Positions 1 through 64,000 of a stretch of DNA of 64,000 bases are shown piece after piece. Made by a program: the position numbers and the translations under genes. The stretch spans positions 96,001 through 160,000 of the forward strand of contig CBDANC010000012.1 of assembly GCA_965197425.1 (NCBI GenBank), read 5' to 3'. How positions within the stretch are numbered: the first letter of the stretch is position 1; each line of letters starts with the position of its first letter. A model generated the notes under the pieces. The model saw nothing but the letters and a program-made list of their open reading frames with translations. It was not told the DNA's origin and did not search any database. This stretch comes from Bdellovibrionales bacterium (GTDB lineage: Bacteria > Bdellovibrionota > Bdellovibrionia > Bdellovibrionales > JAUICD01).

Positions 1-611
1 ACCAGTGCATTTGAGCCATTTGAAATAGCTAGAGCAGGTGTAGAAACCCTGCTTTGATCTATATATTTTGTAAATCCAATACCAGGAGTTATTATATTAG
101 CATTTTTATATTTAGCTCTTAATGCTCTAGCCTCTAGGCTGGAGCAAACAATTGTATTTAAACCAGACTCAAAAACCAAGTCAGTTAAAATCATAACATG
201 CTCCTCTACATTCAAAGGCTTCCAATTACCCGGAAAATCATCTCTAATACTAGTCAGAACAGTGACACAAGCTATGTGAAAGTCTCTTTTTTTCGAAAAA
301 TCTGTTTCAAGCTTTTTTAATTCTTTCAATACCGAAAGACCACAAGAAGCATGAACTGTAACTATACTAGCACCTAAATCATAACAAGCTTTCACGCTAG
401 CCAGTACCGTGCTTGGAATATCATAAAACTTAAAGTCTAAAAAAACAGGGGCAAGCTTAACAAATTTACTCACATCAGTTTTAAAAAAAAGCCTAGGACC
501 AATTTTAAAAGCCCCAACACAATCAGCTAAACTGTCAGCTAAATCCAAAGCCTTTTTGGGGTCATCTAAATCCAACGCACATATAATTGGATTTTTTAAA
601 TTTAAACTCAT
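1..611 (-). CDS. pyrF: Orotidine-5'-phosphate decarboxylase (3' end outside window)
   Basis: Hand translation: MSLNLKNPIICALDLDD...FKIGPR...VFLDFKFYDIPSTV (DxKxxDIPxT motif). ATG overlaps the proS stop. Confidence 0.93.
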   Translation of the reverse strand, partial: MSLNLKNPIICALDLDDPKKALDLADSLADCVGAFKIGPRLFFKTDVSKFVKLAPVFLDFKFYDIPSTVLASVKACYDLGASIVTVHASCGLSVLKELKKLETDFSKKRDFHIACVTVLTSIRDDFPGNWKPLNVEEHVMILTDLVFESGLNTIVCSSLEARALRAKYKNANIITPGIGFTKYIDQSRVSTPALAISNGSNAL

Positions 612-2326
612 GCCTTAAAAACTTTCTCTTTAATAACAGAAACTATATCATTAACACTGACCGAATTTCTCTTAAGAGTTTTTCTATCTATTAACTCCAC
701 CTCTTCTTTATCAAAAGACCTTTTACCTAGATTAATTCTATAAGGAATACCCAATAAATCTGCATCATTAAACTTAACCCCTGCTCTTTCATCTCTATCA
801 TCCAACAACACTTCAACATCAGAATCCAAAAGTTCAGAGTATATCTTATCAACACACTTCGATACCTTAGAATCCTTAGCATCTAAATTACAAATATGTA
901 CATGATATGGGGCAACCCAAAGGGGCCAAATAATGCCCTTATCATCGTGACTTTGTTCAACTATAGTCTGCATTGTCCTAGAAACACCGATTCCATAACA
1001 ACCCATTTCAAAAAATCTGCTTTTTTGATCTCTATCCGAAAAGGTAGCATTCATAGCCTTGGAATATTTAGTACCTAAATAAAATATATGACCAACCTCA
1101 ACTCCCCTGTGCTCTTTGTATTTCCCTTCACAAACAGAACATACATCACCTTCCTTGGCACAAACTAAATCAAAAAACCCTTCTATATCAAAGTCTCTTT
1201 TGTAGTTAACATTTTTTAAATGAACTCCATCCTTGTTAGCGCCAGTGACAAAATTTGTCATATTTTGAAGTGAATAGTCTAAATATGTCTTTACACCATC
1301 TAAACCAACAGGGCCCCAACTGCCAGGAACACTACCTGTCAACTCCTCGACCTCTTCGTCAGACATCAGCTGCACATCACTATCCAAAACCTTACTTAGT
1401 TTTAAGGTATTTGCCTCATCTGAACCTCTCAATAAAACCAATATAGGTTTTCTATCCTTGTCATAGAAAAACATGCTTTTAACTAATACGGGTGGAGTTT
1501 CCACATCTGATTCATCTACTTTTAAAAATTTTCCAAGCTGGGCAATAGTTCTAATACCAGGTGTATCAAAACTTGAAATTTCTAATAGGTTAGATCTGAC
1601 ATCCTTAACGAGTTTACCAACAGGAGCGATCTCCATATTGTAAGCATGAGAGTTACATAATAAAATTGTATCCTCACCTGCACTGGTCACCGCATGAAAT
1701 TCATGTGACTGATTTCCACCAATGTTTCCTGTATCTGCTTCAACCACTTTAAAGTTTAAACCAACTCTATTAAAAATTTTTGAATATGCTTCGTACATTT
1801 TCTGATAACTAACTTGAGCAGCGTCTTTGTCTACATCAAAACTATAGGCGTCTTTCATTATAAATTCTCTACATCTCATCAAACCAAACCTAGGCCTTAT
1901 CTCATCACGATATTTGGCCTGAATATGATAAATATTTTTAGGTAGATCCTTATAACTCTTAATTTCACCTCTAACTAAATCAGTAACCACTTCTTCATGT
2001 GTAGGGCCTAAACAAAATTCCTGATTATTTCTGTTTTTAAACTTTAAAAGAGACTTGCCCATCACACTCCATCTGTCAGCTTCATCCCATAAAGATTTAG
2101 GCTGAACCATAGGCATCAAAACTTCAACACAACCAGCATGATCTAGCTCAGCTCTAATTATATCTCCTATCTTATTTAAAACACGTAAGGCCATATTATG
2201 ATATGTATAAATTCCAGGAGCTACTTTTCTAATAAAACCAGCTTTCAACAAAAGAGCTTCACTAACCAATTCCACATCAGAAGATACATCCCTCCTGGTA
2301 ACTATATGAGAACTAGACCACTTCAT
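608..2326 (-). CDS. proS: Proline--tRNA ligase (bacterial type with editing domain)
   Basis: LGPTHEE, KYRDEIRPRFGLMRCREF, GCYGIGVSR motifs. Confidence 0.98.
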   Translation of the reverse strand: MKWSSSHIVTRRDVSSDVELVSEALLLKAGFIRKVAPGIYTYHNMALRVLNKIGDIIRAELDHAGCVEVLMPMVQPKSLWDEADRWSVMGKSLLKFKNRNNQEFCLGPTHEEVVTDLVRGEIKSYKDLPKNIYHIQAKYRDEIRPRFGLMRCREFIMKDAYSFDVDKDAAQVSYQKMYEAYSKIFNRVGLNFKVVEADTGNIGGNQSHEFHAVTSAGEDTILLCNSHAYNMEIAPVGKLVKDVRSNLLEISSFDTPGIRTIAQLGKFLKVDESDVETPPVLVKSMFFYDKDRKPILVLLRGSDEANTLKLSKVLDSDVQLMSDEEVEELTGSVPGSWGPVGLDGVKTYLDYSLQNMTNFVTGANKDGVHLKNVNYKRDFDIEGFFDLVCAKEGDVCSVCEGKYKEHRGVEVGHIFYLGTKYSKAMNATFSDRDQKSRFFEMGCYGIGVSRTMQTIVEQSHDDKGIIWPLWVAPYHVHICNLDAKDSKVSKCVDKIYSELLDSDVEVLLDDRDERAGVKFNDADLLGIPYRINLGKRSFDKEEVELIDRKTLKRNSVSVNDIVSVIKEKVFKA

Positions 2327-2362
2327 TTTTTATAGCCTCCTTTAAGTAAGTTCCTTAGCTAT

Positions 2363-2712
2363 AGCATGAAACAGCCATGATGACAAAAAGCAAAGCTTCC
2401 CTTATTTGCCTCGTTCGGAAGACCTTACGGAACAGGATCAGCATCGTGTCCAGAGCTGGGCAACCACTCAGTCAAAAAACCGACCGCAGGGAGGTTATTT
2501 CAATTGGATAATATAAAGATTTATCCCGTGAGCCAATTGAACCAAAGTGAACAAGTCCACTTATTTTTGACTTCGTTCGGAAGACCTTACGGAACAGGAT
2601 CAGCATCGTGTCCAACGCTGGGCAACTATCAAGTTAAAAGATGTCTTGGTTACATTTAGACTTCGTCTTACATTTCACCAATCTATCTTTTAACTTGATT
2701 AGGAAGACCTTG
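2363..2712 (+). repeat. Family A palindromic repeat cluster (tandem units; 64-bp module at 2480-2543)
   Basis: GGAAGACCTTACGGAACAGGATCAGCATCGTGTCC twice, GCTGGGCAAC, 15-bp inverted repeat ATCAAGTTAAAAGAT/ATCTTTTAACTTGAT. Confidence 0.92.
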
Positions 2713-2716
2713 AATA

Positions 2717-3211
2717 TTACAACAAACTGCCAACATTTAAACTGTGAAGTTTTGAAGAAAGGTGGCGCATATGAATTGCAGCCTTGGCTATATCCTCGCC
2801 CCTATTTCCTTTCTCACCTTCAATCCTATCTAGTGCTTGCTGCTTATTTTCTACTGTTAAAACTCCAAAGATAATAGGTTTTCCATGTTTTAATTGAACT
2901 TGTATACATCCGTTTTCCAAAGCGCGGCAAACACTATCATAATGACTGGTTTCACCTCTAATAACAACACCCAGTGCTATGACAGCATCATACTCTCGAT
3001 GCTCAAATACCCATTGCGAAGCAAGGGGTATTTCCATTGCTCCTGGCACTTCATAAGAAGAATACTTTATATTATTTTTCTTCAAGACCGTCTTAACATT
3101 ATTATAAAGCTTATCAGTTAGATCAACATTAAACATAGACTTAACAATTCCAAATGAATATTTATCAACCCTGTTTTTTCTGCTTTTTGATTTTTTTTTA
3201 TAAAAGTACAT
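2717..3211 (-). CDS. ribH: 6,7-dimethyl-8-ribityllumazine synthase
   Basis: VPGAMEIP, LGVVIRGETSHYD, FGVLT; GGAGG before the ATG. Confidence 0.96.
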   Translation of the reverse strand: MYFYKKKSKSRKNRVDKYSFGIVKSMFNVDLTDKLYNNVKTVLKKNNIKYSSYEVPGAMEIPLASQWVFEHREYDAVIALGVVIRGETSHYDSVCRALENGCIQVQLKHGKPIIFGVLTVENKQQALDRIEGEKGNRGEDIAKAAIHMRHLSSKLHSLNVGSLL

Positions 3212-3359
3212 CAGGCCTCCACAAGCAAATTTTTGTCTGACACAACTTTATCACTTTTAAAAAAAAATGTAATGAATATAATCTTAGTTTTGGACCTTAT
3301 GACAATATACAAAATGCCAAATTTTATAGTAGAGCAAACGGATAGTCAGGCAGTTAAGT

Positions 3360-3548
3360 TACGGAATTATACTCGTGTCCAAAGCTGGGCAACCACTCAG
3401 TCAAAATAAGTGAACAAGTCCACTTATTTTGACTTCGTTAGGAAGACCTTATGAAACTGGATCAGCATCGTGTTACAGTGCTGGGCAACCATTCGGATAA
3501 AAAAGTAGGCGAAGCCTCCTTATTTTTATCCGAATTCAGAAGACCTTT
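3360..3548 (+). repeat. Family A cluster, two tandem units lacking the 64-bp module
   Basis: GCTGGGCAACCA(C/T)TC, variable hairpin, then GAAGACCTT, twice. Confidence 0.9.
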
Positions 3549-3551
3549 AAA

Positions 3552-5375
3552 TTAACTTTCTAGCATTTTAAGAATATGACCCATTTTTTCTTTTTTAGCA
3601 CCCATATATTTTACATTGTGTTTATTAACTTTTATTTCAATGGGTATTACTTTGGAAATTTCTAATCCATAGCCATCTAGACCAACTTTTTTGGACGGGT
3701 TATTGGTCATTAAATTAATTTTTCTAACTCCAAGCTTACGGAGTATTTGAGCGCCGATACCGTAATCTCTTTCATCAGGCCTAAAACCTAAGTGCATATT
3801 AGCTTCTACAGTATCCAACCCAGAATCCTGCAAAACATATGATTTTATCTTGTTCACAAGACCAATACCTCTACCTTCTTGTCTTAAGTACAAAACAATA
3901 CCACTGCCGTTTTGATCTATTTTGTTTAAAGCATGTTTTAGCTGTTTGCCACAATCACACCTTTGACTTGAAAATACATCACCAGTCATGCATTGTGAAT
4001 GAACCCTAATAAGAACAGGGGTGTCCTTTTTGATCTCGCCTTTCTTAAGCACAACATGTTCTGCATTATCAATGGTAGTCTTAAAAACCTTAAGCTGAAA
4101 CACGCCACAACCTTCAAGGGGAAGATCACAACTACAAGCTTCATAAACCAGGCTTTCATTCTGAATTCTATAACGAATTAAGTCTGCAATACTACCAATT
4201 TTAATCTCATGTACCCTGGCAAATTCCACTAAATCTTTCATTCTAGCCATCTGACCATTATCTTTCATAATTTCACATACCGTAGCAGAAGGAGTAAGCC
4301 CTGCTAATTTCACCAAATCAACACTTCCTTCAGTATGACCTGCCCTTTTTAATACACCACCATCAATTGCTTTTATTGGAAAAATATGTCCCGGGGATAC
4401 TATGTCAGTAGGACTTGCTTTCGGATTGCACAATGCTCTTATAGTTGTTGCTCTATCAGCAGCGGAAATCCCAGTTGTAACACCCTTGCCCGCCTCCACA
4501 CTCAAAGTAAATGCGGTGTTATTATGTGAAAAATTAGACCCTTCTTCTACCATCAATGGCAAGTGCAATCTCTTAGCTTGCTTATCGGTGATAGACACAC
4601 ACACTAAACCTCTTGCATGCTTCACCATGAAATTCACTTTATCAGAAGTTATAAATTCCGAGGCAACCACAAGATCACCCTCATTCTCTCGCTCTTCATC
4701 ATCAACCAATATAACCATCTTGCCTTGCTTAATATCTTCCACTAACTCTAAAGTTGTATTGAGTTTTAATGAAGAAGACTGTTTCCTAGCCTTGTTATAA
4801 GCCAGGCTAGGAGAGTAATGGGATGTTGAAGCTGTAGAATCGCTATAATTTGGTTCTATATTTACCAGGCTTCCTACTTTTAAAAATCTTAGGTTTGTTC
4901 TTTTTAAAGTTTCGGGAATTATATGTAGGTTTACTTTATTGTTATCAACTTCATTTATCGTTAGACTTACACCATTTATGGATATACAAGATTTTTTATT
5001 AAGCTCCACTTCATCTGGCAGACTTACTTCTAAATCTAATGTAGCCTTATGCCCTTTTACTGATGTTACTAAGCCGGTACAATATACATGGCCGGTTACT
5101 AAATGGCCGTTTATTCTATCACCATATTTAACAGCTCTTTCTAGGTTTAGTACATCTCCTGTTTTATAGCTCTTAGCCACATCACGTGTAACTTTTGATA
5201 CAAAAAATCCAACCTCTTCTGAGGTTAAATAATCTATGGTTAGGCAAACACCATCAACTGATATGCTGTCGCCCAATTTTATATCACCAAATTCCCTAGG
5301 CCTTTTAATCATAAGCCTACAAGAATTGTCTATTTTTAGTACAGATGATGTCTGCTCTATTATACCGGTAAACAT
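3552..5375 (-). CDS. ribBA: Fusion of riboflavin synthase with DHBP synthase/GTP cyclohydrolase II
   Basis: N-terminal MFTGIIE and GHLVTGHV (riboflavin synthase), then VDDEERENEGD, RAGHTE, RVHSQCMTGD...RCDCG. Confidence 0.93.
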   Translation of the reverse strand: MFTGIIEQTSSVLKIDNSCRLMIKRPREFGDIKLGDSISVDGVCLTIDYLTSEEVGFFVSKVTRDVAKSYKTGDVLNLERAVKYGDRINGHLVTGHVYCTGLVTSVKGHKATLDLEVSLPDEVELNKKSCISINGVSLTINEVDNNKVNLHIIPETLKRTNLRFLKVGSLVNIEPNYSDSTASTSHYSPSLAYNKARKQSSSLKLNTTLELVEDIKQGKMVILVDDEERENEGDLVVASEFITSDKVNFMVKHARGLVCVSITDKQAKRLHLPLMVEEGSNFSHNNTAFTLSVEAGKGVTTGISAADRATTIRALCNPKASPTDIVSPGHIFPIKAIDGGVLKRAGHTEGSVDLVKLAGLTPSATVCEIMKDNGQMARMKDLVEFARVHEIKIGSIADLIRYRIQNESLVYEACSCDLPLEGCGVFQLKVFKTTIDNAEHVVLKKGEIKKDTPVLIRVHSQCMTGDVFSSQRCDCGKQLKHALNKIDQNGSGIVLYLRQEGRGIGLVNKIKSYVLQDSGLDTVEANMHLGFRPDERDYGIGAQILRKLGVRKINLMTNNPSKKVGLDGYGLEISKVIPIEIKVNKHNVKYMGAKKEKMGHILKMLES

Positions 5376-5520
5376 GCCAACCTCTTACAAGTCCGAACAG
5401 CATACAACCATTACGACTCAAGGTCTAGTTTTTGGGCTATAATTTGAACAAGTTTTCTTTGCTTGACACCATTTTAGTAGAATATAATGGTAAAAAAATC
5501 CCTAAACTGGAAAAGAGGTT

Positions 5521-6348
5521 ATGATGGATGACAACAAGAAACCAGAAGATGTGAAAGAACAAGAGATAAAGGACAAGAAGTTAAAGGGCATAAGCACAAA
5601 AGGCAAATTTGCCAGTGCTTTTTTTATCCTATGCCTTACCACCGTTATGGTTTCCTATCAAAACTGCGGAATGGTGGCCACATCTTCCATGTCTAAAATA
5701 GACTTTACAGATGTTAATAACTGTGGTGTTGCTCAGTTTGACATGCAATCTCTTGGATTACCAGGGACTGTTCAAATTGGAGTGCAGTATGTTGCTTCAA
5801 GCCCAGTAGCTTTTATAAGCTTTCCACTTCCAGGTGCTGGAGGAATTATGAGCGCAAACGGAAGTATTGACGACATACCAGGAGCTACTTGGTATACTAT
5901 GCCTGATCCTCCAACATACCAAATAGAAATCCCTGTTGACTCTGTGGCTACCCTGACATACGAGGAAAGACAAAACAAACTTCCTAGTAAAATAAAATCA
6001 GATGGTACCCATGAAAACAAAGGCCCATATTTGTTTGGCTTTGACAGACAAGTTGCGGATGTTAAGAATCTAACTCTTGATCAATACAATAACCTTGATG
6101 GGAGATTGTATTATAGAAATAGCAGACCACAAACTCTGGGCTTACTGGTAATGTCAGAGGATTTACCTAAGTTGCCATTAATCCAAGGTTTTTTACAAAA
6201 CATAACCCCCAGTAAAACACTTGAAAAGTGCGACCAAACTATAGGTCATGTCGCCTATATTATGGTAGAAGATGAAGATGAAGATGATCAATACCAAGCT
6301 AACAACGGTATTTACCTTTCTATAAAACTTGACAACTTAGTTCAATAA
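5521..6348 (+). CDS. Hypothetical lipoprotein
   Basis: Hydrophobic stretch ending VSYQNC, resembling the F/YQNC lipobox seen in Bdellovibrio proteins. Confidence 0.6.
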   Translation: MMDDNKKPEDVKEQEIKDKKLKGISTKGKFASAFFILCLTTVMVSYQNCGMVATSSMSKIDFTDVNNCGVAQFDMQSLGLPGTVQIGVQYVASSPVAFISFPLPGAGGIMSANGSIDDIPGATWYTMPDPPTYQIEIPVDSVATLTYEERQNKLPSKIKSDGTHENKGPYLFGFDRQVADVKNLTLDQYNNLDGRLYYRNSRPQTLGLLVMSEDLPKLPLIQGFLQNITPSKTLEKCDQTIGHVAYIMVEDEDEDDQYQANNGIYLSIKLDNLVQ

Positions 6349-6363
6349 AAAAGGAATGTCAAA

Positions 6364-7110
6364 ATGCCAAGGAAAAGAAAAAAGAAAGTTAAAAAGAAAT
6401 CACTAAAACGAAAAACTACAACCAAAAAAAAGACTATAAAAAAAGTCAAAGGAAAACCTACAAAAAAGGTTAAGAAAAAGTCCACTAAAAAGAAAACTAA
6501 GAAAGTAATCAAAAAGAAAATCAAAAAAAAGTCAAAAGTAACTAAAAAGAAAGCTAAAAAAAAACTTAAAAAAAAAGCTAAGAAAGTAACTAAAAAGAAA
6601 ATTAAAAGAAAACCTACAAAAAAGGTTAAGAAAAAGTCCACTAAGAAGAAAATTAAGAAAGTAATCAAAAAGAAAATCAAAAAAAAGTCAAAAGTAACTA
6701 AAAAGAAACCAAAAAAAACAACCACTAAAGCTAAAAGTAGCAAAAAATCTTCAGCAAAGAAGAGGGCAGAAAAAAAAGACACAGCCTCAAAAAAGACTAT
6801 AAAAAAAAATGTAGGGAAAAAGCCTGCTGTAAGATCACTAGAAGAGATCAAAGCAGATGAATCTACCACTATATTTTCCAAAGATATTTTACATGCTGAT
6901 GACCCTAGAGTTAAGGCGCAATATGACCCATACGATGAAGCAGACGACTTTGGTGACAACGAAGATTTTAAAGCTCAAAGCTTTCGCAATGATGATCTTT
7001 TTGATGATGAGGAATATGCACAAGATTTTGAACCTGAATATGAACAACTTGATGAAGAAAAAGATATAATATCAGATTCAGATAATGAAGAAGACGAAGA
7101 TTTTATATAA
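6364..7110 (+). CDS. Lysine-rich histone H1-like protein with acidic C-terminal tail
   Basis: ~150 aa K-rich region with an internal duplication (period 156 bp), then a D/E-rich tail. Confidence 0.7.
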   Translation: MPRKRKKKVKKKSLKRKTTTKKKTIKKVKGKPTKKVKKKSTKKKTKKVIKKKIKKKSKVTKKKAKKKLKKKAKKVTKKKIKRKPTKKVKKKSTKKKIKKVIKKKIKKKSKVTKKKPKKTTTKAKSSKKSSAKKRAEKKDTASKKTIKKNVGKKPAVRSLEEIKADESTTIFSKDILHADDPRVKAQYDPYDEADDFGDNEDFKAQSFRNDDLFDDEEYAQDFEPEYEQLDEEKDIISDSDNEEDEDFI

Positions 7111-7350
7111 CAAGGTCCATTAACGAACAGCAAATAATTCTGGCTCCGCCAGATTTTTGCTGTGAGTGACTGTTCCCTGGTGGACCTCACAGCCGATCCA
7201 GTTCCACAAGGTCTTCCGAACGAGGCAAAAACAAGGAGGCTTCGCCTACCTTTTTTGCCAAGTGGTTGCCCAGCTCTGGAACAAGATGCTGATCCCATTA
7301 CTAAAGGTGAGCTTAATGAGGCTATGCCTGTTTTGATCCGGCATTCCGGG
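7111..7350 (-). repeat. Family A cluster, reverse orientation
   Basis: CAAGGTCTTCCGAACGAGGC...GTGGTTGCCCAGC...GATGCTGATCC; hairpin shared with 25596-25644. Confidence 0.88.
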
Positions 7351-7351
7351 A

Positions 7352-7843
7352 TCATGTATTTTTCCATAATTGGTATAGAAAGCCTCCTAGCACATCTGCC
7401 TCTTCTATTAGTTCTTTGTGGTCTATGAGATCTAGTATAGCTTGCGTTTCTCTGAGCGAGTCTAAGCTTATTGCATAGAATCTTTTTCTATCTTTTGCTG
7501 TAGGTTGGTTCAATTGGCTCACGGGATAAACCTTTATATTTTCCAATTGAAATAAACTCCCTGCGGTCGTTTTTGCACTTCCCTCCGCAAGGTTAAGTAG
7601 AACACTCAAAGTAGCTCTTTGGAATTGGTTTTTGAGGGGTTCTTTTAGCCAAAGTTTTTTTGATTCTCGATAAAACTCTTTAGCTATTTGGTATGTTTTT
7701 AATTTTTTTGGAAAAATTAAAGATACTACCGGTTCCTGGTGGCGGATGCCAGATGCAGATAACGGATCCCTGACTGCCGGGTTGCCTGAATACCTATTAT
7801 AATCTGTTAAGTAATTTTTGGTATATATTTCCAAATCCACCAT
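7352..7843 (-). CDS. Four-helix-bundle protein (23S-IVP/Avd-like), copy 1, with a 22-aa in-frame insertion; true start uncertain (core begins ~7715)
   Basis: YQIAKEFY...LKNQFQRATLSVLLNLAEGSAK...RKRFYAISLDSLRETQAILD; paralog at 22489. Confidence 0.82.
   Translation of the reverse strand: MVDLEIYTKNYLTDYNRYSGNPAVRDPLSASGIRHQEPVVSLIFPKKLKTYQIAKEFYRESKKLWLKEPLKNQFQRATLSVLLNLAEGSAKTTAGSLFQLENIKVYPVSQLNQPTAKDRKRFYAISLDSLRETQAILDLIDHKELIEEADVLGGFLYQLWKNT
7505..7570 (-). mobile_element. 66-bp MITE-like module inserted in-frame in the four-helix-bundle gene
   Basis: Absent at the homologous site of the paralog (22621-22631); related copies at 2480, 19808, 25513 (degenerate), 25777, 54135. Confidence 0.9.
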
Positions 7844-9194
7844 TACTCATAATTAACACTATATCGTTGGGATTAGCATTTTGTAAAATTATAGAAATTG
7901 CTGCTTCAACATCTTTTGCCCTAAATGCAGAGACAACTCCAGAATTTTTAATATCATTAACTAGCAACTCAGTATCCAACAAACTTGTGTCACTAGGTTT
8001 TGCTATTACATCACAAATAATGCAAAACTGTGAGTCACTAAAGGCTTTGAAATATTCTTTTTGAAACACACTCCCCCTGGATGTAAAAGATCTAGGCTCA
8101 AAAACTGAAATTACCTTTCCCTTACATTGTTGTTGAAAAGCATCAATAGCATGTTTAACAGCTGTGGGGTGATGTGCAAAATCATCAATGATTGTGATCT
8201 TGTTTTTTACTCCTACTACCTCAGCCCTTCTTTTTACACCTTTAAAACTCAAAAAAGCTTTTTTGATGGATTGTGAAGAAAGCCTTAACTTTTTTGATAA
8301 AATATAAACCGCAGTTGCATTTAAAATATTATGCCTACCAAACATTTTTAATTCTATTGTTTCCTTAGAATTATTATGGTTTATGGAAAACTGTACACCT
8401 TTATTTTTTATGCAAATATCCTCAATCACATAATCTGCATTTTCAAATCCATAAGTTATGGCTTTGGTATTTGCCTTTTCCAAAACGCCCAATACATTTT
8501 TATCAGCATAAGCCACAATCAACCCATCTTTTTGAATTTTTAGAAGCGATAAAAATGCACTCTTAACCGCATCAATGTTGGGGTAAATATCTTGGTGATC
8601 AAATTCTATAGAAGTTAAAATTAAATGGTTGGGTTTATAGTGCATAAATTTAGGAATTTTATCAAAAAATGCACTGTCATACTCATCACCCTCTATAACA
8701 AAATATTCAGCTCCAATACTTGTTTTAAGTTGCTTAGAAAAATTATTACACACACCACCTATAAAAAAATCTACATTTTTATTAGAAGAATCCAAAACCC
8801 AAGACATAAGCGAAGCGATAGAAGTCTTGCCATGAGTTCCTGCTATTACAATATTTTTGGTTTCAGACATAAACGATTCACCTACCAGGCTGGCAAAACT
8901 GGTATAAGCAATATTACTGGATAAAAGAGCCCTTGATTCTTCATAGTTTTTTGTCATCACATTTCCAACAACCACAAGATCAGGGTTATGAGATAAATTT
9001 TCTCTTTTAAAACCTTGCATAATATCAATACCAGCATCAGCTAATCTGAGAGACATTGGAGGATATACATCTGTGTCACTACCTGTAACTTTAAAACCCA
9101 AATTTTTAAGTTCACAAGCAAGGCTTGCCATGGCAGTACCACAAACTCCCATGATATGAACCTTTGAACCTTTTTTTAAATCTCGTACATTCAT
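7797..9194 (-). CDS. mpl: Murein peptide ligase (Mpl, MurC family)
   Basis: GVCGTAMASLA, AGTHGKT, EGDEYDSAFFDK, DDFAHHPTA, FEPRS, MSNGGFG. Confidence 0.93.
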   Translation of the reverse strand: MNVRDLKKGSKVHIMGVCGTAMASLACELKNLGFKVTGSDTDVYPPMSLRLADAGIDIMQGFKRENLSHNPDLVVVGNVMTKNYEESRALLSSNIAYTSFASLVGESFMSETKNIVIAGTHGKTSIASLMSWVLDSSNKNVDFFIGGVCNNFSKQLKTSIGAEYFVIEGDEYDSAFFDKIPKFMHYKPNHLILTSIEFDHQDIYPNIDAVKSAFLSLLKIQKDGLIVAYADKNVLGVLEKANTKAITYGFENADYVIEDICIKNKGVQFSINHNNSKETIELKMFGRHNILNATAVYILSKKLRLSSQSIKKAFLSFKGVKRRAEVVGVKNKITIIDDFAHHPTAVKHAIDAFQQQCKGKVISVFEPRSFTSRGSVFQKEYFKAFSDSQFCIICDVIAKPSDTSLLDTELLVNDIKNSGVVSAFRAKDVEAAISIILQNANPNDIVLIMSNGGFGNIYQKLLNRL

Positions 9195-10183
9195 GTACTA
9201 ATTAACTCAACTATTTTATCGTGAATTTTAGATCTTAAAGGGGCAAATAAAGCTTTTCTTTTTGCTTGAAGCCTGTTGGATAATATCACTACACCTATAT
9301 CGAGCTTGGGATCAAACCACATAGACGTTCCAGTAAAACCAAGATGACCAAAAGCATCTTTCATGTACTTACCACAGCTAGCAGTACCATCTAAAGCCGG
9401 TTTCATAAAACCAAGCCCCCAATCTGCAATATGACTTTTTGTAAAATAAGAAATTTCATTTAAAACACCATCACCCAATAAAGACTCTCTTAAAATAAGC
9501 ATCCACAAAGATACGGCATCAATAGTCCCAAATAAACCAGCATGAGTCGATACACCATCCAAGATATAAGTATTAGCATCATTAACCACACCCTCTGAAA
9601 CCTGACCCCGCAAAGGACACATGCCACAAGGAGCTGAGTTGTCTAAAGGCTTATTTTTTACATTGAAATCAAGGGAGTCTAAATTAAGTTCATCTTTTAC
9701 TTTAAGCCATGATTGATAAGTATCTATTTTATCTAATTTTTCTATGACATCCATTAAAACTAAAAATCCAATATCGCTGTATGTAGTTTTTCCTGGAGTT
9801 GGTTTTTCCAGTGATATGATTTTTTTTATTTGTTCCCAGTTTGAGGTTCTATTGATGATGTCTATTTTTTTGTAAAATTGTTTATTGGACTTAAATCCAG
9901 CAGAGTGTGTTAGGAGTTTACGAGAGGTCAGGTCAAAGTCAAAATCTGTAAATTCATTGATTGGTCTGGTTTCATCAAAAATTGTTGCTTGCCTTAGCAT
10001 CATAAGTCTTGTGGTGGTAAATATAACTTTTGTAAGGCTTGCTAGATCATAGAACTTATAATCTTTGCCATGAGTAATATCTATTTTTTTCTTTCCTCTG
10101 TGATAGGCCTGTATTTTAATACTTGGAGCAGTTAGATTGGCCTCTTGTTCGGTTAAAAAAGTTTCTAATTGTTTTTGTTGCAT
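9191..10183 (-). CDS. Beta-lactamase-family serine hydrolase
   Basis: LASLTK (SxxK), LLTHSAG, YSDIGF, HAGLF, GHLGFTGT. Confidence 0.88.
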   Translation of the reverse strand: MQQKQLETFLTEQEANLTAPSIKIQAYHRGKKKIDITHGKDYKFYDLASLTKVIFTTTRLMMLRQATIFDETRPINEFTDFDFDLTSRKLLTHSAGFKSNKQFYKKIDIINRTSNWEQIKKIISLEKPTPGKTTYSDIGFLVLMDVIEKLDKIDTYQSWLKVKDELNLDSLDFNVKNKPLDNSAPCGMCPLRGQVSEGVVNDANTYILDGVSTHAGLFGTIDAVSLWMLILRESLLGDGVLNEISYFTKSHIADWGLGFMKPALDGTASCGKYMKDAFGHLGFTGTSMWFDPKLDIGVVILSNRLQAKRKALFAPLRSKIHDKIVELIST

Positions 10184-10196
10184 GGTGGATTAGGTT

Positions 10197-11093
10197 TTAC
10201 TTTAAAGATAATGATAAGCTGGGAATCTTTCCGGTTTCAAGTGTTGTTGTGGTATTAAAGGGTAAGATTTCCTGAGTTTTTCTATCATGCCCAACTTTTA
10301 ACCCACCTACAACACAAAAGGGTACTTTTTTAAAAAACAAATCAATTACCTTCTTGATATTTTTATCAGTTTTGTGAATAAAATCACCCAAAATCACTGC
10401 TTTTATATTATCAAAAATCCCGGCATTTAGCATGTGGTATAACATTCTATCTATTTTGTAGGCTTCCTCATTTACATCTTCTAAAAACAAAATTTTAGCT
10501 TTAGTCTTAATCTGCCAAGGAGTACCTATAGATCCTATTAAAGTACATAAATTTCCCCCTACAATTTTACCAGTTATAGATGTTTTTTTCCTACAAGCTG
10601 AATTTATAGGTTTTAAGTTTCTGAAGTTTAAAATTTTTGTTTTCCCCTCTAATATATCCATAAGTTTCGCAAACTCTTCCTTATGTTTTTTCTCACTTAA
10701 TCTTTCCAACATGGGGCTATAGAGTGTTTTAAAGCCATAATTATTAAGTAGTATGTGTATAATTGTAGCGTCACTAGAGCCTATAAATATTTTCTTACTT
10801 GGTTTAGGCCACTTTAAAAAATCCTGCGCCAGATGAATTACGCCGTAACCACCTCTTAATGAAAATATAGCCTTTGAGTTAGAGTAAAGTGCTTTTTTAA
10901 AACCCAAAATACGATTTTGCTTTGAGCTTGCAAATAAAAAATCTTTTTTTAATATATCTTTTTGTACTTTTGGTTTAAAACCTTGAGCTTTTAATAAGTT
11001 TACAGCTTTTGTTAACTTGATTTTGCTACATGAAAAAGACGGGGCAATAATATCTATTAAATCTCCTTTTTTTAGCTTCATATTAAGATCCAT
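10197..11093 (-). CDS. ldcA: LD-carboxypeptidase (peptidase S66)
   Basis: RGGYG, GSSD, GGNL, LFLEDVNE, GH. Confidence 0.9.
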   Translation of the reverse strand: MDLNMKLKKGDLIDIIAPSFSCSKIKLTKAVNLLKAQGFKPKVQKDILKKDFLFASSKQNRILGFKKALYSNSKAIFSLRGGYGVIHLAQDFLKWPKPSKKIFIGSSDATIIHILLNNYGFKTLYSPMLERLSEKKHKEEFAKLMDILEGKTKILNFRNLKPINSACRKKTSITGKIVGGNLCTLIGSIGTPWQIKTKAKILFLEDVNEEAYKIDRMLYHMLNAGIFDNIKAVILGDFIHKTDKNIKKVIDLFFKKVPFCVVGGLKVGHDRKTQEILPFNTTTTLETGKIPSLSLSLK

Positions 11094-11106
11094 CTAGTAA
11101 TTAATT

Positions 11107-12009
11107 TTATGCACTTGGTGGCTTTATCATTTTGTAGAAGTAAAGTTTTCCTCTATCATTTGTCAGATCACCTACATGATTGTTTTTGAAGTTGATATTT
11201 ATGGAACTTTCTATATCCCAATACGGATCTCTGGTTATACAAGCTGACTCACGGCTATTAAAGCAGTACGTATGTTTGTCTCTTGGATGATTTGTTAAGT
11301 AATACCTCGAGGTGAAAGTTATTGATGCACCCGCTGCCCTGTTACTTCCTCCAGCTTGAGATGATTCAAAGTTGAATCTCACAATATTGTCAAATGCTAT
11401 GGACTTTTCAAATCTTCTAATATCAGTGGCAGTAGGGGTTCTGCTCTTAATTTCATAAATAACTTTGCCTGAGTTATCCGACAAACCACTGCGCTCATCA
11501 CCGCCATAGACTATATGTAGCTTTCCTCCTGATTCTATTCTGGGTGCCTCAAAAAATATAGCACTTGCTTCATACTTCATCTCCTCAACACCCCCTAAAG
11601 AACCCGAATCCGGATAGCCGGTTTGTCTGTTAAAAACTGCTATTGCCTCTGGATCTGGAGTAGTAAAACATACATGATCACCACATGAATCACATCCATT
11701 ACAGATATACTCTTTAATAATGGTTGAGGTATCGAGGGTCGCATTGTTCCCTGCGGCTTCAGTGAAATCAGTATCAATGTGGTGTGTGACATTTAGTGAG
11801 TCGGATTGAGACAACATACCTTTAAGATAATAAGTTATCCACATTATTTCTTCTTCTATCGCATTTTTGCGTACAATTGTTTGGAATTGATTTGTGGCGA
11901 ACATATACACTGAGGCCATACCTAGTAGGACCAAACCAATTAATACGGCAGAGATCATGGACTCTATCAGGGTAAATCCAGAATTGTTAGAGCTAGGTTG
12001 TATGCTCAT
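11107..12009 (-). CDS. Type IV prepilin-like protein (minor pilin/pseudopilin)
   Basis: SGFTLIES prepilin cleavage/methylation motif followed by a hydrophobic helix. Confidence 0.8.
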   Translation of the reverse strand: MSIQPSSNNSGFTLIESMISAVLIGLVLLGMASVYMFATNQFQTIVRKNAIEEEIMWITYYLKGMLSQSDSLNVTHHIDTDFTEAAGNNATLDTSTIIKEYICNGCDSCGDHVCFTTPDPEAIAVFNRQTGYPDSGSLGGVEEMKYEASAIFFEAPRIESGGKLHIVYGGDERSGLSDNSGKVIYEIKSRTPTATDIRRFEKSIAFDNIVRFNFESSQAGGSNRAAGASITFTSRYYLTNHPRDKHTYCFNSRESACITRDPYWDIESSININFKNNHVGDLTNDRGKLYFYKMIKPPSA

Positions 12010-12024
12010 ATTTAAACCTCTTAT

Positions 12025-13044
12025 TTATGGTTCTCTTGCTAAGTAGGAAGTAGCCGGCAAACCCATTTTGTAAAACAATATCTTACCATAGGTTCCAGCT
12101 CTTACTACCACTTCATCAGGCCCAGAAATTTGCACGATATTCTCATAGTCCTCAAAAATATTATTTCGAAGATTAACCTGCACCTTATGTTGTATGTCTC
12201 TCCAATTTACATTAGTGTCACAAGCTTTTGGATCGTCCGGATCTACTGGGTAACCTGATTTATTTGGGTCATCTGCGCCAGCAACACAATACCTATGGCC
12301 TCTATCCTCACCTGAACCTTTTTTCGAGCTTGTCAAAAAGTACCTAGAGTGAAGGGTAATATCTACTAACATAGAGTCGTCTACACTAGGATCTGGCACT
12401 TTTTGTATATCAATTTCAAGCCCCGCTAATTTAAATCCCAGGGAATATTCTTGGACTTCAACTATAGCATTATCTGAAAGCGACAGGTTACATGCTGTAT
12501 CATGCAGGCTCGGAACTTGTGCTAAAGTAATACTTGCCTTGCCTAAGGAAAATACAATACATAGTACTCCAGGTTTGTTGGCATAAGGCTCTATATAATA
12601 CAGGTAACTTTTATGTTCGTTATCTCCAACATTTGAAGCAGCTTTTTCAATCTCAACACCACTACCAACCACTTTTGCAAAACCAATCATTCTATCTGTT
12701 AAGATGGAAGCTATTTTAACCCTACCATTATCCTTATCATCTTTAGTGTGGCCACAAGTAGCGCCACCATCCCATATAGGACAAGAATAGCTAGAATCGG
12801 ACCCTGCCATATTATAATAATTTATTTTGAGTTTTTTATTCATTGACTGAGTAAACATTGACTGAAGGTGGTAGCCCATCCACTGTAGTTCTTGTTGTGT
12901 TTGACTCTGTAACACTAAAGTAGAAAATTGTCTCATGGTGAAGATAAAAAGTGATCCGATAGTTATGGCAACAATTCCACTTATTGCAGATGCTACCAGT
13001 ATTTCTATTAAAGTCAGACCAGACTGCCTGTTACTTTTACCCAT
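12025..13044 (-). CDS. Type IV prepilin-like protein (probable start MGKSNRQSG|LTLIE at 13044)
   Basis: QSGLTLIEILVA motif; C-terminus similar to the downstream neighbour. Confidence 0.8.
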   Translation of the reverse strand: MGKSNRQSGLTLIEILVASAISGIVAITIGSLFIFTMRQFSTLVLQSQTQQELQWMGYHLQSMFTQSMNKKLKINYYNMAGSDSSYSCPIWDGGATCGHTKDDKDNGRVKIASILTDRMIGFAKVVGSGVEIEKAASNVGDNEHKSYLYYIEPYANKPGVLCIVFSLGKASITLAQVPSLHDTACNLSLSDNAIVEVQEYSLGFKLAGLEIDIQKVPDPSVDDSMLVDITLHSRYFLTSSKKGSGEDRGHRYCVAGADDPNKSGYPVDPDDPKACDTNVNWRDIQHKVQVNLRNNIFEDYENIVQISGPDEVVVRAGTYGKILFYKMGLPATSYLAREP

Positions 13045-13184
13045 AACATCTATCCTACCACAGACAAACTTCTCAAAAAAGAGTACATGAAGCACACTGT
13101 GGGATTAATCAGCAAAAGCCACTAGCTAGGTAATCAGTAGGACACGAAAACCTAGCAAACACTAGTTTTAAGGTGTTTATAAAA

Positions 13185-13517
13185 TTATCTGATAATTGCG
13201 GTGTCCTTAATAACACTGCTACCTTGAGGCATTTGCTCTTCAGCATTAACATCAGCCTCATTAGTAGGACTAGCATTGTTATTGTTGGACGCTGATGCAT
13301 CCACAAAACCAGCTTTAGGCATGCACCATACAATCAACTGAGCACGAGAACGAAGAGTCATTTTTTTGTATATGTTAGTAAGATGAAACTTCACAGTCTT
13401 CTCAGTTACAAACAGTCTGCTAGCAACCTCTTTATTCGACAGCCCATTAGTTACTAACTCAGCCACCTCAGCTTCCCTATTTGAAAGCCCTTTTTTTATT
13501 AGGACATCTCTGAGCAT
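13185..13517 (-). CDS. Stand-alone LuxR-family HTH regulator
   Basis: LSNREAEVAELVTNGLSNKEVASRLFVTEKTVKFHLTNIYKK. Confidence 0.92.
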   Translation of the reverse strand: MLRDVLIKKGLSNREAEVAELVTNGLSNKEVASRLFVTEKTVKFHLTNIYKKMTLRSRAQLIVWCMPKAGFVDASASNNNNASPTNEADVNAEEQMPQGSSVIKDTAIIR

Positions 13518-13707
13518 TCTAGTTTCCCCCTTCTTTTAACAAATCAAAAAAAACAACTACTAATAAAAGGATGCACAGAAACCATTCTTGAATCAACATA
13601 AGAAAAACAAATAACTCAAAACTAGACTAAACGAGTCAAGACTAAGGTCAGATATAAACTTTATGAGACTTTGCTTACTTTATAAGAAGTAAAATGAATT
13701 GTGTTTC

Positions 13708-14250
13708 TTAGGATTGAATATAAAAAACATACTTAATACTATATCTGCCTTCAGAAATTTTAGTGTAAACTTCAATTGGGTTTCCAGAGAATTCCAATTT
13801 ATTATCCTGAACAAACTTATCTATTTTTGGATAAACTTTTAAAGGTCCTACAGCAGGAGAGCCTTCAAAATCCACAATTAATGCCCTTTTATTAGGAAAA
13901 TTTTTGGTCTTAAATGGTATATCAATGTTAGGGAGGGTTTCTAGCAGACAACCAGCATGGCTTCTTAGATTGGAAGCTTCAGTTTCTTTAGGATCATCTA
14001 AGTATTCACCAAAAGTAACAATACAAGCTATTGAATTTTCATTAGCCCAATCCTCAACCTTAGCTATGCTCCGATTAATTTTGTGATACTCTCCCTCATG
14101 CTCAGTATAGATAGCATTTATACCACCCCATCTACTATCTACTATCTCAACCTTCTTAAATACACCTATGCTAATAGACACAGTTAAGATCAAGCTAATA
14201 AATACAACAAAAATAAATAACAAATATGCCCAAATAGGTAGCTTCTTCAT
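13708..14250 (-). CDS. Membrane-anchored GyrI-like domain protein
   Basis: N-terminal TM, HEGEYHKI, FGEYLDDP, PIEVY. Confidence 0.7.
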   Translation of the reverse strand: MKKLPIWAYLLFIFVVFISLILTVSISIGVFKKVEIVDSRWGGINAIYTEHEGEYHKINRSIAKVEDWANENSIACIVTFGEYLDDPKETEASNLRSHAGCLLETLPNIDIPFKTKNFPNKRALIVDFEGSPAVGPLKVYPKIDKFVQDNKLEFSGNPIEVYTKISEGRYSIKYVFYIQS

Positions 14251-14317
14251 TTACATAACCTCTTTAAGCGTTATCCCCAGACAATACCTCACTCTCAGCT
14301 CCTTAAGTCAATCTAAT

Positions 14318-14575
14318 AGGTCTTTCCCGGAATGACCGATTGCCCGACTGCCTGATTAGATCTGGGATCTGGCATTCGGGGATCCGTTACCTGCATCCGC
14401 CACCAGGCACCTGTTTGCCAGATTGCCCGATTGCCTGACTGCCAGAATAACCGTGCCGTAGGCACAAACACATGCACCCGTAGGGTGCCGCCTTGCAGGC
14501 GGAGGCATTTAATGGTGGTTGAACATACACCGTGTTCTGTATTTCACCAGCCAAATACCTGCACCCGTAGGGTGC
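14318..14575 (+). repeat. Family C periodic repeat followed by family B GNA-triloop hairpin unit
   Basis: GATTGCCCGACTGCCTGA 8-mers and GGATCTG 7-mers; GTGCC-GTA-GGCAC; GCACCC-GTA-GGGTGC twice. Confidence 0.88.
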
Positions 14576-15432
14576 TAGTCTCTTTGTCCGAATCTTAGTT
14601 TTGATCTTAGTATTTCTAGTTGATTGGTATTGTGTGGTAGTAGCATATGGTGAAATTTATTTGAATGTTTGATTAAAATTTTATCTTTGTATGTTAAGTC
14701 AATTTGTCTGTATCCATCTATCATAAAGATAGCTTTTTGTTTTTCTTGTGTTAATTGAATTTGTATTTGGCTGGTATCTGGTATTGTGAGTGGTCTATTT
14801 GTTAGGCTGTGTGGGCAAATAGGTGTAATTACGGTTGCTGGTATTTCTGGGGTTAGTATAGGTCCTCCTGCTGATAGATTATAGGCAGTGGAACCAGTTG
14901 GAGTGGCCACTATTAAGCCATCTGCTTTCAGATCACAAAGCAAGGTATCATCTATTTTGATTGCCATGGATATAAGTCTACTAAAGCTACCTCTTTCAAA
15001 CACAATATCATTTAGAGCCAAAATTTTTCCATTACTGAATTTATCTTTAGAATTTATTAGGCTAATTTCTAGCATTGAGCGTTTGGATACAACAAGTTTA
15101 CCTTCTAATGCCTCAGTGATTACCTTAATTAAATTGTCTGATCTAGCTTGAGTTAAAAAACCTAAGGATCCCATGTTAATACCCAGAACAGGTATTTGAG
15201 TGTGAAATCCAAGCATTCTTACGGCATTTAGGTAGGTACCATCTCCACCTAATACTACAACAAGCTTAAGTTTTAGCAAAATTTTGTCAGTAAGTTTGGC
15301 AGTATCTTTAAGAGGGGTTTGTTCAGGATGATGATAACAAGTACAGCCTTTATTACTAAGCCATTTAACTATTTCAAAGGATTTATCTAAAACCTCAGGT
15401 TTATTGGGTCGGTATACTATCGCAATGTGCAT
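14575..15432 (-). CDS. nadK: NAD kinase
   Basis: GGDGT, GSLGFL, LND, DGLIVATPTGSTAYNLSAGGP. Confidence 0.96.
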   Translation of the reverse strand: MHIAIVYRPNKPEVLDKSFEIVKWLSNKGCTCYHHPEQTPLKDTAKLTDKILLKLKLVVVLGGDGTYLNAVRMLGFHTQIPVLGINMGSLGFLTQARSDNLIKVITEALEGKLVVSKRSMLEISLINSKDKFSNGKILALNDIVFERGSFSRLISMAIKIDDTLLCDLKADGLIVATPTGSTAYNLSAGGPILTPEIPATVITPICPHSLTNRPLTIPDTSQIQIQLTQEKQKAIFMIDGYRQIDLTYKDKILIKHSNKFHHMLLPHNTNQLEILRSKLRFGQRD

Positions 15433-15477
15433 AAAAATCCACTAATACACCAATTATAAAAACACAACCTTTTTATA

Positions 15478-15589
15478 CCACCGCCCTACAGACGGAAGTA
15501 TTTAATAGTGGTTGCACACACCACATTTCGTATTTCACCAGTTAAACACCCATACCCGTAGGGTGCTAGTCACCGGCACCCGTAGGGTG
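15478..15589 (+). repeat. Family B unit overlapping the nadC 3' end
   Basis: TATTTCACCAGTTAAACACC and CCCGTAGGGTG twice. Confidence 0.85.
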
Positions 15590-16423
15590 TGGAGGAATGT
15601 AGGATAGGCTTTCAATTAGTTGGAAGGTGAAGTTGCCGCTTGGTGCTTGGTTGGTGATAGCTCCGACACTTACATAGTTTATATCCATTGAGGCAAGTTC
15701 TGAAACTCTATCTGGGCTTATTATACCGGTTACTTCTTTTTCAATTGTAGGCGGAATAATTTTAAGTGCTTTTTGTATATTTTTGTTTGGCATATCCATA
15801 ATTACTCTATCTACTTCAAAATCAATTGCTATTTTAACTTCATCTAGGTTGGTCACTTCTACATGTATAGGTAGGTCTTTATTTTTTGTTACAATCTTCA
15901 AAACTTTTTTTAGGTCGTTATCTAGCGCAACTATGTGATTTTTTTTCACAAAAATTGAGTTACTGCGATTGTTGATAGTATTATGTCCGCCCCCAGCTAC
16001 TACTGCTTTTTTTTCAAGTTCTCTTAAAAGTGGCCTATTTTCGTTGGTATCTAGCAGTTTTATTTTATCTTTGAGTACTTCTTTATAGCATTTGGTAAAA
16101 GTGGTGATACCCGTTAGATGGCTTAAAAAGTTCAGGGCAACTTGACTTGCGAAGAGCATTTTTGTAATTGTACCTTCAATCAGACAGACTGTCTGATCTT
16201 GCAAGACAATATCTCCGTCTTTAAATTTCCAAGAAACTTTGGCATCTGGATCATTATATTTTATGCAACTTTCAAAGACACTACATCCAAATACCACTAG
16301 GTCTCCCAGTGCCTGAACTTTTGCAATTCCTACGACACCATCTAATTTAAGTAAAGTTGCGGTTTTGTCTTCGTAGGCATCCTCTAGATATGCAATTCTT
16401 ATCAAGGATTCTAAGGATTCCAA
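15566..16423 (-). CDS. nadC: Quinolinate phosphoribosyltransferase-like protein with degenerate active site
   Basis: Overall NadC layout (ALNFLSHLTGITT, GGG.N, EVTNLDE, SVGAIT) but DTRKT and HR motifs replaced. Confidence 0.75.
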   Translation of the reverse strand: MESLESLIRIAYLEDAYEDKTATLLKLDGVVGIAKVQALGDLVVFGCSVFESCIKYNDPDAKVSWKFKDGDIVLQDQTVCLIEGTITKMLFASQVALNFLSHLTGITTFTKCYKEVLKDKIKLLDTNENRPLLRELEKKAVVAGGGHNTINNRSNSIFVKKNHIVALDNDLKKVLKIVTKNKDLPIHVEVTNLDEVKIAIDFEVDRVIMDMPNKNIQKALKIIPPTIEKEVTGIISPDRVSELASMDINYVSVGAITNQAPSGNFTFQLIESLSYIPPHPTGAGD

Positions 16424-16426
16424 CTA

Positions 16427-17245
16427 TTATTCATCCATTTTTGAATCGGCCATTAGCTTTCTAAGCTCTTCTTTTACATACCTGGTGACAATATTAGGAA
16501 GTAGTTTTCTTACTATATCTCTGGTGGTGTTTTCTAAAATTTCTATTTGTTCATCGCGAGATACTCTAGTGTCTAGGTTAGCATCCAGACCATCATTAAT
16601 ACTGTCTATGGGATTAAAATCAGTACTTGAAAAAATATTACCCCCCTCTAGAGTCTCTGTTTTAGCTTGTTCATAATCAGGGGGTTTTTGGCAGTCTGTG
16701 CTGTTATTCTCAAATCTATATGATTTATCAAGGCTAAAATCAGTCTTTTTTAAGTTTGGATGATTTGAATTTCTAGAACCAATACTTGAAAGCGGTACAT
16801 TAGAAAAGTCATCTATATTTTGGGGTCTACTAAATGTATGTTCAGTGTGTGATTGGTTAGTTGTTTCATGAATGGGATTTTGATCTATGTTAAATAGATT
16901 TTTCATAATTTCTTTTAATGATTTTATATCGAATGGTTTTTTTAGGTTTGCGTCAGCTTTTGATTGTAAAAATCTCGCTTCATCTAGCTTTAAAAAGCTA
17001 CTGGTCATAATTACAACTTTGGTATTTTCTAAAAGTTTTTCTGATTTAATTTTTTCAGAAACTGTATAACCATCTTCATGCTCTAGTAGAACATCTACAA
17101 ATATTATGTTGGGGTTTAACTTGATAGCCTCTTCCAGGATATTGGAAGTTACTTTAGTTACGGTAGTTTTGTAGTCTCTTAACCCCAGCTCTAGTGCTTT
17201 TTTTACACTATCGCTGCTGTCAGCTAAAAGCACACTTAGCGTCAT
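16427..17245 (-). CDS. Response regulator receiver protein with low-complexity tail
   Basis: VLLADSS...IIFVDVLL...LKKPF. Confidence 0.8.
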   Translation of the reverse strand: MTLSVLLADSSDSVKKALELGLRDYKTTVTKVTSNILEEAIKLNPNIIFVDVLLEHEDGYTVSEKIKSEKLLENTKVVIMTSSFLKLDEARFLQSKADANLKKPFDIKSLKEIMKNLFNIDQNPIHETTNQSHTEHTFSRPQNIDDFSNVPLSSIGSRNSNHPNLKKTDFSLDKSYRFENNSTDCQKPPDYEQAKTETLEGGNIFSSTDFNPIDSINDGLDANLDTRVSRDEQIEILENTTRDIVRKLLPNIVTRYVKEELRKLMADSKMDE

Positions 17246-17280
17246 GGCGCTAGTAAACGACCAATTAATCCACTAGTCAA

Positions 17281-17432
17281 GAAGTAACAACTCTCTATAG
17301 CAAATTGTGCGCCTTACGAACACAAAGTGGCAGTTGGCAAGGTTTTTTGCCGTAAAGAATAGCTGTCTTTGAGGGTTATCTATTACAATAGTGCTTTAGT
17401 TTTAGCGTACGCATTAGTACAGAAGATGTTTC
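17281..17432 (+). ncRNA. Candidate rod-shaped structured RNA (unassigned)
   Basis: Nested pairings by eye: GGCAA/TTGCC, GGCAGTT/AGCTGTC, GTGCGC/GCGTAC, AACA/TGTT. Confidence 0.25.
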
Positions 17433-17555
17433 ACTTATAGCTCTAACCTCCTACAAGCTACTTGTATATACCAAGTGTATTCATTATTTATATTGATGAA
17501 TATGAGGATAATGTTAAATTAAGAGGACATAGAGATATTAGAAAAAAGGGAGGCC

Positions 17556-18098
17556 ATGAAAGTGTTGGATGTAAAACTTTACCCTGATCCTATTTTGAGA
17601 AGTGTAGCTGAGCCTGTGGGTGATGTGAAAAAGTATAGTTCTTTGGTGGATGATATGTTAAAAACTATGTACAATGCGAATGGTATTGGCCTTGCTGCCG
17701 TTCAGGTTGGCGAGCTTGTTAGACTTGTAGTGATTGATATATCTGTTTCTGACAAGTATAAGGATCAGCACCAGAAGCTTACTGATTTGGAACGGAGCGT
17801 GAAGTATCCTCTTGTTTTATTTAATCCTGAAATTGTATCCAAAGAGGGTGATATTTGCTTTGAAGAAGGTTGTCTTAGTATTCCTGGTTATACTGGAGAG
17901 GTTCCAAGATCCCGGCATATTAAGGTATCTTTTCAGGATAGAGATGGTAAGTCTGTGACTACGGAGACTGATGGTTTATTGTCTGTTTGTATTCAGCATG
18001 AGATCGATCATTTAAATGGAGTTTTATTTTTAGATAAGATGGATAAAGAAAAATCCAAAGCTATTAAGGCACATATTAAAGAACATGGATTTAGCTAG
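17556..18098 (+). CDS. def: Peptide deformylase
   Basis: GIGLAAVQ, EGCLS, QHEIDHLNG. Confidence 0.98.
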   Translation: MKVLDVKLYPDPILRSVAEPVGDVKKYSSLVDDMLKTMYNANGIGLAAVQVGELVRLVVIDISVSDKYKDQHQKLTDLERSVKYPLVLFNPEIVSKEGDICFEEGCLSIPGYTGEVPRSRHIKVSFQDRDGKSVTTETDGLLSVCIQHEIDHLNGVLFLDKMDKEKSKAIKAHIKEHGFS

Positions 18099-19020
18099 GG
18101 TTTTATTTTTAGCAACACCTAAATTTGCTATTCCTACTTTAGAGGGTTTGTTGTCCAATCCTTCCATTGAGATTGTTGGTGTAGTAACTCCTCCTGATAA
18201 AAAATCAGGAAGAAATTTAAAAACCAATGAATCTGCTTTGAGTTATTTTGCAAAGCAAATGAGGCTTCCTTTATTTAAGTTTGAGTCTGTAAACAGTGCA
18301 GATGCTTTGAAAGTGTTAAAACCTCTTAATGTGGATTGTGTTTTGGTGATTGCATTTGGACAGATATTATCTGTGGATTTTTTAAAATCTTTTCCAATGG
18401 CAATAAATATGCATGCTAGTTTACTTCCAAAGTTAAGAGGCGCTTCTCCTATACAAAGAGCACTTATGAATGGTGATAGAGTTACTGGCATAACAATGCA
18501 ATTTATGCATGAAAAAGTAGATAGGGGCGATATTATTGCAAGCTTTGAGCAGGTTATTGATGATGATATGACTTATGTTGATCTTTGTAAAAAGTTGGAA
18601 GTTTTAACAAGTAAGTTGGCACAAAAATATTTGTTAAAAGTGATACGTGGTGAAGTGAGTGCTGTTAAACAAGATGATACTTTGGCTACTTATGCTACCA
18701 AGATAAAAAAGGACGAGGGATTTATTGATTTTAATGCTAAGGCTTCAGATATTTATAATTTGTATAGAGGTTTATATTCGTGGCCTGGGGTTTATTTCAA
18801 AAAAGGTGGTTTGATTAAAATAACTAAGATGAAGTTGGGCAGTTTATCGGCTAAAAAGTCTGGGATGGTGCTTGGTATTACTAAAAATCATATGACAGTA
18901 TCTTGCAAAGAGGGGTCTGTGGATATTTTGAGGCTTAAGCCTGAGTCGAGAAAGGACATGAGTGCTTATGAGTTTGCCAATGGTTTTAAGGTTGAGGTTG
19001 GTTGTATTATAAATGATTAA
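18085..19020 (+). CDS. fmt: Methionyl-tRNA formyltransferase
   Basis: HASLLPKLRGASPIQ; follows def. Confidence 0.96.
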   Translation: MDLARVLFLATPKFAIPTLEGLLSNPSIEIVGVVTPPDKKSGRNLKTNESALSYFAKQMRLPLFKFESVNSADALKVLKPLNVDCVLVIAFGQILSVDFLKSFPMAINMHASLLPKLRGASPIQRALMNGDRVTGITMQFMHEKVDRGDIIASFEQVIDDDMTYVDLCKKLEVLTSKLAQKYLLKVIRGEVSAVKQDDTLATYATKIKKDEGFIDFNAKASDIYNLYRGLYSWPGVYFKKGGLIKITKMKLGSLSAKKSGMVLGITKNHMTVSCKEGSVDILRLKPESRKDMSAYEFANGFKVEVGCIIND

Positions 19021-19672
19021 AGTATCTGCTAGTGTATTGGCATTTGATCTTGCAAATATAGATTCTGAGATAAAGAAGCTAGAGGATACTGGTGTTGATT
19101 ACATTCATGTAGATGTCATGGATGGTAAATTTGTCCCAAATACCACTGATATGGATCCCGATTTTGTCTCGTCTATTAAGTCTATTACTAGTTTACCTTT
19201 AGATGTGCATTTGATGGTAGAAGATCCACAAAGTGTTATCCGCAAGTTTGTGAATGCTGGTGCGGACATGATAACTTTTCATGTTGAAGCGGTTAAGGAT
19301 GTAAAGAAAGTTATAGAGAATATTAAGTCATTTGATGTTTTAGCTGGCTTAGCTTTTAAACCCGGTATTGATTTAGAAGTTATTTATCCTTTTCTACCTG
19401 CTCTTGATCTTGTGTTAGTTATGACAGTAATGCCTGGTTTTGCTGGTCAGGATTTTATGTGGGATGAGGCTTATAATATTTCTAAGCTCAAAAATTTTGT
19501 AAAAAATAAAGATCTAGATACCATAATAAGTGTGGATGGTGGAATAAATGATAGAACAAAAGATATATGCATTAAAAATGGGGCTGATATTTTGGTATCT
19601 GGAAGTTTTATTGCACAAAATTGTTCCTCCGATGCAATTGCCACTTTAAAAGAGATACCCAATGGACCTTGA
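19013..19672 (+). CDS. rpe: Ribulose-phosphate 3-epimerase
   Basis: HVDVMDG, DVHLMV, MTVMPGFAGQ, VDGG. Confidence 0.96.
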   Translation: MIKVSASVLAFDLANIDSEIKKLEDTGVDYIHVDVMDGKFVPNTTDMDPDFVSSIKSITSLPLDVHLMVEDPQSVIRKFVNAGADMITFHVEAVKDVKKVIENIKSFDVLAGLAFKPGIDLEVIYPFLPALDLVLVMTVMPGFAGQDFMWDEAYNISKLKNFVKNKDLDTIISVDGGINDRTKDICIKNGADILVSGSFIAQNCSSDAIATLKEIPNGP

Positions 19673-19917
19673 AGCAACTTTTATCGTATTATACCTACAA
19701 AGCTGGGCAACTCTGATTTCGCCTAGGCAACTTTCAGTTCTTGCTGAGACCTTGTGTGGAAGGATCAGCATCTTGTTCTAGTGTTGGGCAACCACTCAGT
19801 CAAAAAACCGACCGCAGGGAGGTTATTTCAATTGGATAATATAAAGATTTATCCCATGAGCCAATTGAACCAAAGTGAACAAGTCCACTTGTTTTTGACT
19901 TCGTTCGGAAGACCTTG
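19660..19917 (+). repeat. Family A cluster with 64-bp module (19808-19871)
   Basis: Near-identical to 2458-2588. Confidence 0.92.
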
Positions 19918-19940
19918 AGCTTGACAAGGTAATTTTATGT

Positions 19941-21950
19941 GTGAGAGTTTTATTGTGTGAATCTTTTTTTAAGAGCTTATTTAGCAAAATCTTGATGCTG
20001 GGTACCCGTAGCATAAAAGTAAATTTACCTAAAGGTTGTAAGGTTTTTGACTCTGATGGTGTGTCAGGCCCTAGTGTATTGGATGTAGCTTGTTCTATTA
20101 GTCCTAACTTAGCTTCCAATGCTCTTGGTGGTTTGGTGAATGGTAAGTTAGAGGATGTTAGGTATAATTTATCTGATGGGGATCACCTTGAGATTATTAC
20201 ATCTAAACATCCTAGGTCTCTTGAGGTGGTTAGGCACTCTGCTGCGCATGTATTAGCTCAGGCTGTTCAGAGTTTATTTGATGTGCAGGTTACAATAGGT
20301 CCTATTATTGAGGACGGTTTTTATTATGATTTTTATTGTAAGGGTTTTTCTTTTTCAAAAGATGATTTTCCTAAGATAGAGAAAAAAATGAGAGAGATTA
20401 TAAAGTCTGATTTTGTGATTGAGCGTTCTGTTTTATCTAAGGCTTTGGCTTCGGAGAAGTTTGAAAATCTTGGTGAGAGTTTTAAGGTTGAGCTTATTAA
20501 TGACTTAGATTTGGATGAGGTAAGTATTTACACTCAGGGTGACTGGTTAGATTTGTGCAAAGGACCTCATGTTCAAAGGACTGGTCAGATTAAGGAATTT
20601 GCTCTTTTATCTAATGCTGGTTCTTATTGGCGTGGTGATGAAACTCGTCAGTCTTTACAGCGGATCTATGGCACTGCTTGGAATACTAAAAAAGAGCTTG
20701 GTGATTATTTAGAAAAGTTGGAAGAAGCCAAAAAAAGAGATCATCGTGTGCTAGGCAAGCAGATGAAGCTTTTTTATTTTAGTCATCATTCTCCTGGGAG
20801 CCCTTTTTTTACTCCGAATGGTACAATAATTTATAATGAACTTACATCTTTCATAAAGGAACTTTATATAAAGAGGGGTTATCATGAGGTTATAACTCCA
20901 CAAATTTATGATTGTGAAATGTATAAAACTTCTGGTCATTATGATAATTTTTCCAAGGACATGTTTTTTATAAATCAGGATAAGGAATATGCTTTAAAAC
21001 CTATGAATTGTCCTGGACATTGTTTGTTGTACAAGATGGGTCAATATTCTTATAGAGACTTGCCTTTAAGGATTGCTGATTTTGGTAGGCTTCATCGTTT
21101 TGAGCGAAGTGGTGTGTTACATGGTATGACTAGGGTAAGAACAATGTGTCAAGACGATGCTCATATATTTTGTACTGAGGATCAGTTGGATTTCGAAATT
21201 AAGTCTTTTATAGAGTTTTTAAAAGAGGTTTATGAAAAGCTGGGTCTTGAGGATATTGTGGTAAAAGTTGCAACTAGGCCTGATAAGAGAGTTGGTTCTG
21301 ACAAGTTGTGGGATGTTAGTGAAAAAATTTTGATGGATTCTTTGAGTGCCATGGGTATAACTTTTTCTGTTGAAAGTGGTGAGGGTGCTTTTTATGGTCC
21401 TAAGATGGAGTTTCACATAACTGATGCTATTGGCAGATCTTGGCAGTTGGGAACTTTACAATTGGATTATTCTATGCCAAGTAGATTTGGTTTGGAGTAT
21501 ACAGATAGTTCTAATAAAAAGTGTACTCCTATAATGTTGCATAGAGCTATTTTAGGAACTTTGGAGCGTTTTATAGGTGTTTACATAGAACATTGTGCGG
21601 GTCATCTCCCTACTTGGCTTTCTCCTGTACAGGTTGTGATAATGAATGTTTCTGAAAGTCAGGCTTCATATTCCAAATCTCTGTTTGATAAACTTGTGGG
21701 GGAAGGTATTAGGGTTAAGTTGGATAGTAGAAACGAAACTCTGGGTTATAAGTTAAGAGATGCACAGGTGGCAAAGGTACCGTATTTTGCTATTGTTGGA
21801 AAAAAGGAAGTTTCGGATAACACAGTCTCTGTGCGATCCAGTTCTTCTAAAGAAAGCATTAGTATGGATGTTGGCAAATTTGTAAATAATTTGAAAAAAG
21901 AAATAATTAACAAGGATTATAGGAGGTTTTATCAGACTAAGAAGGAATAG
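19941..21950 (+). CDS. thrS: Threonine--tRNA ligase (start possibly ATG at 19995)
   Basis: RHSAAH, DLCKGPHV, KPMNCPGH, GAFYGPK, HRAILGTLERF. Confidence 0.98.
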   Translation: MRVLLCESFFKSLFSKILMLGTRSIKVNLPKGCKVFDSDGVSGPSVLDVACSISPNLASNALGGLVNGKLEDVRYNLSDGDHLEIITSKHPRSLEVVRHSAAHVLAQAVQSLFDVQVTIGPIIEDGFYYDFYCKGFSFSKDDFPKIEKKMREIIKSDFVIERSVLSKALASEKFENLGESFKVELINDLDLDEVSIYTQGDWLDLCKGPHVQRTGQIKEFALLSNAGSYWRGDETRQSLQRIYGTAWNTKKELGDYLEKLEEAKKRDHRVLGKQMKLFYFSHHSPGSPFFTPNGTIIYNELTSFIKELYIKRGYHEVITPQIYDCEMYKTSGHYDNFSKDMFFINQDKEYALKPMNCPGHCLLYKMGQYSYRDLPLRIADFGRLHRFERSGVLHGMTRVRTMCQDDAHIFCTEDQLDFEIKSFIEFLKEVYEKLGLEDIVVKVATRPDKRVGSDKLWDVSEKILMDSLSAMGITFSVESGEGAFYGPKMEFHITDAIGRSWQLGTLQLDYSMPSRFGLEYTDSSNKKCTPIMLHRAILGTLERFIGVYIEHCAGHLPTWLSPVQVVIMNVSESQASYSKSLFDKLVGEGIRVKLDSRNETLGYKLRDAQVAKVPYFAIVGKKEVSDNTVSVRSSSSKESISMDVGKFVNNLKKEIINKDYRRFYQTKKE

Positions 21951-22500
21951 AACAAATAAGGGCCTTGGGGTTAATAAGGAGATAACCTCTGAAGTTTTAA
22001 GGGTTATTGGTCCAGATGGAACGATGTTTGGAGTAATGAAAAAGCAAGATGCAATTAATCGTGCAGAAGATTTAGGTCTTGATTTGATAGAGGTTGCACC
22101 CAACAGTGATCCTCCCACTTGCAAGATAATGAATTATGGCAAGTATAAATATGAGCAAAAAAAGAAAAATCAGGAGGCAAAAAAAAGACAAACTATAATT
22201 ACTGTAAAGGAGATAAAGTTAAGGCCTAGAACAGATACTGGCGATTTGCAAACAAAGTTAAAACATACAAGAAAATTTTTAGAGCAAGGGAACAAAGCAA
22301 AAATTACTATTAGGTTTAGAGGCCGTGAGATGGCACATCAGGAAATTGGAAAAGACCAATTAGATAAAGTGATGAAAGCTTTAGAGGATATATCTGTTGT
22401 AGAGGTTGAGCCAAAAATGGAAGGAAGACAAATGTTTGCTATGCTTGCACCTAATCCTACTGTTTTAAAAGAGTTAGCCAAAAAGAAATCAAAAGCATAA
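21931..22500 (+). CDS. infC: Translation initiation factor IF-3, probable ATC start
   Basis: IF3 similarity (VNKEITSEVLRVIGPDG) extends upstream of ATG 22024; AGGAGG at 21921 precedes in-frame ATC at 21931. Confidence 0.93.
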   Translation: MRLRRNRTNKGLGVNKEITSEVLRVIGPDGTMFGVMKKQDAINRAEDLGLDLIEVAPNSDPPTCKIMNYGKYKYEQKKKNQEAKKRQTIITVKEIKLRPRTDTGDLQTKLKHTRKFLEQGNKAKITIRFRGREMAHQEIGKDQLDKVMKALEDISVVEVEPKMEGRQMFAMLAPNPTVLKELAKKKSKA

Positions 22501-22806
22501 AGGTCTTCCGAGTACATCTGCTTCTTCTATAGGGTTTTTGTGGTCTATGAGATCTAATATAGCTTGTGTTTCTCTTAGTGAACCTAAGCTTATTGCATAG
22601 AATCTTTTTCTATCTTTTGCTGTTGGCTTTGCACTTCCTTCTGCAATATTTAGTAGAATGCTCAAAGTAGCTCTTTGAAATTGATTTTTGAGCGGTTCTC
22701 TCAGATAAAGGTTTTTTGAGTTTTTATAAAACTCTTTAGCCAGTTGGTATGTTTTTAATTTTTTTGGAAAAATTAGGGATATGACAGATTTCTGTTGCCG
22801 GATCAC
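22489..22806 (-). CDS. Four-helix-bundle protein, copy 2, C-terminus replaced at a repeat end (possible pseudogene)
   Basis: LKNQFQRATLSILLNIAEGSAKPTAKDRKRFYAISLGSLRE; diverges from copy 1 after EEADVLG at GGAAGACCTT. Confidence 0.8.
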   Translation of the reverse strand: MIRQQKSVISLIFPKKLKTYQLAKEFYKNSKNLYLREPLKNQFQRATLSILLNIAEGSAKPTAKDRKRFYAISLGSLRETQAILDLIDHKNPIEEADVLGRPLCF

Positions 22807-22811
22807 AGATA

Positions 22812-22867
22812 CAGATCCCAGATCCCAGATCCCAGATCCCAGATCCCAGATCCCAGATCCCAGATCT
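22812..22867. repeat. Heptamer tandem repeat (CAGATCC)7 + CAGATCT
   Basis: Read directly from the sequence. Confidence 0.97.
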
Positions 22868-22904
22868 AATAATGAATCAAGCTAGGTTTATTGTCAGTGG
22901 CCTC

Positions 22905-25463
22905 TCAGTGTTGATTTAGGAAGTAGTGTAAGATTCCTTTATTTTTGTAGTATAGTAGTTCGTTGTTTGTATCAATTCTGCATTTTAATTTTATATTTCC
23001 AAGTTTACTAAATTGTGCTTCTATAGTTGCCCTTGTTGATAGTTTATCTAGTTTTATTGATATACTCTGGTTTGAGTTTTTTGCTAGTTCATCAAGGTCT
23101 ATGTCCTCTTGAAATTCTAGTGGTAATACTCCCACACCTATTAAATTGGATCTATGTATCCTTTCAAAGCTTTTTGCTATGACAGCTTTTACTCCTAATA
23201 GACTTGTGCCTTTTGCTGCCCAATCTCGTGATGATCCCATGCCATAGTCTTTTCCAGCTATTACTATTAGCGGAACATTGTTTTGTTGGTATTTTTGTGA
23301 AGCATCATAGATAAACGTTGGTTCTTTTTCATTTTCATAAAGTGTGAAGCCTCCCATTTTATCTACCATTTTATTTCTAAGTCTTATATTGCTGAAAGTA
23401 CCTCTCATCATAACTTCGTGGTTACCTCTTCTTGCCCCAAATGAGTTAAAGTCACGTACTTTTATATTTAAGCTTTTTAGATAATTTCCAGCAGCACTAT
23501 CAGGGGCGATAGAACCTGCAGGTGATATGTGATCTGTGGTGGTACTATCTCCTAGTATAGCTAGAATTTTTGCATCTTTAATATCACTAATTGTTGTAGG
23601 TTCTTTTATATTTTTGAAAAACGGAGGTTTTTTTATGTAGGTGCTATTATTGTTCCAACTATATTTACTCCCCCCTGTTGCTTTTATATCTTTCCATTGT
23701 TGTGTGCCGTCAAACACTGAGTTATATTTTTCAAATATTTTAGAAGTTAAAAATTTATCTTCATATCCTTTGATTTCATCATTAGTTGGCCAAAGATCTT
23801 TTAGAGATATTTTATTATCTCCAAAACTATCTATCGAAGCATTCATGCTTCCTGCAAATGCGTAGGCAACAACTAATGGCGGTGAAGCTAGATAGTTTAA
23901 GGTAGTGTGTGGTGAAACTCTTCCCTCAAAATTTCTATTTCCAGAAAGAACACTTGCTACTGACAGATCATGTTTTTTAATTGTGTTAGCTATATTTTCG
24001 TTTATCGGGCCTGAATTTCCGATACATGTGGTACAACCGTAGCCAACATTTTGAAATCCACACTTATCTAGCTCTGCTTGTAGTCCTGATTTTTCTAAAT
24101 ATTCTGAAACAATTTGAGAGCCTGGTGCTAAGGAAGTTTTAACCCATGGCTTTACTTTTAATCCAAGTTCATTGGCTTTTTTGGCCACAAGACCTGCTGC
24201 AATCATAACATGTGGGTTGGATGTGTTAGTGCAGCTAGTGATGGCAGCTATAACCACATCTGCATTTGCAAGATCAAAATTTTCCCCTTCTACTTTAAAA
24301 CGAGGCGTGGTTGTTTTATTTCCTAAATGGTTTTTAAGTTCATTTTTAGTATTTTTTAATGCAATTCTATCCTGTGGTCTTTTTGGTCCTGCTAATGACG
24401 GCTCTAGTTTGGATAAATTAATTTCAATGGAATTTTCAAAATTTGGCTCGACATCATCTAACCATAGACCTTGTGCTTTAGAGTACTGTTCCACTAATTT
24501 TATAAGTTTATCACTTCTATTTGTTAGTTTTAAATAAGATAGAGTTTCATTATCTACAGGAAAAAAACCGCAGGTAGCACCGTACTCAGGTGACATATTA
24601 GAGATTGTTGCTCTGTCAGCCAGACTAAGTGAACCAACATCTCCATAAAATTCAACAAACTTACCCACAACATTTAGTTTTCTTAAAGCTTCTGTTATGT
24701 GTAGTACTAAATCTGTGGCAGTAATACCCTCTGGCATTTCTCCTACAATTTTTACGCCAACAACTTTTGGTATAAGCATTGAGATTGGTTCACCTAACAT
24801 AGCTGATTCGGCTTCAATACCACCTACTCCCCAACCTAGTACACCAATCCCATTTACCATTGTTGTATGAGAGTCTGTGCCTACACAGGTATCTGGGTAT
24901 AAAAGGTTATTATCTTTCATAACCACTTTTGCCAGGTATTCTAAGTTTATTTGATGGCAAATACCGGTACCGGGTGGAACAATAGATAAGTTATTAAATG
25001 CAGATTTAGCCCATTTTAAAAATTCATATCTTTCAGAATTCCTTTCAAACTCCCTTTTTACGTTATATTCAAATGCCCCCTGTGAAGCATATTTATCAAC
25101 ACTAAGGGAATGATCAATTACTAAATCTACTGGAATAACAGGGTTGATTTTATTAGGGTCTTTGTTCAGTTCAGTTGATGCATCTCTCATGGCTGATAGA
25201 TCTACAATCGCTGGCACTCCCGTAAAATCCTGCATTAGAACTCTGCTGGGATAAAAGCCTATTTCATAATCTTTTTTGGTTAAATTAACCAAAGCTTCTA
25301 TGTCATCTTTTGTAACAACCTTTCCATCTTCATGTCTTAATAAATTTTCTAATAAAATTTTAAGGCTCTTTGGATGTTTTTTTACATCAAGTTTGGTTAA
25401 GTTATAAAAATCAAAGTCACCTTCTGATGTAGAGAGAGTAGTTTTTGTATTAAAGCTATCCAT
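22905..25463 (-). CDS. acnA: Aconitate hydratase A
   Basis: MQDFTGVP, GTDSHT, AAITSCTNTSNP, GCTTCIGNSG, GSSRDWAAKG. Confidence 0.98.
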   Translation of the reverse strand: MDSFNTKTTLSTSEGDFDFYNLTKLDVKKHPKSLKILLENLLRHEDGKVVTKDDIEALVNLTKKDYEIGFYPSRVLMQDFTGVPAIVDLSAMRDASTELNKDPNKINPVIPVDLVIDHSLSVDKYASQGAFEYNVKREFERNSERYEFLKWAKSAFNNLSIVPPGTGICHQINLEYLAKVVMKDNNLLYPDTCVGTDSHTTMVNGIGVLGWGVGGIEAESAMLGEPISMLIPKVVGVKIVGEMPEGITATDLVLHITEALRKLNVVGKFVEFYGDVGSLSLADRATISNMSPEYGATCGFFPVDNETLSYLKLTNRSDKLIKLVEQYSKAQGLWLDDVEPNFENSIEINLSKLEPSLAGPKRPQDRIALKNTKNELKNHLGNKTTTPRFKVEGENFDLANADVVIAAITSCTNTSNPHVMIAAGLVAKKANELGLKVKPWVKTSLAPGSQIVSEYLEKSGLQAELDKCGFQNVGYGCTTCIGNSGPINENIANTIKKHDLSVASVLSGNRNFEGRVSPHTTLNYLASPPLVVAYAFAGSMNASIDSFGDNKISLKDLWPTNDEIKGYEDKFLTSKIFEKYNSVFDGTQQWKDIKATGGSKYSWNNNSTYIKKPPFFKNIKEPTTISDIKDAKILAILGDSTTTDHISPAGSIAPDSAAGNYLKSLNIKVRDFNSFGARRGNHEVMMRGTFSNIRLRNKMVDKMGGFTLYENEKEPTFIYDASQKYQQNNVPLIVIAGKDYGMGSSRDWAAKGTSLLGVKAVIAKSFERIHRSNLIGVGVLPLEFQEDIDLDELAKNSNQSISIKLDKLSTRATIEAQFSKLGNIKLKCRIDTNNELLYYKNKGILHYFLNQH

Positions 25464-25465
25464 AC

Positions 25466-25933
25466 CAAGGTTTTCCTAACGAGACCAATAAGGCGAACTT
25501 CGTTTGCCTTTTTTCAATTGGTTCACGGGATAAATCTTTATATTATCCAATTGGATGAACCTCCTTTGCAGTCGGTTTTTTCAATAAAGGTGAGGTTAGC
25601 GAACAGCAAATAAATCTGGCTTTGCCAGTTTTTTGCTGTGAGTGCCTGTTTCACCGAGTGGTTGCCCAGCTCTACACATGTCATCAAACTCATCTCCACT
25701 GAGGGTATCGTAATATGATTTGCTTTAAAACTCAAGCACTGACCCCCACTTGCCAACAAAGTGAACTTGTTTGCTTGGTTCAATTGGCTCACGGGATAAA
25801 TCTTTATATTATCCAATTGAAATAACCTCCCTGCGGTCGGTTTTTGGCCGAGTGACTGTTTCCAGGTCTAACTAAGGCTAGGGAACTTTCATATTTCACC
25901 AATTCATCTTTTAGCTTGATTAGGAAGACCTTG
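25466..25933. mobile_element. Composite family A element bounded by 14-bp inverted ends, carrying two 64-bp modules
   Basis: CAAGGTTTTCCTAA...TTAGGAAGACCTTG (1 mismatch); modules at 25513-25575 and 25777-25840. Confidence 0.72.
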
Positions 25934-25958
25934 ACCCGTTGGGTTGTGACAAAGTATA

Positions 25959-27542
25959 TTGCCAAAAGTGTTTAAACCAGCATTTATTTTAATCACTTCT
26001 TTGGCACTATCTTCTAGTGTTTTAAATCCTGTTAAGCTCGATTCCCCACGAGACACAATGAAAACATTTATGGAAACCATGAATGAGTATAGAGATGGTG
26101 TGGAGAATAACGACCAGGAGAAACAAGACAGGATAAATGATGCAATAAAAACTTTAAATTTAAGTGATATTGCACCACTTCTAAAACAAAAAATAGGTAA
26201 AGAATCAGCTATCTTTCTAAAAGAAGTTATAGACAGAGTTATTTTAATTGATTTTTCAAAAGTACCTGACACAACGGATGGTAGTTTACACAGATGGAGA
26301 TTAAAAGATACAGATATAACAATTGTACAAATTGAAGAGAGAGAAGATAAAGGCAAATATTTATTTTCAAAAGATACAATACAAAATGCCAAAAGATATT
26401 ATCAAAAAGTAAAAGACTTGCCTTATTTAGAAAATTCAGGGCAAGGAGCTTTGTATAAAAAACCAATAAGTGAGCAAATAGTACCAGAATGGAGCAAGCA
26501 AAAACTAGGCCCACTGTTTCTGTGGCAGTGGTTAGGATTAGTAATTGCGTGCCTTGTTAGTATCTCCGTACATTATCTAACTAAACTAGTATTAGTAATA
26601 TTTTTAACTATTACTAAAAAAACGAAAAATATTTTAGATGATCTTATTATAAAAGGTGCAAAAAATTCTTTTTCAAAATCTGTTGCATTAGTATTTTTGC
26701 TAGTAAGTATACATATACTTCAAATTGAAGGGCTTACACTACAAATATTGACAGCTATTGTTCAAGTAGTCTTAAGCTTCTATTTAATAAAGCTATTTTA
26801 TAAGCTAACAGAAGTGCTATTAGATACCTATTTAGATAAACTTACAATTACTAGATTTGAATCTCAATTTATTCATTTGTTTAAGCGAGTTATAAAAATA
26901 TTGGTAATTGCATTAGGGACACTTGTAGCAGTTCAAAACTTAGGGATTAATGTTATGGGAGTGATGGCAGGGTTAGGATTAGGAGGCTTAGCATTTGCTT
27001 TGGCTGCAAAAGATACCTGTGCCAATTTGTTTGGCTCAATCACAATATTTTTAGATAAACCGTTTGAGGTAGGAGATTGGGTAATATCTCAGGATATAGA
27101 AGGAACAATAGAAAATATTGGGTTTCGATCTACAAAGGTTAGAACTTTCTATAACTCTCTAGTTTCAGTACCAAATGCTCTTCTAGCAACCTCCAACATT
27201 GATAATATGGGAAAAAGAAAGTCTAGAAGAATGAAACACTTCTATACAATAACCTACGATACTCCAGTGGATACTGTTAAGGACTTCGTGAAAGGTATAA
27301 AGCAAATTGTTGTAAACCATCCAAGAACTAATGATGAATTTCATGTAACGGTACATAGCATGAAAGATTCAGGGATAGATATTATGCTTTACTGCTTTTT
27401 AAAATCAAAAGACTGGGATGAAGAACTTACAGACAAGCAAGATATTCATCTAAAAATTGCTTCTCTTGCAAAAGAGAAAAATATCAAATTTTCTTTTGAT
27501 TACAATAATGATTTAACCAATCTATTTTCAAAGACAAACTAA
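25959..27542 (+). CDS. MscS-family mechanosensitive channel with periplasmic N-terminal domain
   Basis: AGLGLGGLAFALAAKDT, PFEVGDW, IGFRSTKVRT, VPN. Confidence 0.93.
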   Translation: MPKVFKPAFILITSLALSSSVLNPVKLDSPRDTMKTFMETMNEYRDGVENNDQEKQDRINDAIKTLNLSDIAPLLKQKIGKESAIFLKEVIDRVILIDFSKVPDTTDGSLHRWRLKDTDITIVQIEEREDKGKYLFSKDTIQNAKRYYQKVKDLPYLENSGQGALYKKPISEQIVPEWSKQKLGPLFLWQWLGLVIACLVSISVHYLTKLVLVIFLTITKKTKNILDDLIIKGAKNSFSKSVALVFLLVSIHILQIEGLTLQILTAIVQVVLSFYLIKLFYKLTEVLLDTYLDKLTITRFESQFIHLFKRVIKILVIALGTLVAVQNLGINVMGVMAGLGLGGLAFALAAKDTCANLFGSITIFLDKPFEVGDWVISQDIEGTIENIGFRSTKVRTFYNSLVSVPNALLATSNIDNMGKRKSRRMKHFYTITYDTPVDTVKDFVKGIKQIVVNHPRTNDEFHVTVHSMKDSGIDIMLYCFLKSKDWDEELTDKQDIHLKIASLAKEKNIKFSFDYNNDLTNLFSKTN

Positions 27543-27554
27543 AGTTTAATATCT

Positions 27555-28523
27555 TTATCTTCTAACTGTTCTTTTTATATTGTGACAAGCTGCTTTTTGT
27601 TTAAAGATTCTAAGCTGTGGCTCGGTTAACTTGCAAGTTTCAGTGACCAATGGACATCTAGGATGAAAACTACATCCACTTGGAGGATCAAAAACAGACG
27701 GTAGTTCTGTTTGAAACAAAACTCTCTTTTTTGTATTTTTATGTTTAATCTGAGGATTACTGGATAGCAAAAGTTGTGTGTAGGGATGAAGTGGGTTGGA
27801 AAAAATATCATCTGCTTTTCCATGTTCTACAACTTTTCCTAAGTACATAACTATAACCACATCAGCAATGTGCTTAACCACGGAGAGATCGTGGGATATA
27901 AATATGTAACTAAGCCCCATACTATCTTGCAAATCCATTAACAAATTTAACACCTGAGCTTGTATTGAGACATCAAGTGCACTAACAGGTTCATCACAAA
28001 TTAATATTTTAGGTTTTAGTATTAATGCTCTGGCAATACCAATTCGTTGTCTTTGGCCTCCACTTAGCATATGTGGATATCTGTTCCTATATTCTTCACC
28101 TAAACCCACCAATTCCATCGTTTCTATACTGCGATCCAGACAATCTTTGGTGGGCATATTAGTATTTAACAAGGGTTCACTTATTATCTGCCATACTTTT
28201 TTTCTTGGATTAATGGAGCTGTATGGATCTTGAAAGACAATCTGAATATGTTTACTAAGTTCTTTTTTAGTTAATGTTGAAATATCTATGGGTTTGTCTT
28301 GATATACCATGCATTTACCTTGAGTCATAGGTTCAATACCCATAATTATTCTGGCAAGAGTACTTTTACCACACCCACTTTCACCAACAATTGCAACTGT
28401 CTCACCTTTATTTAGATTGAAGGTTACACCATCCACAGCTTTCAGGCTTTTTTTAGATCTTAAAAAAAGCCTTGATAGTTTATAGTGTTTTTTTACATCA
28501 CTAACAGATAATAATTGCTTCAT
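27555..28523 (-). CDS. dppF: Dipeptide ABC transporter ATPase
   Basis: GESGCGKST, LSGGQRQRI, DEPVSALD, C-terminal FHPRC. Confidence 0.92.
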   Translation of the reverse strand: MKQLLSVSDVKKHYKLSRLFLRSKKSLKAVDGVTFNLNKGETVAIVGESGCGKSTLARIIMGIEPMTQGKCMVYQDKPIDISTLTKKELSKHIQIVFQDPYSSINPRKKVWQIISEPLLNTNMPTKDCLDRSIETMELVGLGEEYRNRYPHMLSGGQRQRIGIARALILKPKILICDEPVSALDVSIQAQVLNLLMDLQDSMGLSYIFISHDLSVVKHIADVVIVMYLGKVVEHGKADDIFSNPLHPYTQLLLSSNPQIKHKNTKKRVLFQTELPSVFDPPSGCSFHPRCPLVTETCKLTEPQLRIFKQKAACHNIKRTVRR

Positions 28524-28532
28524 ATAAAAACC

Positions 28533-29510
28533 TTATGAAATTGGAAAATAGCACTTAATCAGTCTACCATTTTCTATGGTGTCAGGTGGATTTTTTGATG
28601 CACAAATATCTTTTGCGTATTCACATCTAGGATGAAACTGACAACCGCTAGGTCTATCCACCAAATCAGGCACTGTTCCCTTTATACTATTTAATCTCTT
28701 ACTTGCTTCTAACTGAAAACCCGGCAAAGATTTTAACAAGCCAATTGTGTAAGGATGTCCTGGGTTAAACAATAATTGATGTCTTAAGCCAGACTCAACT
28801 ATATGACCTGCATACATAACCTGAATTCTATCAGCTACTTCAGATGCTAAGCTAATATCATGGGTAATAATAATAAGTCCCATTTTGTACTCTTTCTGAA
28901 TTTTTTTAAGCAAGGAAATTATTTGAGATTGTATTGTTACATCCAATGCAGTGGTAGGTTCATCGGCAATTAATAGCTCAGGGCCGGCTGCCATTGATAT
29001 AGCGATCATTATTCTCTGACTCATTCCACCAGACAACTGATGAGGAAAAGCTTTAAGCCTCATTGCTGGATCAGGAATTCCAACTAAGGTTAAAAGCTCC
29101 AAAATTTTTTCTCTTCTCTGCTTTTTATCTAAAACTCTTCCTTTTTTGTCTTTGATATTATGGGTTCTTAGTACTTCATCTATCTGAAATTCAACAGTGA
29201 AACTAGGATTTAAACTGGTCATGGGGTTTTGAAAAACCATAGACATTCTTTTGCCTCTTAATTGTCTAAACTCCTCACTACTAATGTCCAACAAATCTAT
29301 ACCATCAAATAATAGTTTATCTGCCTTTACCCTGGCATTTGAGGGTAATAGACCCATAATGGCAAGACTAGTAAGACTTTTACCGCAGCCACTTTCACCC
29401 AAAAAACCCAAAGTTTCAGATCTATCCAGCTTAAAACTAACACGATCAACAGGCCTGATACGACCTCTCAAAGTCTCAAACTCAATAATTAAATTTTCAA
29501 CCTCTAACAT
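28533..29510 (-). CDS. dppD: Dipeptide ABC transporter ATPase
   Basis: GESGCGKS, LSGGMSQR, DEPTTALD. Confidence 0.92.
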   Translation of the reverse strand: MLEVENLIIEFETLRGRIRPVDRVSFKLDRSETLGFLGESGCGKSLTSLAIMGLLPSNARVKADKLLFDGIDLLDISSEEFRQLRGKRMSMVFQNPMTSLNPSFTVEFQIDEVLRTHNIKDKKGRVLDKKQRREKILELLTLVGIPDPAMRLKAFPHQLSGGMSQRIMIAISMAAGPELLIADEPTTALDVTIQSQIISLLKKIQKEYKMGLIIITHDISLASEVADRIQVMYAGHIVESGLRHQLLFNPGHPYTIGLLKSLPGFQLEASKRLNSIKGTVPDLVDRPSGCQFHPRCEYAKDICASKNPPDTIENGRLIKCYFPIS

Positions 29511-29529
29511 TTTTTTATAGCCCCTCTGT

Positions 29530-29729
29530 CCAACTACCCAACTGCTTGATTAGATCCGAGATCTGGCACTCAGGGATCTGTTATCTGCATCTGGTATCCG
29601 CCACCAGGCACCTGTTTGCCAGATCACTGACCCCGAGCCCGTTTAATCTAAAAACATACATCATATTTTGTACTCCACCAGTTAAATACCTGCACCTGTA
29701 GGGTGCAAATACCCGCACCCGTAGGGTGC
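29530..29729 (+). repeat. Family C + family B repeats inside the dpp operon
   Basis: ATCCGCCACCAGGCACCTGTTTGCCAGAT identical to the 14396 region; GCACCC-GTA-GGGTGC abuts the dppC stop. Confidence 0.9.
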
Positions 29730-30595
29730 TATTTTTTTAGTCTAGGGTCTAACGCATCTCTTAGTCCATCTCCTAGTAAGTTAAATGCTAGTACTACTAT
29801 TAGTATACACAAGCCTGGTAGTGTAACTAAGTGTGGTGCACTTTCGATATATGGTCTTGAGTCTGATAGCATTGTCCCCCATTCTGCTATTGGTGGTTGA
29901 GCGCCTAAACCCAAGAAACCAAGTGCAGCGGCATTTAATATTCCATCGCTAAATCCTAATGCGCCTTGAACTATTAGAGGAGCAGTACAGTTTGGTAGTA
30001 TGTTAGAAAAAATAATTCTAATATTAGGTGTTCCATAAGTTTTGGATGCTATAACATACTTCTTTTTTTTCTCAGCCAGTGCACCTGCCCTGGCTAATCT
30101 AATAAACCCAGGTAGAGCCACAAAACTTACGGCTACAATAGTATTTAGCAAACTAGGTCCTAGAATGGATACTACAACAATAGCAAGTAATATACTGGGT
30201 AGGGCCATTAATATATCTACAAGCCGCATGATTGCCTTATCTAACCAACCACCAAAATAACCTGATATCAAACCTAAAACTGTACCAACACTCATTGAAA
30301 ATAATACAACTAAAAATCCAATTCCCATAGACACTCTTGCTCCATGAACAAGTCTACTTAGCATGTCTCTGCCAATTTCATCAGTGCCTAATATAAAATT
30401 ACCTCCGTCCCAGAATGGAGGGCTTATATGAGAATCAAAGAGTCTATTTTGTTCATAAGGAGCGATTAAATCTGCAAATAGAGCTACAAATACAAAAAAA
30501 ATCACAACAAAAAGGCTAAATAAAGCACCTTTACTGCTAGAAAAGTACTTCCAAAATTCTTTAAACGGTGAAGGAGGCGTATGTAGATCAGACAT
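29729..30595 (-). CDS. dppC: Dipeptide ABC permease
   Basis: LGTDEIGRDMLSRL, LGFLGLGAQPP.AEWG, FNLLGDGLRDALDP. Confidence 0.93.
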   Translation of the reverse strand: MSDLHTPPSPFKEFWKYFSSSKGALFSLFVVIFFVFVALFADLIAPYEQNRLFDSHISPPFWDGGNFILGTDEIGRDMLSRLVHGARVSMGIGFLVVLFSMSVGTVLGLISGYFGGWLDKAIMRLVDILMALPSILLAIVVVSILGPSLLNTIVAVSFVALPGFIRLARAGALAEKKKKYVIASKTYGTPNIRIIFSNILPNCTAPLIVQGALGFSDGILNAAALGFLGLGAQPPIAEWGTMLSDSRPYIESAPHLVTLPGLCILIVVLAFNLLGDGLRDALDPRLKK

Positions 30596-31605
30596 TATAC
30601 CTCCCCTCTTACTTTTGGATTAACCAGAGTATATACAAAATCCACAGTTATATTAATGATTACAATAAAACCTGCAATAATTAAAATCCCACCTTGTACA
30701 ACTGGATAATCTCTAGAAGTTACACTGTTCACTAGCCACTTACCAATACCAGGCCAACTAAAAATAGTTTCAGTTAGTATTGCACCAGTAATAATTGTAC
30801 CGAACATTAAACCAATAACAGTTACCACAGGTATTAATGCATTTCTAAGTCCATGAATAAATATGACTCGTGACTCTGTTAAACCTTTAGCTCTAGCAGT
30901 TCTGACATAATCCTCTGATAAAATTTCCAACATACTAGATCTAGTCATCCTTGCAATAACAGCCAAAGGAATTGTACCAAGAACTATTGAGGGCAGAATC
31001 AAATGTCTAACAGCACTAATAAATGCACTAAAATTGTTGTTAAGCAATGTATCAATTAACAAAAATCCAGTTACATTTGGAACTTCAAACAACACATCTA
31101 TACGACCGGACACAGGAGTTAAACCTAGGCCAACAGAAAACCACATTATTAAAATCAATCCCCACCAAAAAATTGGCATGGAATAACCAATCAAGGCACC
31201 TGACATTGTTACATAATCAAAAGCAGAATTTTTTTTTACAGACGCAATGATACCCATGGGCACACCCAACAAAACAGCCCAAAGCAAACCAGTTAAACCC
31301 AATTCTAGTGTTGCAGGAAATCTAGCAAAAAATTCATCTAACACAGGAACATTTGTAACTATGGAATTACCTAAGTCACCTTTGAAGGCATTTCCTATAA
31401 ACCTAAAATATTGCACTATTAAAGGTTTATCTAAACCAAGCGACTCTTTGATCTCATTATAGGCTGCGGGGTTAGCTCCTCTCTCACCAAGCATTGTGAG
31501 TACAGGGTCACCTGGTACCAATCTTATCAAGCTAAAAGAAACAATTGATACCCCAATAAATGTAGCTATTAAAGTAGATACCCTACTAAAAAAAAATTTA
31601 AACAT
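30595..31605 (-). CDS. dppB: Dipeptide ABC permease
   Basis: PGDP, FPATLEL, DYVRTARAKG, FSWPGIG. Confidence 0.93.
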   Translation of the reverse strand: MFKFFFSRVSTLIATFIGVSIVSFSLIRLVPGDPVLTMLGERGANPAAYNEIKESLGLDKPLIVQYFRFIGNAFKGDLGNSIVTNVPVLDEFFARFPATLELGLTGLLWAVLLGVPMGIIASVKKNSAFDYVTMSGALIGYSMPIFWWGLILIMWFSVGLGLTPVSGRIDVLFEVPNVTGFLLIDTLLNNNFSAFISAVRHLILPSIVLGTIPLAVIARMTRSSMLEILSEDYVRTARAKGLTESRVIFIHGLRNALIPVVTVIGLMFGTIITGAILTETIFSWPGIGKWLVNSVTSRDYPVVQGGILIIAGFIVIINITVDFVYTLVNPKVRGEV

Positions 31606-31612
31606 TATTCCA

Positions 31613-33250
31613 TTATTCTAAGTGTAAATGTTCAAATATATCTCTACCAAGAGGTTCCATCTTATAGTTCTTAACATTATTACGAAGTGCCCTATAGACC
31701 GTGGAGTGGGCTATAGTAACCCAAGGAGCTTGTTGTTTAAACACAACTTGAGCTTGCATGTAGTTAGAAGTTCTAGTGTTAATATCAGTAGCCTCTTTTG
31801 CTGCTTTTACTAGTTTGTCGAAAGGTTCAAAGCACCAACCAGCTCTGTTAGAACCACCCTCTTTAGCAGCACAGCTTAAAAGAGTGTATAAGAAGTTATC
31901 AGGATCCCCGTTATCTCCGGTCCAACCAAGCTGCAACATTTTATGCTCGCCATTTTTGGACTTGGCCAAATAAGTAGGCCAATCATAAGAAACCAAATTT
32001 GCGTTGATACCCGCGGCTTTTAGATCAGCCTGCATCATTTCCCCTAGCTGTTTACCCGAAGGTATATAAGGTCTGGAAACAGGCAAAGTCCACAAGTCAG
32101 TCTCAAAACCATTTTCAAATCCAGCTTCCTTCAAAAGCTCTTTAGCTTTATTAACATTGTAGTCATAGTCTTGAACGTCTGTGTTGTAAGACCATATTGT
32201 AGGAGGCATTGGATTTTTAGCCACCTGAGCATTACCTAAATAAATTGCTTTGATATAAGACTCTCTATTTAGGGCATGGTTCACAGCCTGTCTTACTTTT
32301 AAATTGTCAAAAGGAGGCTTGTTAACATTCATAGCAAGGTATCCAACATTAAACCCAGCTTGCTCCATAAGCACAATATCTTCGGAAGTTTTCATTGCTT
32401 CTAGATCTGCAGGAGCAGGATAAGGTACTAAGTGACATTCCCCAGCTTTTAGCTTTTGAAACCTAACACTAGGACTTGGAGTTATTGCAAACACAAGTTT
32501 GTCTATTTTAACTCTGCCGTTAAAGTAACCTTCAAAAGCATTGTATCTTATCAGGGAATCTTTTTCGTAACTTACAAATTCAAAAGCACCGGAACCAATT
32601 GGATGAGTGTCTATTTTTTCTGGAGTACCTGCTTTAAGTATTTTGTCGGCATATTCTTTTGATAAAAGGCTGGCAAAATCCATCCCCAAGTTTGCCACAA
32701 ATGGAGCTTCTACCTTATCCAAAACAAATTTAACAGTGTAGTCATCTACCTTAACTATATCTTTGATAATGGAACCCATGCTCATGGATGTAAAGTACTC
32801 ATAAACACCACCACTTACCTTGTGGTAAGGATGATCTTTATCATGCTGTCTTTTAAAACTAAAAACTACATCATCAGCATTAAGTGTTCTTGTAGGAGTA
32901 AAAAGCTCATTTGATTGGAAATTAATATCATCCCTTAAGTGAAAAGTATATTCCTTTCCATCAGAAGATACATCCCAAGACTTAGCAACACTAGGTGTGA
33001 CAGTCGTACCACCATACTCAAACTCAACAAGTCTACTGTATATGGCGTGGGTAGCATTAAAGGTGGACCCATCTGTTGCGATTTGAGGGTTGAAAGCACT
33101 TGGGCTACCCTCTGCACAAAAAACAAAGACAGATGAGGCTGTTTTCCCGTCTCTTGAACCATCCCCACCTCTTTTTGTACAAGATACTGAAAGTCCGGAT
33201 AAAACTAATAGCATCAAAAAAACATTGAATTTTGTTTTTATTTTGTTCAT
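31613..33250 (-). CDS. dppA: Dipeptide ABC substrate-binding lipoprotein
   Basis: Lipobox LSVSC, CAEGSP, GWTGDNGDPDNF. Confidence 0.93.
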   Translation of the reverse strand: MNKIKTKFNVFLMLLVLSGLSVSCTKRGGDGSRDGKTASSVFVFCAEGSPSAFNPQIATDGSTFNATHAIYSRLVEFEYGGTTVTPSVAKSWDVSSDGKEYTFHLRDDINFQSNELFTPTRTLNADDVVFSFKRQHDKDHPYHKVSGGVYEYFTSMSMGSIIKDIVKVDDYTVKFVLDKVEAPFVANLGMDFASLLSKEYADKILKAGTPEKIDTHPIGSGAFEFVSYEKDSLIRYNAFEGYFNGRVKIDKLVFAITPSPSVRFQKLKAGECHLVPYPAPADLEAMKTSEDIVLMEQAGFNVGYLAMNVNKPPFDNLKVRQAVNHALNRESYIKAIYLGNAQVAKNPMPPTIWSYNTDVQDYDYNVNKAKELLKEAGFENGFETDLWTLPVSRPYIPSGKQLGEMMQADLKAAGINANLVSYDWPTYLAKSKNGEHKMLQLGWTGDNGDPDNFLYTLLSCAAKEGGSNRAGWCFEPFDKLVKAAKEATDINTRTSNYMQAQVVFKQQAPWVTIAHSTVYRALRNNVKNYKMEPLGRDIFEHLHLE

Positions 33251-33571
33251 AACATTCTTCCTTTATTCTTTACTTTCTTAAACTCTCGCTTTAAAGAATT
33301 AAATATACGGGGAGCAAGTATATAGTCTAATACATGTTTTGCCTATGGTTTGATCGCCAAATCTTTGAATATGACGCAAAGCAAATGTGAGATAATCATA
33401 CTAACATACTAAAATACATTCTATTAAATGGAGTTTTATTTTTTAGTTTGCACAATTTTGAAAATTGGATTTCTAGCCTAAAATATAACCATCTATGGTG
33501 CAGGGTTTATGTTATATAAACCCAGGTAAAAGCTGGGCAACTGCAAAAAAGGAGAGTATAAAAGATAAGTT

Positions 33572-34111
33572 ATGAAGGGTATATTATGGGTTGATTTGGA
33601 AATGACAGGCCTTGCTCCCAAAACAGATAGGATTATTGAGGTTGCAGCTATTGTGACGGGTTTGGATTTGGAGGAGATTGGCAGATATCATGCTGTTGTA
33701 AAGCAACCACAGGAAATTTTGGATAATATGGATGAGTGGAACAAAAAAACACACTCCAAAACTGGTCTTTTAGAAAAAATATCTAGTGGAAAGGATGCTT
33801 CCAGGGTTGAAGAAGAGCTAATTTCATTTTCAAAACAACACCTTGCGGGTGAAAAAATAATTTTGGCTGGAAGTTCTATACATCACGACAGAAATTTTAT
33901 AAGATATCATTTCAAAAATTTTGAGGATATACTCCACTACAGAATGCTGGATGTCACAAGCTTAAAACTTGTGTTTAAAAATATACTAGGCGTTGACTTT
34001 GAGAAGAAAAACCTTCACAAGTCTATGGACGATATTAAAGAAAGCATAAGTGAGTTAAAATTTTATATAGATAAAATAAAAAATAAAATAAATATAATTG
34101 AAAACAAGTAA
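33572..34111 (+). CDS. orn: Oligoribonuclease
   Basis: WVDLEMTGL, IIEVA, HYRMLDVTS. Confidence 0.94.
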   Translation: MKGILWVDLEMTGLAPKTDRIIEVAAIVTGLDLEEIGRYHAVVKQPQEILDNMDEWNKKTHSKTGLLEKISSGKDASRVEEELISFSKQHLAGEKIILAGSSIHHDRNFIRYHFKNFEDILHYRMLDVTSLKLVFKNILGVDFEKKNLHKSMDDIKESISELKFYIDKIKNKINIIENK

Positions 34112-34150
34112 ATTAATAAGGAAATAACAACAAAGTATAGAGGACAAAAA

Positions 34151-34414
34151 ATGAAAGCAAAGAGAAAGCCAAACCCCGCATTTATGAAACCAGTTCAACC
34201 GGATGCAACTTTAGCAAACATTATAGGTGACAAGCCTATACCCAGAACTGAAGTTACAAAAAAAATATGGGAATATATCAAAAAAAATGATCTACAAGAT
34301 CCAAAGAACAAGAGAAACATCATATCTGATGAAAAGCTAAAGCCACTTTTTGAAGGAAAAAGCTCTATAAATATGTTTGAAATGACCAAACTCATAAGCA
34401 AACACTTAAAATAA
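34151..34414 (+). CDS. Stand-alone SWIB/MDM2 domain protein
   Basis: PRTEVTKKIWEYIKKNDLQDPKNKRNI. Confidence 0.92.
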   Translation: MKAKRKPNPAFMKPVQPDATLANIIGDKPIPRTEVTKKIWEYIKKNDLQDPKNKRNIISDEKLKPLFEGKSSINMFEMTKLISKHLK

Positions 34415-34444
34415 TCAAAGCTCTTGAGGTTCATGGGGTAGAAA

Positions 34445-35047
34445 ATGAGACTCATTCTAGTGTTGTTGATGTTGTTTGTTGCGTCTTGCACGACTTCTCA
34501 TGTTGTATATGATGCTGGTTCTGATTATGACCGTAATCTTGCGAAAGTAACGGACATACCTTTGATTGAAGCTTCCGGAAGAGGTGATATTGCGGCTGTT
34601 AAAGAGTTGCTTTCTACGCCATCTGAGATAAATGTAAATGCAGAAAATAATGAAGGGTTTACGGCTTTGATGACGGCAGGCCATAATGGCCATGCTGAGG
34701 TTGCCCAGCTTTTGCTCCAAAATTCGGATATAGATGTGAATCATCAAAATAGATGGGGATTTACTGCTTTAAGGTGGGCTAGTTCTTCGGGACACACTAA
34801 GGTTGTAGAAATTTTGCTGAGGGCGGATGGTATTGATGCAACCTTAAGGGATTCAAATGGTAATACTGCCCTTATGGTGGCAGCACGTATGGGTCATTTA
34901 GATATTGTTCAAATATTGGTTCCTAAGGTTGGTGGTCAGGTACATTTTAAAAATCATTTTGGCGATAGTGCCCTTACATTTGCAAGGGAGAATGGGCATA
35001 CCGCCGTTGCTCAGTTTATTGAGCAGTTAATTCGATATAAGTGGTAG
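34445..35047 (+). CDS. Ankyrin-repeat lipoprotein
   Basis: Lipobox FVASC; ~5 G.TAL..A...GH repeats. Confidence 0.9.
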   Translation: MRLILVLLMLFVASCTTSHVVYDAGSDYDRNLAKVTDIPLIEASGRGDIAAVKELLSTPSEINVNAENNEGFTALMTAGHNGHAEVAQLLLQNSDIDVNHQNRWGFTALRWASSSGHTKVVEILLRADGIDATLRDSNGNTALMVAARMGHLDIVQILVPKVGGQVHFKNHFGDSALTFARENGHTAVAQFIEQLIRYKW

Positions 35048-35065
35048 TTTTTTATCCAACCCCAT

Positions 35066-35207
35066 TGATCAAGCAATCGGGCATTTTTTTGGAAATTAAA
35101 GATACAACAGATCCCTGGTGGCGGATGCCATATGCAGATAACAACTCCCAGAATGCCAGATCCCAGAGTTAATCAGGCAAAAGTCTTCAACACTGACCCC
35201 CGCTTGT
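35066..35207 (-). repeat. Family C repeat including the first codons of a four-helix-bundle gene (relic)
   Basis: TTTTTTTGGAAATTAAAGATAC...CCTGGTGGCGGATGCCATATGCAGATAAC matches ~7702-7763. Confidence 0.85.
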
Positions 35208-35231
35208 CAAAAAAGTTCGCTTGTTATTGCT

Positions 35232-36044
35232 TTGGTTTTAGGTTTTAGTAAATGTCTTATGTCTTCATTTATTAGAGCTTATTTATTTTTAGGTATTTTA
35301 TCGTTTGTGTTGCTTTTGGCAGGCTATGTTCTAGGAAATAGGATTGGTCTAATGGTAGCTTTTATGTGTGTATTTTACATAAACTACTATGTTTATTTTT
35401 ATCTAGATTACACGCTTAAAAATCAGTTTGGTTGTGTTCAGATGGAGGGTAGAGATCCTTGGGGGGTTCTTTTATTTTTAAAAGAGACATGCTTGAAATT
35501 AAAAATACCTACTCCTAAGTTATTTACTACTGATTTTGATCTACCTCTTGCCTTTTCTGTTGGCAGATCTAAGAATGCTGCCAACATAGTAATTTCCAAA
35601 AAAATGCTTTCAATTTTGGATAAAGAGGAGCTTTTTTCTGTTATCTTGCACGAGTTATACCATATAAAAAACCGAGACATCTTGGTTCATAAAGTAGGCT
35701 TATTGATAATTAACTTATTTTCAGATCGAGGAGTTTTTAATTTCTTGAGTAGAAAGTATTTCAATCAACCCATATTCTCTCTTTTCTTTTTTTTGATAGT
35801 ACCTAAAAAGGCGGACTATGAAGCTGATAAATTTGCAAGCAGTTTTTTAGGAGATGCAGAGCCTCTTGCCAGTGCATTGTGGAAGATTAGCTCTTATATG
35901 AGTACAAGCTCTAACACCACTATAACAAAAGCCTCCCATATATTTATAGTAAACCCCTTGACCTTATCAAATGAGGATATATATTCTAAAAAGCCAATTG
36001 TGGCTAGAAGGATAAAAAAACTGTTAGGTAGGTATCCAATCTAG
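35232..36044 (+). CDS. M48 (HtpX-like) zinc metalloprotease
   Basis: AFSVGR, HELYHIKNRD, EAD, LASALWKI. Confidence 0.82.
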   Translation: MVLGFSKCLMSSFIRAYLFLGILSFVLLLAGYVLGNRIGLMVAFMCVFYINYYVYFYLDYTLKNQFGCVQMEGRDPWGVLLFLKETCLKLKIPTPKLFTTDFDLPLAFSVGRSKNAANIVISKKMLSILDKEELFSVILHELYHIKNRDILVHKVGLLIINLFSDRGVFNFLSRKYFNQPIFSLFFFLIVPKKADYEADKFASSFLGDAEPLASALWKISSYMSTSSNTTITKASHIFIVNPLTLSNEDIYSKKPIVARRIKKLLGRYPI

Positions 36045-36077
36045 CTTTTTATCTTTGTATTTGTAAGAGTTATATTT

Positions 36078-36434
36078 ATGGACAATAGTTCAACTGAAGA
36101 AAAAAATAAGAAAACTCAGGACAATTCTGACTTAAGAGGAGACACAGAAAAATCTGCCAGTGAATCTACAGGCTCGGCTGAGTCTATCCCTGAGGCCTCG
36201 TTTTCTGCTTTAATAATGTCATTGGCCTCTTCATCTTTGATGTGGATGGGGCTTTCTCATGATCCTGATAAAAAAATCCGGAAAAACAAAAAACTGGCTA
36301 TGTTTAATATAGATTTACTGCTTATAATCCAGGAAAAAACTAAAGGTAATTTGTCTGAAGAAGAATCAAAACTATTAGAAACTATAGTTTCTGATTTGCA
36401 GATGAGATATGTAAGTTTAAAAGATGAAGAATAA
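36078..36434 (+). CDS. DUF1844-like protein
   Basis: FSALIMSLA...IDLLLIIQEKTKGNLSEEE..LL....DLQMRYV. Confidence 0.8.
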   Translation: MDNSSTEEKNKKTQDNSDLRGDTEKSASESTGSAESIPEASFSALIMSLASSSLMWMGLSHDPDKKIRKNKKLAMFNIDLLLIIQEKTKGNLSEEESKLLETIVSDLQMRYVSLKDEE

Positions 36435-37806
36435 GCTTTTTATACTATTAATGTTAGTGGCATTTAATGCTAATGCTCAAAAGCCTGACAGTGCTTTCTT
36501 AAATTTATTTGTAGATCTTGCAAATAGAATAAACCCTATTGTGGTACATATCTATACTGACAATGCTGTAAACTCTAATGCTTACGGAATGTTGCCTCGT
36601 GAGCTTTTGGAGATGTTTGGTTTTCCTTTAGATTATAATGCACCTCCTAGGGGCCCTAGTAAGAGAACAATTGGCACTGGATTTATTATAGATAGTTCTG
36701 GGCTGATATTAACCAATGAGCATGTGGTCTCTTCGACCAATAATTTGAAAGTACAGCTGACTGATAAAACAGAATATACTGCCAGGGTTATAGGTAGCGA
36801 TCCTAGATTTGATGTGGCTTTGATTAAGATCAATCCCAAAAAACCCCTCGAATACGCTAGGCTTGGGAACAGTGACAATGTAAAAGTAGGTGAATGGGTA
36901 GCTGCTTTTGGAAATCCATTTGGTCATAGCTTTAGTATGAGTAAGGGCATTATTTCAGCAACTCATAGGAATGTGAATGAGTTAGGCCCGCTTAGTTATT
37001 TACAAACTGATGCAAGTATCAATCCAGGAAATTCTGGTGGCCCGCTTGTAAATACTAAAGGGCTGGTTATTGGTGTTAACACAGCAATAGACAGAAGAGC
37101 ACAGGGAATAGGTTTTGCTATACCTGTTAATGAGTTTAAAAAAATAAGAGCAGAGCTAGAAAAATTTGGCAAAGTGATTCGAGGTTATATAGGTGTGAGG
37201 CTAACACCTGTGACCTCACAGGTTAAAGATGTATTAAAGTTGCCAAGTTATGAAGGAGCTTTGGTTAGGGGTGTTGATTTGGAAGGCCCTGCTTATAAGA
37301 GTGGGATTCAACCTAACGATGTTGTTGTAAAGGTGGATAAAACAAAAATTGCTTCTCCTGATGATTTAGTAAATAAAATTAAAGACACAAAAATTGGAAC
37401 CACTGTTAAAGTGGATGTGGTTAGAGATGGTAAGACAAGATCTATATCAGTTAAAGTTGGCTCTCCTGAGAAATTGGCCGTTAATATGCCAGGCACCAGC
37501 AGCAGTGAAAGTACTGATGATTTGCAAAGTATTTTAGGAATTAAACTTTCTAATTACTCAAGAGCCTTGGCTCAAAAATATTCCATTTCATCTAGATACA
37601 AACCTGTGGGTCCCATTATTACCGAAGTCATTCCTGGAAGAGTAGCTAACTCTGCAGGACTAAAAGAAGGTGATATGATTGTCATGCTAAACAACAAAAG
37701 TGTTAAAAATGCCGCAAATTTTTATAAGAACCTTAAAAAAGGAAACTATAACTCCATCAGAGTTGTGAACAAAAGTAGCGTCAGCCAAATAACTTTTAAC
37801 TTATAA
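36424..37806 (+). CDS. HtrA/DegP serine protease with two PDZ domains
   Basis: TNEHV, DVAL, QTDASINPGNSGGPL. Confidence 0.95.
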   Translation: MKNKLFILLMLVAFNANAQKPDSAFLNLFVDLANRINPIVVHIYTDNAVNSNAYGMLPRELLEMFGFPLDYNAPPRGPSKRTIGTGFIIDSSGLILTNEHVVSSTNNLKVQLTDKTEYTARVIGSDPRFDVALIKINPKKPLEYARLGNSDNVKVGEWVAAFGNPFGHSFSMSKGIISATHRNVNELGPLSYLQTDASINPGNSGGPLVNTKGLVIGVNTAIDRRAQGIGFAIPVNEFKKIRAELEKFGKVIRGYIGVRLTPVTSQVKDVLKLPSYEGALVRGVDLEGPAYKSGIQPNDVVVKVDKTKIASPDDLVNKIKDTKIGTTVKVDVVRDGKTRSISVKVGSPEKLAVNMPGTSSSESTDDLQSILGIKLSNYSRALAQKYSISSRYKPVGPIITEVIPGRVANSAGLKEGDMIVMLNNKSVKNAANFYKNLKKGNYNSIRVVNKSSVSQITFNL

Positions 37807-38056
37807 AGCCCTTCAAATGAATCTAAAAACTGGATTGGTGAAGTGCCAGAGCAACGCTCCAACGAAACCAGAACAGTTTTTAGATTCAGTGTTGTGCAGA
37901 GAACAGGCCCTCGAGAAACCTATGTTTAGTTGAGATATTGGAGATAGAAATAAGATTTTGCCTAATGCGTGGTTCTCAGGGACTAAGTAGTTTCAAAGGT
38001 CTTCAAGTAAGTCATCAAAAAGTGAACTTGTTTTTTGTTTCACTAATGGAGCTTTA
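37807..38056. repeat. Palindromic cluster related to family A
   Basis: 15-bp perfect IR TGAATCTAAAAACTG/CAGTTTTTAGATTCA; AAGGTCTTC; AAAGTGAACTTGT. Confidence 0.7.
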
Positions 38057-38118
38057 TTAGCTAAAGTGATCTTGGTAGACTGTTAGTTAGAAGAGACTAT
38101 AAAAGGAGGTATCAAGAG

Positions 38119-39093
38119 ATGGAAGGTTTGGGCAGCAAGGTTTCTTCTGGCTTAAAGGTAGTATCTAATGTAAAGCAAGAGGTATCAAATGTAGTCATAG
38201 GTCAAGAGTCTATGATTGATCATATTCTTATTGGCTTACTCTCTGGTGGCCATGTACTGTTAGAGGGTGTTCCAGGTCTTGCTAAAACCCTTACTATCTC
38301 TACCTTATCTAGAACAATATCTTTAGATTTTAAGCGTATTCAGTTTACTCCAGATCTCCTACCATCTGATTTAATTGGTACTATGGTGTTTAACCAAGCT
38401 ACTGGGGAATTTACACCCAAAAAAGGTCCAATATTTACTAACATTGTTTTGGCTGATGAAATTAACAGGGCTCCTGCCAAAGTACAGTCTGCACTCTTGG
38501 AATCCATGGCAGAAAAACAAGTAACCATAGGAGAAACTTCCTATAAATTAGATGGGCCGTTTTTGGTTATGGCCACTCAAAATCCATTGGAACAAGAAGG
38601 AACCTACCCTTTGCCTGAAGCTCAGTTGGATAGATTTATGTTTAAAATATTAGTTGATTACCCTTCTAGAAAATCTGAATTAGATATTTTAGAAAGAATG
38701 TCAAAAGATTCTCAAATCGAGGTTAAAGCTGTAATTGGCAAAGATTTTTTAAATACAGCAAGAAACACAATTAATGAAATTCACTTAGACGAAAAAATTA
38801 AGAACTATATTGTAGACATAGTAATGGCTACTAGAGATCCACAATCATTTGGACTAAGTGGTCTAAAGGGCTTTATTCAAGTGGGAGCATCTCCTAGAGC
38901 TACTATTAATTTGGCAAAAGCATCCAGGGCCAGTGCATACCTACAGGGAAGAGAATATGTAACAGCAGATGATATCCAAAAAGTATGTTACCCCGTACTA
39001 AGACACAGAATCATTATGACTTATGAAGCGGATGCTAGAGAATATACAACTGATCAAATAATTCAAGACATACTACAAAATATTAACATTTAA
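38119..39093 (+). CDS. moxR: MoxR-family AAA+ ATPase
   Basis: EGVPGLAKT, RIQFTPDLLPSD, DEINRAPAKVQSALL, ATQNP. Confidence 0.96.
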   Translation: MEGLGSKVSSGLKVVSNVKQEVSNVVIGQESMIDHILIGLLSGGHVLLEGVPGLAKTLTISTLSRTISLDFKRIQFTPDLLPSDLIGTMVFNQATGEFTPKKGPIFTNIVLADEINRAPAKVQSALLESMAEKQVTIGETSYKLDGPFLVMATQNPLEQEGTYPLPEAQLDRFMFKILVDYPSRKSELDILERMSKDSQIEVKAVIGKDFLNTARNTINEIHLDEKIKNYIVDIVMATRDPQSFGLSGLKGFIQVGASPRATINLAKASRASAYLQGREYVTADDIQKVCYPVLRHRIIMTYEADAREYTTDQIIQDILQNINI

Positions 39094-39108
39094 TAAGGGA
39101 CAAATATT

Positions 39109-39975
39109 TTGTCAGAAGATTTACAAAAAATTTTAAACCAAGTTAAGTTTTTAGAATTTAGCACTAAAAAACTGGTAAACAATTTATTTGCCGGCAATTT
39201 TTCATCAGCTTTTAAAGGCGGAGGTATGACTTTTTCCGATGTACGAGAATATGTACATGGAGACGACATAAGACACATCAGTTGGCCAATAGCTGCTAAA
39301 ACTGGAAAACCTTATGTTAAAACTTACGAGGAAGAAAAAGAACTTTCAATTATACTAGCTGTCGATACGAGTGGCTCTGTAAACTATGGCAGCAATGAGC
39401 TTAAGTGTTCCACAATAGCAAAAGTAGTAGCTACTTTAGGTTTCAGTGCCATAAAGACTGGAAATAAATTAGGAATGGTATTATTTTCTGACAAGGTAGA
39501 TGAATTTATACCACCAAAAAAAGACAAAAAAAATTGTTATAGAATTATTCAAAAGGTTTTAACAAAAACTACCAGAAAAACAAATCTAAAAAATGTTTTG
39601 TCAGAACTAATAAATATAAAAAAAAGATCAACTATATTTATAATCTCAGATTTTATGGATAAAAATTTTGAAACTGAACTAACACTTATTGGGAAAAAGC
39701 ATGATATCATTGCTATAAGAATAAGAGACAGGAGCGAATTACAAATACCTAACATTGGTTTAGTTAATATTAAGGATGCCGAGACAGGGAAAAGTGTAAT
39801 TTTAAACACATCAAATGAATCCAGCAGACAAAAATATACATTAAACATGAGAAATTTATTTTTAGAACAAAAAAAGTCAATACGTAGATCAAATATAGAT
39901 TTAATTGATATATTTACCAACGAAGATTTTTTCTTAAAACTAGCAGAATATTTTAAAAGAAGGCGTCGTAGATAA
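39109..39975 (+). CDS. DUF58 VWA-like protein
   Basis: VREYVHGDDIRHI.W, VDTSGS, ISDF. Confidence 0.9.
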   Translation: MSEDLQKILNQVKFLEFSTKKLVNNLFAGNFSSAFKGGGMTFSDVREYVHGDDIRHISWPIAAKTGKPYVKTYEEEKELSIILAVDTSGSVNYGSNELKCSTIAKVVATLGFSAIKTGNKLGMVLFSDKVDEFIPPKKDKKNCYRIIQKVLTKTTRKTNLKNVLSELINIKKRSTIFIISDFMDKNFETELTLIGKKHDIIAIRIRDRSELQIPNIGLVNIKDAETGKSVILNTSNESSRQKYTLNMRNLFLEQKKSIRRSNIDLIDIFTNEDFFLKLAEYFKRRRRR

Positions 39976-39977
39976 TT

Positions 39978-40796
39978 ATGTTTTGTCGCGCAGTTATAAA
40001 TGGCAAAGAAACAAGTTCATTTAAGATTACGGTAGGCCAGAAAGCTTTAATAAAATGTGACAACCCTATCGATTTCAATAATGCCTCATTATTTTATGCT
40101 GGCCACAAATACCCTCTAGTTATTTTAAATATAAATAAAAATTCAATGGAGGTTACTTCTTATTTGGTAGGAAAATATCCTGAAGGATCACTTCGACTTA
40201 TAGGTGATGGCGCAAATATTCCTATTAAAGGATTTTCCTGGGAGACAGTTTCCTCTATACAAGGCACCGAACCCTTTCCTGCTAAAGGAATGATGAATTT
40301 ACAACTTCCAATTTTACAGATAATTGGTATATCTATTTTTCTTCTAGCTACAATAGTAGCATCTATGCTTTTTGTAAAAAGTAAAAGAAGGTTAAAGAAG
40401 GATATAGATAGCATAAAAAAACTAAAGTCTGTAAGATCTCCAATAGATGAGCTGCAATATAAAATTAAACATCATGAAAGACATTTTTTATTAACTCAAA
40501 ATCATTTGGTTTTTATAAAAAACCTACAAAGAGAGCTTAAACTCTACCTAGCAAGAGAGCTTGAAATACCGTTTCACATATGGACTATAAAAAAATGTAT
40601 TGTATTTTTAAAAAAGAAAAATTTATCTTATTTTAATAAATTCTCGAAAAAAATAATTTTGCATTTAAATGAACTTCAGGTTTTATTACATAAAAATTTA
40701 AAAAGTTTATCAGAAGAGGAAGCATACGATCTGTCAGAAAAAATAAGTGCTTTTTCTTCTAAAATACATGATTTTGTAAGGGGTCGCTTCAAATGA
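39978..40796 (+). CDS. Membrane protein of the Bat operon
   Basis: Single TM segment; lies between DUF58 and BatA. Confidence 0.6.
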   Translation: MFCRAVINGKETSSFKITVGQKALIKCDNPIDFNNASLFYAGHKYPLVILNINKNSMEVTSYLVGKYPEGSLRLIGDGANIPIKGFSWETVSSIQGTEPFPAKGMMNLQLPILQIIGISIFLLATIVASMLFVKSKRRLKKDIDSIKKLKSVRSPIDELQYKIKHHERHFLLTQNHLVFIKNLQRELKLYLARELEIPFHIWTIKKCIVFLKKKNLSYFNKFSKKIILHLNELQVLLHKNLKSLSEEEAYDLSEKISAFSSKIHDFVRGRFK

Positions 40797-41767
40797 TTTG
40801 GCATTCCCCTATTTGGTTCTTAGTTATACCTATTATCATAGGCTGTTTTTTTATAGTTGGTAAGAAGGGAAGTTTACAGTTTAGTTATATTGGAGCATCA
40901 CCTAAAAGTTTAGTATCTAAGTTTCCTGGTTTTTTAAAATTTTTAAGTTTAATCTTTTTAGTTTTAGCACTTGCTAGACCTAAGGTTGTAGATAATGACT
41001 ATAAGGACGACATACTTGGTATCGACATCATATTTGCTCTAGATATATCTGCGTCTATGTTAGCAAGAGATATGGGGGCTTCCAATAGGTTAGAGGCTGC
41101 AAAGACAACCATTGCAAATTTTATTAACAATAGGACTTCTGATAGAATGGGTCTTTTATTATTTGCAGCGGAAAGTTTTACCGAAGTTCCGGCTACAACA
41201 GATTATTCACTATTGCTAAATAAACTTTACTTGGTTGAAACAGATGATTTTATAAAAGCTGGTACTGCTATTGGAGTAGCTGTTGCTAACTCAGTAGCTA
41301 GGCTTAAATTTTCTGATGCAAAAACCAAGGTTATTATTTTATTAACAGATGGAGAGAATAACGCAGGAACAATTGATCCAGTACTGGCACTGGATATTGC
41401 TAAAAAGCATAATGTTAAGATATACACAATAGGTATTGGAACCGAAGGAATGGCAACCATACCCATTATTCAAAAAAATCCAATTACAAATAAAAGTTAT
41501 AAACTTTATACAACTATATATACTAAGGTTAACACAGAGCTTTTAAAAAAACTTGCTAAAGAAACAGATGGAAAGTTTTATAGAGCAATAGATGAAGAAA
41601 GTTTATCTGATATATTTAGTGAAATTGATTCTTTAGAAAAAACAAAAATTTCAACCTCTACTATGACCAAATATAAAGAACTTTTCTATATACCTTTAGT
41701 TATAGGATTTGTTTTATTTTCTATTTCACTTATCTTAAAACACTCAATACTTAGGTTGTGGCCATGA
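40793..41767 (+). CDS. batA: VWA protein, BatA-like
   Basis: LARP, DISASM, GTAIG, LTDGENN. Confidence 0.85.
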   Translation: MIWHSPIWFLVIPIIIGCFFIVGKKGSLQFSYIGASPKSLVSKFPGFLKFLSLIFLVLALARPKVVDNDYKDDILGIDIIFALDISASMLARDMGASNRLEAAKTTIANFINNRTSDRMGLLLFAAESFTEVPATTDYSLLLNKLYLVETDDFIKAGTAIGVAVANSVARLKFSDAKTKVIILLTDGENNAGTIDPVLALDIAKKHNVKIYTIGIGTEGMATIPIIQKNPITNKSYKLYTTIYTKVNTELLKKLAKETDGKFYRAIDEESLSDIFSEIDSLEKTKISTSTMTKYKELFYIPLVIGFVLFSISLILKHSILRLWP

Positions 41768-42768
41768 AATTTGAATATGAAAATGTATTTTATTTGTTAA
41801 TAGTTGCAGCGATTGTCTCTATAGCTTGTTATGCTTATTTAGATAGAAAACAAAAAATAATTTCAAAACATTTTGCTTATTTTAAAGAGCTTACATCTTC
41901 TGTGTTAGCAAGAAGAAGGCTCAAAGTGGCGTTAGAACTTTTGGCTTTAGTATTAGTTATATTTGGATTAGCGAGGCCCCAGATGGGTACTAGAAGTGAA
42001 ATGGTAAAAAAAGCTATAGGTACAGACATAATTTTAGCAATAGATGTTTCAAACAGCATGTTGACAGATGATATGAAGCCTTCCAGATTGGATCTGGCTA
42101 AAAAAACACTGGTTAGAATTACAGAAAGTTTGAAAGAGCATAGAATTGGTATTATTGCTTTTGCTGGTACAGCTACGGTAATATCACCTCTCACAAATGA
42201 TATTTTAGCTCTAAAAATGTACATTGACTCTATTTCTACCACTAGTGTTGATACACAAGGTACCAACTGGATATCAGCGTTGAAACTTGCACACGACAAT
42301 TTTAAACAAAATTCTAAGGACAAAAAAACTGCGGAAACTCCGCTTGTAATTGTACTAATATCAGATGGCGGAATTAACACAAATGATAAAGGCAAGTTTG
42401 ATTTTTTAAAAAAAGACAATATAGTGGTGCATACAATTGGAGTGGGAGGTTTAAGCAAAGTTCCCATTCCCAATTTAGATAAAGGACAACCTCAAGGTTA
42501 TAAAAAAGACTCTAAAGGTGAAATTGTCCTAACCAAAAGGGAAGATGGTTTGTTAAAAGACATTTCAAATGCTACTGATGGCAAACACTATATTGCAAGC
42601 TTTGATGGTAGTGAAATAGACAAACTATCTAACAATTTTAAATTAGGTTTAGGTAGCAAAGAAGATGTTTATTATTCATACAATGAATGGTACCAATATT
42701 TCATTGCCTTAGCATTATTTTTAATTTTACTAGAAGTGTTAATTTCTGATCTTAGGAAAAAAACCTAA
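41758..42768 (+). CDS. batB: VWA protein, BatB-like
   Basis: LARPQMG, DVSNSM, PSRL, ISDG. Confidence 0.82.
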   Translation: MAMKFEYENVFYLLIVAAIVSIACYAYLDRKQKIISKHFAYFKELTSSVLARRRLKVALELLALVLVIFGLARPQMGTRSEMVKKAIGTDIILAIDVSNSMLTDDMKPSRLDLAKKTLVRITESLKEHRIGIIAFAGTATVISPLTNDILALKMYIDSISTTSVDTQGTNWISALKLAHDNFKQNSKDKKTAETPLVIVLISDGGINTNDKGKFDFLKKDNIVVHTIGVGGLSKVPIPNLDKGQPQGYKKDSKGEIVLTKREDGLLKDISNATDGKHYIASFDGSEIDKLSNNFKLGLGSKEDVYYSYNEWYQYFIALALFLILLEVLISDLRKKT

Positions 42769-42836
42769 TGTTTATGTTTGATACTCTAGTATGTTATATT
42801 GACAGTATTAATTAACAATTTTAGTGTAATTAAACC

Positions 42837-43550
42837 GTGGAATTTATAAAAAATAATTTTTATATATTTATTTTTCTGTTTGTATCGACAGTTACAAGCC
42901 CTATAGATGCAAACCTGGCAGATATTATAAAACACAATAAATTATCTAAATCTCTTGATAAAGAGGACTATGAGATAACACCTGAAGATGAGAATCTTAT
43001 CTTTGATTTAATAGAAAAAGATGAAAGTATTATGCAGTATAATTTAGGTGTTTTATATTTAAAGAAAAAACAAATAAACCTGGCTAAAAAGCAGTTTCAA
43101 TATGTAGTAGAAGAGCAAAATAATGCCAGTCCAAAAGCGCGCTTACAGGCTACATTTAACATGGGTGTTATTTTGTCAAAAGAGCAAAGTATAGATGAAG
43201 CCATATCATATTATCAAAAAGTCTTAGACATTGATCCGGAGCATGTGGAGGCAAAACATAATATAGAATTACTTCTCAAACAATCAGGTGGGCAAGAAAA
43301 CAGTCAACCGGATAAACAGGCAGACAAGCAGTCGGGAAATCAGGCAAACGGGCAAGACAAGAACAAAGATACAAATGATACTTCAGGTGATGTGCAAAAA
43401 GATGGTGCTGGCAACAATAATGAAATGTTACCAAATCAAACATTAAGTGATGAGGAAGAAGAAGCCATTTTAAATGAATTAATAAGACAGGAAAATGAAA
43501 TTAGAAAAAGGCAGAGACGCCCTATCAAAAACACTAATAAAGATTGGTAA
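42837..43550 (+). CDS. TPR protein, BatC-like
   Basis: YNLG, AISYYQKVLDIDP, low-complexity linker, terminal KDW. Confidence 0.78.
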   Translation: MEFIKNNFYIFIFLFVSTVTSPIDANLADIIKHNKLSKSLDKEDYEITPEDENLIFDLIEKDESIMQYNLGVLYLKKKQINLAKKQFQYVVEEQNNASPKARLQATFNMGVILSKEQSIDEAISYYQKVLDIDPEHVEAKHNIELLLKQSGGQENSQPDKQADKQSGNQANGQDKNKDTNDTSGDVQKDGAGNNNEMLPNQTLSDEEEEAILNELIRQENEIRKRQRRPIKNTNKDW

Positions 43551-45244
43551 ATAGAATGGCAAAATATTTATTTCTAATAATTTTAAGTGTTACGCACGCA
43601 AATGATATAAATGTAGAAGCTAAAGTTATAAATAACTATGTAAGACCTGGAGACAAAGTTCATTATGACATAACTATAAAGTATAAAGATAGCGAAATAA
43701 CTATAGAAGAACCTACAGTAAGTAATATGGAAGGTTTGACCTTAGAACAGGAACACACAAGTTCTGGATCACATACAAGTATTATCAACGGTGCTTTTAA
43801 CTCACAAAAAACCAAAACTTTTTCATATACATTTGGCACAAATAAAGAAGGAAAATTTACAATACCTTCATACGAAGTTTTGGCTGATAACAAACCATTC
43901 TTCACAGATGAGATAGAAATTAATGTGTCAAATAGTGCTCCTCAAAAAAGCAATAGATTTTTTAATCAACCCTTTTTTCAAGATTTTTTTGATAATGAAA
44001 ACAAACTCTTTAACCTCTTTAGAGACAATGAAATAGAAGAAGATGAAATTTTTATCAGGGCTCAAACTGATAAAACAAATGTCTATATAGGCGAAAGGGT
44101 ACAGGCTTCTTGGTATTTATACACAACACAAAATGTTCATAACATATCTCATTTAAAACACCCTACCCTCGAGGGATTTTGGAAAGAAGATATAGAAATA
44201 CCAACAAAACTCAGTTTTCAACAAGAAGTTATAAATAATAAAAGATATAACAAGGCACTTTTGTTTAGATATGATCTTTTTCCTCTTAAAACAGGTGAGC
44301 TTTATATAGATGAATATAGAGCAAGATATACAATGTTTTTTCAAAAAAAATATGTAAGAGAAAGTGAAAAAATAAAAATTAATGTTTCAAAACTACCACA
44401 AGAAGGAAAACCAGATGGATTCAATAACACTGTAGGTGAATATAATATTCACCTAAAAAGAATGCCAAGTCAGGTGGAAACTAACACACCTTTTAACTAT
44501 ACAATTGTAATCGATGGTTATGGAAATATAAATAAACTAACATTACCAGATATAAACTTTCAGCCACTAAAAGTATATGATGCCCTCGAAAATGCTCATT
44601 ACGAAACGAGAGCCCCTGATCAAGGAAGAGGATTTAAGGAGTTTGAACACCTGCTTATAGCACAAAAAAAAGGAAAGTATATTCTGCCTGAAATACAATT
44701 TAGTTTCTTTAGCCCTAAACAAAAAAAATACATAACACAATCAATTCCATCTGTAGAGCTAATTGCAACAGGAGAAGATTTTGTTAAAACTTACGAAGAT
44801 GAAACTGACAGACCAAATGAATTACCTTACTTTGAAACCTCAATTGGCAATAACTGGTTTGATAATAAATATGTAACAATACTCCTTGCTATGATTTTGT
44901 TCGTGTTTGTATTAACAAAAAGCTTAATAGCACCAAAAAAACCAATCTCTACAACAATCCTTGATAAAATAAAAAAATTAGCTAACACAAAAGAACCGGA
45001 TAGACTATCAGTTTTAGCTTTAGATATAATATCTCACCTCTTAAGAGAAATAACAGGTTCAAATAATCCCATAAACTCAGAGCTTGTGCAACTTATCCCC
45101 ATTTCAAAAAAGCATCTAAAACCTAAGTTTAAAGAATTAATATTCTATTTTGAAAAACTAGCGTTTTTTACCAATCCTAATGTGGAATTGAAAGAATTAA
45201 ATAAAAATATAAAACTATTAATAGCTCTAAGCAAATTAATCTAA
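43544..45244 (+). CDS. BatD-like protein
   Basis: Repeated beta domains, VYIGE, PLKTG, FFSP; operon position. Confidence 0.78.
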   Translation: MVNRMAKYLFLIILSVTHANDINVEAKVINNYVRPGDKVHYDITIKYKDSEITIEEPTVSNMEGLTLEQEHTSSGSHTSIINGAFNSQKTKTFSYTFGTNKEGKFTIPSYEVLADNKPFFTDEIEINVSNSAPQKSNRFFNQPFFQDFFDNENKLFNLFRDNEIEEDEIFIRAQTDKTNVYIGERVQASWYLYTTQNVHNISHLKHPTLEGFWKEDIEIPTKLSFQQEVINNKRYNKALLFRYDLFPLKTGELYIDEYRARYTMFFQKKYVRESEKIKINVSKLPQEGKPDGFNNTVGEYNIHLKRMPSQVETNTPFNYTIVIDGYGNINKLTLPDINFQPLKVYDALENAHYETRAPDQGRGFKEFEHLLIAQKKGKYILPEIQFSFFSPKQKKYITQSIPSVELIATGEDFVKTYEDETDRPNELPYFETSIGNNWFDNKYVTILLAMILFVFVLTKSLIAPKKPISTTILDKIKKLANTKEPDRLSVLALDIISHLLREITGSNNPINSELVQLIPISKKHLKPKFKELIFYFEKLAFFTNPNVELKELNKNIKLLIALSKLI

Positions 45245-46207
45245 ATCTACCGTTTTTATAAATTCCAACATATGACTATGCCAATTACATTCAAAAGACA
45301 TTTCAAAAACTTTAGTTGGATGAGCAAATCTTATATACGCAGAATGAAGGGCTATTTGAGATAAACCTTCTATTAAGGCTTGTATGTCTTTATCTTTTAC
45401 TTTTCTTTTACCAGCATATACTCTATCCCCTACTACGGGATACCCCACCTCGGACAAATGTACTCTGATTTGATGCGTTCTACCTGTCTCCAACTTTAGT
45501 TTAAGTAATGACAATTCGTCTCTTGTCTTTAAAACTTCATAATTGGTTATGGCAAGTTTACCTTTACCACTTAATTTATCATTATCTGATTTAAAAATTT
45601 TTCTGTTTCCAGGGTGTCTTATTAGCCTTGATTCAATTCTACCCACTTTATTTTTTGGTTCACCGTAAACTAAGGCAAGATAGTGCCTCAAAATAGTTCT
45701 CTTCTCAAATTGTCTTGCTAAACTTATATGAGACTTATCATTTTTAGCTACCAATAAAAGCCCACTTGTATCTTTATCCAACCTATGTACAATCCCAGGC
45801 CTTGTGCTAATAGATCCAGAAGATAAACTTTTTTTGTGATAAATAAGTGCATTAACCAATGTATCTGAAACATGGCCTGCCCCCGGATGTACCACAAGTC
45901 CACCTGGCTTGTTAATAATCATCAAATCATCATCTTCAAACAAAATATTTAAGTCTATTTTGTATGGTTCTAAATATTCGTCGTGACTACTTTGATCTAA
46001 AAAATTAATATCAAAACGATCACCCTGAACTACTCTGTAAGAAGCCTTACAGATTTTGCCATTGACCAACACCAATTTGTTTTTAAATAAGCTTAAGGCC
46101 TTTGATCTAGAATCAAAGGGTGCATTTTCATACACAAACACATCTGCTCTTAAACCAGTGTCTTGCTCTGAGACCACAACACTAATACTACGATTTGTGC
46201 TATTCAC
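45236..46207 (-). CDS. rluD: RluA/RluD-family pseudouridine synthase with S4 domain
   Basis: RPGIVHRLDKDTSG, LETGRTHQIRVH. Confidence 0.92.
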   Translation of the reverse strand: MNSTNRSISVVVSEQDTGLRADVFVYENAPFDSRSKALSLFKNKLVLVNGKICKASYRVVQGDRFDINFLDQSSHDEYLEPYKIDLNILFEDDDLMIINKPGGLVVHPGAGHVSDTLVNALIYHKKSLSSGSISTRPGIVHRLDKDTSGLLLVAKNDKSHISLARQFEKRTILRHYLALVYGEPKNKVGRIESRLIRHPGNRKIFKSDNDKLSGKGKLAITNYEVLKTRDELSLLKLKLETGRTHQIRVHLSEVGYPVVGDRVYAGKRKVKDKDIQALIEGLSQIALHSAYIRFAHPTKVFEMSFECNWHSHMLEFIKTVDLD

Positions 46208-46210
46208 TAA

Positions 46211-46771
46211 TTATCCAGAACTAGATGCTTTTATGATCATATAAGAAGCTACAACTTTTTTTGAATCCAAGTTTAACGCCTTCGCATACTGATGCAAAAA
46301 ACCTCTTAAATAAATGTTAGTAGAAGGAAGTTTATTGTATTCATGATTTTCAATTGCCTCTAAAAATTCTTTTTTTATTTTGGTAAAATCCGACAATTCA
46401 TTAAGAGTAATATTTTTGTATGTTCTTATAAGTTTTAAAAACTTACCATCGAACTCAGCTTGACACTCTATTTTGTGTTCAAAATCAAAATCTCTTTTAT
46501 ACTTGCTTTTTAAAAAATCTCCTTTCTTTTTAAACCTAAGTGTCTCATAGGCTTCGCAGACAAGTTTTGATAATTCATCGATTTCATCTAAAGTTAAAAA
46601 CTCACGCAAATAAATGTTATTCCTTGTATAAATACTCCTAGCATTTTTATACGCAAGTTCTATTTCATAATCAGATGCCCCCACAGATATATCTAAAATA
46701 TCCAGATACATCTTTGCTAGCTTAGATGTAGTGTTAGGTGGTTTGTGATCTGTAAATATTAAAGCTTCCAT
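46211..46771 (-). CDS. J-domain-like plus RodZ-type HTH protein
   Basis: ILDISVGAS..EIELAY; LKLIR...IENHEY..LP...YLRGFL..YA..L. Confidence 0.65.
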   Translation of the reverse strand: MEALIFTDHKPPNTTSKLAKMYLDILDISVGASDYEIELAYKNARSIYTRNNIYLREFLTLDEIDELSKLVCEAYETLRFKKKGDFLKSKYKRDFDFEHKIECQAEFDGKFLKLIRTYKNITLNELSDFTKIKKEFLEAIENHEYNKLPSTNIYLRGFLHQYAKALNLDSKKVVASYMIIKASSSG

Positions 46772-46827
46772 AGCAAAATATTAATGCCCTATGGTTACAT
46801 GTGTTAAGCACATTCTCAAGCAAACTT

Positions 46828-46882
46828 ACCAAGGTCTTGCTCAGTTTCTTACCACTGATGCCGATCCTGTTACACTAAGGTC
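46828..46882 (-). repeat. Family A fragment overlapping the tsaB stop
   Basis: Reverse complement GACCTTAGTGTAACAGGATCGGCATCAG. Confidence 0.7.
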
Positions 46883-47561
46883 TAAACTTCTCTTCAGCAG
46901 AAGAAGCCCTTAAATATAAAGGCTCTGCATCGGTCCAAGAAACGAAACTATGTCCTCTCTCGTTAGAAGCTAAGCTTATTAAGGTTTCAGATGATGGATA
47001 CAGCTTTAACTGTTCAAAATTCTGGTAGCCTTCTAATATAAAATCATAAGAGCTTATCAAAATACCGTCCTGTAAACTTAACTCTGAGTCTAACCTAGAC
47101 TGAGACACCACACACGGGCTGATGACTTCTTCTAATTCAGGATGTTTTTTATCTACACTCAAATTATCACCTGATTTCTTTAGTAATTTATATTTTCCAA
47201 AGAAAAATTTTCCGGTAAATGCATTTTGCACAACATAGACATAACCAGAAGCGGTATTATAGTTAATCTGATTTGCTAAGAGTTTTATAGAACTACATAA
47301 ATACATTTGTAAATTATGTGAATAAGCTAATGTTCTAGCAGACCCCAATGCTACCCTTATACCTGTAAAACTACCAGGGCCTACATCCACTGCTATCAAA
47401 TCAATAGTAGAAAAATCACTTTTTAAACATTCATCCAAAGCTTTGGTAATACTCTCACTATGAGTTTTTGGGCTAGACCAAGAGACGGTTCTAATATCAT
47501 GGTTTAGCGAGAAACTAACACTTCCAACGCTTTCAGAACAAGTTATAGAAAGAATATTCAT
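46875..47561 (-). CDS. tsaB: t6A biosynthesis protein TsaB
   Basis: HSE, GPGSFTGIRV, PLYLR. Confidence 0.9.
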   Translation of the reverse strand: MNILSITCSESVGSVSFSLNHDIRTVSWSSPKTHSESITKALDECLKSDFSTIDLIAVDVGPGSFTGIRVALGSARTLAYSHNLQMYLCSSIKLLANQINYNTASGYVYVVQNAFTGKFFFGKYKLLKKSGDNLSVDKKHPELEEVISPCVVSQSRLDSELSLQDGILISSYDFILEGYQNFEQLKLYPSSETLISLASNERGHSFVSWTDAEPLYLRASSAEEKFRP

Positions 47562-47606
47562 CCCATACTCTCAAGCTTTAGCTATTTTGAAATTTTATAA
47601 AAACAG

Positions 47607-49271
47607 CTATTCGACAATTCTAGAAATATCATTAAAAATTGCAAAAGCCATTAAAGCTAGCAGGATAACCAAACCAATTTGCTGAGCAATCTCTAATTTT
47701 TTCATACTAACAGGAGTACCTCTCAAGGCTTCAATACTAAAAAACAACAAGTGACCACCATCTAATATAGGTACTGGTAGCATATTTATGACAAACAAGT
47801 TTATAGATATTATAGCCATTATTTTTAAAAAGTGATCCAACCCCATTTGAAATGTACGACTGGCAAGTTGCCCTATCATAATAGGACCACCTATTGCTCT
47901 AGCAGAAACCTTTTTTTGAACTAACTTAACAAAACTAAGTATGGTGAGTTTTGTCCATTTCCAAGTATCGGTAAACCCTTTCACTAACGCTTTAACAGGA
48001 TTTAAAGTTTTAACTAGTACAAATTTATCAGCAGCCAAGGCACCACCACCCATAACTCCAATTACAAAAGTTTCTTCCTTCGCTCCTGTTCTAGTAGTTT
48101 GATTCTTAGACTTAGCTTCAAGTTCAAACTTTTCAACATTACCATCTCTTAAAACTTCAATCGCTATAGGCTTGCCATCAAATTTTTGTATGTTCCCCAC
48201 CATATCAGACCATTTAGCAATATCTTGTCCATTCACACTTACTACCTTATCACCAGCTTGCAAACCAGAAGCACTAGCAGGAAGCCCCTCTACTACTTCA
48301 AATAAATATAACTCTGCACTTTCAATCCCTATACTTGCTACAGTTATAGGATAAATAGAAGGATCAACAGATACACTTTGTTCTACTTCCTTTCCATCTA
48401 TTGATCTTACATAATCTATATTTAATGTTGCTCCAGATTCAATTTTAGAAAGCTCTGACTCTAATTCATACCACCTTTCAATAGGCTTAGAATTAATAGC
48501 AGCAACCCGATCCAAACTCCTAAGCCCAGCCTGATCTGCAATTGAATTGGAGGTAACACCAACTTTGGCAAGTTTAGCTGTAAAACCTAATCCTTCAATA
48601 TCGCCTACCATTTCTTTTGAACTTAGGATATTAGGATTTTCAACCAAACTAGTAGTAGCAACTAAACTTTCTTCTAAATCAGAATCGTGCCGTTTTACAA
48701 CAAAAGTTAACTCGTCTGATTCTGTTGCCTCAATAACAGTTTTGACCTCTTCCCAAGTTGCAACATTTTTATCAGTGGCTTGGCCATCATTTACGGATAG
48801 AATAGTATCACCACTTCTAAAACCACTTTCATAAGCTTTACTACCCCGAGCTATATCTCCAACGATAGGACCTACAAAACTTTCTCCCAAAAAAGCAATC
48901 ATCATAAATAAAAATACAGCGAAGAACACATTCATAAGAGGACCAGCTAATACAATAGCAATCCTGTGTCCCACAGGCTTTAGCAAAAAAGCCTTGTCCT
49001 TATCTTTTTCAGGAATATTGTTAAAGTCATCACCATACATCTTGATATAACCACCAAGAGGAACAAGTGAAACACAATAGTTGGTATCACCTCTTTTAAA
49101 CTGCAGAATCTTCTTTCCAAAACCTAGACTAAATACCTCGACTCTTACACCATAATACTTGGCTACTAAAAAGTGACCTAATTCATGCACAAAAATCAAT
49201 AGGCCTAACAAAATCACCAGAGGCAAAATAAATGAAGCCCCCCCAAGTAGTAAATTAATTAACCATTCCAT
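47607..49271 (-). CDS. rseP: RIP metalloprotease RseP (three PDZ-like domains)
   Basis: HELGH, PLGGY, AGP..N, NMLPVPILDGG. Confidence 0.95.
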   Translation of the reverse strand: MEWLINLLLGGASFILPLVILLGLLIFVHELGHFLVAKYYGVRVEVFSLGFGKKILQFKRGDTNYCVSLVPLGGYIKMYGDDFNNIPEKDKDKAFLLKPVGHRIAIVLAGPLMNVFFAVFLFMMIAFLGESFVGPIVGDIARGSKAYESGFRSGDTILSVNDGQATDKNVATWEEVKTVIEATESDELTFVVKRHDSDLEESLVATTSLVENPNILSSKEMVGDIEGLGFTAKLAKVGVTSNSIADQAGLRSLDRVAAINSKPIERWYELESELSKIESGATLNIDYVRSIDGKEVEQSVSVDPSIYPITVASIGIESAELYLFEVVEGLPASASGLQAGDKVVSVNGQDIAKWSDMVGNIQKFDGKPIAIEVLRDGNVEKFELEAKSKNQTTRTGAKEETFVIGVMGGGALAADKFVLVKTLNPVKALVKGFTDTWKWTKLTILSFVKLVQKKVSARAIGGPIMIGQLASRTFQMGLDHFLKIMAIISINLFVINMLPVPILDGGHLLFFSIEALRGTPVSMKKLEIAQQIGLVILLALMAFAIFNDISRIVE

Positions 49272-49324
49272 AGCTAAAAACCCCTATCCTCTCTAATACA
49301 GATAAAAAGACTAACTCTAACCAA

Positions 49325-50149
49325 TCAAGTATGCAAGCTAGTTATCAGCCAAAACATAACAGGAATGGATAACAATAAACTATCTATCCTATCCAACATA
49401 CCACCATGACCAGGTAATATACGACCAGAATCCTTGATCCTAGCATCTCTTTTAATAAGAGACTCAAATAAATCTCCAATCTGACCAACAACACCACACA
49501 TAATACAAACTAATAAAAACAACCAAAATTCAACTTGCAACTTGAGTACAACATAACAAAAAACTCCAGCGAATATACTACCAAAAAAACCACCAAAAAA
49601 ACCTTCCCAAGACTTATTAGGAGAAATAATTACAGAAATCTTGTGCTTCCCCCACTTTGTTCCGGAAAAGTAAGCCACAATGTCGTACATAAGAGTAACG
49701 CATGCAAGTGTAAAACACCATTTCAATCCATCTACACCATTTAGTATTTTTATAAAAAAGTATGTAGGAAAACCAATGTATAAAACACCAAAGAAAAAAC
49801 TCATTATATCAAATACAGCCTTGTCCAGTTTACCTACTCTGGTAACCTTGAAGAGAAAGCCAATCAAATGCACAACATAGATTGATACTATAAGAGAAAA
49901 CCAAAGTTTATTCCCAATTACATCCTGAATAACAATCAACAAAATTGCCAGAATAAATAAAGCCTTCATAAAATGATCGATAAAACTATTACTTGGAGCA
50001 AAGGTTATTTTTGCAAACTCAATAGATGCTATTACACTGATTAAAACTAGGCTTAAACCTAAACCAAAAACCCCTAAAGTCAGATAAAATAAGGTCAACA
50101 CCACTAGCAACGAAGTTGCAGAAATTATTCTAACTTTCGTGATGTTCAC
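49325..50149 (-). CDS. cdsA: Phosphatidate cytidylyltransferase
   Basis: SPNKSWEG, GDLFESLIKR, KDSG.ILPGHGGMLDRIDS. Confidence 0.96.
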   Translation of the reverse strand: MNITKVRIISATSLLVVLTLFYLTLGVFGLGLSLVLISVIASIEFAKITFAPSNSFIDHFMKALFILAILLIVIQDVIGNKLWFSLIVSIYVVHLIGFLFKVTRVGKLDKAVFDIMSFFFGVLYIGFPTYFFIKILNGVDGLKWCFTLACVTLMYDIVAYFSGTKWGKHKISVIISPNKSWEGFFGGFFGSIFAGVFCYVVLKLQVEFWLFLLVCIMCGVVGQIGDLFESLIKRDARIKDSGRILPGHGGMLDRIDSLLLSIPVMFWLITSLHT

Positions 50150-50831
50150 CTAAACCCCACTTTCTATCTCTAGCCTGAAACCAGGATATAGTATTATCTA
50201 AATCTTCTTTTGTAAATTCTGGCCACATCTTTTTGCAAAAAAAAATTTCAGCATATGTCGACTGCCAAAGCAAAAAATTAGACAACCTTTGCTCCCCACC
50301 TGTTCTAATTATCAGATCGGGATCAGGTAAATTATGTGTATATAAAAAACTGGAAAATAAACTCTCATCTAACTTAGTAACATTAACTGAACTCTTAAAT
50401 AAATTTTTTATAGCGTGTACAATTTCTTCTCTAGCACCATAATTGAGTGCTAAAGTTAAGGTAACCCCAGTATTGTTACAAGTTTTCTCTAAAGCTTGTT
50501 CAATCTTTTGTTTTATTTTTTCTTCAAACTTTTCTACATTACCTATAGTATTTAATTTTATATTGTGTTTCATCAAAGTATCTATCTCATGGGTTAAGTA
50601 ATGCTCCAGTATACTCATTAACACCTTTAGCTCACTTTTTTGTCTCCCCCAATTTTCAGTGCTAAAAGCATAAAGAGTTATGTAGGGTATTTTGCGATCA
50701 AAAGCCAATTCCATTACATCTTTAATGGAAGAGGCCCCCTTGGTGTAGCCTTCCATATAAGACAGACTATTTTTTTTAGCCCACCTTCTATTACCATCCA
50801 TTATGATTGCGATATGCTTTAGACAGTTCAA
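50130..50831 (-). CDS. uppS: Undecaprenyl diphosphate synthase
   Basis: IMDGNRRWA, FSTENW, RLSNFLLWQ. Confidence 0.97.
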   Translation of the reverse strand: MNCLKHIAIIMDGNRRWAKKNSLSYMEGYTKGASSIKDVMELAFDRKIPYITLYAFSTENWGRQKSELKVLMSILEHYLTHEIDTLMKHNIKLNTIGNVEKFEEKIKQKIEQALEKTCNNTGVTLTLALNYGAREEIVHAIKNLFKSSVNVTKLDESLFSSFLYTHNLPDPDLIIRTGGEQRLSNFLLWQSTYAEIFFCKKMWPEFTKEDLDNTISWFQARDRKWGLGEHHES

Positions 50832-50857
50832 TGGATATGTCCTTTATGATCTAAAAA

Positions 50858-51406
50858 CTAGATCGTCATTAGCTCTTTTTCTTTTTTCTGGTACAGATCA
50901 TCAATTATTTTTATAAACTCATCTGTGAGTTCCTGTTGCTTGCTTTGCATAGTATGGCCTTCGTCTTCACTCAAACTTTTATCCTTTATGCTGGCTTTTA
51001 TTTTTTCATTAGCATCTCTTCTATACTGTCTAATTTTAATTTTTGAATCCTCAACCATCTTACCAACTTGTTTAACTATCTCTTGTCTCCTGTCTTCGGT
51101 AAGGTTAGGTAGCTTTAAGCGTATGACCTTTCCATCGTTTATTGGAGCTATAGAAAGGTTACTGCTCACAATAGCAGCCTCAATATCCTTCAATGCGGAT
51201 TTTTCCCAAGGAGTTATTAAAAAAGACTTTGGATCTGGGCAAGTTATATTAGCCACCTGATTTAAAGGAGTGGGAGATCCATAGTAATTTACCGTAATAC
51301 CATCCAACATACTAACTGTAGCCTTCCCAGTTCTGACTTTAGACATCTTGGTTTTAAGATTATCTACTACAGATTGCATCAACGACTTAGTTTCAGACTC
51401 TAACAT
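50858..51406 (-). CDS. frr: Ribosome recycling factor
   Basis: VRTGKA, YYGSPTPLNQVA, LTEDRR. Confidence 0.96.
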   Translation of the reverse strand: MLESETKSLMQSVVDNLKTKMSKVRTGKATVSMLDGITVNYYGSPTPLNQVANITCPDPKSFLITPWEKSALKDIEAAIVSSNLSIAPINDGKVIRLKLPNLTEDRRQEIVKQVGKMVEDSKIKIRQYRRDANEKIKASIKDKSLSEDEGHTMQSKQQELTDEFIKIIDDLYQKKEKELMTI

Positions 51407-51435
51407 TACACTCTACTCCCTTTCATCTTGACCTC

Positions 51436-52155
51436 TTACTTTATAATTGTACCTAAGGACTCCCCTTTTAACACTCTAGCAATATTACCCTTTTGTTTTA
51501 TGTTAAAAATAATAATGGGAAGTTTGTTATCCATACAAAGTGTAATAGCAGTGGCATCCATTACCTTTAGCCCCTGCTTAACCACATAGTCATGTGATAT
51601 CTCTTTGTACATTTTTGAATTTTTATCTTTGAGTGGATCTTTGTCATATATACCATCAACTTTAGTACCTTTTAAAACTACATCTGCACCAATCTCCATA
51701 GCTCTCAGAGATGCTGCAGTATCTGTACTAAAATATGGATTCCCGGTGCCAGCAGCGAATAACACAATTCTGCCCTTTTCTAAATGTCTGATAGCCCTTC
51801 TTCTAATATAAGGTTCTGATATTTCTGTCATGGTAATAGCTGATTGAATACGAGTTTGAATACCCTTGCTCTCTAAGGAACTTTGTATTGCAATGGCATT
51901 TATACAAGTGCCCACCATACCCATGTAATCAGCATCAACTTGATTCATTCCAGTGTGAGAAATAGTGCGGCCCCTACAAATATTGCCACCACCTATAACC
52001 ACTGCAATTTGTACACCTAAATTGTAAGCTTCTATGATATCATCAGTGATTTTTGACAAAATTTTATCATCGATAACATGAGCACCGCCATCAGCTAAAA
52101 TCTCACCACTTACCTTTAACAAAATCCTTTTATAACTTGCCAAAATTAACTCCAA
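51436..52155 (-). CDS. pyrH: UMP kinase
   Basis: [21 protein letters not shown]. Confidence 0.97.
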
Positions 52156-52244
52156 TACTGATTAAGCATTGCAACCAAACTAGCAGAGCTAGTTTTTTGT
52201 CACATTCTTTTAAAATCTTTAAACCAATCGTTAAGTCCTAACTT

Positions 52245-52850
52245 TTACTCACAGGCTTGTCCTTCTCCTAACTCATAACGAACAAATCTTTTAATCACTA
52301 CATTTTCGCCCAGCTTTCCAACAGTTTCTGTCAAAACATCTTTGCAAGTTATGTTAGAATCTTTCACATAAGGTTGGCTTAATAAGCTTTGGCTAGCCTT
52401 CCACTTACTTATTTGACCTTCTATTATTTTATCCAAAATTTCAGGTTTTTTTCCTTCATCTATAGCTCTGGCTTTTAAAATTTTTCGCTCTTCTTCTATA
52501 AGTTCTGTGGGTAAGTCATCTTCCGATACAACCAAAGGATTCATAGCAGCTATTTGCATTGCTACATCTTTTACAAAATTTTGGAACACATCATTTTTTG
52601 CCACAAAGTCAGTCTCAGAGTTAATCTCTACCATCACACCAATTCTACCTTCGCCATGAACATAGGTTCCAATCATACCTTCGTTAGCAACTCTTGTGGC
52701 CTTTTTAACAGCAGAAGCTAGATTTTTTTTACGAAGCCAAGCTATGGCTTCCTTCTGATCACCTTTAAATTTGGCCAAAGCCTGCTTACAGTCCATTATG
52801 CCAGCACCAGTGAGCAGCCTTAAATTTTTCACACTTTCAGCTGTAATCAT
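52245..52850 (-). CDS. tsf: Elongation factor Ts (short form)
   Basis: TGAGIMDCK, SETDFVA. Confidence 0.97.
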   Translation of the reverse strand: MITAESVKNLRLLTGAGIMDCKQALAKFKGDQKEAIAWLRKKNLASAVKKATRVANEGMIGTYVHGEGRIGVMVEINSETDFVAKNDVFQNFVKDVAMQIAAMNPLVVSEDDLPTELIEEERKILKARAIDEGKKPEILDKIIEGQISKWKASQSLLSQPYVKDSNITCKDVLTETVGKLGENVVIKRFVRYELGEGQACE

Positions 52851-53776
52851 GAGTCTTTCTCTTTGTCTTTACCTTTCTCTTTCTCTTTGTCTTTGTCTGT
52901 ATCCTGATTATTTAAATCATCAGATTCTGTATCGCTAGGTTCTGTCTTCTCTTTATCCAGCTCTAACTTAATCTCAACATCATCAGCAGTTCCAGCTGCT
53001 ACCAATCTTCTAGACATTTTCATAACTGTAGGACCTGATTTTTCTACTTTCTTTTCTACCTTTTCTTCTGTTTCTACCATAGCCTTTTGCTTATCCCAGA
53101 TCTTACTACCTTCGTTATAGGCTTCAGCTATAAGATTTGAAAATAGCTTAATGGACCTAATAGCATCATCGTTACCAGGAATAGGATAAGGTACTTGCCC
53201 AGGGTCGGTGTTAGTATCAGCAATAGCAATAACAGGTATTCCCACTTTATTAGACTCGGCCACAGCTATATGTTCTTTTTTTAGATCAACTACAAATACC
53301 GCTCCAGGAGGCTCCTTCATGTCACGAATACCAGATAAGTACTCTTCCAAACGATCAAACTCCTTAGTAACAGAAGCCATTTCTTTTTTACTCAGGTGTT
53401 CAAATTCACCTTTTTCTTTCATTATCTCAAGCTTTCTAAGGCGATCTATGCTGGCCTTTATGGTTACAAAGTTAGTGATAGTACCACCAAGCCAACGCTT
53501 AATTACATAAAATTGACCACAGGATAATGCTGCTTCTTTTATAACCTTAACTGATTGCTTTTTAGTGCCTACAAAAATCATTCTCTTGCCTTGAGAAGCA
53601 ATGTCTTTTACAAAATCCAAAGCAACTTTTGTAGCTACAACAGTCTTCTGCAAATCTATAATATGAATACCATCTTTAGTGCTATGAACATAGGGCTTAA
53701 TCCTAGGATTCCACCTCTCAGTCTGATGTCCAAAATGAACACCAGCATCCATCATCTCCTTGATACTAACCCTCAT
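52847..53776 (-). CDS. rpsB: 30S ribosomal protein S2
   Basis: AGVHFGH, RWLGG, IPGNDDAIRS. Confidence 0.98.
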   Translation of the reverse strand: MRVSIKEMMDAGVHFGHQTERWNPRIKPYVHSTKDGIHIIDLQKTVVATKVALDFVKDIASQGKRMIFVGTKKQSVKVIKEAALSCGQFYVIKRWLGGTITNFVTIKASIDRLRKLEIMKEKGEFEHLSKKEMASVTKEFDRLEEYLSGIRDMKEPPGAVFVVDLKKEHIAVAESNKVGIPVIAIADTNTDPGQVPYPIPGNDDAIRSIKLFSNLIAEAYNEGSKIWDKQKAMVETEEKVEKKVEKSGPTVMKMSRRLVAAGTADDVEIKLELDKEKTEPSDTESDDLNNQDTDKDKEKEKGKDKEKDS

Positions 53777-53867
53777 ATTACTAAAGCCTCCTCAGATATG
53801 TTTTTGCTGTTAATTTCCAATCAAACTGTATAGCTTACTTTTTCCAATTTTCCAACCCCAACACTTA

Positions 53868-54336
53868 AAAGGCCAATGAAAAAACTGGCAAACCAACCAT
53901 CAGGGAGGTTCTTTCCGCTGAAGGTGAGCCTAATGAGGCTAATAAGATGGACTGGTGTAATGCAGGACGAAGTCCAAATGAAACCAAAACATCTTTTAGC
54001 CGAGTGGTTGCTTCTTGGTCTGACTAAGGCTAACACCAACATTACCCTCGCCACCACCAAAAATTGGCTGAGCCTTTGAGATTGGGATTCTAAGTGACCG
54101 TGTCAAAACGCTGAGCAACCACTCGGCTAAAAAACCGACCGCAGGGAGGTTATTTCAATTGGAAAGTATAAAGATTTATCCCGTGAGCCAATTGAACCAA
54201 AGTGAACAAGTCCACTTGTTTTTAACCTCATTGGAAGACCTTTGTAACGGGATCAGCATCGTGTCCAGTGCTGGGCAACCACTCGGCAAAATAAGTAGGC
54301 ATAGCCTCCTTATTTTTGCCTCGTTCGGAAGACCTT
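53868..54336 (+). repeat. Family A cluster with 64-bp module (54135-54198), a variant module (53893-53985) and a 19-bp inverted repeat
   Basis: TTTTAGCCGAGTGGTTGCT/AGCAACCACTCGGCTAAAA; ends GGAAGACC at the ssb stop. Confidence 0.92.
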
Positions 54337-54781
54337 AGAATGGGATATCTTCGGTATGTTCAGGAGCAAAATTAGGTTCGGAGTTTACCGCCCCTGCCTT
54401 GGTGTCTGAATCCGTTTTGTCTTGAGCTTGGCTACTAGCTTGAGATCGATCTTGCGAGTTTAGAAAAATTACATTGCTAGCAACGATATCAGTTGAGTAT
54501 TTTTTTACGCCTTGATTATCTTCCCATGATCTTGTTTGAAGTCTTCCTTCTACGTAGACCATTCGGCCTTTTGCCAGGTATTGAGCACAAATCTCAGCTA
54601 ATCTACCCCAAACAACTATTCTGTGCCATTCTGTTCTTTCTTGCATATCGCCGTTTTTATCTTTCCATTGATCACTTGTAGCTACATTAAACTTTGTGAT
54701 TGTTTGACCGCTAGAAGTTTGCATTTTATCCGGGTCTCTTCCCAAATGACCAATGATTGTGACTTTATTTACACCAAACAC
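54335..54781 (-). CDS. ssb: Single-stranded DNA-binding protein
   Basis: VNKV.IIG.LGRDP, TEWHRIV, terminal DIPF. Confidence 0.97.
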
Positions 54782-54985
54782 CTTAAACCTCCTTTATTCT
54801 CCACCCCTCATCTAAGCAAAATTGAAGTAAGATAATTAAAGTCGATGGGAGTTATTTATCTGCTACACTTACCTACAGCAAGGCCATAATTGTTATATGC
54901 AAAAACTTAAGTCAAGTATGAATTTGACTTACAAATAACTTACAATTTGCTGTATCTAGTTGTATACAGGCGACATTTGGTCTAA

Positions 54986-56518
54986 ATGTTGTGGTTAGTT
55001 TTGGATTTTTTTCTTACCACACCAATTTATTATGTAAATGACAAGCCTCACATAGGGCATGCGTACACTACTATTTTATGCGATGTCCTAGCCAGGTATC
55101 ACAGGTTATTTGATGAAAAAGTATTTTTTCTTACGGGCACAGATGAGCATGGTGCCAAAGTAGCTAAATCAGCAAAAAGTAGAAATCTTTCAGAAACAGA
55201 GCATGTGGATAGCATGGTAGTTAATTTTCAAAAAACATGGAAGGAGCTTGAGATAAAGGAAGATTTTTTTATTAGAACTACCATGGATTTTCATAAAAAA
55301 GCAGTGCAGGCGGCTTTAATGGAGCTTTGGGATAAGGGAGAGATTTATGAAAAGGATTATGAAGGTTGGTATTCTGAGAGTGAAGAGGTCTTCTACCCCA
55401 AAAAGGATTTGGTAGATGGCAAAACTCCTATGGGAAATTCTGTGGAGTTAATAAAGGAAAAAAATTATTTTTTTAAAATGTCCAAATATCAAGATAGGCT
55501 TTTGGGCTACATAGAAAAAAATCCTAAATTCATAATGCCAAACAAAAGAAAAAATGAAATTTTAGGTTTTTTAAAAAAGCCATTAGGGGACTTGAGTATT
55601 AGTCGCCCTAAATCTAGACTGAGTTGGGGAATTGACATACCATTTGACACATCTCATGTAACATATGTTTGGTTTGATGCACTTTTAAATTATGCCACTG
55701 CTGTTGGGTACAAACAAAATAAAGCTAATAATGAGTTTGAAAAAATTTGGCCGCAGGTCTTTCATGTCATAGGCAAGGATATTTTGATGACTCATGCAAT
55801 ATACTGGCCTTGTATGTTAATGGCCTTAGATCTTCCGCTACCTAAAATGATTTTTGCTCATGGCTGGTGGCTTACAGACAGAAAAGAAAAAATGAGCAAG
55901 TCTCGTGGAAAGGTTATAAGTCCATTGGATTTAAAAAATGTAATAGGTGTAGATGGACTTAGATATTTTTTGATGCGTGATATGAGTCTTGGCCAAGATG
56001 CACAGTTTTCGAAAGAGCTTGCAGTAAACAGAGTAAATACAGAACTTTCTAATAACTTAGGAAACCTCTTGAGTAGAACAACAAAACTTATAGAGCAATA
56101 CTTTGATGGAAAACCACCTAAAGGATCTAAGAATGCTAGCCTAGAGCTTGAAGCAAAAGAAGTGGCAAAAAAAGTAAAGGATTCTATTTCTAACCTAAAA
56201 CCAAATGATGCCCTGGAAAACATAGTATCTTTTTTAAACAAGACCAATAAATTTATGGAAGAAGTAAAGCCGTGGAAAATATTAAAAGAGGGTAATATCA
56301 AACTTGGTGCTGAATGTTTATACAACTCACTTGAAGTATTGCGTGTGGCTGCTATTTTGCTATCGCCTGTTATGCCATCTAAAACTAAGGAACTACTAGC
56401 TAGAATTGGAGATTATGGAGAGCCAAAATTTGAAGATGCTTGTCGGTGGGGACTTTTGGAAGATAATCCGGTTAAAGTAGGAAGTCCTCTATTTCCTAGA
56501 ATAAAGGAAGATATATAG
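54986..56518 (+). CDS. metG: Methionine--tRNA ligase (short MetRS1 type)
   Basis: PHIGHAY, GTDEHG, YVWFDAL, KMSKS. Confidence 0.97.
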   Translation: MLWLVLDFFLTTPIYYVNDKPHIGHAYTTILCDVLARYHRLFDEKVFFLTGTDEHGAKVAKSAKSRNLSETEHVDSMVVNFQKTWKELEIKEDFFIRTTMDFHKKAVQAALMELWDKGEIYEKDYEGWYSESEEVFYPKKDLVDGKTPMGNSVELIKEKNYFFKMSKYQDRLLGYIEKNPKFIMPNKRKNEILGFLKKPLGDLSISRPKSRLSWGIDIPFDTSHVTYVWFDALLNYATAVGYKQNKANNEFEKIWPQVFHVIGKDILMTHAIYWPCMLMALDLPLPKMIFAHGWWLTDRKEKMSKSRGKVISPLDLKNVIGVDGLRYFLMRDMSLGQDAQFSKELAVNRVNTELSNNLGNLLSRTTKLIEQYFDGKPPKGSKNASLELEAKEVAKKVKDSISNLKPNDALENIVSFLNKTNKFMEEVKPWKILKEGNIKLGAECLYNSLEVLRVAAILLSPVMPSKTKELLARIGDYGEPKFEDACRWGLLEDNPVKVGSPLFPRIKEDI

Positions 56519-56592
56519 AAACCTACAACTATTTGTTTGTTGAATGACTAGGTTATTTTTGGAATAATCTTTTAGGGAGTGTGGAGCAGTAA

Positions 56593-58470
56593 ATGATTTC
56601 AAATAGATTAGGGTTTACACTTATAGAGTGTCTTATTGCTATGGTTATGATGGTGGTAGTAAGCTTTTCGATTTCCTACATGAACTACACCTCTAAGATG
56701 GACAAAAAAGCTACTGGAATATCCCTTAACTGTAATCAAATACTCCAAAATACAATGAACCAAATTTCTTCTATTGGAAGGAAGTTGGATTACATAGAAG
56801 TGTATCAATCAGGTGAACTAAAACCTACAGCAGGTAGTGATAAAGAGCTGTATAACTCAGCCTTTATAAAAGAGGATATTGTAAATATCTTAAGGAGGGA
56901 TCAGGACGCCCCTACGATTGTACACCCCCTATTTACAAGTGGTGATTTTGTATGCGGAAATGATCATGCTAGCTTATTTACCGACCTGGATCAGCATGTA
57001 CTAGAAGACCTATGCATTAAGATAGAACAAGAAGTGTGGAACATTGATACAGATGAAAAACATAATACGTGCGGCATTAATACAGCCAATCCGTGTCAAG
57101 ACACTTGTTGTCCTAGACCCAAAGCACTTTGTGAAGTACAGAGTGATAGCACATGTACAACAACATTGGATCCAAAGGACTCAAGCACCCAAACAAATGT
57201 GAGCAGCGAAATACATGTAAACGGCAGATCAGATATAGGTTATAAGGTTAAGCTTTCGCTTGTAGTTCTTTGCGACAATCCGGCAGACCCCACTAAATGC
57301 AACAAAGATCCTGAAAAAGACGAAGATATTGAAATGCAATGTGATATGGATAGGGTTTTCTCCTATGCACCAGATACCATACCAATAAAATTCAAAGAAA
57401 AAATAGAACCCATAGAAGATGAAGGAGATCCAATTAGTGATGACGATTACAAGGCTGATAACAATGTAGAAATACTTACAGTTCCTCCTACAATTGATCC
57501 AGCTTTAAAAAAATATATCTATGGCAAGTCGTATCTTTTTAGAGAAAATATACATGATGATGCCGCCCAATGCGGAGTTTTAGAAGAAATAACACCTGGA
57601 ACTAAAAGACTTTTTAAAGCAACCTTTGAGCTTCTTGAAACTACCGAAGAGTTACTATCTTCAGTTTTTTACTGTAAAATTGATCACAAAGTTTTCCAGT
57701 CCGACTCAGGCAATCCGCCTAAAGCAAACCCTACTACACCCGGTTGGGATCTGAAAGAAGGAGAATGGAAACCATGTGATAATAGTGCAAATAATGTTGG
57801 AGCAATAACAGAGATTAAAGTTTTTGTAGACACAGCTGACAAAGATGACTTTAGGGTTGAATTTTCTTATAAGCCTGAAATTGATGCTGATCATAGAATA
57901 CATCTGGTAGCAGTTGATCCTGCCGGAAATGCATCAGAAATAAAACGAATTAGTTTTGCCAGCAAAAACTGTAAAAAATACTTAAACAACCTCAACGATC
58001 CTTTAGAAAAAATGCATTGTAAAGACAACCCCTATCAATGGTGTGAGAAGATCGATAGGAATCCGTGGGAAGATCTTCAAGATACACCAGACCCATTGAA
58101 TAATTCAGTCAATATTTATGATCATAGAAAAAATGGAGCTAGTTGCAGGTATTATAAAATAGTAGAGAAGGATTATACAACCCCCACAGACACATTGGAT
58201 CCCAATCTATGGAACACGTATGGTTGCAGTATAAGCTCTTGTTGCATCATAGGAAACAGCGGTTGTAGTTGCCCCATCACAACAGAGGATCAATGCAACA
58301 TATACACCTATAGTAGTGTAGCATGCACAGATATGCTTCCTAGGGATGGTTACGTTCGTAAGAGGGGTTGTGAACAACCTAATAGTGGTCAATGCCAGTC
58401 AAAAACTTGCCAAACCAATCCCCCCCATCGGAAGCCAGGTGCACCACCACCACCTACCTGCCCTCTATAA
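56593..58470 (+). CDS. Large Cys-rich prepilin-type protein
   Basis: LGFTLIECLIAM motif, many Cys, AVDPAGN Ig-like end motif. Confidence 0.78.
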   Translation: MISNRLGFTLIECLIAMVMMVVVSFSISYMNYTSKMDKKATGISLNCNQILQNTMNQISSIGRKLDYIEVYQSGELKPTAGSDKELYNSAFIKEDIVNILRRDQDAPTIVHPLFTSGDFVCGNDHASLFTDLDQHVLEDLCIKIEQEVWNIDTDEKHNTCGINTANPCQDTCCPRPKALCEVQSDSTCTTTLDPKDSSTQTNVSSEIHVNGRSDIGYKVKLSLVVLCDNPADPTKCNKDPEKDEDIEMQCDMDRVFSYAPDTIPIKFKEKIEPIEDEGDPISDDDYKADNNVEILTVPPTIDPALKKYIYGKSYLFRENIHDDAAQCGVLEEITPGTKRLFKATFELLETTEELLSSVFYCKIDHKVFQSDSGNPPKANPTTPGWDLKEGEWKPCDNSANNVGAITEIKVFVDTADKDDFRVEFSYKPEIDADHRIHLVAVDPAGNASEIKRISFASKNCKKYLNNLNDPLEKMHCKDNPYQWCEKIDRNPWEDLQDTPDPLNNSVNIYDHRKNGASCRYYKIVEKDYTTPTDTLDPNLWNTYGCSISSCCIIGNSGCSCPITTEDQCNIYTYSSVACTDMLPRDGYVRKRGCEQPNSGQCQSKTCQTNPPHRKPGAPPPPTCPL

Positions 58471-58505
58471 TAGCTTTTAGTGTGGAGCTACAAATGAATG
58501 AAAAA

Positions 58506-58580
58506 TGGATGGGGCAGCAGGATTCGAACCTGCGCATCATGGGATCAAAACCCATTGCCTTACCGCTTGGCCATGCCCCA
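58506..58580 (-). tRNA. tRNA-Gln(TTG)
   Basis: TGGGGCATGGCCAAGCGGTAAGGCAATGGGT-TTG-ATCCCAT...GGTTCGAATCC...CCA cloverleaf. Confidence 0.97.
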
Positions 58581-58654
58581 ATAAAAATAAACTTTCACCT
58601 AAAAAACCAAATTTGTCCATACTTAAAACATGGCCCCAAACACCAGATTTTTTG

Positions 58655-59170
58655 CTAAAAACTTAATACTATTTTTCTAAAATTGGGGTCTTCTACATAA
58701 TCAATACTAACTTCTACCACAGGCATTTTTAAATCAACTTCCTTTAAAAGCCCTGGCCACTCCACTACTATTAACCTACAAATATTTTTATCACCCAACA
58801 AATTTACTACATCCCAAAATCCAGTAGAATCTAAGTCCACCAAACTCTTTAATCTATAAAAATCAAAGTGATCTATGACATAATTTTCAAAAACATAACT
58901 GTTGTGAATAGAAAATGTAGGAGAACTTACCAAACTAAATTTTCCACCACTTAACCTATTAACCAAAAATTTTACAAACTGAGTTTTTCCAGAGCCTAAA
59001 TTACCACTTAATAAAATAACACTACCAAAAGTTAAATTATCACAAAATTTATAAACAACATTCTCTAAACCCTTCAAATCAACTTGCTTTTCCACCACCT
59101 TGCAGGTGGAAGCATTTGATGGCGATTCAACATACATCATATTTTGTACTCCACCGGCCAAATGCCACAC
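58655..59170 (-). CDS. tsaE: t6A ATPase TsaE (true start probably GTG near 59098; first ~24 ORF codons are repeat-derived)
   Basis: GNLGSGKT, SPTF, HFDFYRL, VEW. Confidence 0.93.
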   Translation of the reverse strand: MWHLAGGVQNMMYVESPSNASTCKVVEKQVDLKGLENVVYKFCDNLTFGSVILLSGNLGSGKTQFVKFLVNRLSGGKFSLVSSPTFSIHNSYVFENYVIDHFDFYRLKSLVDLDSTGFWDVVNLLGDKNICRLIVVEWPGLLKEVDLKMPVVEVSIDYVEDPNFRKIVLSF

Positions 59171-59279
59171 CCGTAGGGTGCCACCTTGCAGGTGGAGGCA
59201 TTTTTAATATTATCTAAAACACACATCATATCTTGTACTCCACCAATTAAACACCTGTGCCGTAGGCACTTGTAAGGCA
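59092..59279 (+). repeat. Family B, two tandem units
   Basis: CCACCT-TGC-AGGTGG twice, CACCC-GTA-GGGTG, GTGCC-GTA-GGCAC; ~59171-59241 differs from ~61078-61148 at 2 positions. Confidence 0.93.
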
Positions 59280-60746
59280 CTAATTTTCTATACTTTTTAA
59301 TATCTTGGGAAGAAGTTTTAAAACATCACTGGCCATCATAGAATTTTTTGAAAATCCCTGTTTTACCCATTCATCTGCAGTTTTGCCATGAACATAAGCT
59401 GCCAAGCCAGCAGCATCCAAAACATCCAAACCTTGTGAAATAAAACCAACAATCATACCAGATAAAACATCACCAGTACCAGCTGTGGCCAACGCAGAAT
59501 TACCAGAGTTAATAATATCTACCCTTTTAGTATTACCAATCAAAGTTCTAAAACCCTTTAATAAAACATTACATCCATACACCTCTGAACATTTTTTAAG
59601 AGCAAGAATCCTATTATTCTCCACTCCCGAAGCACTGCACCCAAGTAAACGAGCCATCTCACCACTGTGAGGAGTCAAAAGCCAACTAGGAGGAAGCTCT
59701 CTAATACCATACCTTGCTAAAACACTTAATCCATCTGCATCTAAAACCACATTTTTTATTCCCTTACTTTTTAAAAAATCAATTAACTCCTTAACCCTTT
59801 CATCTATACCCAAACCAGGGCCTATTGCATATGCCTTGTAATCAACACAAATCTCAGTAACACTTTCAATTTTTGAAGCAATAATATCAGGCGTTTCGGC
59901 CAAAAAACCTTTGGGATCATCAAAGCTATTTAAAAATACATAACCAGAACCAACTCTAAATGCACCACGACTAGCTAAAACCCCAGCACCCCACATACCA
60001 TCTTTACCAGCCACTATACAGGTCTTTCCATTCGAACTCTTGTTGCTATCAAAAGCCCTTTGAGGAAACAAACTGCAAGCAGTTTTTTTATTAAACAAAA
60101 AAGTACTATCAGCAACCTTGTCTACATCAGTATACCCAATATCAACACAAAAAATTTCTCCAGCAAGCCCAGGGCCCTCGCATATATAAAGCCCAGGCTT
60201 AGCTAAACCAAAAGTCAATGTCCACTGAGCTTGTACCGCTTCATTCAAAATTCTACCAGTATCACAATCTAAACCAGAAGGTATATCCACACTAAGCACC
60301 GGAGCAAGAGACTGGTTCATACAAGATATAGCACTAGCATACAAACCATCCACATCTTTACTTAATCCCACACCAAAAATACCATCTAATATAAGACTTG
60401 CCTTATCAAACTTATCTTTAATAGCCTCCGATCTATTAAACTGAACAACATCAATACCCACATCATCCAAATGCTTATTCTTATCTCCCAACAAAATAAC
60501 ACTGACATCTTCAAACCCAGCATCAATCAATAATTTTGCTGCATATAAAGCATCCCCGCCATTATTCCCAGGACCTACCACAACCAAAATAGACTTAATC
60601 TCCAAATAAGAAGAAATTTGATTTTTTATAAATGAAAATAACTCACCCGCAGCCTTCGCCATAAGTTTTTTAGAATCCCCAAGCTCATCAAGCCTCTTGC
60701 ACTCCTCTCTTAAAGCAAGTCTAAACCTAAAATTTTCCCTCATCAT
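59280..60746 (-). CDS. nnr: Bifunctional NAD(P)H-hydrate epimerase/dehydratase
   Basis: GPGNNGGD, DIPSG, LTPHSGE, AGTGDVLSG. Confidence 0.95.
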   Translation of the reverse strand: MMRENFRFRLALREECKRLDELGDSKKLMAKAAGELFSFIKNQISSYLEIKSILVVVGPGNNGGDALYAAKLLIDAGFEDVSVILLGDKNKHLDDVGIDVVQFNRSEAIKDKFDKASLILDGIFGVGLSKDVDGLYASAISCMNQSLAPVLSVDIPSGLDCDTGRILNEAVQAQWTLTFGLAKPGLYICEGPGLAGEIFCVDIGYTDVDKVADSTFLFNKKTACSLFPQRAFDSNKSSNGKTCIVAGKDGMWGAGVLASRGAFRVGSGYVFLNSFDDPKGFLAETPDIIASKIESVTEICVDYKAYAIGPGLGIDERVKELIDFLKSKGIKNVVLDADGLSVLARYGIRELPPSWLLTPHSGEMARLLGCSASGVENNRILALKKCSEVYGCNVLLKGFRTLIGNTKRVDIINSGNSALATAGTGDVLSGMIVGFISQGLDVLDAAGLAAYVHGKTADEWVKQGFSKNSMMASDVLKLLPKILKSIEN

Positions 60747-60751
60747 ACCTC

Positions 60752-61179
60752 ATACTCCACCGACTAAATACCAACCCTACCATAAATTACACCGTATTAT
60801 AAATGTAAGGATTTAGGTGAGTGGCAATAGCTTTTATATAATGGGATCGGCATCAGTGTCCAGAGCTGGGCAACCATCAAGCTAAAAAGTGCCCTGGCTT
60901 CACTTGTACTTTGTACAATCGTTACGTCAGTCCATTTTTTAACTTGATTCGGAAGACCTTGAAAGGTTCAAGCAAAGCGTCCCAGAGTTAATGCTGTTGC
61001 CATGAACCTTATACCATAATGACAAAAAACGGTGAAGCCGAAAGGCTTCGAAAGCCCCCCGCAGGGGAATACTACGCCCGTAGGGCGCCACCTTGCAGGT
61101 GGAGGCATTTTTAATATTATCTAAAACACACATCATATTTTGTACTCCTTCAATTAAAAAATACTACGCCCGTAGGGCG
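60752..61179 (+). repeat. Mixed family B/A/B cluster
   Basis: GGATCGGCATCAGTGTCCAGAGCTGGGCAACC...GGAAGACCTT; GAAGCC-GAAA-GGCTTC; CGCCC-GTA-GGGCG twice. Confidence 0.9.
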
Positions 61180-61892
61180 GTTTTCATTTTTTTTACAGAT
61201 GCTTTCAAGCCGCCATTTAAAGCATCACAGATCAAAAAGTGTCCTATGTTAACTTCCCTCAAATGAGGTAGCTTTGCTATTACCTTAGCATGCTCAAAGT
61301 CCAATCCATGTCCAGCATGAACCAATAAACCAAGTGAATGTGCCTTTAAAGCACTACCTTTAAGTCTCTGCAGCTCAGCCTTTTTGTTCTTAACCAAACA
61401 AAATCTTCCAGTATGAAGTTCAACTGCATCAGCACCAACATTCTTCGAAGCAACAACTTGTTTTATCACCGGGTTTACAAATAAACTTACCTTAATACCA
61501 GCTTTTTTCAAAGCTGTAACAACTCTTTTGATTTTAACTTTGTTTTGAAAAACATCTAAACCACCCTCCGTAGTAAGCTCTTTTCTCTTCTCTGGTACCA
61601 AACATACCCAGTCAGGACAAAGCTTCAGTGCAATCTTAAGCATGCCACTAGTACAAGCCATCTCTAAATTAAGCGAAACTCTAGATTTACTTTTGATAAG
61701 GTGCTTTTTGATCTGAAAAAGATCTTCGTCCTGAATATGCCTTCTGTCCTCTCGTAAATGAACAGTGATTTGATCAGCACCACCCAAGGTAGCACTCTTA
61801 ACCTGCTCCACTATATCAGGATACCAAGTAGTGCCACCTCTAACCTGCCTCAAAGTGGCTGCATGATCCAAATTGACCCCAAGTAGGATCAC
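61164..61892 (-). CDS. pdxJ: Pyridoxine 5'-phosphate synthase
   Basis: LGVNLDH.ATLRQ, HLREDRRHI, TTEGGLD, AGHGL, NIGH. Confidence 0.97.
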   Translation of the reverse strand: MILLGVNLDHAATLRQVRGGTTWYPDIVEQVKSATLGGADQITVHLREDRRHIQDEDLFQIKKHLIKSKSRVSLNLEMACTSGMLKIALKLCPDWVCLVPEKRKELTTEGGLDVFQNKVKIKRVVTALKKAGIKVSLFVNPVIKQVVASKNVGADAVELHTGRFCLVKNKKAELQRLKGSALKAHSLGLLVHAGHGLDFEHAKVIAKLPHLREVNIGHFLICDALNGGLKASVKKMKTALRA

Positions 61893-63247
61893 AGATCACA
61901 CTCCTTTAGAAATTCACAGATTTCCTTAGATGCTTTAGATACCTTATCCTTATTAGAACCTTCAACCAAAACTCTTAAAATTGGTTCTGTACCAGAATAT
62001 CTGATAAATATCCTACCCTCTTTTCCTAAATCCTTTTCTATTTTAGATATAAGATCACTATACCCAGACACACTATCCAAAGACACTTTATTAGAAACTT
62101 TTAGGTTAGTTAATACCTGAGGGGTTTCAGGAACAAGCTTTCTTAAAGCACCAAGCTTTATTCCTTGATTAACCATAATTGCAAGCACATTTAAAGCTGT
62201 TACCAAACCATCACCAGTTGTAGAGTGATCTAGAAAAATTATATGCCCGGACTGCTCTCCACCTAATGTAAGATTTCTTTTTTTAAGCTCACTAATGACA
62301 TACCTATCACCTACATCAGTAGTCACAACATCTATACCATTATCAGACAAAAATTTTCTAAAACCAAAACTACTCATGTGAGTTGCTACAATTTTATTGT
62401 CCACAAGCTTATTTTTTTTCTTTGCTTCCAACGCACAAATAGCCATTATATGATCGCCATTTAAAATACCACCCGATTCATCACACATAATAACTCTATC
62501 ACCATCACCATCTAAACTAATCCCTAAATCAGCAGAAGTTTCTTTCACAACCTTAACAAGTCCCTCTGGATACAAAGCACCACAGTTGTCATTAATGTTA
62601 AATCCATTAGGCTCATTATTTATCACCTTTACCTTAGCCCCAAGCTCTTCAAATATTCTAGGACCTACCTTGTAACAAGCACCATTAGCACAATCTAATA
62701 CCAAAGAAATTCCATCCAAACTCAAATTACTAGGAAATGTATTTTTGACAGAAACAATATACCTACCAGAAGCATCATCTATTCTCTTAGTTCTACCAAT
62801 CTCATCTTCTAAAGAAACCTTTGAGCTAAAATCCTCTTTTACCAACTGCTCTATCTTTTCTTCCAATGTTTTAGAAATCTTAAAACCATTAGAGTCAAAA
62901 ATTTTGATTCCATTGTCATAGTAAGGATTGTGAGAAGCAGATATAATAATACCAGCATCAACTCTCATACTTTGAGCCAAAAAACCAATCCCCGGAGTAC
63001 TAAGAGGCCCTACTAACAAAACATCTATACCCATAGAATTGAAGCCACTAGCCAAAGCCATCTCTATCATATAACCAGATAAGCGAGTGTCCTTGCCTAT
63101 CAACACCTTACGTCTCTTGGTAGTATTACTGCGGTTCTCTCTACCCCTTAAAATCAAACCAATGGCCTGCCCTACCTTTAAAACAAGCTCAGGAGTAATA
63201 GGATATACATTAGCCCTAGAACGAATACCATCCGTACCAAATAACAT
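61889..63247 (-). CDS. glmM: Phosphoglucosamine mutase
   Basis: FGTDGIR, SASHNP, DGDGDR, GGEQSGH, RYSGTEP. Confidence 0.97.
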   Translation of the reverse strand: MLFGTDGIRSRANVYPITPELVLKVGQAIGLILRGRENRSNTTKRRKVLIGKDTRLSGYMIEMALASGFNSMGIDVLLVGPLSTPGIGFLAQSMRVDAGIIISASHNPYYDNGIKIFDSNGFKISKTLEEKIEQLVKEDFSSKVSLEDEIGRTKRIDDASGRYIVSVKNTFPSNLSLDGISLVLDCANGACYKVGPRIFEELGAKVKVINNEPNGFNINDNCGALYPEGLVKVVKETSADLGISLDGDGDRVIMCDESGGILNGDHIMAICALEAKKKNKLVDNKIVATHMSSFGFRKFLSDNGIDVVTTDVGDRYVISELKKRNLTLGGEQSGHIIFLDHSTTGDGLVTALNVLAIMVNQGIKLGALRKLVPETPQVLTNLKVSNKVSLDSVSGYSDLISKIEKDLGKEGRIFIRYSGTEPILRVLVEGSNKDKVSKASKEICEFLKECDL

Positions 63248-63319
63248 CCAAAACCTCCCTAATCTAAGCTTCTTAATAATACTTTACTTCTAGTACCCTA
63301 AGTCAGTTTAATAAACAAG

Positions 63320-63408
63320 TGCCTACGGCACAGGTATTTAATTGGTAAAGTACAAAATGTGATGTATGTTTTAGCTACTGTTAAATGCCTCCACCCGCAG
63401 AGTGGTGG
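63320..63408 (-). repeat. Family B unit, reverse orientation, abutting the ftsH stop
   Basis: GTGCCTACGGCACAGGTATTTAATTGGT...AAATGCCTCCACC. Confidence 0.88.
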
Positions 63409-64000
63409 TTAGACGGTTGCTGGGGCTTTTGCGCCTATGGGTGTTTTTTTGTCTTCCTTTTCTTTCTCCAAACACTCTTCTCTTTGGATATTTTCTTCTT
63501 TTAGAGTTTTATCTCTTTTACTTCTCAAATTCTCGATATCCTCTGAGGTTCCACCTTTCATAAGCAGGTTAACCTCATCCCCGTCTATAGTTTCATATTC
63601 TAGCAGAGTTTTTGCTATATTCTTTAAGATTTGTAAGTTTTGTTTTAGAAGATCTTGTGCTTTTTTATGTCCTTCAGTGACAAACTTTCTCACCTCGGTA
63701 TCTATTTCTCTAGCCGTACTATCTGAGTAATCTTTTTCATGACTAGTTTGCATGCCTAAAAACACAGGGTCGTCCCGTTTTTCAAAGTGAAGAGGACCTA
63801 GCTTTTTACTCATCCCCCATTCACATACCATTCGCCTTGCTATTTCAGTAGCCCTTTCTATGTCATTGCCAGCACCTGTGGTGTAGTCCTTAAAAATAAT
63901 TTCCTCTGCTGCTCTTCCTCCAAATAAAAAGGCTATCATATTGTGTGCCTTTTCCTTGGTTAGATTCAGCCTCTCTTCTTCTGGCAAAGTTTGAGTAACA
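63409..64000 (-). CDS. ftsH: FtsH protease, C-terminal part (5' end outside window)
   Basis: GGRAAEE, TTGAGNDIERAT..AR.MV..WGMS, ETID. Confidence 0.96.
   Translation of the reverse strand, partial: VTQTLPEEERLNLTKEKAHNMIAFLFGGRAAEEIIFKDYTTGAGNDIERATEIARRMVCEWGMSKKLGPLHFEKRDDPVFLGMQTSHEKDYSDSTAREIDTEVRKFVTEGHKKAQDLLKQNLQILKNIAKTLLEYETIDGDEVNLLMKGGTSEDIENLRSKRDKTLKEENIQREECLEKEKEDKKTPIGAKAPATV

Follow-up and report, generated by a model that had tools for sequence, protein, structure and literature searches.

Features of the locus

The window analyzed here is a 64,000-nucleotide stretch from a Bdellovibrionales bacterium (C12:96001-160000), part of a 1.6-Mb genome (G000) that is 99% complete. 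Two genes on its minus strand, at 7352-7708 and 22489-22764, belong to the PF05635/TIGR02436 four-helix-bundle (FHB) family; the two profile scores of the host gene are 41.4 bits against a cut-off of 33.8 bits and 42.4 bits against a cut-off of 24 bits. The first gene is filled: a 66-bp element splits the Lys codon of a GSAK motif behind its first base and adds 22 codons. Its product reads GSAK-TTAGSLFQLENIKVYPVSQLNQ-PTAK, and that of the second, empty gene (copy 2) reads GSAK-PTAK. Translation and alignment therefore bear out the in-frame module that an earlier, sequence-only reading of the window had described. That reading placed the module at 7505-7570. The net insertion is the same, but it is best placed at 7507-7572 (minus strand), which amounts to a slide of 2 nt within the flanking As. 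The element sequence quoted at the time differs from the copy at 7505 at four positions; the copy itself is a variant with a C-G to A-T change in the left hairpin. Copy 2 had been taken for an empty allele of the same gene, and this was wrong, because it is a paralogue that differs by 14.5% (36/249 nt).

The frame of the filled gene stays open to the normal C-terminus. Its native ribosome binding site (RBS) and ATG have been lost by a deletion that is common to copy 2 and to a paralogue on another contig (C13:84591), and both window genes lack these signals. Copy 2 also lacks its C-terminus, the codons of which are replaced by the tail of a hairpin repeat, family A. This tail (22489-22520) abuts the stop codon of a gene on the opposite strand. 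Beside the filled gene, an upstream arm of short degenerate repeats (7731-7800, minus strand) is predicted to pair with a downstream short-repeat arm (7311-7360, minus strand) at -18 kcal/mol, a value computed with no shuffle control. The downstream arm is followed by family A hairpin repeats. A near-perfect 7-base tandem run lies directly upstream of the empty paralogue (22806-22866), and other paralogues have degenerate arms of 7-8 bases. An open reading frame (ORF) for a 248-aa, lysine-rich, histone-like protein with an acidic tail (6364-7110) adjoins the repeat cluster.

Further copies had been noticed near 2480, 19808, 25513, 25777 and 54135, and all are present as full copies. Those at 2478-2543 and 19806-19871 (both plus strand) occupy the same type of host hairpin, in the former case the 5' arm of a family A hairpin. 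The copy at 25511-25577 (minus strand) is a 67-bp variant. The copy at 25777-25842 (minus strand) is identical to that at 2478-2543 and sits in a different host hairpin, and the copy at 54133-54198 (plus strand) again lies in a family A hairpin. A 32-nt core of the element has six matches in the window and none in 100 shuffles. The empty family A site reported at about 3399-3420 is indeed present, within a unit of head, hairpin and tail (3384-3451, plus strand) of the host type that is filled at 2478 and 19806; it is a single base away from the exact rebuilt site. Within a repeat cluster at 53890-53916 there is also a solitary, diverged left half of the element.

Copies, ends and structure of the element

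The genome-wide search suggested for the module yields 51 full copies in G000, six of them in the window. They were parsed from 58 loci at which a fuzzy scan detects one or both halves of the element. Thirty-six copies are 66 bp long, 14 are 67 bp and one is 65 bp.

The ends of the element are precise, of the form AACC...AACC, and they lie between two As (an A^A site). The first four bases are AACC in 47/51 copies and the last four in 36/51. The flanking base is A at position -1 in 50/51 copies and at position +1 in 51/51. The second base to the right is A in 46 copies, T in three and G in two, giving a right flank of AA in 46/51 and of AT or AG in 5/51. A 2-bp AA duplication, which had been considered possible, is therefore not obligatory, and a copy nested inside another copy rebuilds its target without duplication. 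The flanks are equally compatible with a target duplication of 0 or 1 bp. For 15/51 copies, excision of exactly 66 nt recreates a site that the genome also contains in another place, compared with 8, 1, 1 and 0 for other offsets. The flanks of the nested copy recreate the element's own middle (five matches), and four further loci appear to resemble self-nesting in which one right half was later lost.

The element was said to have internal but no terminal inverted repeats, and this holds: both ends are AACC in direct orientation, and the hairpins are internal. Thus, two features of classical miniature inverted-repeat elements (MITEs) are absent, namely terminal inverted repeats and a constant target-site duplication (AA right flank in 46/51, none in the nested copy). 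In the consensus fold, the left hairpin begins at base 1 and the right hairpin is closed by CAATTG palindromes. Folding z-scores of single sequences are modest (-2.5, -1.7 and -0.9). Only one base pair shows a double change, the compensatory C-G to A-T in the left hairpin, which belongs to the variant of three FHB genes and counts as one event. Element variants are mosaic across copies. No longer version with the same ends and an enzyme gene was found among the BLAST and fuzzy genome matches.

The element has no match in Rfam, and the sole match in the window at gathering score is one tRNA. It was not found in 60 relatives, and exact element patterns gave 0 matches in metagenome, genome and viral collections. 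A looser junction pattern gave 86 matches, none with more than 21/55 identity upstream and none in a four-helix-bundle gene. No description of this arrangement was found in the literature covered, outside which most subscription papers lie. The element is a lineage-specific mini-element with an unusually sharp choice of site.

Insertion into hairpin repeats and at hemB

Forty-six of the 51 copies lie outside FHB genes, nearly all of them in the 5' arm of modular repeat-family hairpins or nested in the element itself. Five types of host hairpin occur both filled and empty (9/35, 13/29, 2/10, 4/10 and 4/15), and each host type has one orientation of the element. The first loop motif lies 8 nt after the site in 32/51 copies, a count taken over hosts that are not independent. 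The intergenic copies are concentrated in few host types (14 + 8 + 5 of 51), so they are not independent of each other and may have spread with their hosts.

Direct coding insertions are found only in FHB genes. The hemB gene, the only housekeeping gene affected, is reached only inside a larger family A unit, and other ORFs that overlap the element look like repeat-derived shadow ORFs. At the hemB start (G000:C13:253091-253260), a family A unit carrying the 66-bp module lies in the first codons and is flanked by a short duplicated target. The insertion supplies a new RBS and ATG, and the frame of the module is the one that it has in the FHB genes. From comparison with the genome G001, HemB is predicted to have a longer N-terminus in the same frame. 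G001 itself contains a 36-unit array with a 66-bp period that is CRISPR-like in appearance (G001:C1:469209-471550) and a separate dispersed family of hairpin repeats with about 40 copies.

Insertions in four-helix-bundle genes

G000 has 19 FHB loci. Five are filled, in each case between the first and second bases of one and the same Lys codon: the window gene on C12, one on C6, C13:84591, C13:208930 and C15:353033. Among 75 database homologues of the FHB gene, about 50 of them from other genomes, 71 are empty, and the four filled ones are on contigs that match G000's own in length. The 22-residue segment is also absent from the FHB homologues printed from relatives' loci. Because 71/75 homologues are empty, the filled state is derived; had homologues generally carried the segment, copy 2 would instead be a deletion.

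On a tree of FHB genes with the inserts removed, the filled state requires a minimum of three changes along well-supported branches, and a single clade of filled genes is rejected (p-AU 0.0004). The five filled loci carry three distinct element variants. The genes on C12, C6 and C13:84591 share an identical 66-mer, though the hosts differ by 17-21% over 249 nt, and identity around the 66-mers ends after 4-7 nt on the right and 10-13 nt on the left. C15:353033 and C13:208930 carry other variants that are nearest to intergenic copies, and they keep the flanks of their own subfamilies. A state that is derived and was gained more than once supports the earlier proposal of independent mobility, and we consider it quite probable that the element inserted independently. 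Arrival at the FHB site in at least three separate events is likely. Since about 61 A^A sites are available in an FHB core, three or more insertions at one of them are not chance.

In the five filled genes, 9, 9, 8, 8 and 5 of the 11 nt that follow the FHB site agree with the element's left end. Among 323,963 non-repeat A^A sites, 0.12% reach eight matches and 0.01% reach nine, although this test was devised after the sequence had been seen. The left half of the 67-bp variant can be aligned with the 37 nt after the site, a likeness equalled in 3/3000 shuffles and at 3/15000 background sites. The commoner left half and the right half have no significant gapped likeness to FHB genes (equalled in 916 and 239 of 3000 shuffles). 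G001 has no FHB gene, yet its own repeats contain the CCGACCGCAGG loop motif, so the left end can derive from the repeat family. Judged from these likenesses, the 11-nt match is probably a cause of targeting rather than proof of an FHB origin.

FHB genes are also interrupted by other repeats. A different hairpin module of 65 bp (G000:C13:84826-84890), which belongs to the repeat family and has >20 look-alike matches in the genome, interrupts C13:84591 and disrupts its frame; it lies 12 nt upstream of the site of the 66-bp element. In the genomes G002 (L047-L051) and G004 (L033-L037), FHB genes are broken near LGSL-REVQ by genome-specific hairpin repeats of ~160-210 bp. These interruptions by each genome's own repeats, near another fixed position, affect 5/14 FHB loci in G002 and 5/19 in G004, and they may descend from one old event.

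Preservation of the reading frame

The length of the module had been thought to serve preservation of the frame. This is unsupported: 15/51 copies are 65 or 67 bp, 46/51 are outside FHB genes, and three of the five filled genes lack a start or a full frame. The frame used is open in 35/36 of the 66-bp copies, and 5/5 FHB insertions are in frame. An ATG, a Shine-Dalgarno sequence and the full frame are kept in 2/5 filled and 13/14 empty genes (Fisher p 0.037, for paralogues that are not independent). Tests for relaxed selection on the filled proteins are mixed, with p values of 0.003 for columns conserved at 80%, 0.34 for columns conserved at 90% and 0.12 for private residues.

An AlphaFold model of the filled protein has four helices, and its top Foldseek rows are 2gsc and 2rld (E 0.015-0.12). 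The four helices are intact in this model (mean pLDDT 83.5, from an alignment of 5), and the insert is a low-confidence loop. The 22 extra residues are thus predicted to lie in the loop between helices 2 and 3. The host FHB gene is probably dispensable, and frame preservation is probably incidental, a result of the element's length and of insertion into a multi-copy gene that is itself dispensable.

Candidate mechanism and enzymes

Perhaps the 66-bp element is a non-coding DNA that is moved as a folded single strand by a trans-acting enzyme, probably of the HUH type, that is missing from the assembly; we give this reading about an even chance. The element would be excised and pasted as a folded single strand, with no target duplication, by an enzyme acting in trans that is probably of the Y1/RAYT type of HUH protein. 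In the repeats, the target might be chosen by a nearby hairpin loop, and in the FHB gene it might be chosen because the element's left end resembles the 11 nt that follow the site. For the chemistry alone, a single-strand HUH reaction is a plausible choice that falls slightly short of an even chance. It fits best because of the precise ends, the fixed orientation, the lack of duplication, the dinucleotide site near hairpins and the small size of the element. HUH enzymes associated with repetitive extragenic palindromic (REP) sequences act on single-stranded DNA, which they cleave at a dinucleotide next to a hairpin (PMC8266576). Against HUH chemistry, no gene for such an enzyme was found, there is no strand bias relative to GC skew (26 versus 25 copies) and no leading or lagging bias, and the cut site has no fixed tetranucleotide of the kind seen in IS200/IS605. 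The modest folding signal and the shared host types of most intergenic copies also count against this reading. Against targeting by the 11-nt likeness, one filled gene has only 5/11 positions in common with the left end.

Profile searches of G000 detected no PF01797 (Y1/RAYT), PF00078 (reverse transcriptase), PF00589 (tyrosine recombinase), PF02371 (IS110), PF04480 (DUF559) or PF07282 (TnpB). No PF01797 gene was found in G000 (99% complete), G001 or G002, and no cognate Y1 HUH gene flanked by the repeat, as in REP/REPIN systems, was found in G000, an assembly of a kind from which repeats can drop out. The one GIY-YIG domain in G000 is within a 612-aa frame of UvrC size. The only recombinase found is a single small serine resolvase (PF00239, C12:4669-5388), the catalytic domain of which is N-terminal. 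The 157 larger ORFs without a homologue in G001 were judged by eye from their first 45 residues rather than by profile, so an unusual enzyme could be missed among them. Because searches of this 1.6-Mb genome found none of the customary enzymes (Y1, IS110, reverse transcriptase, tyrosine recombinase and TnpB), the list of candidates is short and the mechanism is testable.

PF00589, and so XerC/D, was found in neither genome of the genus (G000 and G001) and is present in all of the 11 other relatives searched. A palindrome upstream of the resolvase is partly kept in G001, and the resolvase and palindrome are possibly a substitute resolution system. C11 has a transposase-like ORF (5853-7499), which by its motifs is presumably IS1634-like, and C13 presumably has an IS1595-like fragment on the same basis. 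Ribosomal protein genes present on C14 are duplicated on C11, which may come from another organism. An integron attC site was rejected, since there is no tyrosine recombinase and no canonical core was seen. An intein was likewise rejected, since there are only 22 residues and no splice-junction residues.

Alternative explanations

It is possible, if on balance unlikely, that no dedicated enzyme is active at present and that the copies stem from one or two old insertions, multiplied through gene conversion and the recombinational shuffling of repeats and paralogues. No candidate transposase was found in G000, the element variants are mosaic, the hosts are themselves repeats, and the GSAK-PTAK region is conserved among the paralogues, all of which favor this reading. 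However, the flanks shared by identical copies (4-13 nt) do not exceed those shared by a filled and an empty gene (14 nt). Moreover, C13:208930 and C15:353033 combine their own subfamily flanks with different variants nearest to intergenic copies, and non-homologous hosts, as well as the self-nested copy, show identical ends. A broader reading is doubtful: the hairpin repeats and the multi-copy FHB cassettes of this bacterial family would form one undescribed mobile system with a novel catalyst, in which a 66-nt element that has no gene for an enzyme of the known mobile classes homes to a single phosphodiester bond of FHB genes through a sequence there that resembles its left end.

Exchange by a serine recombinase over a 2-bp AA core, comparable to IS607 exchange over GG and catalyzed by the resolvase at C12:4669-5388, is rather improbable. 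AA is found on both sides in most copies, and the lack of a terminal inverted repeat or a longer duplication is the same outward signature as that of IS607 (PMC6188088). The resolvase is the only recombinase found, and its close homologues occur in 4/31 genomes (G000, G001, G002 and G004), all of which have hairpin repeat families. However, these four genomes are kin, and no hairpin repeats were seen in the printed flanks of the resolvase genes. A 66-bp loop of double-stranded DNA is also very stiff, which counts against this exchange. In addition, AA is lacking from 5/51 right flanks, while the GG core of IS607 is said to be invariant, and the catalytic domain of the resolvase is N-terminal, in contrast to that of IS607 TnpA (PMC6188088).

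Another alternative, which we regard as very improbable, is that the left half was copied from an FHB gene, so that element and cassette form one selfish system with the gene as its home site. The alignment of the 67-bp variant (3/3000 shuffles, 3/15000 sites), the interruption of the same gene family by hairpin repeats in G002 (5/14) and G004 (5/19), and the second module in C13:84591 would all suit such an origin. However, neither the commoner left half nor the right half shares the likeness (916 and 239 of 3000 shuffles), the CCGACCGCAGG loop motif occurs in repeats of the FHB-less G001, and the interruptions in G002 and G004 may stem from one old event.

Finally, the idea that copy 2 is a deletion or that the filled copies are assembly artefacts is already largely refuted and can practically be set aside, because 71/75 homologues are empty, the relatives' printed homologues lack the 22-residue segment, and five loci carry three element variants, with a 0-difference contig from a second sample over the 7506/7507 junction, even if the junction contigs fall below the bridging threshold of 31 nt inside the element. 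Read support for the junctions is partial: in two samples, contigs run across each junction without a single difference, yet they extend only 28 and 17 nt into the element. In run X1, one contig skips exactly 66 nt, with ends AA..CC, and runs X4 and X5, from related strains, contain module-like contigs.

Relation to known elements

The sequence-only reading had compared the module to Rickettsia palindromic elements (RPEs), and the analogy holds in part. As in RPEs, a palindromic repeat with an open frame is inserted in-frame in coding sequence, and the protein fold is predicted to remain intact. However, direct coding insertions of the element are at one base of one probably dispensable paralogue family, hemB is reached only within a larger repeat, and the element is 66 bp and mostly intergenic. 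RPEs are about 150 bp, and nearly half are in many unrelated genes (PMC10969869). The spread over many unrelated protein genes that defines RPEs is not seen here.

By the features tested, the element works most like REPINs and the small dispersed repeats (SDRs) of Nostoc, and it is a member of neither. Like REPs and REPINs, it is a small, non-autonomous hairpin DNA that is mostly extragenic and clustered and has no terminal inverted repeat. Its clusters arise, as those of REPINs do (PMC3116915), by insertion into or next to repeats that are already present. The A^A dinucleotide near a hairpin would also be consistent with single-strand cleavage, as at REP-associated (RAYT) sites. Unlike REP/REPIN systems, the genome has no RAYT gene that could be found, and the element has no inverted REP doublet and no GTAG foot and repeatedly enters a coding site. 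The Nostoc SDRs, work on which is credited to Elhai et al. in 2008, are reportedly tiny, structured, mobile repeats of 21-27 nt in cyanobacteria that insert into one another and into other repeats and are not known to have an enzyme. Like SDRs so described, the element is small and self-nesting and no enzyme was found for it, but it is 66-67 nt long.

The ends also recall those of IS607, which lack terminal inverted repeats, have no target duplication and share a junction dinucleotide (PMC6188088). However, the AA core appears not to be invariant (46/51; first A 51/51), no IS607-type transposase was found, and the element is far smaller. The transposase of IS607 has an N-terminal DNA-binding domain; the product of the only PF00239 gene is catalytic at that end.

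The spread of very small bacterial repeats is largely unsolved, and this case offers ends defined to the base, targets in both the filled and the empty state, a nested intermediate and several insertions at one base. It also advises caution in reading in-frame repeats as protein innovation, since the host genes here look dispensable and are often broken. The same host family includes the S23p genes of 23S rRNA intervening sequences. The family is described as having no known function and the Coxiella ORF, which is preceded by heptamers, as expendable (PMC4990558). The host genes in G000 resemble S23p genes in being PF05635/TIGR02436 members with flanking short repeats. In contrast to S23p genes, they occur as 19 free-standing copies outside rRNA, five of which have the 66-bp insert.

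Follow-up and report, generated by a model that had tools for sequence, protein, structure and literature searches.

The stretch of 64,000 nucleotides analysed here (the window), from a Bdellovibrio-like bacterium, carries clusters of small repeats, and the initial annotation proposed that the strand composition flips at them, from A/C-rich on the left to G/T-rich on the right. The question raised by the locus is whether these flips belong to the repeats, and what could have produced them. The hand counts behind the proposal are exact (5 G and 10 C at 14161-14220, 14 G and 6 C at 14581-14640, 3 G and 15 C at 15421-15480, and 22 G and 6 C at 15601-15660). Both pairs, which were hand-picked, fall within the top 0.03-0.04% of approximately 24,000 equally spaced 60-nucleotide pairs.

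Strand skew at gene junctions

The junction z value used here is the synonymous G/T-versus-A/C residual over 150 nucleotides per side, with amino acid composition removed. An A/C-to-G/T flip at z > 3.5 is present at 19 of 1,414 gene junctions, and the opposite flip (z < -3.5) at none of them. The two strongest of the 19 both lie within the window. Junction 29511-29728 is the strongest in the genome, with a z of 5.9 (left 3.9, right 4.5), and is accompanied by 14251-14574 (5.2; left 2.7, right 4.6), 63248-63408 (4.5; left 4.5, right 1.7), and 53777-54334 (4.0; left 4.5, right 1.2). The values for the other proposed junctions are 3.2 at 22501-22904 (left -0.2, right 4.6), 2.8 at 15433-15565 (left -0.2, right 4.1), 2.5 at 37807-38118, 2.5 at 60744-61163 (left 3.6, right about 0, from 0.0 to -0.1), 1.4 at 19673-19994, and 1.1-1.2 at 59138-59279 between tsaE and nnr (left 2.7, right -1.1).

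At synonymous sites the flips hold up, but several of the proposed sites have another or older cause. The flip near 9650, reported as having no clear repeat, is internal to a beta-lactamase-fold gene (9191-10183, minus strand), has a z of 6.1, and falls at the same codons in the sister genome G001. The skew of the nadK 3' end is also shared with G001. The G/T excess of thrS and of the ankyrin gene runs over the whole gene, and the ankyrin junction (35048-35258) has a z of -1.8. In a sliding 300-nucleotide scan, the window holds seven of the 12 strongest peaks in the genome, 9650 among them; of the top 25 peaks, 16 lie away from any classified repeat. A scan for 4- to 6-mer motifs at the repeat-free flips gave no meaningful word (slopes of at most about 0.02).

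The family C hairpins and their neighbours

Repeat clusters as a class do not carry the flip. With all clusters pooled, fourfold-degenerate sites show little signal with distance. Families A and B (for example, at 2384-2719, 3354-3559, 7125-7778, 19673-19922, 25466-25934, and 54099-54346) have a slope of +0.06 at 110 junctions. The 426 long junctions without repeats that serve as controls have +0.05, and the flip of families A and B is no larger. Family C, which consists of hairpins with a GTA loop, does carry it. Its 16 junctions have a mean z of 1.92, compared with 0.28 at junctions of 60 nucleotides or more that lack a repeat (p = 5e-5). The effect is weaker outside the window (10 junctions, p of 0.013-0.067), where several family C clusters lack any flip. 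For this window, the proposal is narrowed to this one repeat family.

Beside family C, the slope is +0.30 for 3' ends (n = 16) and +0.25 for 5' ends (n = 16), with control values of +0.075 and +0.032, respectively. The signal is found on both sides of the repeat and is down to +0.02 by 500-800 nucleotides. It persists at degenerate sites and, for 5' and 3' gene ends alike, is 4-8 times larger than at long junctions without repeats. The two outcomes that the initial annotation named as refuting its proposal were therefore checked and do not hold for family C. The strand running outward 5' to 3' is G/T-enriched at silent sites for approximately 200-500 nucleotides in either gene orientation. Both two-fold axes shift, A>G to the same extent as C>T, and cytosine deamination alone is not supported as the chemistry. 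The skewed zones are in single-copy genes outside the repeat mask, and an Rfam search returned nothing but a tRNA.

Family C has 22 body hits and 14 hairpin hits. The sequence CCCGTAGGG has eight copies in the window, where 0.06 are expected. In the hairpin, GTAG forms the triloop and the closing base, the stem is 5-6 base pairs, and the next hairpin follows about 4 nucleotides further. Four of the hairpins end within 2 nucleotides of a gene end, as do most of the terminal inverted repeats (TIRs) of relatives. Several terminal hairpins have a final C followed by T. Copy divergence is not significantly related to flip strength (rho of 0.12, 13 junctions).

The family C cluster at 14453-14575 (plus strand) contains three GTA-loop hairpins (14453-14465, 14474-14488, and 14561-14575), a TGC-loop hairpin, and one body of approximately 70 nucleotides. 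Its last hairpin abuts the stop codon of nadK. Family D at 14349-14425 (minus strand) is the heptamer-rich flank of four-helix-bundle cassettes, and no gene remains at this site. The GyrI-like gene (13708-14250, minus strand) is G/T-shifted on its coding strand (A/C on the plus strand) over its first 90 or so codons, a shift absent in G001. nadK (14575-15432, minus strand) has family C on both flanks, and its 3' third is A/C-shifted, as above. Its locus differs from that of G001; its neighbours differ in all five outgroups, so that the move may have gone in either direction. A second copy (15481-15590, plus strand) has two GTA-loop hairpins and overlaps the stop of nadC, and the spacer to its left (15433-15480) is A/C-rich. 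nadC (15566-16423, minus strand) is A/C-shifted on its coding strand at the 3' end, with an outward z of 4.2, against -2.7 in G001.

The genes dppD (28533-29510, minus strand) and dppC (29729-30595, minus strand) overlap by 1 nucleotide in G001. Between them here are a family D copy (29543-29616, minus strand) and a family C copy (29642-29728, plus strand), the terminal hairpin of which abuts the dppC stop. Thirty of the last 40 codons of dppC end in A or C, compared with 49% of the remainder and 33-54% in 11 relatives, while nine of the first 40 codons of dppD do so, compared with 48% of the remainder. The dppC 3' codons cited in the initial annotation are present as stated; the 5' end with which they were contrasted is not unusual (z of 1.0). 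The dppC/dppD skew is derived, as judged by comparison with the sequences of the 11 relatives, which all lack it.

The remaining family C units in the window are two between tsaE and nnr (59094-59266, plus strand), with a weak flip on an A/C-rich regional background, one at the pdxJ stop (61073-61177, plus strand; family A is at 60829-60963), with left-side skew only that is partly regional, and one at glmM/ftsH (63322-63392, minus strand), which is the junction with a z of 4.5. A four-helix-bundle cassette is also present. Its gene (22516-22755, minus strand; PF05635, 23S_rRNA_IVP) accounts for one of the genome's 19 matches, and its family D flank (22759-22870, plus strand), which has a heptamer tandem, shows a flip on one side, into the 3' end of acnA (outward z of 4.7, against 0.4 in G001). 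The four-helix-bundle gene itself was considered as a driver and rejected. At 18 G004 loci (34 gene ends) there is no flip in the first 30 codons, although one 3' bin, codons 30-50, has a z of 3.3.

The sister genome, relatives, and the search for an enzyme

G001 has none of families A-D, yet it has 167 repeat clusters of its own, which inflate single-end contrasts between the two genomes when all ends are kept. The comparison was therefore made on clean ends, for which the G001 orthologue has no repeat nearby. At 20 such ends beside family C, z is 1.78 here and 0.11 in G001 (p = 0.0023). The direction of substitution near the repeats is read from between-species comparison. The main repeat family of G001 has a one-sided skew of opposite sign. 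Among 250 other genomes of the class, none gave an informative match to family C (there were two marginal hits of 19-25 nucleotides), and further searches gave zero hits, except one with two hits at about chance level.

Y1-HUH loci of other Bdellovibrionales, which are TIRYT-like, show the same shift. Of 40 loci, 33 yielded a Y1-HUH gene and 31 of the 33 also TIRs, and PF01797 was confirmed in both of the two tested. The shift is present at 48 of the 49 abutting 3' ends, compared with 311 of 572 control ends; some of these loci are the same site in kin. Slopes over 0-130 codons are 0.55, 0.44, 0.22, 0.10, and 0.00, and in 24 held-out ends they are 0.56, 0.50, and 0.29. IS200-like loci could not be used as a TIR control (three of nine gave repeats, and these were spurious), but their ORF-anchored profile is flat. 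One orthologous site was followed in 30 genomes. The fraction of codons ending in A or C is 0.69 with the gene or a TIR (nine genomes) and 0.47 without (17 genomes). Two sisters of an element-bearing genome, themselves without the element, reach 0.74. The skew at this shared site thus tracks the element and outlasts it.

No match to Y1_Tnp (PF01797) was found in this genome (15 contigs, 99.37% complete) or in G001, and the best hit of custom Y1 profiles here has an E value of 0.032. The search for extra GIY-YIG nucleases gave a single match in each genome, within a frame of 612 aa. None of the three genomes searched has a Y-family polymerase. MutS is present, and the search for a dif-like site found nothing identifiable.

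Possible causes of the skew and comparison with known systems

The data suggest a lasting mutation scar of one direction, left by repeated rounds of local DNA cutting and repair. The footprint at repeats proposed in the initial annotation is supported as a local one, by the derived dppC/dppD skew, the paired G001 comparison, and the TIRYT loci, but not for repeats in general. The family C flips are, on a slight balance of probability, the scar of presumed nick-initiated outward synthesis or strand displacement at elements cut by a putative HUH enzyme. The elements would be sites of repeated single-strand cutting, most likely by a RAYT/TIRYT-type HUH nuclease that would now be absent from this assembly. 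Cleavage by HUH enzymes yields a 5'-phosphotyrosine and a 3'-OH able to prime synthesis, as described in the available text of PMC8266576. The freed 3'-OH would prime a short outward patch while the 5'-ended strand is displaced. What then accumulates may be G:T misincorporation in the newly made patch or, alternatively, C>T together with A>G damage to the strand that is displaced; each predicts the polarity that was seen, as well as an extent of a few hundred bases. Orphan flips may mark sites from which an element has been lost.

Several observations run against this preferred reading. No Y1 gene was found here, family C gave no informative match elsewhere in the class, and the one notable outside match ties the hairpin to a four-helix-bundle cassette. 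The family C effect is modest outside the window, and copy divergence does not predict flip strength. The GTA-loop hairpins of G001 give no symmetric flip, and the main repeat family of G001 skews with the opposite sign. The TIRYT ends are nearly all 3' ends, and some of those loci are the same site in kin.

A broader version is more tentative, and is put forward as a possibility. Y1-HUH nucleases (RAYT/TIRYT, domesticated) and orphan hairpins could act as local directional mutators, rewriting silent sites of their neighbours by short outward synthesis. Because the scar would outlive the element, the sign, symmetry, and length of local skew would be an in vivo record of cutting and repair for each repeat family, and a map of lost elements. 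A strand-polar scar of measurable length would be a genomic readout of RAYT-type nuclease activity, for which in vitro cleavage is known and the in vivo route is not, according to the available text of PMC8266576. Local codon bias or skew flips near small repeats would then not point to an origin, to the level of expression, or to horizontal transfer. A literature search found no published description of a strand-polar skew footprint flanking repeats.

Repair or gene-conversion tracts are an unlikely but credible alternative, in which elements are gained and lost by homing-like break repair with error-prone outward synthesis, and a resident element need not be repeatedly nicked. One junction does gain and lose the element across a genus, nadK has been relocated between two family C clusters while its G001 position holds a four-helix-bundle cassette here, flips without repeats exist, and the available text of PMC8256042 ties such skews in GRINS to gene conversion. 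However, the four-helix-bundle cassettes (the 18 G004 loci) and families A and B turn over too without a comparable flip, and repeat-free junctions (60 nucleotides or more) at which synteny is broken have a mean z of only 0.32.

Somewhat less credible is processing by the host, through hairpin extrusion, fork or polymerase stalling, or structure-specific cutting, or else by a factor of the four-helix-bundle cassette, with no HUH enzyme involved. The lack of a detected HUH gene fits, as do intergenic C-GTA-G hairpins chosen without repeat labels, which have a slope of +0.26 (z of 7.0, 10 loci). Against this, other perfect hairpins (4- and 6-nucleotide loops, GAA and AAA triloops) are null, and the GTA-loop hairpins of G001 give no symmetric flip (19 junctions, mean z of -0.23). 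For a cassette factor, families C and D occur together at the two strongest sites, but family D without C has a weak effect (p = 0.17). The one notable outside match, 23 nucleotides of family C in a Tidjanibacter MAG, where they flank a PF05635 gene that has heptamer repeats, links the hairpin to the cassette and not to a RAYT, but about one chance hit is expected for the pattern, and none of 18 four-helix-bundle loci in this genome has a GTA hairpin within 400 nucleotides.

A cause acting through the transcript, be it selection on mRNA or mutation coupled to transcription (with C-rich ends for Rho loading, or avoided pairing with the hairpin, as examples), is improbable. Gene ends overall do have a weak outward bias (+0.03 to +0.05 in the first 90 nucleotides), and 49 of the 51 TIR-abutting ends are 3' ends, with two 5' ends. 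Beside family C, however, the mRNA is A/C-shifted at 3' ends and G/T-shifted at 5' ends, so the bias tracks DNA position and not the transcript. The strongest flip also lies within the dpp operon, and skew remains after element loss. No better placed is a mosaic of leading- and lagging-strand blocks joined at repeats, combined with hand-picking, which covers part of the original list but not the family C signal. In its favour are a skew autocorrelation of 5-10 kb, the whole-gene shifts of thrS and the ankyrin gene, the region at 45-64 kb, which is A/C-rich on the plus strand in both genomes, and the 73 positive and 133 negative sliding peaks of G001. Syntenic family C junctions nevertheless flip as strongly (mean z of 2.35, n = 6) as those with broken synteny (2.07, n = 7), the signal decays within 500 nucleotides, no junction reaches z < -3.5, and the derived dppC/dppD flip refutes the mosaic as main cause. 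Bidirectional origins or restart sites, as first suggested, are the least probable cause; the polarity fits a leading-strand switch, and restart could be frequent if the window lies opposite dnaA, as G001 coordinates would place it, but a range of 200-500 nucleotides is far below replisome scale, the single dnaA is on C14, away from the window, and TIRYT sites show skew wherever they are located.

Among known systems, family C resembles the GTAG-type REPs associated with RAYT/TnpA-REP (PMC3733652, PMC6006769, PMC8266576, in their available text), since both are multi-copy, dispersed, clustered, GC-rich intergenic GTAG hairpins at gene ends. In those REPs, GTAG precedes a stem of 7-20 paired bases by 0-2 nucleotides, while in family C it lies in the loop and closing base. 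Their cognate RAYT gene is flanked by the same repeats; no such gene was found in this genome or in G001. Their nuclease cleaves single strands at CT or CA, to which the C then T of several terminal family C hairpins might correspond. The word "skew" is absent from the three main texts. The elements of relatives fit the layout of TIRYTs or TIRtrons (PMC3733652; mostly subclass 2.1 in PMC6006769, as far as the available text describes them), with a Y1-HUH gene between TIRs; none was found in this genome. Like several family C copies, they abut stop codons. The main texts of these two papers do not mention Bdellovibrio, and their available portions contain no flanking footprint.

An origin-type switch of replication strand asymmetry has the same polarity as the family C flips. 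The flips here, however, lack a long-range skew switch and a dnaA neighbourhood, and decay by 500-800 nucleotides. Bidirectional asymmetry is also described around human CpG islands (PMC2817419, available text). Compared with both, the signal here spans hundreds of bases, occurs at many sites per genome, and is linked to a mobile repeat. GRINS (PMC8256042, available text) show GC and TA skews that are correlated, peak at third codon positions, and switch abruptly, for which error-prone synthesis was proposed, and the shift of both two-fold axes here is of this correlated kind. GRINS are duplicated coding regions of more than 500 bp and more than 80% identity in PKS clusters. Here, unlike in GRINS, single-copy housekeeping genes are skewed symmetrically beside a non-coding repeat.

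Skew flips and the repeats beside them

The genome (G000) is 1.6 Mb in 15 contigs and 99.37% complete, with the window at C12:96001-160000. We predicted 1,425 genes with our own script, and window genes were named by NCBIfam. Codons were scored for G/T versus A/C content, less the genome mean for the same amino acid. Outward is defined here as the strand read 5’ to 3’ away from the junction, and a positive sign denotes the polarity of the initial annotation (A/C-rich left, G/T-rich right), whose four hand counts were exact on recount. The z value exceeded 3.5 at 19 of 1,414 gene junctions and fell below −3.5 at none. The two strongest junctions are both in the window, at 29511-29728 (z 5.9) and 14251-14574 (z 5.2), as are 7 of the 12 strongest peaks of a sliding scan; 16 of its 25 top peaks have no classified repeat nearby.

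Repeat profiles seeded from the window matched 148 family A, 63 family B, and 26 family D sequences in the genome, and 22 bodies plus 14 hairpin units of family C, the GTA-loop hairpins. Slopes were taken over the first 45 nucleotides of flanking genes, excluding 11 genes that overlap repeats or four-helix-bundle genes. The slope is +0.34 beside family C (16 junctions), +0.24 beside family D (20 junctions), and only +0.06 beside families A and B (110 junctions), near the +0.05 of 426 repeat-free junctions of at least 100 nucleotides. Flips at repeat clusters are real but narrower than the initial annotation had claimed. Compared with randomly drawn repeat-free junctions, those of family C give p 5e-5; the six inside the window have a mean z of 3.7, and the ten outside give p values of 0.024, 0.067, and 0.013 at 90, 150, and 300 nucleotides, respectively. 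The family C effect lies on both sides of the repeat (+0.30 at 16 3’ ends, +0.25 at 16 5’ ends) and is down to +0.02 at 500-800 nucleotides. A hairpin search without repeat labels picked out C-GTA-G triloops between genes (10 loci, z 7.0), together with 5-nucleotide loops (26 loci, z 5.4), the latter probably in part family C variants; other loop types in G000 were null.

Family D flanks four-helix-bundle (PF05635) genes. Without family C its effect is weak, and in the window it is strong at acnA (22905) alone. Dispersed four-helix-bundle copies lie at 22516-22755 and 7400-7699 (− strand), and the latter scores for PF05635 in pieces only. Family C hairpin units at C12:83032-83098, C14:350414-350454, and C15:151394-151500 lie inside very large genes or at their leaders, beside G or C runs.

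Some skew has other settings. Skew blocks on the kb scale make the genome a mosaic (per-gene z sd 2.06), so values seen on one side only need caution. The flip near 9650 and the skew of the nadK 3’ end are also present in the sister genome G001, as is the A/C-rich + strand of 45-64 kb. The G/T richness of thrS (19920) and of the ankyrin gene extends over their whole length. At C15:329451, within a gene (328995-330905) that is presumably S1-like, judging by its sequence, lies the largest flip inside any gene of the genome (z 7.6); it has no repeat nearby and is found at that position in G001 too, less strongly. A tRNA gene occupies window positions 58509-58580 (− strand). The lysine-rich, repetitive ORF at 6364-7110 matches nothing in Pfam or NCBIfam and lacks a reciprocal orthologue in G001.

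Derived state of the flip

Comparison with relatives argues that the flip beside family C is derived rather than ancestral. The last 40 codons of dppC are A/C-ending in 30 cases versus 49% in the remainder (p 0.003), and the first 40 of dppD in 9 versus 48%. The same end of dppC is 33-54% A/C-ending in 11 relatives, with p<0.05 in none, and dppC and dppD abut in all four same-family genomes. For 20 gene ends adjacent to family C whose G001 orthologue has no adjacent repeat, z is 1.78 in G000 versus 0.11 in G001 (p 0.0023); 1,526 repeat-free control ends give 0.15 versus 0.08. The nadK gene (14575-15432), with family C on each side, separates two genes that are direct neighbors in G001, and its place in G001 corresponds in G000 to a four-helix-bundle gene plus family A. 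From this arrangement, relocation mediated by repeats is possible.

TIRYT-like elements in relatives

In the order, 117 of 151 genomes carry Y1_Tnp matches, with none in G000 or G001. Low-scoring matches are often elements of about 800 nucleotides with terminal inverted repeats (TIRs) beginning at stop codons, a layout that corresponds to the TIRYT of PMC3733652. Those of Bdellovibrionales (L151-L190, L214-L243) start at, or very close to, stop codons and frequently lie between convergent genes, and their TIRs mostly begin with AGGT.

Forty loci (17 previously used, 23 new) were selected by open-frame length among 150 listed of the 631 Y1 matches, and 33 contained an element plus neighbors. 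Within 60 nucleotides of a TIR, 48 of 49 3’ ends are shifted, versus 311 of 572 among controls (p 1e-20, which is inflated because some loci are a single site in kin). Slopes are 0.55, 0.44, 0.22, 0.10, and 0.00 for codons 0-15, 15-30, 30-50, 50-80, and 80-130, and held-out ends give similar values. Odds ratios are 3.2 for A>G and 2.3 for C>T.

For one genus, an orthologous junction was compared across 30 genomes out of the 42 that matched. With a gene or TIR at the stop (nine genomes), 0.69 of the last 30 codons end in A/C (0.48-0.96), versus 0.47 (0.37-0.56) in 17 genomes without the element (p 2e-4, with groups drawn after the data were seen; a gene-only split of 7 versus 23 gives p 0.012). 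Four further element-free genomes are at 0.61-0.85, and two of these are sisters of an element-bearing genome. The site is thus unskewed beforehand, and the scar remains after the element is gone.

Mechanism and known systems

We lean toward a mechanism in which nicks at the elements would initiate DNA synthesis or strand displacement running outward. At two-fold sites beside family C both axes of the outward strand are shifted, with odds ratios of 1.8 and 2.6 for A>G and 2.6 and 1.4 for C>T (p 0.16 for 1.4). The C>T axis is the one expected to be loaded by spontaneous cytosine deamination by itself, and both axes by G:T misincorporation in new DNA or by long single-stranded exposure. MutS is present, and a search for a Y-family polymerase found none. 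The family C enzyme could be a Y1-HUH protein, a tentative assignment; a Y1 gene or remnant was looked for in G000 and not found.

Several further results weigh against a single account. The main repeat family of G001 (core ACGTTCAAGG, 69 loci genome-wide, L037-L116) has a one-sided footprint that peaks at 150-600 nucleotides and has faded by about 2.5 kb, in all four orientation-by-replichore classes and thus independent of replichore; the strand entering the element from upstream is G/T-shifted, opposite in sign to family C. No symmetric flip was found at the GTA hairpins of G001, and none at 18 four-helix-bundle loci of G004. PF05635 matches number 19 in G000, 14 in G002, and 19 in G004, with none in G001 or G003. 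The sole notable outside match of family C, 23 nucleotides of hairpin in a Tidjanibacter MAG (L245:1170-1660; about one chance match expected), lies at the 3’ end of valS, next to heptamer repeats that border a PF05635 gene.

Repair or conversion tracts are an unlikely source of the skew, and processing of the hairpin alone, or by the four-helix cassette, is less likely still. Selection at the RNA level is improbable, and we give equally little weight to a block mosaic as the cause. Replication origins are barely credible. The window, with its strong signal, lies opposite dnaA, judged by G001 coordinates.

A full-text literature search, with limited coverage of subscription papers, found no description of synonymous skew with strand polarity next to REP, RAYT, or TIRYT elements, nor was a flank footprint found in main-text passages of PMC6006769 and PMC3733652. 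The pattern is a form of local mutation that is asymmetric between strands. The nearest known system by signature of skew is GRINS (PMC8256042), and the nearest by anatomy are REP/TIR elements (PMC6006769, PMC8266576, PMC3733652).
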